Shown: in pieces, positions 1 through 64,000 of the stretch
Layout: each line of letters begins with the position of its first letter
How positions within the stretch are numbered: position 1 is the first letter of the stretch
Source: Paragordius varius
Taxonomy: Eukaryota; Animalia; Nematomorpha
Length of the DNA stretch: 64,000 bases
Direction of reading: 5' to 3'
Assembly (NCBI GenBank): GCA_964247055.1
Contig: OZ176059.1
Location: 1,736,001 to 1,800,000, forward strand
The notes under the pieces: model-generated
What the model saw: only the letters and a program-made list of their open reading frames with translations
Database searches by the model: none
Told to the model about the DNA's origin: nothing
Program-made: the position numbers and the translations under genes

Positions 1-19
1 AATGTTTTTACAATATCTC

Positions 20-1620
20 AAATCTTTTTATACCGTTTCCATCATACCTAAAAAAAGGATTATTTTCGCTTCAACAAAATTTTGATAAAAACTAAATTTT
101 TATAAAAAGTATGCATTTTTTAAAATTTATTTTTTATCGTGCAATAAGACATTTTTTTATCAAAAAAATTTTTCCGTTTAAGAAGAGCAAAAAAATTAGG
201 ACTTTCGGATCCCACATCTAAAACGTAAAATTTTTAAAGCGTTTTGCTTTTGATAAAATATATTTTATTGTTATTTTTCAGAATGAACATTCTTTCATCA
301 TAAAATTTTATTAATAAAATGGGGTAAAATTATGTTGTTTTCTGATATTAAGCGATTACCACAAAATTGTAATAACTTTCTTATATCACTCGTAAGCCCC
401 AAAAATAAAATAATCATAAGATTCCTGATACATTTTTCTATCGTAATATATAAATCATCATGAAATTTGTACACTGAATATTTGCTAAATATTGACATCA
501 GAAAAATTTCCCAAAAATTTAATAAAAAATATACAGTGCAGAGTCTCTTTTTACCTTTATTATTAAACGGTATGGACTTATATAATTAAACATGTAAATT
601 CAACACCTTTTTACCGAAAAATGAATGTACTGCTTCAACATAAATTTGAAGGTGAATGAATTGATTATCATAGTATTTATGAAAATTGTTATAATATTTT
701 AAGATTTTTTACGGTTTCAATCATGCCTCAAAACAGTATAAATTACGCTTTAACAGAATTTGGCAAAATTCGATTATCGAATATGTATTATTTGAAAAAT
801 TATGTTATTATAGAGTGTTATTGCCTCATCATTTTCGCCTTAAATGGCGAAAAAAATTGGGGCTTTCGAAGACAAGATGTAAAAAAATATTTTGCATTTT
901 TTTCTATTTAGGATACATAGTCATATTTATTTAATTAAAGCATTTGGCTTATATAAAAAAATATTTTAAACAATATAGCGACTTTCACTTGTTATATGGA
1001 TTAGCACAAAAGTGTATAGCTTTTTTATATCACTCGTAAAGGCCAAAACTATGACACCATGATGAATCTGACACATTTTACAACCAGAATATATAAAATT
1101 TAACAGAGTATTTTATACTCCCCGTTGAAGGCAGTGTAATATGCGCTTGTTTTGTATTTAACGAAATTGAGGATTTACCACAAAATTATTCCAATAAGAA
1201 AATGTATCAGGATTATCATGGCCTTACATTTTTAAGAAAGTTATTTATACTTATGTGGTCAGTTCTCCAAATCAAAAAATGACAAAATTTGCGCACATTT
1301 AGAAATATAATTTTTTTTGTTGAAAGCTAAATACTTATTATCATAAACTGCTTATAAGAGAAGACAATATTTTTAAAAATATTATAATTTTTATATTTGG
1401 GCTCCGAGAGTCCTGAATTTTTTTGCTCTTCTAAAATGGTGGATCACGTAAATTAAACGCAAAAATGCCGGGATCGAGTGTGAAAAATTTAACTATATAC
1501 AAAATTTTGAAATTAATAAAAATATTTTTTGAAAATGCATACATTTTACAAAAATTTATTTTTTGGCAAAATTTTGTTAAACAATATTCTTGATGCATGG
1601 AAGATACGGTTAAAACCCTA
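20..1620. repeat. Interspersed repeat family E: direct copies (~20-450, ~940-1110) and an inverted copy (~1170-1620) forming a degenerate foldback; further copies near 18090-18560, 46600-47350, 50370-50500, 51700-51790
   Basis: Shared blocks such as cttcaacaaaattttg..aaatttt, ggactttcgga(t/g)ccc and cacaaaa(t/g)tgtaa recur at these positions; 1380-1620 reads as the reverse complement of 20-250. Termini not resolved. Confidence 0.55.
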
Positions 1621-1690
1621 AAGATATTATAAAAAACTATTTCTATATAATTTAATGATGCTGAAAATTTCTATCGCTTCAGAATTTTAA

Positions 1691-2742
1691 CACTTGGAAA
1701 CAACATCAGTGTCCTTCTATACAAATTGGGGTATTGGCTACGCCAGGCCTGTTTACAAATACTTTAAAAAGTGTCAAAGAAATCACACCATGGCTATTTT
1801 TTCACTTACATAACATTATTAAACCGAAATAAATAAAAATATTTATTCACGCGTCAACGTGACATGTGTGGAATGGTATATTTATAAATAATGCAAAAAA
1901 ACCGCTTTTTCTATTTCGTTTATTTGATTCAAATTGGGGTATCTAAATACCCCAGACTAAATTTGAGTTAAGATTTTTAAGAAAGTACTGAAAACGGTCC
2001 CAATTTAAATTTATGCATCTATCTAAATAAAAATTATATAAATATGCCAAAATATCTAAATAAAATTTTGTTTTATAAAAAAAGTTCCAGGTCAAACTAC
2101 TTCGCCGCCATTTTTATTTTACAAAATTTTTGCAAAATATCGTCTCATTCGATTTTAAGAGTAAAATTAAGACTAACATTTTATTTAAATTACATATAAC
2201 ATTGTAAGAAATGGAAGTGGTTTCTTTTGCATAATTTTTTGATTTTACTTGCACACATGTCACGTTGACTAAATTTTCACCTTTCGGTTTTTGCTTAAAA
2301 TAAGTAATATCAAGTATTTTTAAATAAATTTTTTTATATATTTTGGTTTAATGATGTTATATAAGTGCAAAATTTTGCCACGGTTTTGAACAAGCCTGGG
2401 GAATTTACTACCCCAATTCGAAACGTAGGACTAAAATGAATGTGTTGTATCTAAGTGTTAATGTTAAATGTAATTCAAATAAAATTAGCTTTAAATTTAC
2501 CCTTAAAATTAAATAAAGGAAATTTTTTAAAAAATATTTAAAAATAAAAATGGCGTCGAAGTAGTTAGACGTGGCACTTTTTTTCAAATAAAATTTTACT
2601 GAGATATTTTGGCATATTTATATAATTCATTTTAGGATAGAAGTTTAAATGTAAATTGTGACCGTTTCCTTCAGGAGTTTTCTAAAAATATTAATTTAAA
2701 TTTAGTCTGAGGTATTTGGATACCCCAATTTAAATCGAGGTG
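1691..2742 (+). mobile_element. TTAA-flanked piggyBac-like MITE (family A), interrupted by an inverted copy of the same family at ~1921-2457
   Basis: Starts TTAA|CACTTGGAAACAAC at 1691. The plus copy breaks at ~1920, a minus copy follows and ends ctaagtg|TTAA at 2457, then the plus copy resumes and ends gataccccaatttaaatcgaggtg at ~2742. Confidence 0.75.
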
Positions 2743-3527
2743 TAAATTTAAGGGTTTGTTCCTTTATTTTTTGGTATTTTGTAAAAATAATTTGTATTTA
2801 AAATGAAATAAAACATAAATGAGAATTAAATATGAGATGTTAGAGATGTAATTTAAAAATTTTTTGCGCAATGCCGTTTTTATGTTTAAACAACTAGCCC
2901 ATTTTAAAAGAGCGTAACAATTTGTTTGAAGCCACATATAAAAATTAATATGTAATTGATAATATATTTAAATGATATTTTTTGTGATGCATTTAGCTTT
3001 AACCAAAACAAAATTCTTTAAAAATTATGCCCAAATGTCCCATTTTGTGTCATATAGCACTGTTTTTTTAGTTTCATATCTCATAAAATATTTTTACTTT
3101 ATAATTTAAATTTTAGTTTATATTTTAATTTTATTTTTACGTTTGACAAAGATTACTTGTAGTAATCGAAATATAATAAATTTATATAATTTTTGCTGAA
3201 TAATTCCATATATAATAATAGCACTTATTTAATTTGAGTCACACTAAAATATATATATTTTCCAATCAGAACCTATTAGATTATTTTAATCGTGCACACT
3301 GTACATATTATTACAATATTTTAAAATAGAAGCATTTAGATTTTACAAAAAAATTATTTATTATAATGTGTGCTATTTCCATTTTATGATATGGGGCATT
3401 TACCAAAAAATTTTAAATAACCTTTAACTCGAAAGACTTAAAAATAAAAGCACCACATATTTCTAATCATTTTCTATTAAAGTATATAAATCATATTAAG
3501 GTTTCCCCCCCCCCCCGATTTGGCGCG

Positions 3528-3569
<42 letters not shown>

Positions 3570-3930
3570 AAAAAGAACCCTTACCATATGGTTTAAAATA
3601 CCCGGCTGCGACATTCGCGAAAATTAAATTGAAACATTATGCATTTTAGTTCGATATCTTACGTTATACTTTGTTTTTTGTTAGATTGAAATCTGGCTAG
3701 AGGTCTGCGTCTATATTGATATAATTAAAAATATTATTTACTGAAAATTGTAATTGTCAGTCGCAATTGTTGTATATCTCATATATTTGGTAACGTGTAT
3801 TTTGTTGTGAGTATCCAAATTAACACTTTATTTCAAATTAGGGTATATAAATACCCCATACTGTATTTAAGTTGATATTTTTTAAAAGTTCCGTTATTTA
3901 AATTTCTCTATCCTAATAAATTTTATTAAA

Positions 3931-4497
3931 CACTTGGATACAACACACTCATTTTAGTCCTTCGATTCAAATTGGGGTAGTTGGATACCCCAGGCCTGTT
4001 TAAAATCGAATACTTTAAAAAGTATGGAAGCAATCGAAACCATGGCAAAATTTTGCACTTATATAATATTAATAAACAGATATAAATAAAAAAATTTATT
4101 TAAAAATACTTGATATTACTTATTTTAAGCTAAAACCAAAGGGCAAAAATTTCGTCAACCTGACATGTGTAAAATGGTAAAATTAAAAATACAAAATAAA
4201 CCGCTTTTTCTATTTTTATTAATGTTAGATGTAATTTATATTCAAAATTAGCTTTAGTTTTACCATTAAAAAAATGAAAATGATATTTTGCAAAAATTTT
4301 GTAAAATAAAAATGGCGTCGAAGTAGTTTGAGATAGAATTTTTTTTTCAAAACAAAATTTTATCACGATATATTGGCATATTTATATAATTTTTATCAAA
4401 TAGAAGCATAAATTTAAATTAAGACCGTTTTCTTTAGTAGTTTTTTAAAAATTAATTTAGTCTAAGGTATTTAGATACCCCAATTTGAATCGAAGTG
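3931..4497 (+). mobile_element. Family A MITE (~565 bp)
   Basis: 5' end CACTTGGATACAACAC..TTCGATTCAAATTGGGGTAGTTGGATACCCCAG; 3' end GGTATTTAGATACCCCAATTTGAATCGAAGTG|TTAA. Confidence 0.85.
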
Positions 4498-4598
4498 TTA
4501 ATATGACGAAATTAAAGTTTTGTAAAAACGTTCCATATCAAACTACCTCGACGCCATTTTTTCTTTAATACATTTTTGCAAAAATCGTGTTTACTTAA

Positions 4599-5162
4599 CA
4601 CTTGGATACAACACATTCATTTTAGTCCTTCGATTCAAATTGGGGTAGTTAAATACCCCAGGCCTGTTTAAAATTAAATTCTTTAAAAAAACCATGGCAA
4701 AATATTGCACTTATAAAACATTAATAAACCTAAATATATAAAAAATTTTTTTCGAAAATACTTGATATTACTTATTTTAAGCTAAAACCGAAAGATAAAA
4801 ATTTAGTCAACGTGACATGTGTGCAATGGTAAAATTGAAAAAAAATATAAAATGACAGCTTTCTCTTTTTCTATCAATATTAAATGTAATTTATAAAAAA
4901 ATTAGCTTTAGTTTTACCCTTAAAATTAAATAAAGACGATATTTTGCAAAAATTTTGTAAAATAAAAATGGCGTCGAAGTAATTTGAGATGGAACTTTTT
5001 TTTCAAAACAAATATTTATCAAGATATTTTGGCATATTTATATAATATTTATCAGGATAGAAGCATAAATTTAAATTGGGACCGTTTCCATCAGTAGTTT
5101 TTTAAAAATATTAATTTTAATTTAGTCTGGGGTATTTAGATACCCCAATTTGAATCGAAGTG
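4599..5162 (+). mobile_element. Family A MITE with TTAA target-site duplication
   Basis: TTAA at 4595-4598 and 5163-5166 flank CACTT...AAGTG; same internal sequence as the other copies. Confidence 0.9.
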
Positions 5163-5580
5163 TTAATTGCCAAAATTACAGCTAATTTTTTATTATCACA
5201 TCTAACATACAGAAAAAGTAATTTTTTTGTATTATTTTATTTAGCTAATGCAATATTGTCATGTTGACTAAATTTTGCCCTTTTTTACCTTAAATAAAGT
5301 GATATCAAAAATGAATTTTTTTATATTTCGGTTCATTAATATATAAGTGCTAACTTTTGCCATGGTTTCGATTCCTTTCATATTAAAGTATTTAATTTCA
5401 AACAGGCGTGGGGTATCTAACTATCTCAATTTAAATATAAGGACTGAAATGAATCTATTGCATCCAAGCGCTAATATTTTAAGAGTTTTAATTTTTAAAA
5501 ATTATATTTTAAAAAAGTTTACAAAAAAATATAACATCGCGTTTCCATGCATTTTCAAACCGTTTAATACGTTTGTTTAA

Positions 5581-6158
5581 CACTTGGATACAACACAGTC
5601 ATTTTAGTCCTTCGATTCAAATTGGGGTAGTTGGATACCCCAGGCCTGTTTAAAATCAAATACTTTAAAAAGTATGGAAGCAATCCAAATTATGGCAAAA
5701 TTTTTCACTTATATAACAATAATAAACCTAAATATATAAAAAATTTTATTCAATATTTGATATTACATATTTTAAGCTAAAACCGAAAGGTTAAAATTTC
5801 GACAACGTGACATGTTTCAAATGGTAAAATTAAAAAACAATACAAAATAAACCGCCTTTTCTATCTCTATCATTGTTAGATGTAATTTATATTAAAAATT
5901 AGCTTTAGTTTTATCCTTAAAATTAAATGAAGACGATATTTTGCAAAAATTTTTTAAAATAAAAATGGCGTCGAAGTAGATTGAGATGAAACTTTATTTC
6001 AAAACAAAATTTTATCAAGATATTTTGGCATATTTATATAATTTATATTAGGATAGAAGCATAAATTTAAATTGGGACCGTTTCCTTAAGTAGTTTTTTA
6101 AAAATCCTAACCTAAATTTAGTTTGGGGTATTTAGATACTCCAATTTGAATCGAAGTG
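5581..6158 (+). mobile_element. Family A MITE with TTAA target-site duplication, ~190 bp upstream of the ARL1 start
   Basis: TTAA at 5577-5580 and 6159-6162; CACTT...AAGTG termini. Confidence 0.9.
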
Positions 6159-6344
6159 TTAATCATATAGAGTAGTTTATAGTATATTCCGTTTTATTAT
6201 CAAAACTATTTTTTAAATGAAAGTTATAATTATACTATACTCGGATCTAACATAACACAATACATAAATCATGTGAATCGCACAATTGACCGTATTACTC
6301 ATACGTTTTATAGCGTGTGTGTGTGTTTGAGTTTTCAAAACGAA

Positions 6345-6887
6345 ATGGGTAGTTTTATGAGTATATTCCGTCGTTTGTTTGGGACACGTGAAATGCGTAT
6401 TCTTATTTTGGGGCTCGATGGAGCTGGAAAAACTACAATTTTATATAAATTACAAGTCGGCGAAGTGGTTACCACAATTCCAACCATCGGTTTTAATGTC
6501 GAACAAGTCGTGTACAAAAATATTCGGTTCCAAGTGTGGGATTTGGGTGGTCAAACTAGCATTCGCCCATATTGGAGATGTTATTATGCTAATACAGATG
6601 CCATAATTTATGTGGTGGATAGTGCAGATCGTGATCGTATGGGAATTTCTAAGCAAGAACTCTCGAGTATGCTTGAAGAGGACGAACTTAAAAACGCACT
6701 TTTGTTGGTTCTGGCCAATAAACAGGATATCGAAGGTGCCCTCAAGCTAAGTCAAGTCGCAGAGGCTTTGGGACTTAGTAATCTCAGAAACCGAACATAT
6801 CAAATTTGTAAAACATCTGCTATAAAGGGTGAAGGTTTGACTGAAGCCATGGATTGGCTTGTGAACGCACTCCAAAATGTTAAATAA
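6345..6887 (+). CDS. ARL1: ADP-ribosylation factor-like protein 1 (Arl1 GTPase), 180 aa, no intron in the CDS
   Basis: MG start (myristoylation Gly2), GLDGAGKT P-loop, [22 protein letters not shown] and NKQD motifs. The [11 protein letters not shown] switch II is characteristic of ARL1. Real start is ATG at 6345, not the ORF-track start at 6273. Confidence 0.95.
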
Positions 6888-7121
6888 TTTTTCTTTTTAT
6901 TATTTGTCTGCCCCCAAACGATTAATAGGTTGGGTCTTGTCATGTAATTTATTCAAAATGGAGAAACGGTTTTGTATAATATAAATGAATATTTATATTT
7001 AAATATTATTTACAATGTATAAATAAATATTTGAAAGAATTAAAGATGATATTAATGGTCAATTTTGTTTAATGCGAAAAATTTTTAGGTTTTCTAAAAA
7101 TGGAAGTTTTAATTCACATTA

Positions 7122-8371
7122 CATTAAAAATTGCAACTATATTCGGACAAAACGTGATAATATAAAGGCAACCTATGCTTTTTAATCTTGATTTTATTTA
7201 ATATAAGTCATTGTTTTTAATTATAAGGTATAATAAAGAAATGTAAATTGGTAACACAATCAATTAAGTATTTTACCATTGTGTAAATTAATGTTTTTTA
7301 TAGGAAAATAAATTTAGGTTTAAAAAAGTATGGGGTTGTCATTTGACAAAAAATTTTGTCTTTATATTTTTACATTTTGTCCACCGTATAATTTCAATTT
7401 TTACTGTAAAAATAATTACGATTTTGGCATTAGCTATATACAGTATGCCTTTTAATGGTTTTTATTTCTACTTAAGCAATTTGCCATAACAGTAGTGTAT
7501 GGAAAAAGCAACAAAATGTTGAATAAACTCTTGTTTCCTTTCTTCTTTTCCATACACTACTGTTGTGTTGCAAATTGTCCTACTATATAGTTTGAAATAA
7601 AAACCATTAAAATTACATTACATTCTCTACTATTATTGGTCATTTGAGTACTTTAATTGTTTAGCAGAACTAATTTACAGTAAAAATTGAAATTATACAG
7701 AAGGACAAAACGTAAAAATAAAAAGACAACAACCTCATACGTTTTAAAACCTCAATTTTACCTATATAAGAAGCTATTTAGTTACAATTGTAAATTATAT
7801 AAGACTTGAATGTATTAATATTATATATCTTTATTACACACTTTGTCATTTTAAACAATGAGATATATTTACATAAATTAATGTTTAAAAAATATGGGTG
7901 TCTTTTAGAACAAAATACGGTTGTTTTTATATTTTAACGTTTTGTCGTATAATTTCAGTTTTTACTGTATATATGTATTGCTATTGATGAGATTTTTTAT
8001 TTATTTAGTTAATAATATACAGAATTATTTTAAAGCAAACTGTATCTATTTTTAACCACAATTTACATTACAGGAACTAAAATTATACTATGGACAAAAC
8101 GTGAAAATATAAAGACATATATTTTTTTCTTAAAGACAACCAACATACTTTTTAAATCTTGATCTATATCAATATAACTCATTGTTTTAAAGGGCAAAGC
8201 GTGAAATAGAGATATATATTACTAACACAATCAATTACATATTTTACTAGTGCAACAAAATGGCTTACACGAGAAGGTTATAAAAAGTATGGTGGGGTTG
8301 TCTTTTAGATAAAATTATGGTTGTTTTTATATTTTTACCTTTTGTCCATAGTATAATTTCAGTTTTTACTG
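7122..8371. mobile_element. Three TA-flanked foldback MITEs (family B, Tc1/mariner-like): 7122-7406, 7678-7967, 8071-8371
   Basis: Arms of ~100 bp, CAGTAAAAA(C/T)TGAAATTATAC..GGACAAAACG..TAAAGACAA..AAGACAACC, inverted at each end; TA|CAGT...ACTG|TA seen at 7678/7967. Confidence 0.75.
7441..7620. repeat. Short palindromic element (family C); related copies near 10847-10955, 16927-16975, 22088-22127
   Basis: CAGTAGTGTATGGAAAAAG (7490) pairs with CTTTTCCATACACTACTG (7545-7562); outer arms ttttaatggtttttatttc / gaaataaaaaccattaaaa. Confidence 0.65.
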
Positions 8372-8415
8372 TAAAACTAGAATAAATTTGGTACAATTTT
8401 AAGCATATTCTACAG

Positions 8416-10737
8416 CAGTGATACTCAAATTGCGGGCCGCATGCGGCCCTAAGAGCGCTTTAAAATTGCCCTATGACCATATTGATACTTAAATTCTTTT
8501 TTTTATTGATGAATTTTTAAAATATACATAATCGGATTTTCGATTATTTCAATATTAATTTATTTTATTTAGATTTAATTTTAATAATTTCATTTTTACC
8601 CAATTTGAAATGTATAAAGATTTCCCTACATTAAGATGATTTTTAAAATTTTGGCACACATTGTTTTTGTTTCTGCATTCTATTTTCTTTTCTATTTTTG
8701 TAGCATTCTTTTTTTGTATTTGAGCAAGCTTTTCACCCAAACTTGCATATACATCTTTTCATAGCTATCCTGCATCATTTTTTTATAACTCATTCCTATA
8801 AAATATTTTTCAAAACAACATCATTTAATTTCGACCTATTTACATAATGCATATTATATTCCTTTTTTAAAAAAATACCATAATATTTTAACATAAATTC
8901 AAAGGATGACATCTAATTAAATTATCCGATGTAAATCGCTTCTTTTAAAAAGAGAATGGGAAAAAGTATTTGCTTAAATAAAAATGTCACCTGCTTTATA
9001 TGTAAGGACAACATAATTAAAATACAATATTGAAAAACATTTTACCATCCATCATTCTCACAAATACCAGAAAATGAGTAAGGAAACGAGTAAGGAAACG
9101 AGAATATAAAATCCAATCTTTCTCTCAGAAAAAAGCTGTAACATTAACTTCGTATGAAATTTGCTATATTTTAGGAAAAAATATGTAACCGTTTACTGAT
9201 TGCCAACTAATAAAAAAATATCTAATAAATGGTTGCTTTTTTTATTTGATAAATTCCATAGTAAGATCAGATCATGAGGCAAATTAAAAAACTTCAACTT
9301 TCTGATTCAACATGTACTCGACGCATTGCGGATATGTCTAAATATATATTTAACAATACATTATTGGCTCTGAAAAACTGCAAATATTTTAGTATTGCTA
9401 TTGATTGTAGTCCTCAGTGTGCGCTAACGTGAGATTTTGCAACGACAACATAAACAATGAGGAAAATTTTAAAAAAACTCCAATAAATAATACGACGAAA
9501 TTGATTTTCTTGAAATAATTAGCACTTTTTTCTATAAAAATGATATATCTATAAAAAAATTGGTTTTGATCTGCACAGATGGCTGTCCCTCTATGATTGG
9601 AATAAACAAAGGATTTATTCCTCTTTCGAAAAACAAATATTTGCAAAATATTTTATCCTTTCACTGCTTAATTCATAAGAGAAAACTGGTTTCGCGTGTA
9701 AAAGATGAATACTCAATTCAGTAATTAAAACGGTTGTGGATATATTAAACCACAGGGGCAGAGAATTTAAGCCATAAATCACAAACCTTCTGAAAGATAC
9801 CAGTGAGTTTGATGATATTCTTTTGTATACCGGTGTAAGATGGTTAAGCTTTAGCTAAATAGATTTTTTAAGACATGAAATATTATTTATAAATGATAAC
9901 AGAAAGTTTGATGAGGAAATTAAAAGTGACAAACTTAGTATCTTAAATACACTTCGGGAGCAAAATAATAACCAAATATAATCAAATATTTTCTGAAGAA
10001 AAATCAATAATATATAAACAATATTTTATAAATAAAACACTCCTATATTTTCCAACACTTAAAACAATTCATTAAGAGCATATAAAATTTACCGCGGGAT
10101 TAAGTTAATAATAGACAACTATTTAACATTTTTATCAAATGAAATGAAGTTCAGATTTCAAGAATAAGAAATATTAAAAATTGCTTAAAACTCGTTGAAA
10201 TCCATGACATATGAATATATCCAATATTAAATTTGAGCATTTCGGTTTTGAGGCGCATATCATTGGAGAATTCGTAGATTTTAATTTGGAGGCCATATTC
10301 AAGGAGAATCGTAGAGAAGAAAGATATGTAGAGTTTTTGCAAGATGTGCCAAATAAGTATGAAAATATAAAAAATGTGCTCAAGATATTCTAACTGTTTT
10401 TCCCCTAACTTACACGTTTGAGACGGCATATCAAGAATACATACAGAAATTATGGATGACGTATTAAGATTGGCATGTCATTAGGCGAAACCAAATTTGT
10501 TAAAAATTATTGGTTAATATCAAAAATAATGTTATCAAAATATTTTTTTAAACTAAATGGTGCAAAACAAGTTTTTAGCTGGATTACATCAGCAAAAATA
10601 TTATTGTTGATATTAAGTATATAAAATGTCCATAATTGTCATATAGCTATGGGATAATTGCCATTATAAGGTTCATGGCCCTTGAAAAAAAAATATATTT
10701 TATTTGGCCCGTCAAATTTTTTTGGTGAGTACCACTG
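8416..10737 (+). mobile_element. hAT DNA transposon, Buster/SPIN-like, defective
   Basis: TIRs CAGTGATACTCA / TGAGTACCACTG; perfect 8-bp TSD TTCTACAG (8408-8415 and 10738-10745) with central TA; subterminal gcgggccgcatgcggccc. Confidence 0.9.
8850..10460 (+). pseudogene. Decayed hAT (Buster/GTF2IRD2-like) transposase
   Basis: Fragments read CTDGCPSMIGINKGF...SFHCLIH (~9572-9680) and LLYTGVRWLS (~9820-9849); multiple stops and frameshifts. Confidence 0.85.
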
Positions 10738-11353
10738 TTCTACAGTAACGACTGATATTATAACTAAAGGGTAAATTTTGAAAATAAATTCAAAGTTTAT
10801 TAAACATCCATACACCTCCTATATTATTCAATTCTGACATGAATACACAGTAGGGTATGAGAAAAAACAACAAAATGTTGAAAATAAACAAACCTTTTTA
10901 CCTATCCTACCACATTAATTTGTACATTTTGTTTTATTTTTCCATACCCTACTGTGTTTCACCAATTAACACCAACTATAGTGGTGAATAAGCCAGGAAT
11001 ATACTGTTTTAAGCGTGTTACTAATTTACAATAAAAACAAAATTCAAAATGTAAAAATATATATACAAATTGTTTTTCCAAAAAACAACCAACCATACAT
11101 TTTTAAACCGTAATTTTTATTATAAAATACAATCGTAAAATACATAATTTATTGTGTTTTATCAATTTACGTTTCTATTTTATGCTTTGTATAGTTTAAA
11201 ACATCGAGAGTTATATAAAAAAAATCAAAATTAAAAAATGGGTTATCTTTTTGAATAAATATTTGTCTTTATTAATGTACACACATTCCTTAGTCTGCAA
11301 AGTACAACAAAGAGTTATATTTGAGAAAAATCAAGGTTTAAATATATATATAT

Positions 11354-11620
11354 GCAGTAAAAACTGAAATTCTACAGACAAAACATAAAATGAAGTCAAA
11401 TATTTTTTTTAAAAGACAACCCCATACTTTTAAATCTAGATTTATATCAATAAATAACTCAATGTTTAAAATGGTAAAGTGTGAAAGATAGATATATATA
11501 GAACTAAAACAATCAATTTTATATTACGATTGTAACTAAGTAGCTTATTTGAAGGACAACAAGGTTTAAAAAGTTTGGTTCTGTCTTTTAGAAAATATTT
11601 GTCTTTATATTTTTACTTTC
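11354..11620. mobile_element. Family B foldback MITE, degenerate; other arms at ~11030-11290 and ~14347-14480
   Basis: cagtaaaaactgaaattcta..gacaaaac..aagacaaccccatac arm followed by an inverted arm at ~11570-11620. Confidence 0.55.
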
Positions 11621-12261
11621 GGTTTAATATGCTATTTGGCAATAATTAATAACTTAATAAAATGTATACTTAGTCATATTTATAATTGGCTAAATTTAAA
11701 CTATTTTTTAGAACTCATTAAAATTAATTCATAAAATATCATAGTAAATATTTGGTATATGATTGATTTATTTATTACTAATATAGCTAACAGAATTTTT
11801 CATATATTATACAGATTGAAATTTTGTGTGAACACTAATTATAACATATATGTGTGCAATATATTACAAAAAACATAATTTATAATAAAATTTTAAATAA
11901 ATTAAACAGCGATGATATTATTGGTTATTAAGGAAGTTTAAATTGTTAACAAGAAAAGTTTCTTGAGTTAAGGCATATGTACAATTTATTTTAATATTAC
12001 TGATAATAGACATTCAAATTTTCCCTATTAACCATTTAAACTGTCCTTATAACCAATAATAAAGCTAATTACTATGCTATGAAATATCACATTTGAATAT
12101 ATTATGAAGAAGCATGAAATATATTTTAAACAAATGCGTTTGTATAAATTTCTAACTTCCTTTTAAGAAAAAATACCCCGTTTACATTTTTTATGCTAAA
12201 TAATTCTAAAATTACAAAATATTTAAAGTTTTCCAAAGTAAGCATGAAAAAACTATAAAAT

Positions 12262-13746
12262 CTAATAAACAGGTATATAAGGGCGACGAGTAGTAATTGG
12301 TGGTCTTCGAGTCGTTCTACGAGTTGGATACCTTGTTCGACGAGTAGGAGGTCGAGTAGGTCTAGTACGCCTCGTTACAGGTGGCGGATTACATTCACAC
12401 AGCGGGCAACCGAACTCATCCAAAACATTTCCATATTCACAGAATATAAGGCAAACTGGTCCACACGTTGGTCTATAAACTAAACGAAAAAATGGAAAAA
12501 TGTATAAAATGTACAGTAAGAATCGAAAAATGTAAAGAAATTGAAATTGAAGTAGTAACGTTGGTCTATAATCTAAATGAATAAATAGTAAATAACACTA
12601 AAGAATCGATATAAATTTTTTTAGAGATTTAGTAAGGTTTTTTTATAAACTAAACGAAAAAATGGAAAAATGTATAAAATGTACAGTAAGAATCAAAAAA
12701 TGTAATGAATTTTCGAAATTATAAGTTTTTTTTATAATTTAAAAGAATGAGTAAATAGTAATAAAGAATTTTCGAAATTTAGTAAATTTTTTATATAATC
12801 TAAACGAATAAGTAAAAAATGCAAAGAAAAAGTACAGTAAGAATCGAAAAATGTAAAGAGTTTCCGAAATTTAATAAGGTGTTTTTATGAACTAAATACG
12901 CGAAAGAAAAAGTACACTAAAGAATTGAAAGATGTAAAGAAATTGAAGTCGTATTTTTTGAAAAAAGAATTAAATAAAGTCCGGTGATGAAATAAAATTT
13001 TTCTAAGATAATGACATTAATATTACCCTGATTTTTATGCCATTAATATATTAATGGGAAATGGTTTAAGCAGTTTTCAGTCGATTAGAGTTTAATACTT
13101 CAACGCTTTTGAAAAAAGAGAAGGATGTGAAAATGTTAAATATTTAAAAGCTTAGCAGGCATATTTGATAAAATAAATTAAGCAGAAAACTATTTAAAAA
13201 AACAAAAAAGGAGTATTTTTAACGGATAACCGAAATTTTATCATTGTGCAGACGATATGTACACGCAATTACTATAATAAAATATATTTTATTTATAATT
13301 TGGGCAAAAATATATTGATAAAAAAAATTTATATTAATTTATATTTAAGTTTGACAATGACTTGTAGTGTAATCGAAAATTCACTTTAATAAATCCATAT
13401 AATTATTGCTGAATTATAATAAATCCCATTACAAATTTTATAAAAATTAAGATTAGAGATGGAAATTTTTATAAAAAGTAACGAATAGAGATAGAAATTA
13501 TTAAATACACTCAATCATATTATTTTAAATTGTAATATGGGTATGCAAGAAATATCAAGTTTTTAAAATAATTTTGCGTTAATTAATCTGTATCTTTTGT
13601 TTGTTTGATTACAATTAATTTTAACTAAAATTTAAACTAAATTATAATTTTTTAAAGTCAAAGTTAATTTATATATCTAAACTTGTTCGGGCCGTTATAG
13701 AATTGGCAGCAAGAACCAGGAAAAAAATAATCAAGATATTCCGCAT
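12262..13746 (-). CDS. Secreted antistasin-family peptide, 93 aa; exon 1 13746-13683, exon 2 12479-12262
   Basis: Translation MRNILIIFFLVLAANSITART-I-YRPTCGPVCLIFCEYGNVLDEFGCPLCECNPPPVTRRTRPTRPPTRRTRYPTRRTTRRPPITTRRPYIPVY*. Hydrophobic signal-peptide-like exon; GT donor (13682) and AG acceptor (12481-12480) in matching phase 1; six-Cys CxxxCxxxCxxGxxxDxxGCxxCxC antistasin pattern; both exons are GC-rich islands. Confidence 0.8.
12480..12960 (-). repeat. Tandem duplications of the acceptor region of the antistasin-like gene
   Basis: Units such as ctataaactaaacgaaaaaatggaaaaatgtataaaatgtacagtaagaatcgaaaaatgtaaag recur about 5 times; cgttggtctataa (exon start) is repeated at ~12559. Confidence 0.75.
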
Positions 13747-14829
13747 ATTTAGGATTTTTTGAAAGGATTTTTATTGCACTGGTGAAGAGAAAAATAGGAA
13801 TAGAAAAGGTTTTAAACAATCAGTTGTTTTTTAAAGTTTATAATTATTCTTTGCAAGAAAAATATTAAATAAGAGAACAAAATAATTTTTTTGATGTACA
13901 ATTAACAGTAAGTCAGTCCTTTATATACCTTTTCAGCATGTTAAAAACGGTCAAAAAAGGTCAAAAACTTTTAAAAGTTGATAATTGGTTAATTTGAATA
14001 TGTCGCGACATAGGTTAAAACCTATTTAATTCTTCTTTTTTTCGTTCAATTTAAAATTTAACCGTGCCTCTGGTTTTTTAATTGAGTTACTTTTTAACAG
14101 AGAAAAATTTAAATACCAAAGTTTTTTTGAAAAAAAGTATCCTTTGGAAAGGTCAAAACCAATTAACAAGTCTAATTATAATAAGTTTTAAAATATAATT
14201 TATATTTTATATTAAGGTAACCAATTTAGTATCCATTTATATTATAAAATATATCTCATAAAACTATTAAAATAAATGTTTTATACTAAAAACTTTAAAG
14301 AGACTGATGAAAATTATTACCCGAATTCTTTAATCAAATTTAATTTACAGTAAAAATGAAATTATACGGTTAAAACGTGTAAATATAAAGACAAATATTT
14401 TTTTCTAAAAGACAACCCCATATAGTCCTAATTTTTTTTAAAAATAAAACTCTCATTGTTTTAAAGCAGGAAATAAAGATATAAATTGATTAAACAACAA
14501 GCAATTTATGTAGTATTTGAATTGTATTTAAATTATTTTAATTGAATGAATTTTAAGGTTTAAAAAAGTATCATAGAAAAATGTGTCTATATATTTTTAC
14601 ACCCGCTGTCATAGTTGAAAAGGCGCCTGTCAGAATTTTTTAAAAAATTTTAATTTTGTTTTTAAAAAAATAGGTATACAAAGTTATATATGTATTATAT
14701 TAAATAATACATAATGATATTACCCATTTTTATGAGTGGTCTCATAACCAAGTAGTTTAAATTTGATCATTTCTTTAAAATCAAGCAAAGGAATGCTTGG
14801 ATGGAAAATAAGGCGCCATCACGAATAAT

Positions 14830-16860
14830 TCACCCTTGAACAGAATTCAAATTCACCCTTATAGCCTTTAAATTCACCCTTGAACATCAAAATCACCCTT
14901 AAACCATTTAAATTTATCCTTAAAAAATCAAAATCATCCAAGTTTACCCTTGAATAGAATTAAAATTCACCCTTAAACCATATAAATTGATCATCCTCAC
15001 AAAATTTAAAATCACCCTTAAATCATTTAAATTCACCCTTTAACAGAATTCAAATTCACCCCTATAGCCTTTAAATTCACCCTTGAACAGAATTCAAATT
15101 CACCCTTAAACCATTTAAATTTATCCTTAAAAAAATCAAAATCATCCAAGTTTACCCTTGAATAGAATTAAAATTCACCCTTAAACCATATAAATTGATC
15201 GTACTCACAAAATTGAAAATCACCCTTGAACGATTCAATATCACCCCTTGAACGATTCCAATTCAACTTATTAAACACTTCAAACTCACCCCCTTGAACT
15301 ATTCAAAATCTCCCTTAAACCATTTAAATTCACCCTTAAATCATTTAAATTCACCCTTGAATAGAATTTAAATTTACCCTAAAACAATTTAAAACCACCT
15401 TTAACCATTTAAATTTACCATTTAAATAATTTAAATTCACCCTTGAACAGGATTCAAAATCATCCTAATATCATTTAAATTTATCCTCAAAAAATCAAAA
15501 TCATTCAATTGTACCCTTAAATAGAATTAAAACTCACCCTTAAACCATATAAATTTATCCTCACAAAATTTAAAATTACCCTTGAATAATTCAAATTGAC
15601 CCTCACAGAATTCAAAATCATACTTAAACAATTCAAAATCACCCCTTAAACCATTTAAATTCACCCTTGAACAAAATTCAAACTCACCCCCTTAAACACT
15701 TCAAAATCACCCTTAAACTATTCAAAATCCCCCTTGAACCATTTAAATTCACCCTTGAACCATTCAAAACCCCTCTTAAATCATTTAAATTCACCCTTGA
15801 TCCATTTAAATTCACCCTTTAACAATTCAATTCACCCTTAAACCATATGAATTTATCCTAACAAAATTTAAAATCACCCTTAAACCATTTAAATTTATCC
15901 TCAGAAAATTCAAAATCCCCCTAATTTAAAATGACCCTCACAAAATTTAAATTCACCCTTAAACCATTTAAATTTACCCTTAAACTGAATTCAAAATCAC
16001 CATTAAACCAAAATCACCCTTGAACAGAATTTTTATTCACCCTTGAACCATTTAAATTTACCCTTAAATTTAAATTCACCCTTGAACTGAATTCATCCCT
16101 TAAACCATTTATATTTATCCTCAGAAAATTTAAAATCACCCTTGAACAATTCAAATTTACCCTTAAACAATTCAAAATCACCCACAATCAAATTTATCTA
16201 ACAGTCTTTGAACTTAACCTTAAACCATTTAAAATCACCCTGAACAATTTAAAATCTCTCTTAAACCATTTAAATTTATCCTCACAAAATTCAAATCACC
16301 CCTGAACAATTCAAATTTATCCTCAAAAAATTCGAAATCACCCTTGAAAAATTCAAGTTTACCCTTAAATAGAATTAAAACTCACCCTTTAACCATATAA
16401 ATTCATCCTCACAAAATTCAAATTTACCCTTAAAGCCTTTAAATTCACCCGTGAACAGAATTTTATATCACCCTTAAATTTAAATTTACCCTCAAAAAAT
16501 TCAAAATCACCCTTAAACCATTCAAATTTACCCTTAAACCATTTAAAACCACCCTTAAATAATTCAAATTCACCGTTAAACCATTTAAATTTAGCCTCAT
16601 GGAATTCAACATCACCCTTAAACAATATCCTTGAAATAATTCTCCATCAATCAAAATATATGTTGTTTAAGATTAAAAAATGTTTTTATATAATTTTAAA
16701 TGATATAAATTTTGTTTTAAATTAAAATAATACTAAAAAAATAATAAATTATGTCGTAAAATATATGTCAGATGAATGATGAGTATATTAGCACCCCAAA
16801 AACATATAATTTATTTTTAGGGGGAATATTAATTTATACAAAGGTAAAATTAAACTCTAT
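14830..16860. repeat. ~21-bp minisatellite (AAATTCACCCTTAAACAATTC-like, 14830-16640) forming the expanded arm of a family F foldback element
   Basis: Dozens of degenerate ~21-23 bp units, followed by the family F core (aataataaattatgtc..tgatgagt..atattagc) that is also seen at 44100-44280 and 58420-58610. Confidence 0.85.
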
Positions 16861-17267
16861 ATATATATATATATATATACAGTATGCATGTTAATGCTGC
16901 TTGATTTATAACATAGTTGTCAATAACACAGTAGTATAGAAAAAAGTAACAAAATGGTGAAAATAAACTAAACCTCCATTTTTGATTATCTTACATACTT
17001 TGTTTAAATCATTATGGACGAAGTTTTTTTAGTAACCCATGTTAGTGTGCTACAAATTGACCAAAATTAATACCCATTTAAATGTCCATAAAAATTAAGA
17101 AAAATTTTAATTATACAGTAAAAATTGAAATTATGCTACGGATAAAACAACGAGCTAGTCCTCATTAACCAAATAAAAAAATACCGAAATTTCGCTATAA
17201 AGTTTTTGAATAAAAGCTGAATTGTTTTTAGAAAATACTTGCAATAAATACTTTATCACATGATTAA

Positions 17268-17831
17268 AACTTCGATTCAAATTGGGGCATCTAAATACCC
17301 CAATTGTTAGTATTTTTAAAATGCTACTGAAAGGAGCGTTCGCAATTTAAATTTATGCTACTCTCCTAATAAAAATTATATAAATATGCCAAAATATCCA
17401 AATAAAATTTTGTTTTGAAAAAATATTCCATGTCAAACTGCTTCAACGCCATTTTTATTTACAAAATTTTTGTAAAATATAATCTTCATTTAATTTTAAG
17501 GGTAAATTAAAGTTATTTTTTTTAATTTAAATTACATCTAACATTAATAGAAATATAAAAAGCGGTTTACATTGTATTATTTTTCAATTTTATCAATAAA
17601 CACATGTCACGTTCAAAATTTTTTATTCGGTTTTAGCTTAAAATAAGTAATATCAAGAGTTATTGAATAAAATTTCTTATGGTCGGTTTATTAATGTTAT
17701 ATAAGTGCAAAATTTTGCCATGGTTTCGATTCCTTCCATATTTTTTAAAGAATTAATTTTAAACAGTCCTGAGGTATTCAACTACCGCAATTTGATGCGA
17801 AGGACTAAAATGAATGTGTTGTATCCAAGTG
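17268..17831 (-). mobile_element. Family A MITE with TTAA target-site duplication
   Basis: TTAA at 17264-17267 and 17832-17835; reverse complement of the 4599-5162 copy. Confidence 0.85.
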
Positions 17832-19333
17832 TTAATAGCAAAATATTGTTATGCGTACTCCCTACTATTTTTAGGTGTGATAGACACAGTATAACAACGC
17901 TTTTAGATATTTGCAAAAACACTTTTTATATATAGATGTAATGACGTTTTTACCGTTTCAAAATTTTTATTTAAATGTTGAGCTGCCCTTGTTGTATTTT
18001 TTTAAAAAGACAATTGAGGCGAGCGGATATTTTATAATAAAAATTCTGAGGTGATATGTTTAGCATGGAATTTAAATAAAGTGTTTACGTACGGTATTTA
18101 TACCGTTTCTATCATGCGCAATGAAGTACGCTTGAACAAACTAAAAATAGTTTTGAAAAAAGTTGGACACTTTTAAAATACTTATAACTGATATCGAAAT
18201 TTATATTTTTGAAATATCGCGCAATCCTGGCATTTTTGCGTTTGCCCATTTTAGAAGAGAAAACAAGTTTAAGACTTTCGGAGCCCCTAATTAAAAATTA
18301 AAATTTTTCGAAGATATTGTTTTGCTTTTTATATGCAGTTTTTAATATATTTTAGTGATATTTTTTGGAATAAAGACTATAGCTTACATAAATAAATTTA
18401 TTTAAAATAATTTGGTCAAATTTTGTCATTTTCCTATATGGAGCACGTATCACAAAAGTGTAATTTTCTTTCTAAAATTATTCGTAAGAATCAAAATCAA
18501 AATCACTATTATAATCCTGATAGATTATTTTATCAGAAGGGAGGCTGTGTATAGATATTTCTGCTATATATCAATTTATTTTGGCTTAACTTTATATTAT
18601 TTTAGAATAGAAGCCTATATTTAAAATGGAACTGTGTTCTTCAGGAGTTATAAATACTATCAATCTATTTATATATGGCCCTGGTTAACCGGTTACTTAG
18701 TTATTATCGAGGTTTCAAAACTCTGTAAAATTACTATATCATTATTATTTAATATAGAAGTTTAAAACAGTTGCTTGTTTAATTCCAATGCTCTACACTA
18801 GAAAGTTGCCCACAACATGTTGGGGCGTAAAAAATGTATTGAAATAAGTGTTGATATTTAATTTAAAGAAAAAAATTATAATAGAGAAAATATTTTTGTA
18901 AATTTTGCTTGAAGTTTTGATTGATATGCCTTTGTTATAAATATTTTCGATAAATATACTAATAACCGACACTGCTATCTTGCCTTTATAAAAAATTACC
19001 ACAGTATATAAATCCTGTTAATAAAGTTTTCTGGATGATTTTAATTAAAAAGCATTTTCGTTACTTTTTTACACGCATCCTATATTTTCATTTTTTAATC
19101 ACTCTCAAATACTTTATCAAATATCTAAATATTTGTAGAAAACATTTTGCTATCTATAATTCAAATACCTTAAAAAAAGTATTTAATTTTAAAAGTATAT
19201 TTTATTAAATATTTTTAAGGCTCTTTCAAAATTTTTATTGAACCACGCTTCACATTACACTGTAAGGTTGTTTTTACCTTTCATCTGTTGCCATTTCTAC
19301 ACATTTCCTGTTATAAAGTTCAACACATCCCAA

Positions 19334-20113
19334 ATGGAAGTTGATTTGAATAAACGATCTAAAACCGGAAAGTTACTGAGGAATTATGAAATTAGTAAAG
19401 GAATCATGAGATATTCCAAATCTGCCATATTTCATCGAAGACGTCTTTTTGAAGATGGGGTTGTTCATAGTTCTCGACGTAAAGCTGATTGGGCTAAGCA
19501 TCAACAAAAGCTGAAGGAAAAAACTGAAGCTGAGCAGAAAAAAGTGGTCAAAAAACCGATTGGCGGAGAAAAAAATGGGAAAGAACGCGTTATTCAAAAG
19601 AAACAGGTTTTTTACATCAAAATTAATGATTATTATACTTTGCTTGATTTTTTATACATTCGTTTAATTATACTTTATTCTGTTACCTATTCACATATTT
19701 ACGAACCTCTTTGTCCAACTTTATTCCATTCAAATTTTGTAACCAATTTTTTAATCTTTTTTTTATCGCTATTACAAGTTTGTTAAAAACAACTTAGAAA
19801 GAAATTTAAAATATATTGTTTTATTATAATAAAAATGGATTTATTAATGAATTTCATTTCTATTTTCCCCTATTTATCAATACAAAATGTTAAATTCTAG
19901 GAATTTTTAAACTATTCTTTTGCCGGATAAGACAAAATTATTTGTTTAAAATTATTTTTTTCTTTTTGTAATCACTTTAAACAAAAAAAATTTTACATTA
20001 TTTTTTTATAAAAATAAATTTAATTTTATTAACATTATTAATATTATCTAATTCTTTCTGAAAAATCATTTTCACTCCAAATTAAAAATTAGAAACTATA
20101 TGATTTTTTTAGT

Positions 20114-20151
<38 letters not shown>

Positions 20152-23100
20152 CTTTTGATAAAATAACTTATTATTTTTTTACAATTAATTTTTATAAAAA
20201 AAAATTTAAAATTAAGAAACCATTTTAAAGTATAAAATATATGGTTTTTTACAATTGATATATATATATATATATTATATTTATTATATTTACTTTTGTA
20301 TAATAACTCATATTTATTTTATTAATATTTTTTTAAAAAATCAATTAATTTATATTAATATTTTTAAAATTTAATTTTATTAATATTATTAAAAAATTTT
20401 TATAAATATTATTTTTTAGCCACGTTCAATATCAACCGCACTGAAAAAGACGAATTACATGAAAAGACTTAATCGAAAAAAATCTCAAATCAAGAAATTC
20501 AAACCTCTAAGATCATCTCTGATTCCTGGGAAGATTTTAATTGTTTTGGCTGGTCCGTATCGCGGAAAAGTTAGTTTTTTACAGTTTTTTTTGAAAAATA
20601 AGTTTAAAGGTAATTTTTTTAAGGCAGTTTTAAAATTTATTTGTAGAATGAATTTTATAAAAAATTCAAAAAATGGTTAAAAACTATAAAATTAAAAAAA
20701 AATGGTTTAGAACTATAAAATTTGATAAAAAGGTCCCTATCGAGGAAAAGTTAGTTTGCTTAAGTTTTTTTTGTAAAATGTTTAAAGTTAATTTTATCAA
20801 AAAAGTTCAAAATTTATCTTTATATTGATATAAAATTCAAAAAAATTGGTTTAAAACTATAAATTTGATAAAAAGAAACAAATTGAAACTTTCAAGATTT
20901 TTACAAGATTCCTGGAAAGATTTTGATTGTTTTGGCTGGTGCGTATCGCGGAAAAGTTAGTTTTTTTTTTGAAAAAGTTTATGAAAAAGTTTAAAAATTT
21001 ATCTTAATTTAACTAAAATTGAAGAAATTATCTTAATTATTAAAAAATCTAAAAAATTATCTTAATTATTAAAAAATTCCAAAAAATTGTTTAAAACTAT
21101 AAAATTTGATAAAAAGGTCCGTATCGCGGGAAAGTTAGTTTTTAAACTTTTTTTTAAATTTGAAAAAATTCAAAATTTATCTTAATTTTTTAAATATTTC
21201 CAAAAAATGGTTTAAAACTATAAAATTTGATAAAAAAAGAAGAAATTTAAACCTTTAAGATCATCTCTGATTCCTGGAAAGATTTTAATTGTTCTGGTTG
21301 GTCCGTATCGCGGAAAAATTTGTTTTTTTAACTTTTTGTGTATGTGAAAAAAGTGTTTAAAAAGGTAATTTTAGCAAAAAATTGATTTTATTATTATACT
21401 ATAAAATTTGGAAAATATATATATATATATATATATATTGATTTTTTTAGAAAAAAATTAATTTCTAACTAATACCTAATTTTTTTTTCATAAGATTTTA
21501 ATTAATTCCCTTTTTGGACATTTTAAGATTAAGAAAAAAAAACCAAAAAAATTACCCTCCTATATTTTTTTACAATAAAATAAAAATATAAATGGTTAAT
21601 TATTGTTCGGCACTGCAAAATTTTGCTATAGATGGGGCCTTTAAGGAAAAGAGGGGGCGCTTTTTTTCGTGGTATAAAAAGGCGTTTTCAATATCTATAT
21701 ATATATATATATATATACCATTTTTAGTTCAAATTCACCTTTAAAAGAATTTAAATTCACCCTTAAACAATTCAAATTCAATCAATTAATAAATTATGAA
21801 GTTTCGGTTTGATATAACTAACTCATCATTATAAATATGAAATATATCTTTATGGAAAAGTTTATTATTTTTTCAGTATAATTTTGATTATATACAAAGT
21901 TTCTTTTTTTGAAAATATAAAAAAGGTAATTTTTAATCTTAAAAATTACTTAATCTATTTTAGGGTGAATTCGGATTGTTTGAAGGTGAATTTGAATTGT
22001 TTAAGGGTGAATTTGAACTGTAAATGGTATATAATCATTTTATGTAAAAATACCGCCCTCTATTAAGTTGAACAATAAACACGACAACAGTAGTGTATGT
22101 AAAAAAACGAATTTTTCCATAGTAGTGGGAATCAGTAAACCATGGTCATTTAAAAAAACAGCTGTTTTTTGAAAAAATTGCTGGTAATTTTTTGTCGAAC
22201 AGAAATAATAAAATTTTATTGTTTTCAACTAATATATTTTTTTAAAAAATATAAATTAAATGTTTAATGTTTAAATATGCTTTTTTAACAATATATTGTT
22301 AAACATGCATCGTTATAACATTAGATTTAACAGTTATTTCTGAAAACCAAAACAATATTAAGCACTTTGCAAAACCATATGCAATTATTGCATATATGTG
22401 AACCGCCAATATTTTGAAAAAACACATTTTATAAATGGATATTTCAATAACGAAAGAAACTATAGATTAAATTTTATTTGAAATATCCAGTAGTAATTAA
22501 AGTTCCATGTATTTTAAGATTTAAAAAAATTTATTTAAACACAAAATTGTTGATTGATTTAAAATATTTGTAAATAATAATTACTATTAAAAAAATCTAA
22601 ACTTTTTAGAAAAAACTTGACAAAATTAGTGAAACAAACGCAAGTGTTGTACGAGAACATTATTTTCACAATTTAATAAATATCGCATGATATACCATTT
22701 ACAATTCAAATTCACTCTAAAAATAAATTATGAAATTTTAGACAGCTAATATAACTCATCATTATGATTTAATATATCTTTATGGCAAAGATTATTATTA
22801 CCTTTCAGTATTATTTAAATTTAAAACAAATTTATATATTTTTTAAAAAATATATAAGTAATTTTTAATCTTAAATAACATGATTTTATTTGAGGGTGAA
22901 TCTAAATTGTTCGAGGGTGAATTTCCAATGTTCAAGGGTGTGAATATTAATTGTTTAAGGGTAAATTTGAATAATTCAAGGTTTAATTACAATTATTCAA
23001 GGTTGTTTAAGGATTAATTTTAATTGTACGAGAGTAAATTTTAATTATTCAAGGGTGAATTTCAATTATTCAAATTTATATATGAATATTTATACCCTTT

Positions 23101-25456
23101 CCTTAATTATAAACTAAAATAATTTTAATTTATTCCTTGATAACATTATTAACCAATATTTGAATTTTTTTTCAACACTTTTTATACTTTTAGCGGGTCG
23201 TATTCCTAGATCGCCTGCCCTCAGGATTATTACTTATAACCGGTCCTTACCGGCTTAACGGGTGTCCACTACGTCGGGTTCATCCTACCCGGGTTATAGC
23301 TACCACGGAACATATACCCGGTTTTGAGCGATCAGCTGTTTTTAGCGGTATTTTTAGCGGTCCCGATCAGCTGACCGAATCAGCTGATGCTGAACGAGCC
23401 TTTTTCATGAGACGCGGAGGGGGAAACATGAAAAAGACAAAAGCCAATAAAGTTAAACAAGAAGAAGATATCTTTGAAACAGCTGATGGAAAAAAGGTCA
23501 GTTATAGCGGAAAGCTTTTTAAGGTTTTAAGAAATTTAATGAGTTTAAAGAAAAAAAAGTTTTGGGAATTTTTTTTTGATTTTTTTAGGAAATTTAAAGA
23601 TTTTTTAGTCATAAATATAAGAGACTGTTTTTAGGAAATTTTTATTTAGATATTTAGCTATAATTTTTTGATTTATAAGAGCGTTTTTTAAGAAATATAG
23701 TTTTTTTATGTAATTTTAAAGATTTTTTGATTTAGTAACTATAAGAGAGCATTTTTTAAGAAATTTAAAGATTGATTAAATAATTTTTGATTTAGTAACT
23801 TTAAGAGAGCGTTTTTTAAGAAATTTAAATTTTTTGATTTAGTAAATATAAGATAGCGTTTTTTAAGGAATTTTAATTGATTAAACATTTTTTAGTTTTT
23901 ATACATAAAGATTGGTTTTTAAGAAATATAGTTTTTTATGAAATTTAAAAGATTTTTTGATTTAGTAACTATAAGAGAGCGTTTTTAAGAAATTTAAATT
24001 AAATCCAAATTTTAAAGATGTTTTAGTAATATTAAATAGATTGCGATCAATTTTAGAATAATCAAGAATCATTTTTCAAAAAAAATGATTTATATCTTTG
24101 AAACAGCTGATGGAAAAAAGGTCAGTTATAGCGGAAAGCTTTTTTAAAAATTTAATGAGTGGGGGGGGGGAATTTAGATTTTTAGTTATAATTTTTTGAT
24201 TTAGTAACTATGAGAGAGCGTATTTTAAAAAATTAAGATTTGATAGTTTTAAAAGTTTTTTACGAAAATTAGAATTTTAGCTATAATTTTTTAATTTAGT
24301 AAATAAAGGGAGCATTTTTCTAAGAAATTTAAATTTTTTAAAGATTTTTTAGTTTTTATAGATAAGTGAGCGTTTTTTAAGAATTTTTAAAGATTTTATA
24401 GTATAAATATAAGTGAGCGTTTTTTAAGAAATTTAGAGATTTTTTAGTTTTTTGGGTTTTTTGATTTAGTAACTATAAGAGAGCGTAAGAAATTTAAATT
24501 GATTAAACATTTTTAGTATGCATAAATAAAGATTGGTTTATATTTTACCTTATTATATTTATAAAAAAAATGTAAACTTTTAAGAGTAAGATTTATTTTA
24601 AACGATGGAATTGAATTACGATATTTTTAACACTCCAGGTGTTAATAAAAAAAGATTAGTTATTTGGGAAATTTTTAAGAAATTTAATAAGTTTAGGAAT
24701 ATTATAAACAAATTTAAATGGTTTTTTGATTTTTTTAAGACAGGAAGAATTATGTAGTTGATATATATATATATATATATTTAATTTTGTTTTATTTAGT
24801 TATATTTTGATTATATTATATTATGAGAATTATATAATTTTTAATAATAAAGATTTATTTAAATTAAAGTTGGAATAATATATGTGAGGGGTTGATTATT
24901 TTAGGAAATTTTTTTAGGAATCATGAATTTAGAAATTTTATAAACAATTAATTTAAATGGTTGATTTTTTTAAGACAGAAAGAATTATATTATTTGTTAA
25001 ATTTAGTTATATTTTGATATATATTATATGTTTCATAACTTAAATTTTTTAATAAAAATTCATTAAATAGGTTGGAATACTATATATAAGGTGTTGATTA
25101 TTTAGAAAATTTTATTTTTAGGAATCATGAGTTTACTTTTGTTATTTTAAAATTTATGACAATTGTCTATATTATATTTTAGTCGACAATTTTTTTAAAA
25201 AAATTATAAAATTTTAAATAATTATAAATATAATTAACTTTTTATCGAAACTTTTTTATTTTATTCATACACACAGAATAAGGAACCGCTCCCAGAAGCC
25301 AGAAAAGAAATTCAAAAAGCTATCGATAACCGAATCTTAGATCTTATAAATGGCGCTATAACTGAAAACCCTTTGGATAGTCAATTTTTAAAGCGGTATC
25401 TTAGCTTACCATTTGCCCTAAAGAGTGGACAATACCCACATACCATGGTCTTTTGA
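19334..25456 (+). CDS. RPL6: 60S ribosomal protein L6 (eL6), 301 aa; exons 19334-19606, 20420-20569, 23194-23496, 25277-25456
   Basis: Spliced motifs [21 protein letters not shown]|[29 protein letters not shown] and the C-terminal [19 protein letters not shown]; all introns GT-AG, phase 0. Confidence 0.92.
20570..21330 (+). repeat. Tandem duplications of the RPL6 exon 2 3' end plus donor (echoes at 20732-20749, 20908-20955, 21116-21133, 21240-21317)
   Basis: GGTCC.TATCG.GG.AAA|GTTAGT and the following intron sequence (..ggtttaaaactataaaatttgataaaaa) recur four times. Confidence 0.9.
21718..22027. mobile_element. Family F foldback MITE (TA|CCATTT..AAATGG|TA); further copies 22695-23075, 33109-33370, 36375-36850, 40700-41004, 43890-44378, 58368-58643, 61800-62105; isolated reverse arms 35165-35265, 58015-58138
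   Basis: Inverted arms are built from AAATTCACCCTT(A/G)AACAATTC units around a shared AT-rich core; TA on both sides at 33109/33370. Confidence 0.75.
22130..22695. mobile_element. Internal fragment of the element at 45522-46459
   Basis: Collinear similarity to 45845-46365 (gctgttttttgaaaaaattgctggtaa ... gaacattattttca..aatatcgcatg). Confidence 0.7.
23497..24560 (+). repeat. Tandem repeats at the start of RPL6 intron 3, including one echo of the exon 3 end plus donor (24093-24145)
   Basis: Unit tttttgatttagtaactataagagagcgttttttaagaaattt recurs more than 10 times; atctttgaaacagctgatggaaaaaag|gtcagttatagcggaaagc is repeated at 24094. Confidence 0.85.
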
Positions 25457-27036
25457 AATTTGAATGGAAATTGAAAATTTTGAATTCTTATGAAAAAATT
25501 TGGAATAAAATTAATAAATACTTTAATTAATTGCATAATTTGATGAATATTGTTGGTTTTTATGTGTTTTTGATAAAAACTGCAAAATTTTGAATAATTT
25601 TCGTATTTTATTGGTTTTGATGTGTTTTTCGTTAAAAAACTGCAAATTTGAAACACTTTTTCTTATTAGAAAATTAATAAATACTTTAACTAATTGCATA
25701 ATTTGATGAATGTTATTGGTTTTAAAGTGTTTTTGAAAAAAAATTGCAAAATTTAGAATAATTTTCGAATTTTATTGGTTTTGATGTGTTTTTGATAAAA
25801 AAACTGTAAAATTTTGAATAATTTTTTTTTTATTAAAATATTAATCAATACTTTATCTAATTACATAAATATTTGATGAATTTTATTGGTTTTGAGTATT
25901 TTTTGAATGATCATTTATGAAATCATAGCATGGTTTTTTTAAAAATTGAAAGGAAATTGAAAAATAAATAAACATTTTGAAAAAAATTAATAAATACTTT
26001 AACTAATTGCATACATAAATAACTAATGTATTGGTATTTATGTGTTTTTTGAATGATTTTTTTCTGTTAAAATTGACAGATTTTTTTCACATTAGAAAAT
26101 TAATAAATATAACTTTATAAATATCTATTTTATATTATATATATATATATATATAATTTTATTGGTTTTGATGTGTTTTTTGAATATCTGATTAAAATTG
26201 ACAGATTTTTTACCTTGAGCGGTTTAAATTTTAGACTTTCGTGAAAAACTGCAAAATTTTGAATATATTTATTATTTAACCTTTTATTTTCCAGGGTATT
26301 TAAATAAATCTTATAAATGGCGCTATAACTGAAAATCCCATGGATAGTCAATTTTTAAAGCGTTATCTTAGCTTACCATTTGCCCTTAAAAATGGACAAT
26401 ACCCACATGCCATGGTTTTTTAAAATTGAAGAAATGGAAAACTTTGAATAATTTTTTTTCTTAATTAGAAAATTTTGAATAATAAATGAAAATTTTGAAA
26501 AAATTGAATAAATACTACTATGTAATTGCATAATTTAATTAATTTGATTGGTTTTGAAAGTGTTTTTATGTGTTATTTAAATGATTTTTATAAAATCATA
26601 GCATTGTCTTTTAGAATTGAATGGAAAATTTTGAATTCCTATGAGAAATTTTTGAATAATTAATAAATACTTTATCTAATTGCATAATTTGATGAATTTT
26701 ATTGGTTTTGAAGTGTTTTTGATAAAAAACTGCAATTTTAATAATTTTAAATAAAATTAATAAATACTATTAATGTATAAATAACTAATGATATATATAA
26801 TTTGATTAATTTTATTGGTTTTGAAGTGTTTTGATGTGTTTTTAAAAAATTGCAAAATTTTGAATTCCTATGAGAAATTTTGAATATTTTTTTTTTCATT
26901 AAAATATTAATCAATACTTTAACTAATTGTATAATTTGATGAATTTTAATGGTTTTGATGTGTTTTCGAATGATTTTTTCTTAAAATAGACATTTTTTTA
27001 CATTAGAAAATCAATAAATATAACTTTATAAATATC

Positions 27037-27043
<7 letters not shown>

Positions 27044-27095
<52 letters not shown>
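27044..27095. repeat. (TA)n microsatellite; others at ~3529-3567, 16858-16879, 20117-20150, 41004-41030, 45077-45120, 60500-60553, 62108-62138
   Basis: Pure TA runs are directly visible. Confidence 0.95.
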
Positions 27096-27096
<1 letters not shown>

Positions 27097-29234
27097 TTCG
27101 ATTAATTTTATTGGTTTCAAAGTGTTTTTTGAATATTTTTGCTTAAAATTGACAATTTTTTACTCTTAGCGGTTGTAATTTAGCGTTTTCGTTAAAGAAT
27201 AAATGAAAATTTTAAATAATTTTGAATAAATTTACTTATATAATTTTTTTTTCTTAAATTAAAAATTAAAAACTGAAAAATCAGATAGTCAATTTTTAAA
27301 GCGTTACCTTAGCTTACCATTTGCCCTAAAAAATGGTCAATAACCACATACCATGGCTAAAATGGAAAAAACGGAAAATTTTGAATTCCTATGAGAAAAT
27401 TTTGAAAAACTAATAAATACTTTAACTAATTACATAGTTTTATTGGTTTTGATGAATTTTATTGGTTTTGAATGATTTCCTTTTAAGTGGTTTAAAATTT
27501 AGGCTTTTTCTGTCAAAAAATGAAAATTTTTAATATTTTATTAATATAAAATCCTTTTTTTCTTAAGTCAAATATTTAAAACTGAAAATGCATTAGATAG
27601 TCAATTTTTAAAGCGTTATCTTAGCTACCATTTGCCCTAAAAAATGGTCAATTCCCACATACCATGGTCTTTTAAAAATGAAAACGGAAAATTTTGATTA
27701 ATTTTGAATTCCTATGAGAAAATTTTGAATATTTTTGAATAAAATTAATAAATATATCATTATATATATGTATATACAAAAAATGATGAATTTTATTGGT
27801 TTTGAAGTGTTTTGATGTGTTATTTAAATGATTTTTTATGAAATCATAGCATGGTCTTTTAAAAATAAAACTGCAAAATTTTAGAAATGAATGGAAAATT
27901 TTGAATAAAATTAATAAATACTTTAACTAATTGCATAATTTAATGAATTTTATTGGTTTTGATGTGTTTTTTGAATGATTTTTTATGAAATCATAGCATG
28001 GTCTTTTCAAATTGAACGGAAAATTTTAAAAACTGCAAAATTTTGAATAATTTTTATTAAAATATTAATAAATACTTTTATTGCATAATTTGATGAATTA
28101 TATTGGTTTTTAAGTGTTTTTTGATATCTGCTTATAATCATAAACATGGTCTTTTAAATTCAAGAAATGGAAAATTTTGAAATCCACTAAAAATTAATAA
28201 ATATACTATCTAATTGGATAATTTGATGGATTTTAATGGTTTTGAGGTGTTTTGATGTGTTTTTTGATAAAAAACTGCAAAATTTTGAATAATTTTCGAA
28301 TTTTATTGGTTTTGATGTGTTTTTGGTAAAAAATTGCAAAATTTTGAATAATTTTTAAATTTTTTTGGTTTTGAAGTGTTTTTGAAATTTTTCTGTTTAA
28401 AATTGACATTTTTTACCTTGAACGGTTTAAATTTTAGGCTTTTTCTCATATATGAAAAACAAATATTTTAATAAATTTATTATTTAACCTTCTATTTTTC
28501 CAGAGTGTTTAAATAAATGTTTTAAATTTAAATAAAACTAAAAATAAATCCATTAGATAGTTAATTTTTAAAGCGTTATCTTAGCTTACCATTTGCCCTA
28601 AGAAATGGGCAATATCCACATAACATGGTTTTTTGAAATTGAATGGAAAATTTGAATTCCTATTAGAAAATTTTGAATAAATAAATTTTGAATAAAATTA
28701 ATAAATCCTTTAACTAATTACATAGTTTTATTGGTTTTAAAGTGTTTTTATGTGTTTTTTGAATGATTTTTTATGAAATCATAACATGGTCTTTTAAAAT
28801 TGAATGGAAAATTTTGAATTCCTATGAGAAAATTTTGAATTAAATAATAAATACTTTAACTGTTTGCAGATATAATTTGATAAATTTTATTGGTTTTGAT
28901 CATAACATGGTCTTTTGAAATTGAAAAATAAATGAAAATTTTGAATAATTTTGAATAAAATTAATAAATACTTTAACTAATTGCATAATTTGATTAAATA
29001 TATTGGTTTTGATGTGTTTTTGAAAAAAACTGCAAAATTTTGAATGATTTTTATGAAATCATATAGTCTTTAAAAATTGATTGGATATTGAAAAATAAAT
29101 GAAAATTTTGAATAAATTAATAAATTATTGTATAATTTGATGAATATTATTGGTTTTGAAGTGTTTTAATGTGTTTTTAATAAAAAACTGCAAAATTTTG
29201 AATAATTTTTCTCATTAGAAAATTAATAAATTCC

Positions 29235-29266
<32 letters not shown>

Positions 29267-30896
29267 ACTAATTGCTTATTTAATCAATTTTATTGGTTTT
29301 GATGTGTTTTTTGAATTTTTTTCTTAAATCATAGCATCATGGTCTTAAAATTTAGCGTTTTGTTAAAAACTGCAAAATTTTGAACAATATTCTCATTAGA
29401 AAGTTTTAATAATTACTTTAACTAATTGCATAATTTAATGAATATTATTGGTTTTGAAGTGTTTTGATGTGTTTTTTGAAAATCTGCTTAAAATAAACAT
29501 TTTATTTAACGTTTCGGGTAAAAACTGAAAATTTTAAATTTTTTCCCATTAGAAAATTAATAAATATCTAATTGCTTATTGCATAATTTGATGAATTTTA
29601 TTGGTTTTGAAGTGTTTTTGATAAAAAAACTGCAAAATTTTGAATAATTTTCGAATTTTATTGGTTTTGACGTGTTTTTTATAAAAAACAGAATTTTGAA
29701 TAATTTTTCTCATTAAAATATTAATAAATATATCATTATATATATATATACATATAAATTGATGAATTTTATTGGTTTTGATGTGTTTTTTGAATATCTA
29801 ATTAGAATGACATTTTTAACCTTGAGCAGTTTAAATTTTAGCGTTTTTGATAAAAAACTGAAAATTTTGAATTATCCATTGAAAAATTAATAAATACTTT
29901 AACTAATTGCATATATAATTTGATGAATTTTATTGGTTTTGATGTGTTTTTGAATAATTTTTTCGCCTTAAAATAGATATTTTTTACCTTGAGCGGTTTA
30001 AATTTTAGGTTTTTTCTTATATGAAAAAAACAAATATTTTAAATTTTTTATTTATATAAAATTAATAAATACTTTATCTAATTGCATAATTTTCTAATTT
30101 TATATTTTATTGCTTTTGATGTGTTTTTGATAAAAAACGGAAAATCTTTGAATAATTTTCATTTAAAAATTAATAAATACTTTAACTTGCAGATATCAAA
30201 AAAATATATCTATATATAGTTATATATGTATATAATTTTCGAATTTTATTGGTTTTGATGTGTTTTTGAATAAACAGACATTTTTTACCTTGAGCGGTTT
30301 AAATTTTAGCCTTTCGTGAAAAAACTGCAAAATTTTGAATAAAATTATTATTTAACCTTCTATTTTATCCAGGGTGTTTAAATAAATGTTTTAAATATAA
30401 AACTGAAAATCCATTAAATAGTGAATTTTTAAAGCGTTATCTAAGCCTACCTTTTGCCCTAAAAAATGGACAATATTTTAAAATTGAAGAAATGTTGAAT
30501 TCCATTATAAAATTTAAAAAAATTTGAATAAAATAATAAATACTATTTTGTATAAATAACTAATGATATATTGGATGAATATTATTGGTTTTAATGAGTT
30601 TTTGATAAAAAAATTGCAAAATTTTGAATTATTTTTGAATTTTATTGGTTTTGATGTGTTTTTGATAAAAAACTGCAAAATTTTGTATAATTTTTCCCAT
30701 TATAAAATTAATAAATATAATTTAATGAATTTTATTGGTTTTGAAGTGTTTAGATGTGTTTTTTAAATGATTTTATATGAAATCATAACATGGTTTAAAA
30801 TTGAATGGAAAATTTTGAATAGAATAAATGAAAATTTTGAATATTTTGAATAAATTTGAATAAAATTAATAAATATTTTAACTAATTAGATATATA

Positions 30897-32427
30897 GGGC
30901 CTGCTGAATAAAAACAAGCACCTACTGGGTAGTAGGTGCTTGATAGTATGTACCAGTTTTTGAAAAAACATTGAATAAAAATAGGTACTTACTATCATGT
31001 ACGTACTTAAGTCTTAAGTATGTGTAAAATGTTTATTTTCATTTTGTTTTTTGTTAGTTTTCGATTTCATTCATAAAATGCGTTTAAAAATTTATAAAGA
31101 AAATTAGAAAGTCTAACTTTTGGAAAATAAATATCGATTATCTACCCATATTTTTAAATAATGCATTTATTAATACACATTTATTCATAAATACACAAAA
31201 AATAAATCATAATAATGTTTAAACAATTGAATCTCGTTTCATTTTGCCAGCCTTGAGTATTTGGGTTAGATCAATATTTGCTTCACAATCCTCCACATAT
31301 TCGATATCAAAATATGAATTACTATCAAAATCTGTTATGGGTTCATAAATATATTTGGATACATTATGTAATATGGAACATGTTAATATAAGTTTTGGGA
31401 ATCTAGACTTAAACGAATTTCGTTACCAAGTATAGGAAATCGGGTCTTCATCTGACCGAAAACCCGCGCTCGATAATGCTTTTTTCAGAACAATGTAATT
31501 TATTGAAATTTTTCTCGTTATCGATCATCATATTTTTGAAGGGGGTTAGGAGCCAGGGTGATAGTGGATATCCATTATCACCTAACAAACAAAAATCATT
31601 TTGTTTGCACATATATGACTGAACAATCGTGTTTCGCCATATCCTTGAATCATGCACAGATTTTGGCCATTGTGCATCCACAGATGTAATTTCTTCATTG
31701 GCATTACATGTGAATTGTACATTGAGGGTGCATCGACCCTTTCGATTTATATAGGCATCAACATTTTTAGGTATTAATATTTCAAAGTGTGAACAATCAA
31801 TGCAACCAATAGCAGTTGACATTTTATATTTGGATAGCCATATTTTATTCGCCACATTAAGCTCTTCAAATGACTTGGGAATTTTTACCCAATGAGATTT
31901 TGATACTATTTCCATAACTTTAGGTATAGTTTTGCATATTGTGGAACTATGAACATTAAAATCATGTCCTATACCCGCTTGATATCCCGGATCTCCAAGA
32001 AATCTTAACACAAAATCTAGATTTATGATATTATAAATACCCATTTGCATCCAAGGAGTTAGTTTCCTTAAAGATATATTTAATTTTTAACCTAAATATG
32101 AAAAGGTCATTTTATCTTAGTCATAACTCGAATTCGAATAAATCTGTGGTTTTTTATATAGAAAATAGCTTCATTCAAAAATATTTACTCAAATATATAA
32201 AATTTAAATGTTTATAAAATAAAATTAAGGTCATTATAAATTATATAAACTCAAATATTTTACACAAAAATGAAATAATCGAAGAAAATGATATGATTGT
32301 GGACATTCTTGAAAAAAAACCAATCTTTTTTAACAAAAGTAATAATCTCTGCAAATTGAACTCATAAAGCTTAAAATAGAGAAGGAAAAAAATTATTATT
32401 AATAATAAAAGAAATAATATATTAATA

Positions 32428-32458
<31 letters not shown>

Positions 32459-32758
32459 GAATCATGTAATTTAAAAAAACATTATCTTAGAAATTTTATA
32501 AAAATATAACCGATATTATTTTAAGTGAAAAATTAATAGTTTAAAATGTTGCCATTTACCAGCTTAAAAAAAACCAGTGAGTACTAGGTAAAATTTGTAA
32601 AAAGACAATTTTTATTCAATGATATTTGTCAGTAAATACTGGTAAACATAGTACATACTGGATAGTAAAAGCAATATATTTTTTTATTCAATACATAGCT
32701 AGTATATACTGAAAAAAACCTAGTTTTTAGTATATACTAGCTTTTATTCAACAGGCCC
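30897..32758 (-). mobile_element. PIF/Harbinger DNA transposon (~1.86 kb, defective) inserted in the RPL6 downstream array
   Basis: 17-bp TIRs GGGCCTG(C/T)TGAATAAAA; inserted in a TA run, so the TSD is ambiguous (only a 2-bp TA or AT duplication can be read); array units resume at 32760. Confidence 0.9.
31215..32050 (-). pseudogene. Harbinger/HARBI1-type DDE transposase, N-terminally truncated and frameshifted
   Basis: GCIDCSH, YINRKG..TLNVQ, AQWPKSVHDSRIW, LLGDNGYPLSPWLLTPF and IIERGF in ORF 31448-32050; the C-terminus (GQMKTRFPIL..ILTCSILHNV) continues after frameshifts to ~31215. Confidence 0.9.
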
Positions 32759-33774
32759 TATATCATTGAATATATATATATATATATAAATTGATGAATT
32801 TTATTGGTTTTGATGTGTTTTTGAAAAAATTTTTAGCTTAAAAATGGATTTTATACCTTGAGTGGTTTAAATTTTAGGCTTTTCCTGTCAAAAACTGAAA
32901 ATTTTGAATAAAATTTATTATTTAACCTTCTTTTCCAGAGTGTTTAAATAAATGTTTTAAATTTATAACGGAAATTCATTAGATAGTCAATTTTTAAAGC
33001 GGTATCTTTCCTTGAAAAATATATGAAATTTTGAATAATTTTTTTCACATTAGAAAATTAATAAATAATATTATTATATATATATAAATATCTAATTGCA
33101 GATATATACCATTTACGATTCAAATTCCCCCCTTGAACAATTCAAATTTAATAATCACTCTAAAAATAAATTATGTGTTTTCGGCTCTAATAAAACTCTC
33201 ATAATTAATATGAAATATATATCTTTATGGCGGCACATACTTTATTTATTTTACAATATAATATTAGTTTTAAAACAAATTTTTTTTAAATATAGGATTA
33301 ATTCTAAAAAAACCCATAATATTTGAGGGTAAATTTGTATTATTCAAAGGTGAATTTAAGTTGTAAATGGTATATATATGTATATATATATATATAAATA
33401 TTATTAGTATTTCCTTAAAAATCGACAGTTTTTAACTTGAGTGGTTCAAATTTTGGATATTTTGTAAAAAACGAATATTTTAAATTATATAAATCTTTAT
33501 TTCGGAGGGGGGATGTTTTCATTAAAAATGGAGACCTTTTTAACTCTGTAACGATTCAAAAATTTTGATTTTTTGGAAAAAAATAAAAATAGGTATATTA
33601 TAAATCTGTTTTTTTATCTTTAATAATCAAAAGTTGTTTTAAATTTAACTATAAATTGCCTGAAGCTAAAATTTTAAAATGGTATTTTAGCTTACCTTTT
33701 GCCCTAAAAAATGGTTTAATTTAATAGAAAATTTAATTTCTAAATGAATTTAATGATATATATATATATATATA

Positions 33775-36080
33775 CAGTAAAAACTTAAATTATACGGTCA
33801 AAACGTGTAAAAATATAAAGACAATCATATTTTTTTCTAAAAGGCAACCAACCATACTTTTTAAATCTTGAAATATATTTTTAGTGTTTTGAGCAAATTA
33901 AATTGATATCTATATTGGTGACACAAATAATTAAATGATTTTATAGGAGATAAATCAAAAGTTTAAAAATTTGGGGTTGTCTTTTGAAAAAAAAATTGTC
34001 TTTATATTTTTCATTTCAGTTTTTAGTATATCAGATCAGGAATCAAATATATATATATATATATAATTTTATGATTGAATAAGAATTGTATATTTTTCCC
34101 TTTTAAAAACGAGAATAGTATAAACTTTTAATTTATTGGTCAGAAAATAACTAATTTTCTATGGGATAGGTAAAATGAATATTTTTAAAGGATTTCTTTC
34201 ATAAGTTTTATTTAATATACAACAGTAAAAACTGAAATTATACGGATAAAACATTTAAAAATATAAAGACAACCATACATTTTTTTCTAAAAGACAAATA
34301 CTTTTTCAAACCTTAATTTTTCTTTTATAAATTACAGTAATTAACTATATGGACAAAACATAAAAATATAAAGACAAAACTTTTTTAAATGATAATTACT
34401 TTTTTAAACCTTAATTTTTTGAACCTTAAGTTTTATTTAAAATACAACAGTAAAAACTGAAATTATACTATGGACAAAACGTTCAAAAATATAAAGACAG
34501 CCATATTTTTTTTAAAAGACAGCCATACTTTTTTGAACCTTAATTTTTCTTAAAAAAATTATAGTAAATAAATAAATTTGTAAAATATATAATTAATTGT
34601 GTTATCAATATTCATATTAATTTTTAAATAATGAAGTCAGTAAAAATTAAAATTATACGGACAAAACGTGAAAATATGACAAATATTTTTATCTAAAAGA
34701 CAACCATACTTTTATAATCTTGATTTTTTAAAATATAATCATTGTTTAAAATTACAAAGTATAATATTGAAATGTAAATTGTTAACATAATCAATTATTT
34801 ATGATTGATTAAAAGTTTTTATAGGGGTTTAAAAAACATAATAATAGTGTTTTTTTAAAAAAAATTTGCCTTTATATTTTTATGTTTTGTCCGTATATAA
34901 TTTCAGTTTTGAATTACAAAACTATGTGGGTTGTTTTTTAGAAAAAAATTTTTGCCTTTATATTTTTATGTTTTGTCCGTATATAATTTCAGTTTTTACT
35001 GTTGAGTTTTTTTGTGTAAAGTGATCAAATTTAACCATTTTTGTTTAAACTGTGGTTAGATTAGCGTAAAAATATTTTTTAATCTGTGATGATTTTGTAA
35101 TTAAAAGTTTTTTGACTAAATTGTTTGCCTTTTAAACCAAGAAAGTTTTCCAAGAGTCGTCTAGAGGGTAATTGTTCAAGGGTGAGAATTTGAATTGTTC
35201 AAGGTATTTGAATTGCTCAAGGATGTATTTGAATTCAAAGGTGAGAATTTGAATTATAAATGGTATATATACATATAATCATATATAAATGTGAAGTACA
35301 ATTTTAGATAACCAACAAAATAACTATAGAGTAAGTAAAAATATTTTATATGTCGGTCTTTTGTTATACATTCGAGGTCGACTTTTTGCAATATTTTGTG
35401 CAAATTTTAGTTTTCATTTTAATGTTGAATTCTGCCAAGGTTTTTACATGAGTTTCTTGTTGAATATTTTAAATCCTTCAAAGATTTTTCTAGTAAATTG
35501 AATCATAATTAGAAAGTAGTAAGATAGTTTGATTCGAATAGTTATTTCAAGTAATGACATGTCCGGATTTTATTTTCAAAATTCGTGCATTGTTAGTTAA
35601 TTTATCCGTGCATTTTTACAGTAAAAATTGGAATTATTATACGGACAAAATGTAAAAATATAAAGACAACCATATTTTTTTCTAAAAGACAATCTCAACC
35701 ATATTTTTTTAAATTCGATTCATTCAAAAATTTCTTATTGTTTTAAACTACAAAGTATGAAATAAAGATGTATCTTGATAACAATATCAATTCTATATTT
35801 TCCAATTGGAATTAAATAGTTATGATAAATTAAGGTTATAAAGGTTGTCTTTTTGAAAAAAAATTTGTCTTTATATATTTTGAACCCGATTATTCAAATT
35901 CACTGTAATCTCAAAAATCAGTTAATAATTTTATTCTCTTTATTCATTTCAAAATTTATTAATTTTTTAAGTATGAAATATAGATGTATATTGGTAACAC
36001 AATCAATTATATTATTTATATGGTTATCTTTTGAAAAAAAATTTTGTCTTTATATATTTTAAACCAGATTATTCAAATTC
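33775..36080. mobile_element. Cluster of family B foldback MITEs and stacked arms (33775-34027, 34223-35001, 35619-36080); another copy at ~62230-62519
   Basis: Repeated CAGTAAAAACTGAAATTATACGGACAAAAC arms; four direct arms at 34223-34780 face two inverted arms at 34850-35001. Confidence 0.7.
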
Positions 36081-36214
36081 ACTCTTTATCAAAATATTTC
36101 CAAAACATAGCATAATATCAGCTATTATCAAATAATTTTATTTTCTATAAAATTTATTTTTAATTTTATTTTTTCAAAAAAAAAAATAAATTTAATAATT
36201 TTCTGCTGAGTCAT

Positions 36215-39200
36215 TTATCTATTGGATTTTGCCACGCGTTCCAATTCATCTTTCTTCTTGATGGCATACGAATTGGAAGATCCCTAAAGCATATACAAAT
36301 ATATATATATATATATATATAGAAATTGAATAAACTTAAAAAAAAATTATTGTCAAGTAATAACTAATATATAGTATTTGCAATTGAAATTTACCCTTGA
36401 ACAATTGAATTTTACGCTTAAACAGTTTAAATTCACCCTTGAACACAATTCAAATTCACTCTTGAACAATTGAAAAACACCCTTAAATAGTTCAAATTCT
36501 CCCTTAAACAATGGGAATTCAAATTTTACCCTTAAACAATGGGAATTCACCCTTATATACTTAAAACCCTTAAATAATTTAAATATACCCTTAAACAATT
36601 AAAATTTACCCTTAAATAATTTAAATTCACCCTTAAACAATTCAAATCACCCTTGAACACAATAGAAATTAACCCTCGAAAAATAAAAATTCACCCTAAA
36701 CAATTGAAATTCACTCTAGAACAATTCAAATTAACCCTTGAACAATTCAAATTCACCCTTAAATACTTCAAAACCCTCTTAAACAATTTAAATCAAAATC
36801 AACCAAAATTATATTGTGTAGTGTTTTTGAATATCAAAAATTTCCTAAATTTTTTTATAAAAGTAAGAATACTATGTATAACAAAAAAATTATAATTAAT
36901 GATGCCATAAAGAAATACTTTATTATATTAATGAAAAAGAGTTACACATTAACACATCAATCAGATAATTATTTTTCAAAGGGTAAATCAAATAATTAAT
37001 TAATGGTAATAATATTTTAATAAACCCCAAAGCACCCCCCTGGAAAATTATTGTTTCTGAAGAAAGGAGACCCCTAGCGTCTGTAACCAACATATGGAGA
37101 TATTCTGAAAAAAAAACCAATTAAACAAAATAAACACCTATTTTTTGTCATTAAAAATACTGAGAATTTTTCACTGATAGGATACTTAAAACGACTAAAA
37201 AAACTTGTAAAAGCATCAAACTCACTTTAGAAAAACCCAGAAAATCCTATAAAAAACTAAATTTTTTTTAGAGACAACCGCCGTAAACATAATCCATATG
37301 TATATATATTCAAAAAAACCCAAAACAAATATTCTAGATTATTATACAATGGATAAGTTTTGAACAGTAAAAACTTTTCTAGACAACTAAAAACGCTTCA
37401 AACACCACGATGTCAAAATCACTTTAGAAAAACTTTGGAAATCGCTCTAGAAAAGGCCCCAAATATTTTTGATGTTGAAACCATCGCCGTAAAATTATTT
37501 TTGGCATATAATAGCTAATCTTTTTAAGATATTCCTTTGCGACATTAACTTTCCAGAGTTCTAAGAAAACCTTTTTTGTCATCAAAAGGTTATAAAAACG
37601 ACTCAACAACGACGCAAACACTACTATATAGACGTTAAAAATGCTCGGAAATCCTGAAAATCGCTCTGGCTAAAAAATTTTGATGTTAAAACCATCGCCG
37701 TAAAATTATTTTTTTATAATTTCCAATTCTTTTTAAGATATTCGTTCTTGCGATATTAACTCTCCAAAGTACTAAGAATACCTAGTTGTCACCAAAAACC
37801 TCTATTATAAAGCTTCAAACACTACTATGGACGTCAAAAATGCTCTAAAACCCAGGAAATCGCTCTAGAAAGGTCCACCCAAAAAATTTTTTTAAACCAT
37901 CGCCGTAAAATTTTTTTGGCATATAATTTCTAATCTCTTTTAGAAATATTCAGGCATGCAAATAAAACAATCACCTTAACTTTACCGTATATTAAACTAT
38001 AATGAACTTTCCAGGATACTAAGAAAACCTTGTTGTCACAAAATACTTCTTTAGACAACTAAAAACGACAACACTACTATAGACGTCATAATCACTCCAG
38101 AAAAACCCTGGAAATCGCTCTAGAAAAGGCCCAAAAAAATTTATTGAAACCCTCTTAGTAAAGAAAATGAATACACATATCTGCCCACAAAATTAATGTA
38201 AAATCTAGTTTAGAACAGTAAAAACTTCTCTATTAAAACTACCGACTTAAACATTCGTAAAAATTATCATAAATGCTCTAAAACCCTGGAAATCGCTCTA
38301 GAAAAGGCCCAAAAATTTTTGTTAAAGCCATCGCTGTAAAATTCTTAATCCATGTAAAATTTCTAATTTTTTTGTTCGATCTCCATACCTTTGCCGCATT
38401 TATAAGTTCATCGGCCAAGCATTCAGCAATACTTTTTTTTATTACGAAAAGCTGATTCACGCGCCTAAATAAATGCCTTAAAGCAATAAAAACCTTCTAA
38501 TTTTGCATAGTTTTCTTTAAAACGAAGAAAGATTCTCTAGAAAAACGCTAAAAACACTTCAAAAACTACTATAAACGTCAAAAATGCTCTAAAACCCAAA
38601 TCGCCCTAAAAGTCTTAAATTTAACCGCCGTAAACGAAATCAATACACATATCTATAAAATACACAAAAGATTCTTGAGTAATAAAAAATTTAGTCTCGA
38701 ACAGTAAAAACTTCTCTTTAGAACTAAAAACGCTTCAAACACTACTATAGACGTTAAAAATGCTCTAAAACCCAGAAATTCACTCTAGAATAGGCCTAAA
38801 AAATTTTTGTTAAACCATCGCTGTAAAATTTAATTTCATATTCTTATTTAGATATTCTTTCACCATACCTTTGCCGCATTTATAAGTTCGTCGGCCAAGC
38901 ATTCCGCAATAGTTTTTATATTACGAAAAGCTGATTCACGCGCCCCCGTAACTAACATGTAAATTGCGACATTAAATCTCCTTAGGTACTAAGAAAACCT
39001 TGTTGTCACCAAAAACTTCTATTAGAACTAAAAACGACGCTTCAAACACTACTATATAAGTAAAAAATGCTCTAAAACCCTGGAAATCGCTCTAAAAAAC
39101 GTCAAGTTTTTGTAGAGACAGCCGCTTTAAACAAAATCCATATCTATACAAAACCAGAACAAAAGATTCTTGATTAGTATACTATCTAGTCTCGAACAGT

Positions 39201-41003
39201 AAAAACTTCTTTCTCTAGACAATTAAAAACACTTCAAAAACATTTAAAGACATCAAAAATGTTCTAAAATCCTGGAAATCGCTCTAGAAAAGCCCGCCCA
39301 AAAATTTTTGTTAAACAATCGCCGTAAAATTTTTTTCCACATAAAATTCACCATACCTTTGCCGCATTTATAAGTTCATCGGCCAAGCATTCCGCAATAG
39401 TTTTTATATTACGAAAAACTGACTCCCGGGCGCGAGTAACCAGCATATATGCGACATTAACTCTCCTCAGGGGGGAAACATCGTTTCTCTAGAAAAAAAA
39501 CTAAAAACGCTTCAAGAACTACTTAAGACGTCGAAAATGCTCTAAAACCCAGGAAATCGCTCTAGAAAAGCCCGCCCAAAAAAATTTGTTAAACCATCGC
39601 CGTAAAATTTTTCTTCATAATCTTTTTTTGATTCAAATACCTTTGCCGCATTTATAAGTTCATCGGCCAAGCATTCAGCAATAGTTTTTATGTTACGAAA
39701 AGCAGATTCTCGCGCCCCTGTAGCCAGCATATAAATGGAGACATTAACTCTCTTTCAGTGTAAAATTTCAAAAATTTCTCTGGAAAAAAACTAAAAACCC
39801 TTCAAAAACTACTATTGATGTCAAAAATGCTCAAAAACCCTGAAAATCGCTCTAGAAAGGCTCGCCCAAAAATTTTTGTTTAACCATCGCCGTAAACGTA
39901 ATCAATACACATATCTAAAAAGAACCTAGAACAAAAGATTCTTGATTATTATGCAATCAATCTTGAACAGTAAAAACTACTATATAAACCTAAAAAATCT
40001 TTAAAACCCTGGAAATCGCTCTAAAAAAAGCCCATAAATTTTTGTTAAACCATCGCCGTAAAATTTATTTCATATAATTTCCAATCTCCATACCTTTGCC
40101 GCATTTATAAGTTCGTCGGCCAAGCATTCAGCAATAGTTTTTATGTTTCGAAAAGCTGACTCTCGCGCCCCTGTAACCAACATGTAAATTGCGACATTAA
40201 CTCTCCTGAGAGTACTAAGATAACCTTGTTGTCACAAAAAACTTCTTTCTACTAGAACTAAAAACGCTTCAAAAACTACTAGAGACGTCAAAAATGCTCT
40301 AAAACCCCTGGAAATCGCTCTAAAACCCAGGAAATCACTCAAGAAAAGGCCCAAAAATTTTTGTTAAACCATCGCCGTAAAATTCTCAATCCACGTGAAA
40401 TTATTTTCATGTTCTTATTTGATTCAAATACCTTTGCCGCATTTATAAGTTCATCGGCCAAGCATTCAGCAATAGTTTTTATATTACGAAAAGCAGATTC
40501 ACGCGCGCCTGTAACCAACATGTAAATTGCGACATTAACTCTCCTCAGGGGCGAAACATCGACGGCTTGTCGTCTAACAGTTCCAGCTCGTCCAATCCGG
40601 GTGGAATCTTCGCGTGGACCACTGTTACTTATGGCATCAACCAGGATTTGCAATGGGTTCTAAGGAATATTATATATATATATATATATGTATATAAGAT
40701 TATAAGAAAATTCATCCTTAAACAATCAAATTCGTCCTTAAACAATTCAAATTTTATGAATCATTTACAATCAACTTAACCATAACAATTTAAATTTACC
40801 ATTTACATTTCAGATACACCTTTAAACGATTTAATTTCATTCTCAAACGATTCAAATTCACCCTTAAACAATTCAAATACACCTTTGAACGATTTAATTT
40901 CATTCTCAGACGATTCAAATTAACCCTTAAACAATTCAAATTCACCCCCCTAACTAAAATATATGTTTTTTAAGATTAAAAACTATATTTGAACTGTAAA
41001 TGG

Positions 41004-41035
<32 letters not shown>

Positions 41036-43169
41036 AGAAAATTTTATAAATATATTTAAAATTACGCTTGAAATAATTTAAAACCGCAAAAATTATTAAA
41101 ACAGCCACCAAGATTATCGTGAAGCCCCCTTTTTTTAATTCTATAAGCAAAAAAAAGTATAAGAAAAAAGAGAAAATTGAATAAATATGGCATGGACTTT
41201 AAATAAAATATTTATGATAATTTTCGCGTAGCTGCTTTGATAATTTTTGAGGTTTTTACTTATTTTGAAAATTTTATAAACCATTTACAGTTCAATTTCA
41301 CCCTTAAAAAAATAATTTGAAACGTATGCTCTCAACAATGTATACACCATTAGTTTTTATTTTTTTATAAACTTAAAAATAATAAATTTCGGATATTAAG
41401 GTACTATAAAAACAACTTTTTGTTTAAACCCCCTGAGGTGGCTTAGAACTTCTTCTTGCAATATACCTTACCTTGAAATTAGGTTTTAAAACCCAAATAA
41501 TTAATAAAATATCCAATTTTAAATTTCATGTTAAACAATATCAGGAAACTCATGGAGATTTAGTAACAAGCGTAAATTTTTTTACAAAACCCTTGAAATT
41601 AGTGTCAGAATCCATAAAGACCCTTTCAAAATTATTGTTAAAAATATTTAATTTATGTAAGACTAAAAAGTTTATCTTAAGGATCCCAAAAACTTATTTA
41701 AATCTTTCAAGGCTTAACTTGTAAGTTATCAAACCTATATCAAAGTTAACAGAATAATTTAAAAAGGGTCATATTCAACATTACATAAAACCATTTATAA
41801 TCATAAACAAATTAATTTGGGAACAACTAAAGTCCTTTACAGAAAACTTTAAAATTTATTCAAAACTTTAAGAGAACTTTAAAAAGTTTTAAACTTTCAA
41901 AAAAACTAAAATTTTGAAACCTGTCCAGTTAAAAGGAATATAATTTCAAACCTGTGTTCTACAATTTAAAACAAATTTAATTATAAACAACTTAAGTCTT
42001 TTGTGGAAAACTTTGATCAAAAAACTTAAATTTATTCAAAACTCTGAGAGAACTTGAAAAAGTTGTAAACTTTTCAAAATTTAAATTTTAAAACCTGTCC
42101 AGTTAAGAGAGAAAAATAATTTAAAAAAAAATTTAAATACCCAAAAAACTTTAAAAGAACAATTTTGTTGTTTCAAACACTGCAACTTTAAATGAAAATA
42201 TAAAATCCTAAAAAAACTTATTAAAATTTATTTTAAAAAGTTTGAATCTTTTCAAAAAAACTAAACTTTAAAACCTGTCCAGTTAGGAGGAATATAATTT
42301 CAAACGTATGTTCCACAATTCATAAAACCATATTTGAAATCAAAAACAAATTTAATTAAGGACAAATAAAGTCTTTAATGGTGGAAAACCTCAAATTAAT
42401 TCAAAACTCTAAGAAAACTTTAACAAGTTTGAAACTTTTCAAAAAAACTAAATTTTATTAAAACCTGTCCATTTAGGAATATAATTTCAAACGTATGTTC
42501 AACAATTTATAAAGCCAATTTGAAATCAAAAACAAATTAGATTAAGAAAAACTAAAGTCCTTTGTGGAAAACATTGAAAAACTTTAAGTTTTGAAAGTTT
42601 TCAAAAATTAACTTATTACTGTCTCATTAACAAGAATATAATTTCAAATCCACAATTCGTATATATTCGAAAACAAATTTTAAATCAAAAACAAATTTTA
42701 AGAACAACTAAAGCCATTAAAACGAAAAACTTTTAAAGAACGCAAATTTATTCAAAACTAAGAGACTTTAAAAATCTAAAAGAACTTTTTAAAATTTAAA
42801 TTTTAAAACCTGTCCAGTTAAGAGGAAAATAATTTCAAACGTATGTTCCACAATCCGTACAGCCATCAATTTTTTCCCATTATTCCGTCCATGCATCATC
42901 AAAGAATTTACTAGGCGTTCAACTATATGACATTGAGCTTTTCGAAATTTTTTAACCGCATACCTCCCAGCTGTATGAGGCAAATATTTTGCATGCTTAT
43001 CCTTGATTGCAATGTAATCTACGAGGCCAAGATCAGAAACTTGAACATCGTAAGGATTCCATTTTCCAAATAATTTGATTTCTGGTAATTCTGTGGCAGA
43101 TAAACCAACACCATTATTTCCAATTTGAATCATATTATCTTCTTCAGTCATAATTTCTTCGTCAGCCAT
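36215..43169 (-). CDS. RPS5: 40S ribosomal protein S5 (uS7), 218 aa; exons 43169-42810, 40659-40432, 36283-36215
   Basis: [34 protein letters not shown]|[58 protein letters not shown]|[22 protein letters not shown]; GT-AG introns, phase 0. Confidence 0.95.
37075..40431 (-). repeat. Tandem array in RPS5 intron 2 with echoes of the exon 2 3' half plus donor (40094-40208, 39641-39750, 39357-39483, 38869-38985, 38389-38465; degenerate bits ~37075-37105, 37535-37560, 37750-37780)
   Basis: ..GAATGCTTGGCCGA(T/C)GAACTTATAAATGCGGCAAAG|GTAT occurs five extra times; the intronic part (ggaaatcgctctagaaa, ccatcgccgtaaa) occurs about 13 times. Confidence 0.92.
41770..42809 (-). repeat. Tandem array (~190-bp units) in RPS5 intron 1 with echoes of the exon 1 end plus donor (41921-41965, 42095-42122, 42275-42320, 42465-42507, degenerate 42619-42660)
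   Basis: TTTGAAATTAT.TTCCT..TAACTGGACAG|GTTT recurs with its flanking intron sequence. Confidence 0.88.
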
Positions 43170-44963
43170 ATTGAATAAGGTTAATTTAGCGTTTTTAAGC
43201 AAAAAAATGTGTAATTTTAAAGTTGATTTATATCAAGTAGGAAATATTTGCGTATAAAAGAGTGGTGACAGATGTTATTATTTTGGATAAATGATGATGT
43301 GTTTAAAATTAAAATATTTGTGGATCAAAGAATTATATACAAATATAATTGAATATATATTTTATGGTTAATTGTAAGTGGACGCAAGGTTAATAGATTA
43401 TTTGAGAATTAAAAAATTTTTGTGACTTCTATACACGAGAATATTTTATGTAGACTCAATTTTAAGTTATAAAAACTATCCTTATTCTAGAAAACTTTTA
43501 TAAAATATTCGAACGTCAGGAGCATTGAAGTATATAGAAAGTTTTATAATATTTTTAAGTCCGTTTGCACTATTTAAAATACAATATTAAGTTTAGAAAA
43601 ATTGCCAAATTTAAACACCTTATGACCATTTAGGGTAATTTATATCCTTAAGCGATTTAAATTTGATTTAGAAAAGCATTCAGGATATTTCCAAAATTAA
43701 AAAAGCTTTTGCGATGCAAAATAAAAAAATTGTAACATTCTATTACATTTACATTTTTTTGTAACCAATTAAATTTTGGGAGAATTTTATATGACAGAAC
43801 TATAACTCATAGAAGTTCTGTTAAAAAGCTATTTTACTTAATTTTAATTAACAAAGCCTCTTGGGATATGTAACCAGATAAAATATATACATCATTTACA
43901 GAATTCACCCTTTAATATTCAAATTCATGCTTAAACAATTAAAATTCACCCTTAAACAATTTAAATTCACCTTTAAACAATTTATATTCACCTTTAAACA
44001 CTTTAAATTCACCCTTAAACAATTAAAATTTACCCTTAAACAACTTAAATTCACCCTCGAGTAATTCAAATTAACTTTCAAATTAAATTAATCCTGAAAT
44101 TAATTATGTGTTCTTTAAAATTAAAAATTACCTGTATTTTTTCATACATATATATAAAATGAATTTTTGTATAAAATTAATATAATATTTATAAAATAAT
44201 AAATTATGTCAGAATATATTTTATATTAACGATGAGTTATATTAGCTGCCCAAAACAGATAATTTATTTTTAGGGGAGAATTCGAATTGTTCAAGGGTGA
44301 ATTTGAATTGTTTAAGGGTGAATTTGAATTGTCCGAGGGTGAATATGAATTGTTCAAGGGTATTTGAATTGTAATTGGTATATATATTGGGTCGGGTGAT
44401 AAAAATTTTTTTTTGACTTGACTTGCAAGTTTTTCAAGTCATGGCTTGCTTTCATGCGATAAAAAAAATTTAACATTACACGACTTAAGTCAAGCAAGAA
44501 AACTTGATAAGGAGGTGAGAAAAATCATATGTTCAAGTAAATTTAAAGATTTTGCAAGTGTGGTGTAGGGCACACTTGACAGATTTTAAAATACGGATAA
44601 AATTATTTTGGAAACTATTTATATACAAAATTTAGGTTTTATATGTAATTCAATCCTTTATTAATGCTATAAATAGTTAATTTGATAATTTTAGGCTAAT
44701 TAATCTATTCATTGGGTGGATACAAAAGAGGATAAATTTATAGTAAGACTCTGCTAATATAAATAACATGGCACATAAAAATATGCTAAATATATCAATT
44801 CCTTGACTGGAAAAAAAATTGGATTCTCGAAAATTTCTCAATAATAATTAGATATTAATCTTGTAAAATTTCAAATCTTCGTTTATTAAAAGCAAAACTT
44901 CACTTTTATCCAATGTAAGGAATTTATTTCATCATAAATTTATTTCGAATGTAATGTTTATAA

Positions 44964-45071
44964 TAATGTGACCAGATAGGCTGTTTTTCGCAGTACAGTA
45001 CTGGGTTTTCAGAAAAAAACTGCGCCAGTACTGCGTCCAATTTTGTACTGCTTTTGAAATTAAAAAATTTA

Positions 45072-45123
<52 letters not shown>

Positions 45124-47435
45124 TGACCTTTTATTTATTCAAATAATTATTTTAGAATTTAATATATTATCCCCAGTAAGAATAACCCCATAATTTGTAA
45201 AGAAATGGTTCATTTTGCGGTAAAAAACAAAGATTGGCCTGTTTTTAATTGGTTAATATTTTATTTTCTGCTTGAATTATACATAAAACTTAGCAGCATT
45301 TCGCGCAGTGTGAAACTCTAAATCTCGGACTCCACACCATAAAATTCAGAATGGCTCTTTCACTCAGGGCTTCCTCAAAAAGAGGTGCTTTAAAATTTAA
45401 AATTAACAAATTTAATTTATGATATTTTTAAAAATGTTTGATCAAGTTTAGAAAGTTCATTTTTTGTTATAATTATCAAACGGAAAATTATATAGAAATT
45501 GTTATTTCCGCAACATATGACTAGGGTTGTGCTGACCACATGACCAGCTTAGTGACTATTTATTTTTTGACCATGGTCATTGTAAAGTTAATTTATTCAC
45601 GTATAGCAATATGGTATATTAAAATAGAGTTGAGCGATAAAAAGAAAACCAAAATAAAAAAGTGAGTGGCTATTATATCACAAGTTCTTTTTATGTGTGC
45701 ATGCCTTATTTGCGTAGACGTTACACAATGGTTATTCTCAACAACAGATAAGCTTTAACTCGAAATATATATATAATATTCAAATACAAAATAACTGATG
45801 CAACATGAATTGAGTGTGTTAACAAAATAGAATATTATAACCTTACGCTGTTTTTTGAAAAATTGCTGGTAAATTTTTGAGATAGTAAGATTTTATTGTT
45901 TTTTATATAAAAAATATAAATTAAATATTTAAATGAGCTTATTTAACAATAATAAATTGTTAAAAATGCATCCTTATAACATTAGCATTTAAGCACGTCC
46001 AGTTATTTCTAAAAACCAAACAATCAATCACTTTGCTAAAATATGCAATTATTCCATATATGTGAACTAATAAAATGAATCATTTTATAATTGGATATTT
46101 CAATGATGAAAGAATGTGTGAAACAAACTAGATAAAATTTTATTTAAAATATCCAGTATTAAAAGCTATTTACCTGAAGATTCAGACCACAAACATGTGG
46201 CAAAATTTATTTGAAACCAAACTTGATTAAATTTGATTCATATATTTGTAAAAAATAAATATAAAAAAATGTCTAATCCAACTTTTAAGGAAAAACATGA
46301 CATTATTTGACTGAAACGTAATTGTCGTTCGAACATTATTTTCATCCAATATCGCATGGTATTTACTCAAGTAAAAAGAAGTCATATCCGTGGTAATGAC
46401 CATGGTCTGACTAAGTCTGACCGGACTTTTTTGAAAAAGCAGTCAAATGCACAACCCTACATATGCATAAAATTTATTATATATGGCATATAATTTCATA
46501 ACCTTTTTTCGTATAAGAGTTTTTACGTTTTCTATACTCATTATGTGGGAGGTATATTATTAGTTTTTCCTAAACTTTATTTTTATTAATTTTTTTATTT
46601 TTTTTTGCTTAAACAAATTTGAGATATTTTGTTGAAGCGTTCTCATGATTTTGAAGCATGATGGAAACGGTATAATATAATATATGATAAATCCCTTTTT
46701 AATAATTCGATGATGTTGAACATACCATAGGTTCAGAATTTTAATTTAAAGGTTTGTTTGATTGCAAATTTTGGTGAATTTTTGTCAAATAACACAATTT
46801 ATATTTAACATAAATCTGAAAACGAACGAATATTTTAATCAAAATTTTGATTGATAATTAGCGTTATCGATTATATATATATATATATATATAATATGTA
46901 TTATAACATATCAACCGTTTATATCGTTTCCATCTCAATATATGAAGTATGCTTCAACAAAATTTTGCTAAAAATTAAATTTTTGAAAGTGTTTATTTTC
47001 TAAAAAATATATTTAGTTGATATCAAAATTTAGTATACTTAAAATTATTGCACAATATCGGAATTTTTGCGTTTATTTTAAGAGAACAGTCCATTTTAAA
47101 AGAGTCAAAAAGTTTGGGACTTTCAGAGCCTACATCTAGAAATTTAAAAATATTTTTTGCTTTATATATGTAGTTTATGTTATATTTTAGTGATAATTTT
47201 TGAAAAAAATTGCTTACCTTTTGTATTATACGGAGCACCTACCACAAAATTGTAAATAAATTTCTTTATAACTCATAAAGGAATCAAAAGCACTTAATAT
47301 TTATATTTTCCCATCAGATTATATATATTTCATCAGGATATTTTGAAACTTTGTATACTACACGATGGTGTAAAAACAGGCAAAGTATGTTTTATTTTTG
47401 TACTGCGTTCAAGTTTAAAATATCTGGTCACATTA
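44964..47435. mobile_element. Non-autonomous hAT-like element nested in the family D copy
   Basis: TIRs TAATGTGACCAGATA / TATCTGGTCACATTA; perfect 8-bp TSD GTTTATAA (44956-44963, 47436-47443); the empty site (gttgataa) is present once in the 49169-50217 copy. Confidence 0.88.
45522..46459. mobile_element. Second hAT-like element nested inside the first
   Basis: TIRs TAGGGTTGTGC / GCACAACCCTA; flanks CATATGAC and CATATGCA (6 of 8 identical); subterminal tgaccatggtc motifs. Confidence 0.7.
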
Positions 47436-48063
47436 GTTTATAATCAATTAAAAATAATTATGTTGTATTGTGTAACATCTTCCCATTATATTGCAACTGG
47501 CCTCAAAACAAAATAAGTAGTGTGGTAAAATAATGGAAAGTGTTTTAGGCGAATGGTTTCATCAATCTAAAAATTATTACCAGGCTCACAATTTAGAAAA
47601 CTCTATAATATTATATAAGATACATGCCAGTGAGTGAAAAACTTCAATAAATGCATATTGTATTTATTTTTTATCTTTTTGTGCCTTATTTCATAAATTT
47701 TAGCTGAAAATGATCCAAAGAATTTCCATAAAATTCGAATTGGGTGGCAAAAAACTGTTACATTCATAAGCAAAAGACTTGACTTAAGTGTTTTTTTTAT
47801 CACCGATCTTCAAGTGTACACTTGCTGGCTTAAGTAATCTTGCTCAACTTGCCACACTTGGCTTACAAGTCAAGTGCGACTTTTCACCCCACTCATTAAT
47901 TCAAAATGGCTTAATATTAGTTTTTTAATGGATAACCTGTAAAACTTCTATAACATTACATGCATGCACTCGCTAAATAACAAAATCGACAATCTATTTT
48001 TTCTATAGATAATTAGTTTTTGATAAAAATTATTATTAACTAAAAAGGGGATATTTTGATATA

Positions 48064-49081
48064 GGGTCGGGTGATAAAAAAGTCGAACTTGACTTGTAAG
48101 CCAAGCGTGGCAAGTTGAGCAAGATTACTTAAGCCAGCAAGTGTACACTTGAAGATCGGTGATAAAAAAAACACTTAAGTCAAGTCTTTTGCTTATGAAT
48201 GTAACAGTTTTTTGCCACCCAATCCGAATTTTATGGAAACTTTTTTGATCATTTTCAGCTAAAATTTATGAAATAAGGCACAAAAAGATAAACAATAAAT
48301 ACAATATGCATTTATTGAAGTTTTTCAAACTCACTGACACGTATCTTATTTAATATATAGAGTTTTCTAAATTGTGAGCCTGGTAATAATTTTTAGATTG
48401 ATGAAACCATTCGCCCTTAAAACACTTTCCATTATTTTACCACACTACTTTTGTTTGGAGTCCAGTTGCAAATATAATGGGAAGATGTTGATACAATATA
48501 ACATAATTATTTTTCATTCGAAATAAATTTATGATGAAATACATTCGTTACATTGGTTAATAGTGAAGTTTTGCTTATAAACGAAGATTTGAAATTTTAC
48601 AAGATTAATATTTAATTATTAATATTAAGAAATTTTCGAAGAATCCAATTTTTTTTGCGGTCACGGAATTGATATATTTAGCATATTTTTATATGCCATG
48701 TTATGAAATATTAGCAGAGTTTTTCTATAAATTTATCCTCTTTTATATCCACCCAATGAATAAATTAATTAGCCAAAGTTTATAAAATTAACAACTTATA
48801 GCATTAACAAAGGTTTGAATTACATATAAAACCTAAATTTTATACATAAATAGTTTCCAAAATAATTTTATCCATATTTTTAAATCTGTCAAGTGTGACC
48901 TACACCACACTTGCAAAATCTTTAAGTTTTACTTGATCATATGATTTTTTATCACCTCCTTATAAAGTTTTCTTGCTTGACTTAAGTCGTGTAATGTTAA
49001 ATTTTTTTTATCACATGAAAGCAAGCCATGACTTGAAAAACTTGCAAGTCAAGTCAAAAAAATTGTTTTATCACTCGACCC
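48064..49081 (-). mobile_element. Family D element, inverted orientation, ATA TSD
   Basis: ATA|GGGTCGGGTGATAAAAA ... TTTTATCACTCGACCC|ATA. Confidence 0.9.
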
Positions 49082-49168
49082 ATAGTGATGTAAAATATCG
49101 GCATTAGTTTAGAAAAACAAAATTTTATTTAGATTATGTGGTTATTTATATCAAATAAGACACACTAA

Positions 49169-50217
49169 GGGTCGGGTGATAAAAAAATTTTTTTGACTTG
49201 ACTTGCAAGTTTTTCAAGTCATGGCTTGCTCTCATGTGATAAAAAAATTTAACATTACACGACTTAAGATAAGCAAGAAAACTTGATTCGGAGGTGATAA
49301 AAAACCATATGATCAGGTAATACTTTAAGATTTTGCAAGTGTGGTGTAGGGCACACTTGACAGATTTAAAATTATGGATAAAATTATTTTGGAAACTATT
49401 TATATATAAAATTTAGGTTTTATATGTAATTCAAACTTTTGTTAATGCTATATATTGTTAATTTGCTGATTTTGGCTAATTAATCTATTTGAGTGGATAC
49501 ACAAGAGGATAAATTTATAGAAAAATACTGCTAATATTTAAGAACATAGCATATAAAAATATGCTAAATATATCAATTCCGTACCGCAAAAAAATTGGGT
49601 TCTCGATGATTTTTTAAAATTAATAATTTAATATTAATCTTGTAAAATTTCAAATCTTGTTTTATTAAAAGGAAAAGGTTGCTTCGTTATTGATCAATGT
49701 AAAGAATTTATTTTAACATAATTTATTTCGAATGTAATGTTGATAATCAATTTAAAGTAATAATATGTTATATTGTATAAACATCTAAATATTATATTTA
49801 CAAATGGACTCCCAACAAAATTAGAATGTAATAAAGAAATGAAATGTGTTTTAAGGGCGTTTTAAGGGCAAATGGTTTTATTAATCTAAAAATTAATACC
49901 AGGTTCAATATTTAAAAAATTCTATAGTATTAGATAAGATACTTGCCAATGAGTTTTTAAAAAGTCAATAAATGCATATGTATTAATTATTGATCTTTTT
50001 GTGCCTTATTTCATAGATTTTGGCTGTAAAAGATCAAAATAATTTCTGTAAAATTTGAATTGGGTGGCAAAAAAATGTTACATTCATAAGCAAAAGACTT
50101 GACTTAAGTGTTTTTTTATCACCGATCTTCAAGTGTACACTTGCTAGCTAAAGTAATCTTGCTCAACTTGTCACGCTTGGCTTACAAGTCAAGTGCGACT
50201 TTTTTATCACCCCACCC
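49169..50217 (+). mobile_element. Family D element, TAA TSD
   Basis: TAA|GGGTCGGGTGATAAAAA ... TTTTATCACCCCACCC|TAA. Confidence 0.9.
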
Positions 50218-50818
50218 TAAATTTTAATACCCTTTCACAAGTTTATTAGTATCAATTCTACTTGGCATAGGGTATCCAGCTATCGCAATCGGTCTCGAAG
50301 TGCATATGTCCAGTGTTCACATAAATTATCCTGTTAAAAATTATTTATTCTGATAGGTAAATGTATGAGAAACGCTCTTAGTTTTTTGCTTTTAAGTGAT
50401 ATAAGATTCCACTTTTGTGGTAACTGGTCAATATCAAAAATTATCAAAAATGACGCATGTAATTATAGCTTAAACTTCTATTCAAATTAATATATCTAAA
50501 TACCAGAGACAATATTTAAGTTTTTTTTACAAAACTCCTGAAAGAGATGGTTATAATATAAGTTTTGCTTCTATCGTAATATAAATTAGGACAGAAGCAG
50601 AAATATCTAAATAAAATATAGTTTTGCAAAAAATGTTCCGTAACATACTTAGTCACCATTTTTATTTTACAACTTTTTTGCAAAATATCGTGTTATTTGA
50701 TTTTTCTAAAATAAGGTGATCTTTTTATTGAAATCACATTACCAATTTATATAAACATAAAAAGTGATATATTTTGGGTTATATATGTGTATAGCATATG
50801 CACACAAGTCATGGTTCA

Positions 50819-51555
50819 CACTTGGATACAACACATTTTCAGTCATTCGATTCAAATTGGGGTAGTTGGATACCCCAGGCCTTTTTAAAATCAAATAATC
50901 AAAAAAATATGGAATCAATTGAAACCATGGCAAAAATTTGCACATTTATAAAATTAATAAACCAAAATATATAAAAAATTTCATTCAAAAATACTTGATA
51001 TTTTTTATTTCAGGTAAAACCTCAAGGTAAAAAATTAGTCAACATGTGTGCTTTAACAAATTTACAAATAATATAAAAAAAACCACTCTTTTGTTTCTAT
51101 CAATGTTATATGTGATTAAAATAAAAAATTAGCTTTCATTTTAGCTATAAAATCAAATAAACACGATATTATGCAAAAATGTTGTAAAATCAAAATGGCG
51201 TCGAAGTAGTTTGATATGTTTTTTTCAAAAACAAATTTTATTTAGATATTTGGGCTTGTTTAATTTTGATTTGGATAAAAGCAAATATTAAAATTGGTAC
51301 CGTTTCTTTCAGTATTTTTCTAGAAATTTCAAATTAAATATAGTCTAGTGTATTTAGTTACCCCAATTTAAATCGAAGTGAATTTTTACCTTTAGATTTT
51401 ATATCAAGTATTGTTAATATATTTTTTATATCTAACCTTTACCATGGTTTCAATTTATTCCATATTTTGAAAAAAATCATTTTAAACAAGCTTAAGCTAT
51501 CTAACTGTTCCAATTTGAACAAAGGATTAAAATAAATGTGTTGTAACCAAAAGTT
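50819..51555 (+). mobile_element. Family A MITE (50819-51380) abutting a degenerate inverted copy (~51381-51555)
   Basis: CACTTGGATACAACAC..TTCGATTCAAATTGGGGTAGTTGGATACCCCAGGCC start and ..CCCCAATTTAAATCGAAGTG end; TTAA flanks eroded. Confidence 0.8.
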
Positions 51556-52667
51556 AAAATATATTAAAAGTGCGAATATTTTGCGTTAGATATGATGATT
51601 TCAAACTAAAGTGCAAATAGAGAATTAATGCATTTATCAGAGTTCATATATTTTACAGGATATTTTTTATCCCGATCTCATGCCCTTTCCTATGTAATGA
51701 CTGATAGCCGAAAGAATGTTTTTACATATCTGTTTATACCTATCAAGTAGGCTTCAACAAAAATTTGCTCAAAATTAATTGAACCCTGGGAAATATTTTA
51801 TGATTTATGAACACTTATAGTATATATCTTTTATATTTACCGAAATACAGTAAATGCCGCAAAATGTATCCTTGCAAAAATATTTCATATGGACTGAAAT
51901 ATTATATCAATATGGACCATAAAATCCATAATTCTTATATTTAAATAGATAATATTTTATACAATAAAATATGTATTTTCATTCCGTTATAAGAATTTTG
52001 CTTGCAAATTTTTATTTTATTAGCAAAAATGTATTTTATTTTTTTGGTGACACATCATGTGATGTTTTTCAACCAATCGCTTAAATCGAATCGCCTAAAT
52101 CATCCCGTATTCTCTATCGGATTTTTTTCCGCAGATATGAAGTGCAGTCGCCATATTGCATAACCCGAAATAGAAAAGTTTGTGTCGCGATATATATATC
52201 TAATATTTTTTTGTGTCATAACATGCCTTAAATCATTGGTGAGAAGAAAATTTTATATATTCATGAGCAGAGTTGAAGAAGCATTCTCTATATTATTCAT
52301 GAAATTTGTATTCAATTCCACATTTATTCGTGCCCGAAAGTAGATATTGGCTGCTATCATAACAACAAAAGGATACATAAATCACGGTTTATAAAAGCAT
52401 TTCAATGATTTCATCCCTCTTTACCGATACATTTATCAAAATTTTTTGATTGCACTTCAAAAAAAAATTCGTTTTATTTCATGCCAGGATTTATTGTGTA
52501 GCAAAAGTTTTTATGCCTAGCATCATCAACGTGTAAATAGTTTGTGGAAAATATGTGTACCTTAAATTTTTGTCAAATGATCAGTAAAATTATTCTTATA
52601 TGGAGGAGTCGTCTATAACTAGTCGAGTTTGAGTTGATATCTTCCATATCATATATTTATAAAACTC

Positions 52668-55600
52668 ATGAAAACCGAAACTACGGGGGAAGCTTTACCT
52701 TCCAACCCTAACACCAATGATAATAACAGCATCAATGCAAGGAATAGCAATAATTCGAATGCTTCTAAACGGCGGCGTGTAAATTCACCGTATGAACCCA
52801 TTTTAGGTATAATGTTTCTATGTTTTGATTTTAAATTTGATTATAGTCCATTAGATGATTTTTTTTGAAATTAACCATACTTTGATGAAAAGTTTTACCT
52901 AATTGTGTGATTTTAAAACTTAAATTTAACGCTTTTAAATCTAAAACTTTAAACTCATAATAAACCTCTCAAATATGCAATATAAGCTTTATGTAAGTTT
53001 TTCACCGCTATTTATCTCGACAGATTGGAACATTTTGAATCATTTGGAAAATGATTTGCCCGATGAATTGATGAACAGCAGCAGTATCAGTACCAGTAAC
53101 AATAATGTCACGTCAAATAACCCTATCGACACGAATGACAAGGTATCGTTGCTTATGGCAACACAGAAGCAACAAACCCAACACCACGGCGGCGGCAACA
53201 TCAATCAGCTGTTGCCGCCTCTCTCAAATGGCGTGGGTGCACTGGCTTGTGAATCATCCGATGCCCAAAAGAACCCGCAACTTGCTCAGCTGTTGAATCA
53301 AAGTCCGTTAGCTTCATCGTTTCACAGTCCCCCGTTAACGGGTATAATAATCCCGGATCCCCATGCTGTTCCCAACCCTTATAGCCGTCCCAACGTAGTT
53401 ACCAACACTAACAACAATAATAATAGCCATAGCCAATTACTAAACATTGGCATAGGTAATAGTAGTAATAATCCTCTCTCAACAGCTGCTTCTGGTACAA
53501 TGGCAAGTAGTTTAGCAATTACGTCATCAGTGGAAACAAACATAAGCGCATTTAGCGGTAGCGGTCGACAACCGTCGCCTTTTTACCCGTTATTACACGG
53601 TGGGCCTCCTCCACAGCCCAAAACGACCGTCGCCGGCGTTGGCAACTCCGCTGATGGCGGCGGTATTAGCAGTTACAATAAACATCATCATGTGACATCA
53701 TCGCTATCGTCTGCTGTAGGTACCGAAGGCTCATATCAACAACAACAACAACTAATTCATCACAACAATGTCCCATCAATGACTAATAATCCTAATAAGT
53801 TATTATCAAATACTGATGGTCAACACGTTTTGGGTGGTAGCATTTCTTCATCTCAAATTGACGTTACTTCCTCTTGTCCGACAGAGCCAGTAGGCGGATT
53901 CATGATGATGACAAATTCATCTTTACCACAACAATCAATTGGTTCTTCTTCTTTACAGCGATTCCTGGTAAAACATTATTTTGAACTTGTATTATATTTC
54001 AATTTGGAATTTTTTGCATATGATTTATTATATTTGATAGCAGACGAAATTATTTTTAATTTAAATATTGTGTATATGTTTTATTATATGTGAGCAGACG
54101 ATATAAGATTTCAAAACCGTTTTTTAAGTTGATAATTTTTTGGTGGCCATTTTATCTAGAAATTGGAGATTTAAAAATTGAATTCAGATAATGTTTATTG
54201 TGAATATGGACAAAAGTAATAGGTAAAATTTAATATTTAGATATTTTTGCTCATTCGATAATACCATAAAACCAAATGCTTTTGGTATAATTATTTATTT
54301 CATTTATGCAAAAATCTATTGAAAATTATTTGTTTAAAATTATAGATAGGTTTCCTATTCATAGATAATCATAAAACTAAACGTTTTAATTTTTTTAATT
54401 TTACAATTCTAAGGTTGTTTTAAAAAGAGTTAGCTTGAGCCTTTTGGTAAGCTATCAAAATTTGTTTGTCCTATATATCTTCAAGTTTTTTCCCATTACA
54501 AGCTTTTTAAAAAAATTCATTAACAAAATAATATTGCTATTTTATCATTCAATTTCATCAGAGTGCATATACAGTAAAGAATTTTTTTATTGGCTAATAT
54601 ACCCAGTAAAATATCCAAAATACAACTGTAAACCAATAATATTTGCCTTTACTGGATATGCTTTTTGGCAATTATTATTATTAATAATATTAATGAAAAA
54701 ATCTAACCAAATCCATATACTTTTTACTGTATTTTGAATCTCTATGTTAGAATCCATCAATGACAACAATGATGAGTGGAGGATTTATAGGATCAACATA
54801 TGATGCCGTTACCATGACAACAGGCAATGGCCAACAACTCTTTTATCCCTCTACGCATCAACGCGGCATCATTTCCGGTGTAAACGGAGCAGCCATTGGG
54901 TCAATGAACTCTTCCACTGCATTAACCTTAACTACGTCATCATCATTAGCGGCCGGGACAATTATCCCACCGCCAAACGTTCAAGTTATAACTACCTCAC
55001 CCATAATTATATCATCAGCCCTACATTCACAGCTGACCGCTACAGCGGTGCCCACATCGTTCCATAAGGTACACATTTTGTTTGATTATATATATGTCGA
55101 GCGGCATCGTTTTTGTTTGTTTCTTAATTAAACTTACAATAACCATCAACCAGTGGCATTACTGCATTTTGGCATATTTTTTTTCATATTATCATTATTG
55201 TAAACACTCATTTTGTCTTAATATTTATGACATGTATACATAAATTTTATTTAGCGGGGATTTAAAAATTTTTTTAAAAATATTTTTAAGCCTCACTGTT
55301 CCCCCTTAAAACAAAATTGTATGGAAACAAAACCAGAGTATTAAAATAATTAAGTTCTCATCTTAAATTCTAGTATATGTTCACTATTTTAAATTCATAC
55401 TTTCTTAAATCAGTATTCTTTAAACCTGCATTGCTATGTTATGATATAATATATATAATATAAAATAGGTATCACCCTACAATTACATGTATATAAACAA
55501 CAGCAATATTAACAACGTTAATAACGTTGCCATGGTAACCATTTATGATGGTACAAGTGCTATTGGCCCAACACACAGTTTTGTCACCAATATGATGACA

Positions 55601-58600
55601 TCAACAACGCAAAACTCTTCCACCCTTTTTGCAACAGCTGTTTCTACGTTACCATCATCAGCTACGGCGCCAACAGCTGTAGCGCCATCATCCCAATCCC
55701 AACAACATCACGTGGCATCAGCTGACCCCGAGAAACGAAAGTTGATTCAGCAACAACTCGTCCTCCTCCTCCATGCCCACAAGTGTCAAAAGAGGGAACA
55801 GATGTTCGCTGCCGCCATTGGCGGAACCGTTGCCAATAGCAACGACGAAACAGCTGCTGCTCGGGCACCCTCATGTACGTTACCACATTGCCGAACCATG
55901 AAAAATGTCTTGAATCATATGATGACGTGCACGGCTGGCAAGGCGTGTACAGGTAATTAATTACCTAACCTGGGTGTTATTTAAAATTACAATTGCATGT
56001 TAATTTACCCTTGAACATTTTAAGTTTTCTAATAATAAAATTAGATGTAGTTTTGTTATAAACTTAATATTTTTTCATTAACACGTTCTCGTACATAACT
56101 ATATTATTCATAATTTTACAAATTATTCTTAAAAAAAACTATTTTAAGAAGTATTTGTGAAAAATATTTGGTGCTATTAGTCTTTATACATTTTTTCATT
56201 TATACCATATTTTATATCATAATCCTTTATCTAATCATATCCGCAAACAGTTCCCCATTGTGCCTCATCACGGCAAATCATTACGCATTGGAAGAATTGT
56301 ACAAGGCTGGATTGCACTGTGTGCCTACCGCTAAAACGGCCGCCTGGAACCGCCGGTTCCGCTAACCCATCTCAATCTCAACAGCTGATTCAACCGCTAC
56401 AAAACCAATCACTAGGTATATATACATATATTTCATTTAAAACGGGTTTTAACGGATCAATTATTATTGTAAAAAATCATTTTAAACTATATGCATTTTC
56501 TTATTTTGTTAAATAAATATAATAACTTGAAAATGAATCGCTGGAAATTCAAATAATTGAATTAGGGTGTTTTATAGCTCATGGCAGATAAAAACTAATT
56601 TTTTAATTATATTATGATACAAAAAGGAGATAATGAAGAATTAGTTAATTTCTAAAATAAATATTTTCATAAAGGTTATTATTTAATATAATAATGTCTT
56701 AAATTATAGCTCTTCACCAAAAATATCTATCCCTTTCCTATATTATTTCATTATAAACACACTTATATAAAAAGAGAATAATGAATTTATAAGTGTTTAA
56801 TTTTTAAAACTTTTGTAATATTTCAACGCACATTTATTTTACGTTTTATTAAAACCTTGACAATGTCATCCTCTATCTCATCAATAGCAGATGTTGGAAT
56901 GAATGCATCATCCATGGTGATGATGCCAACAGCTGGGATGACCGCTAACAATAATGACAACAGTTATCCGCCACCCTTATCATCGATGGAAGCCGCCGGA
57001 GAAGCGACGGCTGGACCAATGGTGGGGATCATCCATTCTTCCCCATACTTTGTTTCCCCCCATCAACATCAACATATGCAACAACATCAACAGCAGCTGA
57101 GAAACATTCATTCACAGCAACAGGCACCACATAATCAGCTGATACAGCAGCCACCATCCCAACATTTGTTGTTGGCACCACAACAGTACGCCAACACAAA
57201 TATCAATAACAATACTCAGGTAGTAGGAGTATTTATGATAAACTATATATTATATTAGTTTTTTTCATTAACACTTCTTTACCACGCGCTTACCATATGT
57301 TTCTATTCATTTATGATGTAATTTTACTTGGCTGTATATAGTTAATAAAAGTGATGGAAATAAAAATTATTTAATCAAAATATTAATTTGACAAATTTTT
57401 TTTTTGAACTTATGAATAAAAAATTATCGAACTATACCAACGCAACATATATGCCTACACAATTCATATATTTTAACCGTTTTTTTTCCCTACAGGTTAT
57501 ATACAATGGCAATACACCTCCACCTGCTGGTACCATGGCTGGATATGGGTCACATTATTCCCAACAGCTGCAACATCCACAAAGTGGGGGCGCATATCTT
57601 CTCCCTTCGTCATCATCATCATCAGTTTCCATTGATGGCGCTATGATATCAGCTGGTCGCATTGATGGCCTTGTCAATGGCCAGCCACTATTATTTGGCG
57701 ACAACGCGACCATGAATACGCCGCCACCCCCTTATCCTCATCATCAACATCACCAACAGCTGATTGGATCATCAGCTGTTGGCGGTACGATGACGACACC
57801 TACACCGCTCAAAGCGGCAAACGCCACAACAACAAGAAGTCAACCACAAAGTTGGCATGCCCTAGTCACGGAAGATTTAAGGAGACATCTCGTTTTAAAA
57901 TTGTAAGCTGATTGATTGATTGATTTTATTTTTGTGTTTATAATACTTAATATTTTCAGTTTTTTTACTTTTTATCATGATATGTTGTTTTTTTAAAGTC
58001 AGCTTTTGGTGAGGTTAATTTGAATTGTTTAAGGGTGAATTTAAATTGTAAAGGGGAATATGAATTGTTCCTAGTCAATTGAATTGTTTAAGGGTGAATT
58101 CATAATTGTTTAAGGTTAAATTTCAATTTTGTAAATGGTATATATAATATATTTTTTATACTTTGTTAGAGTTCAAGCAATTTTCCCGACCCCTGATCCT
58201 ACATCCCTCCAGGATCGAAGAATGCAACATCTGGTGGCCTATGCCAAAAAGGTTGAAGGTGACATGTTTGAAAGTGCAAATAGTCGTGTAAGTCTTTTTT
58301 GTTTTTTATTTTATTTTAGTTACCTGAAAAATAATTTTTTTAAAACAATTTATTGATATTTTATATACCATTCATTTACAGTTCAAATTCACCCTTAATT
58401 CACCTTAAAAATAAATTATGTGTTTTTCTACGATCAAAAAATTATATTTATTTTTTTTTATTTTTTAACATATGAAATTTTTTTTAAAATTAATTGAACG
58501 CTGCAAAAAATAATAATAAACTATGTCGTAAAAATATATATTTCATATTAATGATGAGTTATATTAGCTGCCCGGAAACACAAAATATATACTTTTAGGG

Positions 58601-60497
58601 TGTGAATTTGGATTGTTCGAGGGTGAAATTGAATGTTTAATGGTATATATTATTGAAATGAAAAATATAAATTTTGCTAAATAAAAAAGTAATTAAATAT
58701 GATTGTTAACAATCTATCCACAAAATCTTTAAATTAAAACAATGTTTTACCAATTATAATATATAATTTATTTTTTTTATAAAAATAAAAATTTGTTAAA
58801 TTTGCTTGAAATTTATACCTACTCTATAAGAACATTATATGGTATATCTTTATAAAAAATTATTTTTTGCTAAATAAAAAAATATTAAAATATGGTTGCT
58901 AATAATTCATCCCTAAAATCTTTAAATTTAAACAAATGTTTTACCAATTAATTTTTTTTATAAAAATAAAAATTTGTGAAATTTGTTTGAAATTTTTTAC
59001 CTTACAGGAAGAGTATATGGTATATTATTTTTTAAATAAAAAAATATTTTTTGGCTAATTAAAAAAGTAATATAATATGGTTGTTAATAACTCATCTTAA
59101 CCAATTTATTTTTATAAAAATAAAAATTTGTAAATTTTATTTGAAATTTTTTTACCTTACAGGAAGAGTATTACCATTTGTTGGCGGAAAAAATTTACAA
59201 GATTCAAAAAGAGCTTGAAGAAAAACGTCATGAACGTCAACAAAGGGCCAAAGAACAGCTGCAACAACAACAACAGCTGCAACAGCAACAAACGAAAAAT
59301 ACGCCAAATTACAATGCGATATCACCTGTTTCGGTATCATCAGCTGTTTGGGGAACAGGTGAGTGTGTGTGTGTGAATGAATGTATGCGTATAAGTTTTT
59401 GAAATGTTGTTTTGGATAATTGTAGTGTTTTTATATCCTCCAAGAGTTTTAAAACAAATTATAAAATCTTTTAAATATAATAATGTTTAACACATTAATA
59501 ATGGTTTTATATGTATTTTTTTATAAAACACACTAAATTACAATGCGATATCACTTGTTTCGGTGTCACCAGCTCTGTTTGGGGAACATGTGAGTGTGTG
59601 ATTAAATGAATGAATGTATTCGTATAAGCTTTTGATATGTGTCATGTGTTTTTTGTGGGTTTATTGGTGCCTTTTTTATATGTTTTGAGAGAAATTAATG
59701 TTTTTTATCATTTACCATTCAAATACACTTTCAAACACTTTAATTCATATACAACATTATATATTTATCCTGAAAATAAATATATTTTGGGTTAATATTT
59801 AACTTGTTATTGATATGAAATAGTTCTTTATGGTGTATCATTTTCCTGGATTGTGGTACTTTTAAATAAATTTTCTGTGTAAAATAGCAAAAAATATATA
59901 GGTGGTTTTATAGTTTCATATACTTTAAATGAAAATGTTTAAGGTTCAATTTGAAATGTTCAGAGTTGGATTTAAGTTATAAATATGGATCACACAATTA
60001 ACATTTTTTTTGTAACGTTGTGTGCTTTTTTATCCTATGCGTTTTTAATTCCCTAGATTACTTATATTTTGTTTGTCTATACTGAAAATAACCATTTTTA
60101 CCTTTTATATAATCATCGTGCCCTAAAATAATTATATTTTTTTTGTTTTCAATCACACACATATTATAGATAAAACACCGCTAGGAAAATCCTATGTGGT
60201 GGATGCATCTCCCGCTATAGCGGAACAACCGCCACCGCCAGGATCCGTTATAACTGTATCATCTATTAACCCAAAAACACCTCAGATCTCTTCTTCTAAT
60301 ACTTTACCTATCATCAACAGCAGCACGCCCTCAGAATTTGGGGTTAATAATGGCCCCAATACCAATAACGATATAATTATTGCTCAATTAAGGTCTACCG
60401 GGGTGGCAAACAACTCCAACTTAAATTCCACGCTAAAATCCAATGTCAATAATAATTTGTTACAACAATCGAACCAAAATCAATTTATTGATTCTGT

Positions 60498-60556
<59 letters not shown>

Positions 60557-62105
60557 GAATTTATTATTACGCGCTATTTTAAGTTTTTTTTTCTCATAAT
60601 AATTCTATTCAGCAGGTTTAATCTTAAAGTAATGGTATTTTAGGTTTTTTTAAAAAAATTTCGATTTCCATACTCACGCAGTTTAATTTCGGAGAAGAAT
60701 GAATGGTATAAAATTTAAGAGTTTGTTATAGTTTTTTATAACATATTTTTGTCATTTTCATAATACTTAATCGGTTTAATTTTGGAAAAATAGTATCATA
60801 TAAAACTTAAATGTCTATATGAAGGTTTGACAATTCTCTTAAATTATCTTATAATATAAATAAAATTCTATAACTTTTACATATGTCACCAATTTTATTA
60901 AATATGCATAAATTTATTTATCTAAATTTAATTATTTACATAAATTTTAATATTATATGTGTGTGTGTCCGTATGTTTTAGAATCAACAACATTCAATGT
61001 CTAGTCCCTACTTTTATTCCCCGCGACGAAATGCGCCACCATTACATCCTTCATCAGCTGTTATGTCATCCTCTAATTACTATAACTTTTCCTCACCCGC
61101 CATCACGACATCAGCTGTTTATTTCACTCAAGGATCCACATTAAAAAGTAGTTTGATTTTTTTTCTGCATTTTTTTCAAGCTTGTTGTTTTTTAGGAATT
61201 TGTTAGTTAAAATTATTTTAATGTTGGTTTTCAATATATTTCACTTCAATTATTAAAACATTGACTTAATTATAAAAAGCCTCATAGTAAATTTTAGGAC
61301 AGTATTGCCTTTTTTGGGGGTAGGGGGCGGGTTATCTTAAATAATAATACAGGACAACAATGTTTAATTTTAATCAAACCATAGGTTGTGTTAGATTGGG
61401 TAAAAAAATACCCCCCTCAAAATGTAAATGATCCGTAGAAAAATTCTTTCAATATAATTTTAAGTTGATAAAAATTTTACCGTAAAATAGTAACAACAAA
61501 CTAATTTATTTTTGTGCAATTTAACAATTTTACCTCTAATTTTTAACATTTAAATAATTTTATATTTTTATTTTTTTCTCCCTATTTAGCATTATGGACA
61601 GTTAGTTTTAAACTAAATTTTATACCATACGATGCTGTATTTACATTGATATAAAAATATATGTTTATATACGCCTTCTTTCTTTTCTTTTTAAATAAAA
61701 TCACAGGTGATATGAGTACAGATGGAACAATTCAATATAATGACGATGCATTTCATTCCGTTTCTATGGTATGGATATACATTTATAATTATATTTTGCT
61801 CTTAAACAATTCAATTTCATTCTTAAACAATTCAAATTTACCCTTAAACAAATCAAAATCACCTTTAAATAATTTAAATTCACCCTAAAAATAAATTATG
61901 TGTTTTCCGACAACTAATATAACTCATTATTATTATTAATATGAAATATATCTTTGTGGCATAGTTTATTTTTTTAGTATTATTTTTATAAAACAAAATT
62001 TTATTGTTTAAAAATATAAAAAATATATAAGTAATTTTTTTGTGTTAAAAAACACTCGATTTATTTTAGGATGAATTTGAATTGTTTTAGGGTGAATTTA
62101 AACTG

Positions 62106-62144
<39 letters not shown>

Positions 62145-64000
62145 AAAAAATTTATATATTTGATAAAATTACGTGTATAAAGACAACGAAACATACCTTA
62201 TTTATTAAGGCATTAAAAAGTATCTTATATAAAATAAAAATTAAAATTATACGGACAAATTGTAAAAATATAAAGACAAATTTTTTTATTAAAGACAACC
62301 CCCTATCAAAAACATTTATTTAATTATAATTGTAAACTAAATAAATAATTGATGGTCTTACAAATTTACATGTCTTCTCTATTATACTCTGTAGTTTAAA
62401 ACAATGAGATTTATATTTAAAAAAAATCAAAATTTAAAAGTTTGTCTGTTAGATAAAAATATTTGTCTTTATATTTTCACCATTTTTTGTCCGTAGTATA
62501 ATTTCAATTTTTACTACTGTAAAATTTGTTTTTAAATTTTTACGTTTCTTTAAAAGTTCAATTTTGACTGTATATGTGGCGTTATTTTTACTTGATGAAT
62601 ATAATTAAGTTTTCATTCAACATTCAACATAAAAATGTTTTTAATGATTCCAATGTAACTAGAATATAATTTAGTTTACAGTATATTACCATCTTTGATT
62701 TAAATATATGCCATCTAACATAATTTTTATCATTATTTTTTAGTCAATTCCTACAGCAAACCAAACTAGTGGCAGTTATAACGTCGCATTACATAGCGGC
62801 GGTAGTACCCTAGAATCGGGCAATTATCCGCCACCATTTATGCACACGTCGTCACGAATCACGACATCAACAGCTGATGTGAGACTATCAGCTGCGAATC
62901 TATCATCATCACCTTACGCATTTCCTCCCGCCGTCTCCATTTCGGGCAAAACTTCGCCGCCCCTTAATAACTCTACAGCTGGTGTAAAAAAGGCCGCTTT
63001 TTCGAATATAAAGACCGAAACAGCAGCTGACGACGATATTGAGGATAAGATTGGCCGTGTCATAGATAGCGTAGCTACTGGTGGAGCGGGTCGGTTTTTA
63101 CCCCAATCGGCCACCACCGCCGCCACCACTTTGACCAACAATCACCTGTTGATGACAAGTACCGCTAAAAACGTTAACAATAACATTAAAACAACAACAA
63201 CATTTGTTGGTAAAATGAGTACAACAGCAAGTGCTAGAACCACTCAAGAAGCCGCCTTTAACTCAGCTGTTGTCGGCGCCGCCCCCATATTTTATCAACA
63301 ACAGCTGACACCCCAATCATTCACAAACGCTGCTCTCGGGCTGCCAGCTGGTGATTACATCAATAATACACAAGGAACGAGATTAAATAACCCCAATCAA
63401 TATTTTAGCGGTATGGGACCTGCTAACAATATGGGTGATTCCATGCCCCATCATCTCGGACTCGTTAAAAATGAGTATATTGGTCCAGGTTCCAATAATG
63501 CCAATAATGCTCTTTCAGGTCAACAATTACCATATAAAAGCAATAGCAATAATAATATGAATAATATGATTGATAATCAACCAAATGCTTATATTAACAA
63601 TTTTTATAATTCCGCATCATCAAACGTTTCTTCTACTACTACTACTAATATTAATGTCAATTATATCAACACCACCGATAATTTTTACAATAACAACACT
63701 TTGGTGGTGACAAAAAGTAACGCCGCGACATTTGTCCCCGTTTCCACAAGTCAGCATTCGAATAACGTTCAACCATCCTCTGGTCCTGTCCCTTCTTCTA
63801 TGCTTGTTGATGATAAAAAACTGACGATCGATTACGCGACGTTTTCTACGTCTACTAATAACCTTAACAGCTGTTTATCAGTTAAAACCGAATATGGGGA
63901 GGAAGGAACCGTTAGCGAACACACCAGCACTAACACAGCCGTTTTTATTGCCAAGAGGGAACAAGAAGAAGAATGTAAAAGCACTGTTGCCCTTGATTAC
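52668..64000 (+). CDS. CREBBP: CBP/p300 histone acetyltransferase coactivator, 5' part. Exons 52668-52806, 53024-53967, 54751-55068, 55469-55952, 56251-56415, 56888(or 56891)-57219, 57496-57902, 58170-58287, 59163-59358, 60170-60498, 60982-61147(or 61150), 61707-61768, 62744->64000
   Basis: N-terminal [16 protein letters not shown]; TAZ1 [55 protein letters not shown]; [20 protein letters not shown]|[10 protein letters not shown]..|[22 protein letters not shown]. All joins are GT-AG with matching phases. The last exon is open to the window end and missing from the ORF track. Low-complexity exon boundaries are less certain than the domain exons. Confidence 0.9.
55721..56340 (+). other. TAZ1 zinc-finger coding region of CBP (exons 4-5)
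   Basis: [23 protein letters not shown]...[26 protein letters not shown]|[29 protein letters not shown]. Confidence 0.92.
57853..59230 (+). other. KIX domain coding region of CBP (exons 7-9)
   Basis: [78 protein letters not shown]. Confidence 0.92.
58665..59620 (+). repeat. Tandem duplications around CBP exon 9: three acceptor-side units (58665-59162) and one donor-side echo (59535-59620)
   Basis: ttttaccttacag|gaagagtat is repeated at ~58995-59016; aaattacaatgcgatatcac..ggggaaca.gtgagtgtgtg is repeated at ~59535. Confidence 0.85.

What the first reader, a model, noticed from the sequence alone, without database searches (positions are those of the whole stretch)
12262..59620. Exon-edge 'echo' arrays in all four intron-containing genes
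Seen: the exon edge plus its adjacent splice site or stop codon is tandemly re-copied on the non-coding side. Donor-side copies lie downstream of RPL6 exons 2 and 3, RPS5 exons 1 and 2 and CBP exon 9. Stop-side copies lie downstream of RPL6 exon 4. Acceptor-side copies lie upstream of CBP exon 9 and of exon 2 of the antistasin-like gene. That is eight junctions in four genes within 64 kb, making up several kb of intron and downstream DNA. Inference: a recurrent process duplicates junction-spanning segments, expands introns and fills them with intact decoy splice sites. The splicing machinery must then ignore them, use them recursively, or use them for regulation. I do not recognise this as a described genome-wide architecture.
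Basis: partly seen in the sequence, partly recalled or inferred. Interest (0 to 1): 0.88.

Follow-up and report, generated by a model that had tools for sequence, protein, structure and literature searches.

The report
Exon-edge repeat arrays inflating introns
In this very AT-rich animal genome, several introns and one gene's downstream DNA consist largely of head-to-tail copies of the neighbouring exon's end with its splice site. This kind of repeat is known from lancelets as "mirages", but here the copies have kept the protein code intact for unexplained reasons.

Summary
Six exon 3' edges have strong copies on their non-coding side: RPL6 exons 2, 3 and 4 (stop side), RPS5 exons 1 and 2, and the CBP "exon 9" donor. 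Alignment scores are 58-90 against at most 26 for distant DNA.

The two acceptor-side cases are real intron arrays but carry only about 9-15 bases of exon. Together the arrays make up about 12.8 kb, a fifth of the window.

- **Real DNA:** short-read contigs from two other samples reproduce the arrays.
- **Decoys skipped:** an RPS5 mRNA contig joins the true exons exactly, with no RNA coverage over the echo arrays.
- **No junction targeting:** echo frequency (8 of 38 edges) is no higher than that of local direct repeats in other non-coding DNA (24%).
- **Known kind:** tandem repeats spanning exon-intron borders are published as amphioxus "mirages". I also found them at the same RPS5 exon in an unrelated, less AT-rich (40% GC) organism.
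- **Seen before:** this scan had already noted the same architecture on other pieces of this genome.

One point remains surprising. The exon parts of the echoes differ 3 times less at codon positions 1 and 2 than at position 3. Echo-to-echo pN/pS is 0.11-0.24. Simple decay, snapshot or two-way conversion models do not explain this.

The parts
19334..25456 (+). RPL6 gene: E1 19334-19606, E2 20420-20569, E3 23194-23496, E4 25271-25456 (stop included)
   Evidence: Reading frames and GT/AG sites read; ORFs; Pfam Ribosomal_L6e on E3 and E4
20570..21372 (+). RPL6 E2 donor-side array: echoes at 20732-20840, 20877-20966, 21116-21158 and 21240-21372. They carry 18 or 78 nt of exon end. Three of four keep AAA|GTTAGT.
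   Evidence: 31% of intron 2
23497..24740 (+). RPL6 E3 donor-side array: echo at 24092-24160 with 29 nt of exon, identical to the real exon, plus AAG|GTCAGT. Intron-only repeats follow, out to 24740.
   Evidence: 63% of intron 3
25457..33714 (+). RPL6 E4 stop-side array. Long copies (90-119 nt of coding end, stop and downstream DNA) at 26305, 27271, 27577, 28546 and 30398. Short copies at 25924, 26597, 27845, 28780, 28901 and 30811. Remnants at 32964 and 33669. A DDE_Tnp_4 transposase ORF at 31451-32086 (-) lies within this span.
36215..43169 (-). RPS5 gene: E1 43169-42810, E2 40659-40432, E3 36283-36215
   Evidence: Pfam Ribosomal_S7; a 703-nt RNA contig of run X12 joins E1 to E2 to E3 exactly
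41309..42809 (-). RPS5 E1 donor-side array: echoes starting at 42661, 42517, 42331, 42126 and 41965, plus a fragment at 41358. Four of five keep CAG|GTTT.
   Evidence: reproduced by X4 contig 42080-42820
37369..40431 (-). RPS5 E2 donor-side array: echoes starting at 40210, 39752, 39483, 38986 and 38464, with 75-130 nt of exon end. All five keep AAG|GTAT. Intron-only units follow, down to about 37440.
   Evidence: X4 and X1 contigs cover the units
59163..59358 (+). The numbering was not verified, because the gene may start before 52638.
   Evidence: ORF and splice sites; KIX and TAZ domains in neighbouring exons
58640..59162 (+). CBP acceptor-side intron array, period about 181 nt. The copy at 58940-59016 keeps the polypyrimidine tract, AG and about 9 nt of exon.
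   Evidence: not detectable with exon-only probes
59525..59640 (+). CBP donor-side echo: 63 nt of exon end plus about 50 nt of intron, 85% identical. The junction reads CAT|GTGAGT.
12262..13745 (-). Antistasin-like gene: E1 13745-13682 (signal peptide), E2 12479-12265, stop 12264-12262
   Evidence: Pfam Antistasin
12480..12947 (-). Antistasin acceptor-side intron array, units about 60-150 nt. The nearest copy carries AG plus about 14 nt of exon.

Best explanation
These are mirage-type minisatellites, that is, tandem arrays whose founding unit was a small local duplication (about 180 bp to 1 kb). One breakpoint of that duplication lay inside an exon and the other in the adjacent non-coding DNA.

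**Why they sit at exon edges.** Local tandem duplication is rampant in this genome. What is left of these introns after removing arrays and satellite or transposon inserts is only about 100-450 bp. A duplication breakpoint pair with one end in the exon and one in the intron is therefore one of the few harmless options. Duplications inside exons, or ones that leave copies on the coding side, are removed by selection. Further duplications and unequal exchange then lengthened the arrays and the introns.

**How splicing copes.** The copied donor sites are by-products. In RPS5 the main mRNA uses only the true donors. This is probably because a decoy donor has no acceptor upstream of it to define an exon.

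**Polarity.** The bias towards 3' edges, and the very short exon parts of the acceptor-side copies, fit stronger selection against upstream decoy acceptors. Those are transcribed and met first.

**What is shown and what is inferred.** Shown: the anatomy, that the arrays are real DNA, correct RPS5 splicing, and the absence of any excess over background duplication. Inferred: the duplication mechanism, the short ancestral introns, and the selective filter.

**Not explained by this account.** The exon parts of the echoes have stayed clean at the codon level.
For: - Copies exist at all eight junctions, and only on the non-coding side.
- The units are diverged (70-87% identity) and have different inner boundaries, so several events occurred per junction.
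- Local direct repeats within 3 kb cover 36% of the window and 57-77% of the ribosomal-gene introns. Outside the echo arrays they cover 24% of non-coding DNA. Junction echo frequency is 21%.
- The arrays make up 17-68% of the affected introns or flank. The rest is largely a 21-bp satellite and a transposase ORF.
- Contigs of two other DNA samples reproduce the arrays. An RNA contig joins the RPS5 exons exactly, with zero RNA depth over the arrays.
- GT retention in decoys (14/16) matches the neutral expectation of 76% (p=0.39). There is therefore no sign of selection for or against the decoy sites.
- Published precedent exists in amphioxus, where splicing is also undisturbed (PMC3087553, PMC3902484).
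- The homologous RPS5 exon of an unrelated, less AT-rich (40% GC) organism carries 3-4 donor-side echoes and 3 acceptor-side echoes.
Against: - The exon parts of the echoes do not decay like junk. Differences from the working exon are 5.0%, 5.8% and 17.3% at codon positions 1, 2 and 3, and 13% in the intron parts.
- 56 of 98 distinct substitutions are synonymous against 25% expected (p=7e-12).
- Echo-to-echo pN/pS is 0.11-0.24.
- A pure by-product model predicts dN/dS of 0.5-1.
- The strong cases are all on the 3' side (6 of 19 against 0 of 19, p=0.02). I explain this only by inference.
- RNA evidence covers RPS5 only. It comes from assembled contigs, which drop rare isoforms.
Confidence: 0.7

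Rival explanations
1. The echoes act as one-way sequence donors (silent cassettes). The exon-intron junction is prone to breaks. Sloppy repair makes the duplications. Accurate repair copies short tracts from an echo into the working exon end. An echo with an amino-acid change would then keep producing defective ribosomal-protein alleles, so it is selected against. Because the echoes themselves are never overwritten, they keep their silent differences.
For: - Echo lineages show amino-acid-level constraint together with high silent divergence (pS about 0.24-0.30).
- In the RPL6 E4 echoes the third positions have drifted towards A/T: GC3 fell from 0.31 to 0.12-0.23. Positions 1 and 2 did not drift.
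- In the RPS5 E2 echoes, variants that differ between samples are mostly non-synonymous (9 against 4). Differences shared by all sources are mostly synonymous (17 against 3; Fisher p=0.003).
- Recurrent new duplications begin in the same exon end.
- There is no age gradient. The most distal RPS5 E2 echo is the one most like the working exon.
Against: - No echo-derived silent variant was seen in the working RPS5 exons in the RNA contig or in two DNA samples. The sample is small and not all variants were listed.
- No conversion tract has been shown.
- One RPL6 E2 echo (20877) looks fully neutral, with dN/dS about 1.
- The between-sample contrast rests on short contigs that could be laid on the wrong copy.
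- The window's private changes may be assembly errors.
Confidence: 0.13
2. The clean codons are inherited rather than maintained. Each echo would have been copied recently from a different, strongly diverged working allele, or from a sister lineage, by unequal crossing-over. An earlier agent of this scan proposed this for other genes.
For: - The sharing of silent variants among the RPS5 E2 echoes is mosaic, as in recombining haplotypes.
- Many non-synonymous changes and indels in the echoes are private to one source, so they are young.
Against: - It needs working alleles about 25-30% apart at silent sites. The RNA contig is identical to the window over 703 nt, and contigs of two DNA samples differ from it by about 0-2%.
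- Three silent sites have three states, so at least 3-4 such lineages would be needed.
- GC3 of the RPL6 E4 echoes is well below that of the working exon. This is expected for long neutral residence as echoes, not for recently working alleles.
Confidence: 0.08
3. The decoys are used by the splicing machinery, either as recursive (ratchet) sites that remove long introns stepwise or as regulated alternative sites.
For: - Donor echoes of exons that end in AG recreate AG|GT.
- The RPS5 E1 echoes also carry a pyrimidine-rich stretch and CTAAC just upstream.
- A zero-length recursive step would leave no trace in mature mRNA.
Against: - The RPL6 E2 echoes read AAA|GT, with no AG.
- The RPS5 E2 and RPL6 E3 echoes are purine-rich upstream of the AG.
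- No echo gives an in-frame alternative exon with the phase of the upstream donor (read).
- Run X12 shows a single RPS5 isoform and zero depth over the echo arrays.
- Splice-level use would not produce codon-position-specific conservation.
Confidence: 0.05
4. Assembly artefact: haplotypes or reads stacked in tandem by the assembler.
For: The window differs from short-read contigs by several 1-nt indels and single bases, so the assembly has local errors or private variants.
Against: - Independent contigs of runs X4 and X1 (two samples) run from unit to unit and from working exon E1 into its array, for example 42080-42820 and 41043-42105.
- The units are truncated at different points and diverged by 13-30%, unlike stacked haplotypes.
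- The same structure is seen in another organism from three separate assemblies.
Confidence: 0.02

Closest known systems
Amphioxus 'mirage' minisatellites (Adh3, globins BflGb6 and BflGb9, troponin C, PGBD5; PMC3087553, PMC3902484, both citing Canestro et al. 2002, which I could not open)
   Same: - Tandem repeats whose unit spans an exon-intron border, at either the 5' or the 3' border.
- Most units keep AG/GT.
- Normal splicing is not disturbed.
- Unit sizes are tens to a few hundred bp.
- They are interpreted as unequal-exchange products.
   Different: - Here the density is far higher: 8 of about 38 exon edges in 64 kb and a fifth of the DNA. Earlier scan notes report other genes of this genome as well.
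- Units reach about 1 kb.
- One array lies beyond a stop codon.
- Units are old (13-30% diverged) rather than 81-100% identical.
- The exon parts show a coding-type substitution pattern, which the mirage papers I read do not report.
Intron gain by tandem duplication of an AGGT-containing exon segment (Rogers model, as summarised in PMC3087553)
   Same: A tandem duplication places duplicate splice signals next to an exon.
   Different: No new intron is created here. The RPS5 intron after ...INAAK is at the same place in an unrelated organism. The events therefore lengthen old introns.
Silent donor cassettes for gene conversion (chicken pseudo-V segments, bacterial pilS or vls cassettes). This comparison comes from my own knowledge and was not checked in papers here.
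   Same: Promoterless copies truncated at the 5' end sit beside the expressed copy. They stay open and clean at codon level although they are not expressed themselves.
   Different: - No conversion into the working exon has been shown.
- These are housekeeping genes with no need for diversity.
- The copies include intron sequence and splice donors.
Recursive splice sites (ratchet points) of long Drosophila and vertebrate introns. This comparison comes from my own knowledge.
   Same: An AG|GT juxtaposition inside long introns would regenerate a donor after a first splicing step.
   Different: Only some echoes have a usable AG and pyrimidine tract. There is no RNA evidence, and the sites arose by copying the junction itself.

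Membership tests
Mirage minisatellites | Tandem repeat unit spans an exon-intron boundary | tested here: met
   Eight junctions. The exon part is 9-130 nt.
Mirage minisatellites | Repeat units carry the AG/GT splice signals of the junction | tested here: met
   14 of 16 donor echoes keep GT. Acceptor echoes at 59003-59016 and 12560-12580 keep AG.
Mirage minisatellites | Regular splicing is not disturbed | tested here: met
   RPS5 only. The X12 contig joins E1, E2 and E3 exactly, with zero depth over the arrays. RPL6, CBP and the antistasin-like gene were not tested.
Mirage minisatellites | Length instability between haplotypes or in soma | tested here: inconclusive
   The samples differ by small indels inside units (19-nt insertion at 38757, 6-nt deletion at 38952, AAT at 39449). 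No contig spans an array, so copy number is unknown.
Mirage minisatellites | Concerted evolution of inner units (81-100% identity in BflGb6) | tested here: not met
   Units are 67-87% identical and share variants in a mosaic pattern. These arrays are much older or far less homogenised.
Recursive splice sites | Pyrimidine tract and AG directly followed by a GT donor | tested here: inconclusive
   Met by the RPS5 E1 echoes. Not met by RPL6 E2 (AAA|GT), and poor in RPS5 E2 and RPL6 E3.
Recursive splice sites | Splicing intermediates or saw-tooth nascent RNA | not testable with these tools
   Only assembled contigs of one RNA-like run could be laid.
Tandem alternative (mutually exclusive) exons | Each copy is a complete exon with its own acceptor and donor in a compatible phase, and is seen in mRNA | tested here: not met
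   The copies lack the exon's 5' part. AG sites at their starts give the wrong phase relative to the upstream donor (read). A single mRNA form was seen.
Gene-conversion donor cassettes | Non-expressed truncated copies kept open and clean at codon level | tested here: met
   pN/pS 0.11-0.24 among echoes. Several frameshifts and non-synonymous changes of the window are absent from other samples.
Gene-conversion donor cassettes | Demonstrated transfer of cassette sequence into the expressed copy | tested here: inconclusive
   No echo-type variants are listed in the working RPS5 exons in 3 sources. The sample is too small, and 22 variants were not shown.

The most novel reading that the evidence does not exclude
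The echoes are not inert. Selection keeps their coding capacity because sequence flows one way from echo to working exon end. This would happen through repair of a break-prone junction, in the germ line or in the soma. The arrays would then be a local store of repair templates for essential genes and, at the same time, the scars of the same breaks.
Probability: 0.13. Interest if true: 0.85.

Novelty: new variant of a known kind. Interest (0 to 1): 0.6.

Why it matters
- **Intron growth.** If the density seen here holds genome-wide, this animal shows introns growing mainly by copying their own borders. It would be a concrete, datable route of intron expansion.
- **Splice-site choice.** Thousands of intact decoy splice sites would give a natural experiment on how the true site is chosen.
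- **Gene prediction.** Gene finders will be misled by such decoys.
- **The codon-clean echoes.** These are the part a specialist would not expect. DNA that is spliced out or lies beyond the gene behaves as if its amino-acid meaning still counted. That calls either for a new kind of exchange between echo and exon or for an unrecognised use.

Tried and rejected
- **Rfam scan of the whole window.** No family matched, so there are no snoRNAs or the like in the array units.
- **Alternative exons.** No in-phase acceptor exists and no second isoform was seen.
- **Snapshot model.** Here each echo is a frozen copy of the evolving exon that then decays neutrally. It predicts dN/dS of at least 0.5. Observed values are 0.04-0.26.
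- **Two-way gene conversion or unequal crossing-over with selection on the working exon.** Silent divergence of about 0.3 among units requires exchange about as rare as mutation. That is far too rare to impose selection. This is my own reasoning, not a tool result.
- **Base-composition or mutation-spectrum artefact.** Expectations built from the spectrum of the intron parts still give 25% synonymous and 31% third-position changes.
- **Same-species or sister-species contigs through a protein search with RPS5 exon 2.** None were returned. The search did find an echo array in another organism.
- **RNA runs of 2015-2017 under the same species label.** Run X7 laid nothing on the stretch.
- **Canestro et al. 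2002 (PMC117041).** Not held.
- **Papers on hairworm genomes.** Searches gave no description of such arrays.
- **Organism identity.** I did not verify it. Earlier scan notes call it a horsehair-worm relative.
Full report
**What the window is.** It is 25% G+C and full of tandem repeats.
- RPL6 on the + strand at 19334-25456.
- RPS5 on the - strand at 43169-36215.
- An antistasin-like secreted protein on the - strand at 13745-12262.
- CBP (TAZ and KIX domains) on the + strand from about 52.6 kb to the window's end.
- An intronless ARL1-like GTPase at 6345-6884.
- A DDE_Tnp_4 transposase ORF at 31451-32086.

Earlier notes of this scan call the organism a horsehair-worm relative. I did not test that.

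- Six exon 3' edges stand far above the null, with scores 58-90 against a null maximum of 26 or less. They are RPL6 E2, E3 and E4 (stop side), RPS5 E1 and E2, and the CBP exon ending at 59358.
- The antistasin exon-2 acceptor is weakly above the null (28 against 18, about 14 nt of exon).
- The CBP acceptor-side array carries only about 9 nt of exon and cannot be seen from exon sequence alone.

About 30 other exon edges have nothing. All copies lie on the non-coding side. Array-derived DNA adds up to 12.8 kb, which is 17-68% of each affected intron or flank. The strong cases are all on the 3' side of exons (6 of 19 against 0 of 19, p=0.02).

**Is it an artefact, and are the decoys used?** I laid four public runs on 38250-43250.
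- Contigs of two DNA samples (X4, X1) run from unit to unit and from working exon E1 into its array, for example 42080-42820 and 41043-42105. The arrays are therefore real DNA.
- Those contigs differ from the window by scattered bases and small indels.
- Run X12 behaves as RNA. One 703-nt contig covers 43172-42810 and 40659-40431 with no mismatch. Its remaining 111 nt read as exon 3 ([11 protein letters not shown]...).
- X12 depth over both echo arrays is zero.

The true donors are therefore used, and ten decoy donors are skipped in the dominant RPS5 mRNA. Contigs cannot exclude rare isoforms, and RPL6, CBP and the antistasin-like gene were not tested. Decoy donors keep GT in 14 of 16 cases. 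That is what 13% neutral divergence predicts (p=0.39), so nothing suggests selection for or against them.

**Is a junction-directed process needed?** No.
- Local direct repeats within 3 kb cover 36% of the window and 57-77% of the two ribosomal genes' introns, but only 11% of CBP introns.
- Outside the echo arrays they still cover 24% of non-coding DNA.
- Echo frequency at exon edges is 21% overall and 32% at 3' edges. Gene by gene it follows the background: about 40% in RPL6 and RPS5, and 10% in CBP.

Nearly all non-satellite arrays inside these genes do start at an exon edge, but this has a simple reading. Once arrays, the 21-bp satellite blocks and the transposon are removed, only about 100-450 bp of each intron is left. 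With duplication units of 180-1000 bp, most harmless duplications must then have one end in an exon. Different inner boundaries within one array show several independent events per junction. RPS5 E2 echoes start at exon positions 99, 111, 112, 117 and 154. RPL6 E2 echoes alternate between 133 and 73, with a 385-bp higher-order unit.

**What is known.** Tandem repeats spanning exon-intron borders were named "mirages" in amphioxus Adh3. They are also reported in amphioxus globin, troponin C and PGBD5 genes. Their splice signals are retained and splicing is undisturbed (PMC3087553; PMC3902484). A lead to this came from earlier notes of this scan, and I checked the two papers myself. The same notes show that the scan has already found this architecture in SPT16, KARS, DGAT1, syntaxin-16 and other genes of this genome.

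A protein search with RPS5 exon 2 also turned up an unidentified organism with 40% G+C (ENA assemblies; L001-L003). Its homologous 228-nt exon is followed by 3-4 donor echoes with a 69-71-nt period. Its last exon is preceded by three acceptor echoes. The kind is therefore known and occurs beyond both this genome and lancelets. What is new is its density here, the kilobase units and the stop-side array. Two literature searches found no description of it for hairworms.

**The part that is not ordinary.** The exon parts of the echoes do not decay like junk.
- Summed over copies, differences from the working exon are 5.0%, 5.8% and 17.3% at codon positions 1, 2 and 3. The adjoining intron parts differ by 13%.
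- Counting each distinct substitution once, 56 of 98 are synonymous. A mutation spectrum taken from the intron parts predicts 25% (p=7e-12). The value is also above a generous 40% null (p=4.5e-4).
- RPS5 E2 alone gives 19 synonymous against 7 non-synonymous.
- None of these substitutions is shared by all echoes covering the site, so they lie on echo lineages rather than on the working exon's lineage.
- Echo-to-echo pN/pS is 0.11 for RPS5 E2, 0.19 for RPS5 E1 and 0.24 for RPL6 E4, with pS of 0.24-0.30. One RPL6 E2 echo (20877) looks neutral.
- Third-position changes run mostly from G/C to A/T (34 against 16). GC3 of the RPL6 E4 echoes has fallen from about 0.31 to 0.12-0.23, while G+C at positions 1 and 2 stayed at 0.37-0.40. 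This looks like neutral drift at position 3 inside the echoes, with positions 1 and 2 held.
- Four of the seven non-synonymous RPS5 E2 echo changes are private to the window, as are a codon deletion and a 1-nt frameshifting insertion. Other samples carry the working exon's residue while keeping the echo's silent states.
- Variants that differ between sources are 9 non-synonymous against 4 synonymous. Differences shared by all sources are 3 against 17 (p=0.003).
- Caveats: contigs are short, some may be laid on the wrong copy, only the best-supported variants were listed, and the private changes may be assembly errors.

**Why the simple models fail (my reasoning).**
- If echoes were frozen copies that then decay, dN/dS would be 0.5 against the working exon and 0.5-1 between echoes.
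- Two-way conversion or unequal crossing-over could pass the exon's selection on to the echoes only if exchange were frequent. Silent divergence of 0.3 among units requires exchange about as rare as mutation.
- Sampling of very divergent working alleles, proposed by an earlier agent, needs alleles about 25-30% apart at silent sites. The RNA contig and two DNA samples differ from the window by 0-2%. The lowered GC3 also argues for long residence as echoes.
- There is no age gradient. The most distal RPS5 E2 echo is the most similar to the working exon (pS 0.06; 87% identity over 197 nt), and the nearest echo is the most different.
- One model survives these numbers: one-way transfer from echo to working exon end at a break-prone junction. 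It would also explain the recurrent duplications there. I have no direct evidence for it.

**Verdict.**
Recurrent junction-spanning duplication inflates the introns, and the decoys are ignored.
No junction-specific process or splicing function is indicated, and the architecture has a published name.
- I class this as a new variant of a known kind, because of its density and the unexplained codon-level conservation of the copies.

Noticed in passing
L001:466-780 and L001:1790-2048 (also L002, L003): An unidentified organism with 40% G+C, from three ENA assemblies (ERZ27250121, ERZ27250106, ERZ27250159), has the same kind of echo arrays at the homologous RPS5 exon. There are 3-4 donor echoes with a 69-71-nt period and three acceptor echoes before the last exon. 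The called ORF even reads through exon, intron and echo.
   Followed up: partly
window 14827-16626, 36381-36793, 40708-40946, 43902-44372, 58013-58128, 61793-61890 and others: A 21-bp satellite (unit close to AATTCACCCTTAAACAATTCA) is scattered on both strands, including inside RPL6, RPS5 and CBP introns. Contig word depth over it reaches 1e5-1e6 in the DNA runs, so it is a major genome component. Several blocks are bordered by the same short motif (ACCATTTACA), which suggests spread on a mobile element.
   Followed up: partly
window 38433, 38985, 39449, 39493, 42331, 42333, 42804: The window differs from short-read contigs of other samples by 1-nt and 3-nt indels. Some of them create frameshifts in the echoes. 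They are either private variants or residual assembly errors, which matters for any frame-based analysis of this assembly.
   Followed up: partly
window 31451-32086 (-): A PIF/Harbinger-type DDE_Tnp_4 transposase ORF (212 aa open, Pfam E=4e-22) lies within the span of the RPL6 downstream array.
   Followed up: partly
window 6172-6193 versus 6349-6371: A 21-23-nt imperfect copy of the first codons of the ARL1-like gene lies about 170 nt upstream of its start (score 30 against a null maximum of 21). It may be a small 5' echo or chance.
   Followed up: partly
window 53991-54114 and 20086-20413: Intron tandem arrays (56-nt and 140-nt/25-nt units) lie within 6-24 nt of a splice site (one begins 24 nt after a donor, the other ends 6 nt before an acceptor) and contain no exon sequence. 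They are the junction-adjacent but exon-free counterpart of the echoes.
   Followed up: no
window 12265-12479 (-): The antistasin-like protein is a two-exon gene. It has a signal peptide, one antistasin domain and a long Arg/Pro/Thr-rich tail.
   Followed up: no
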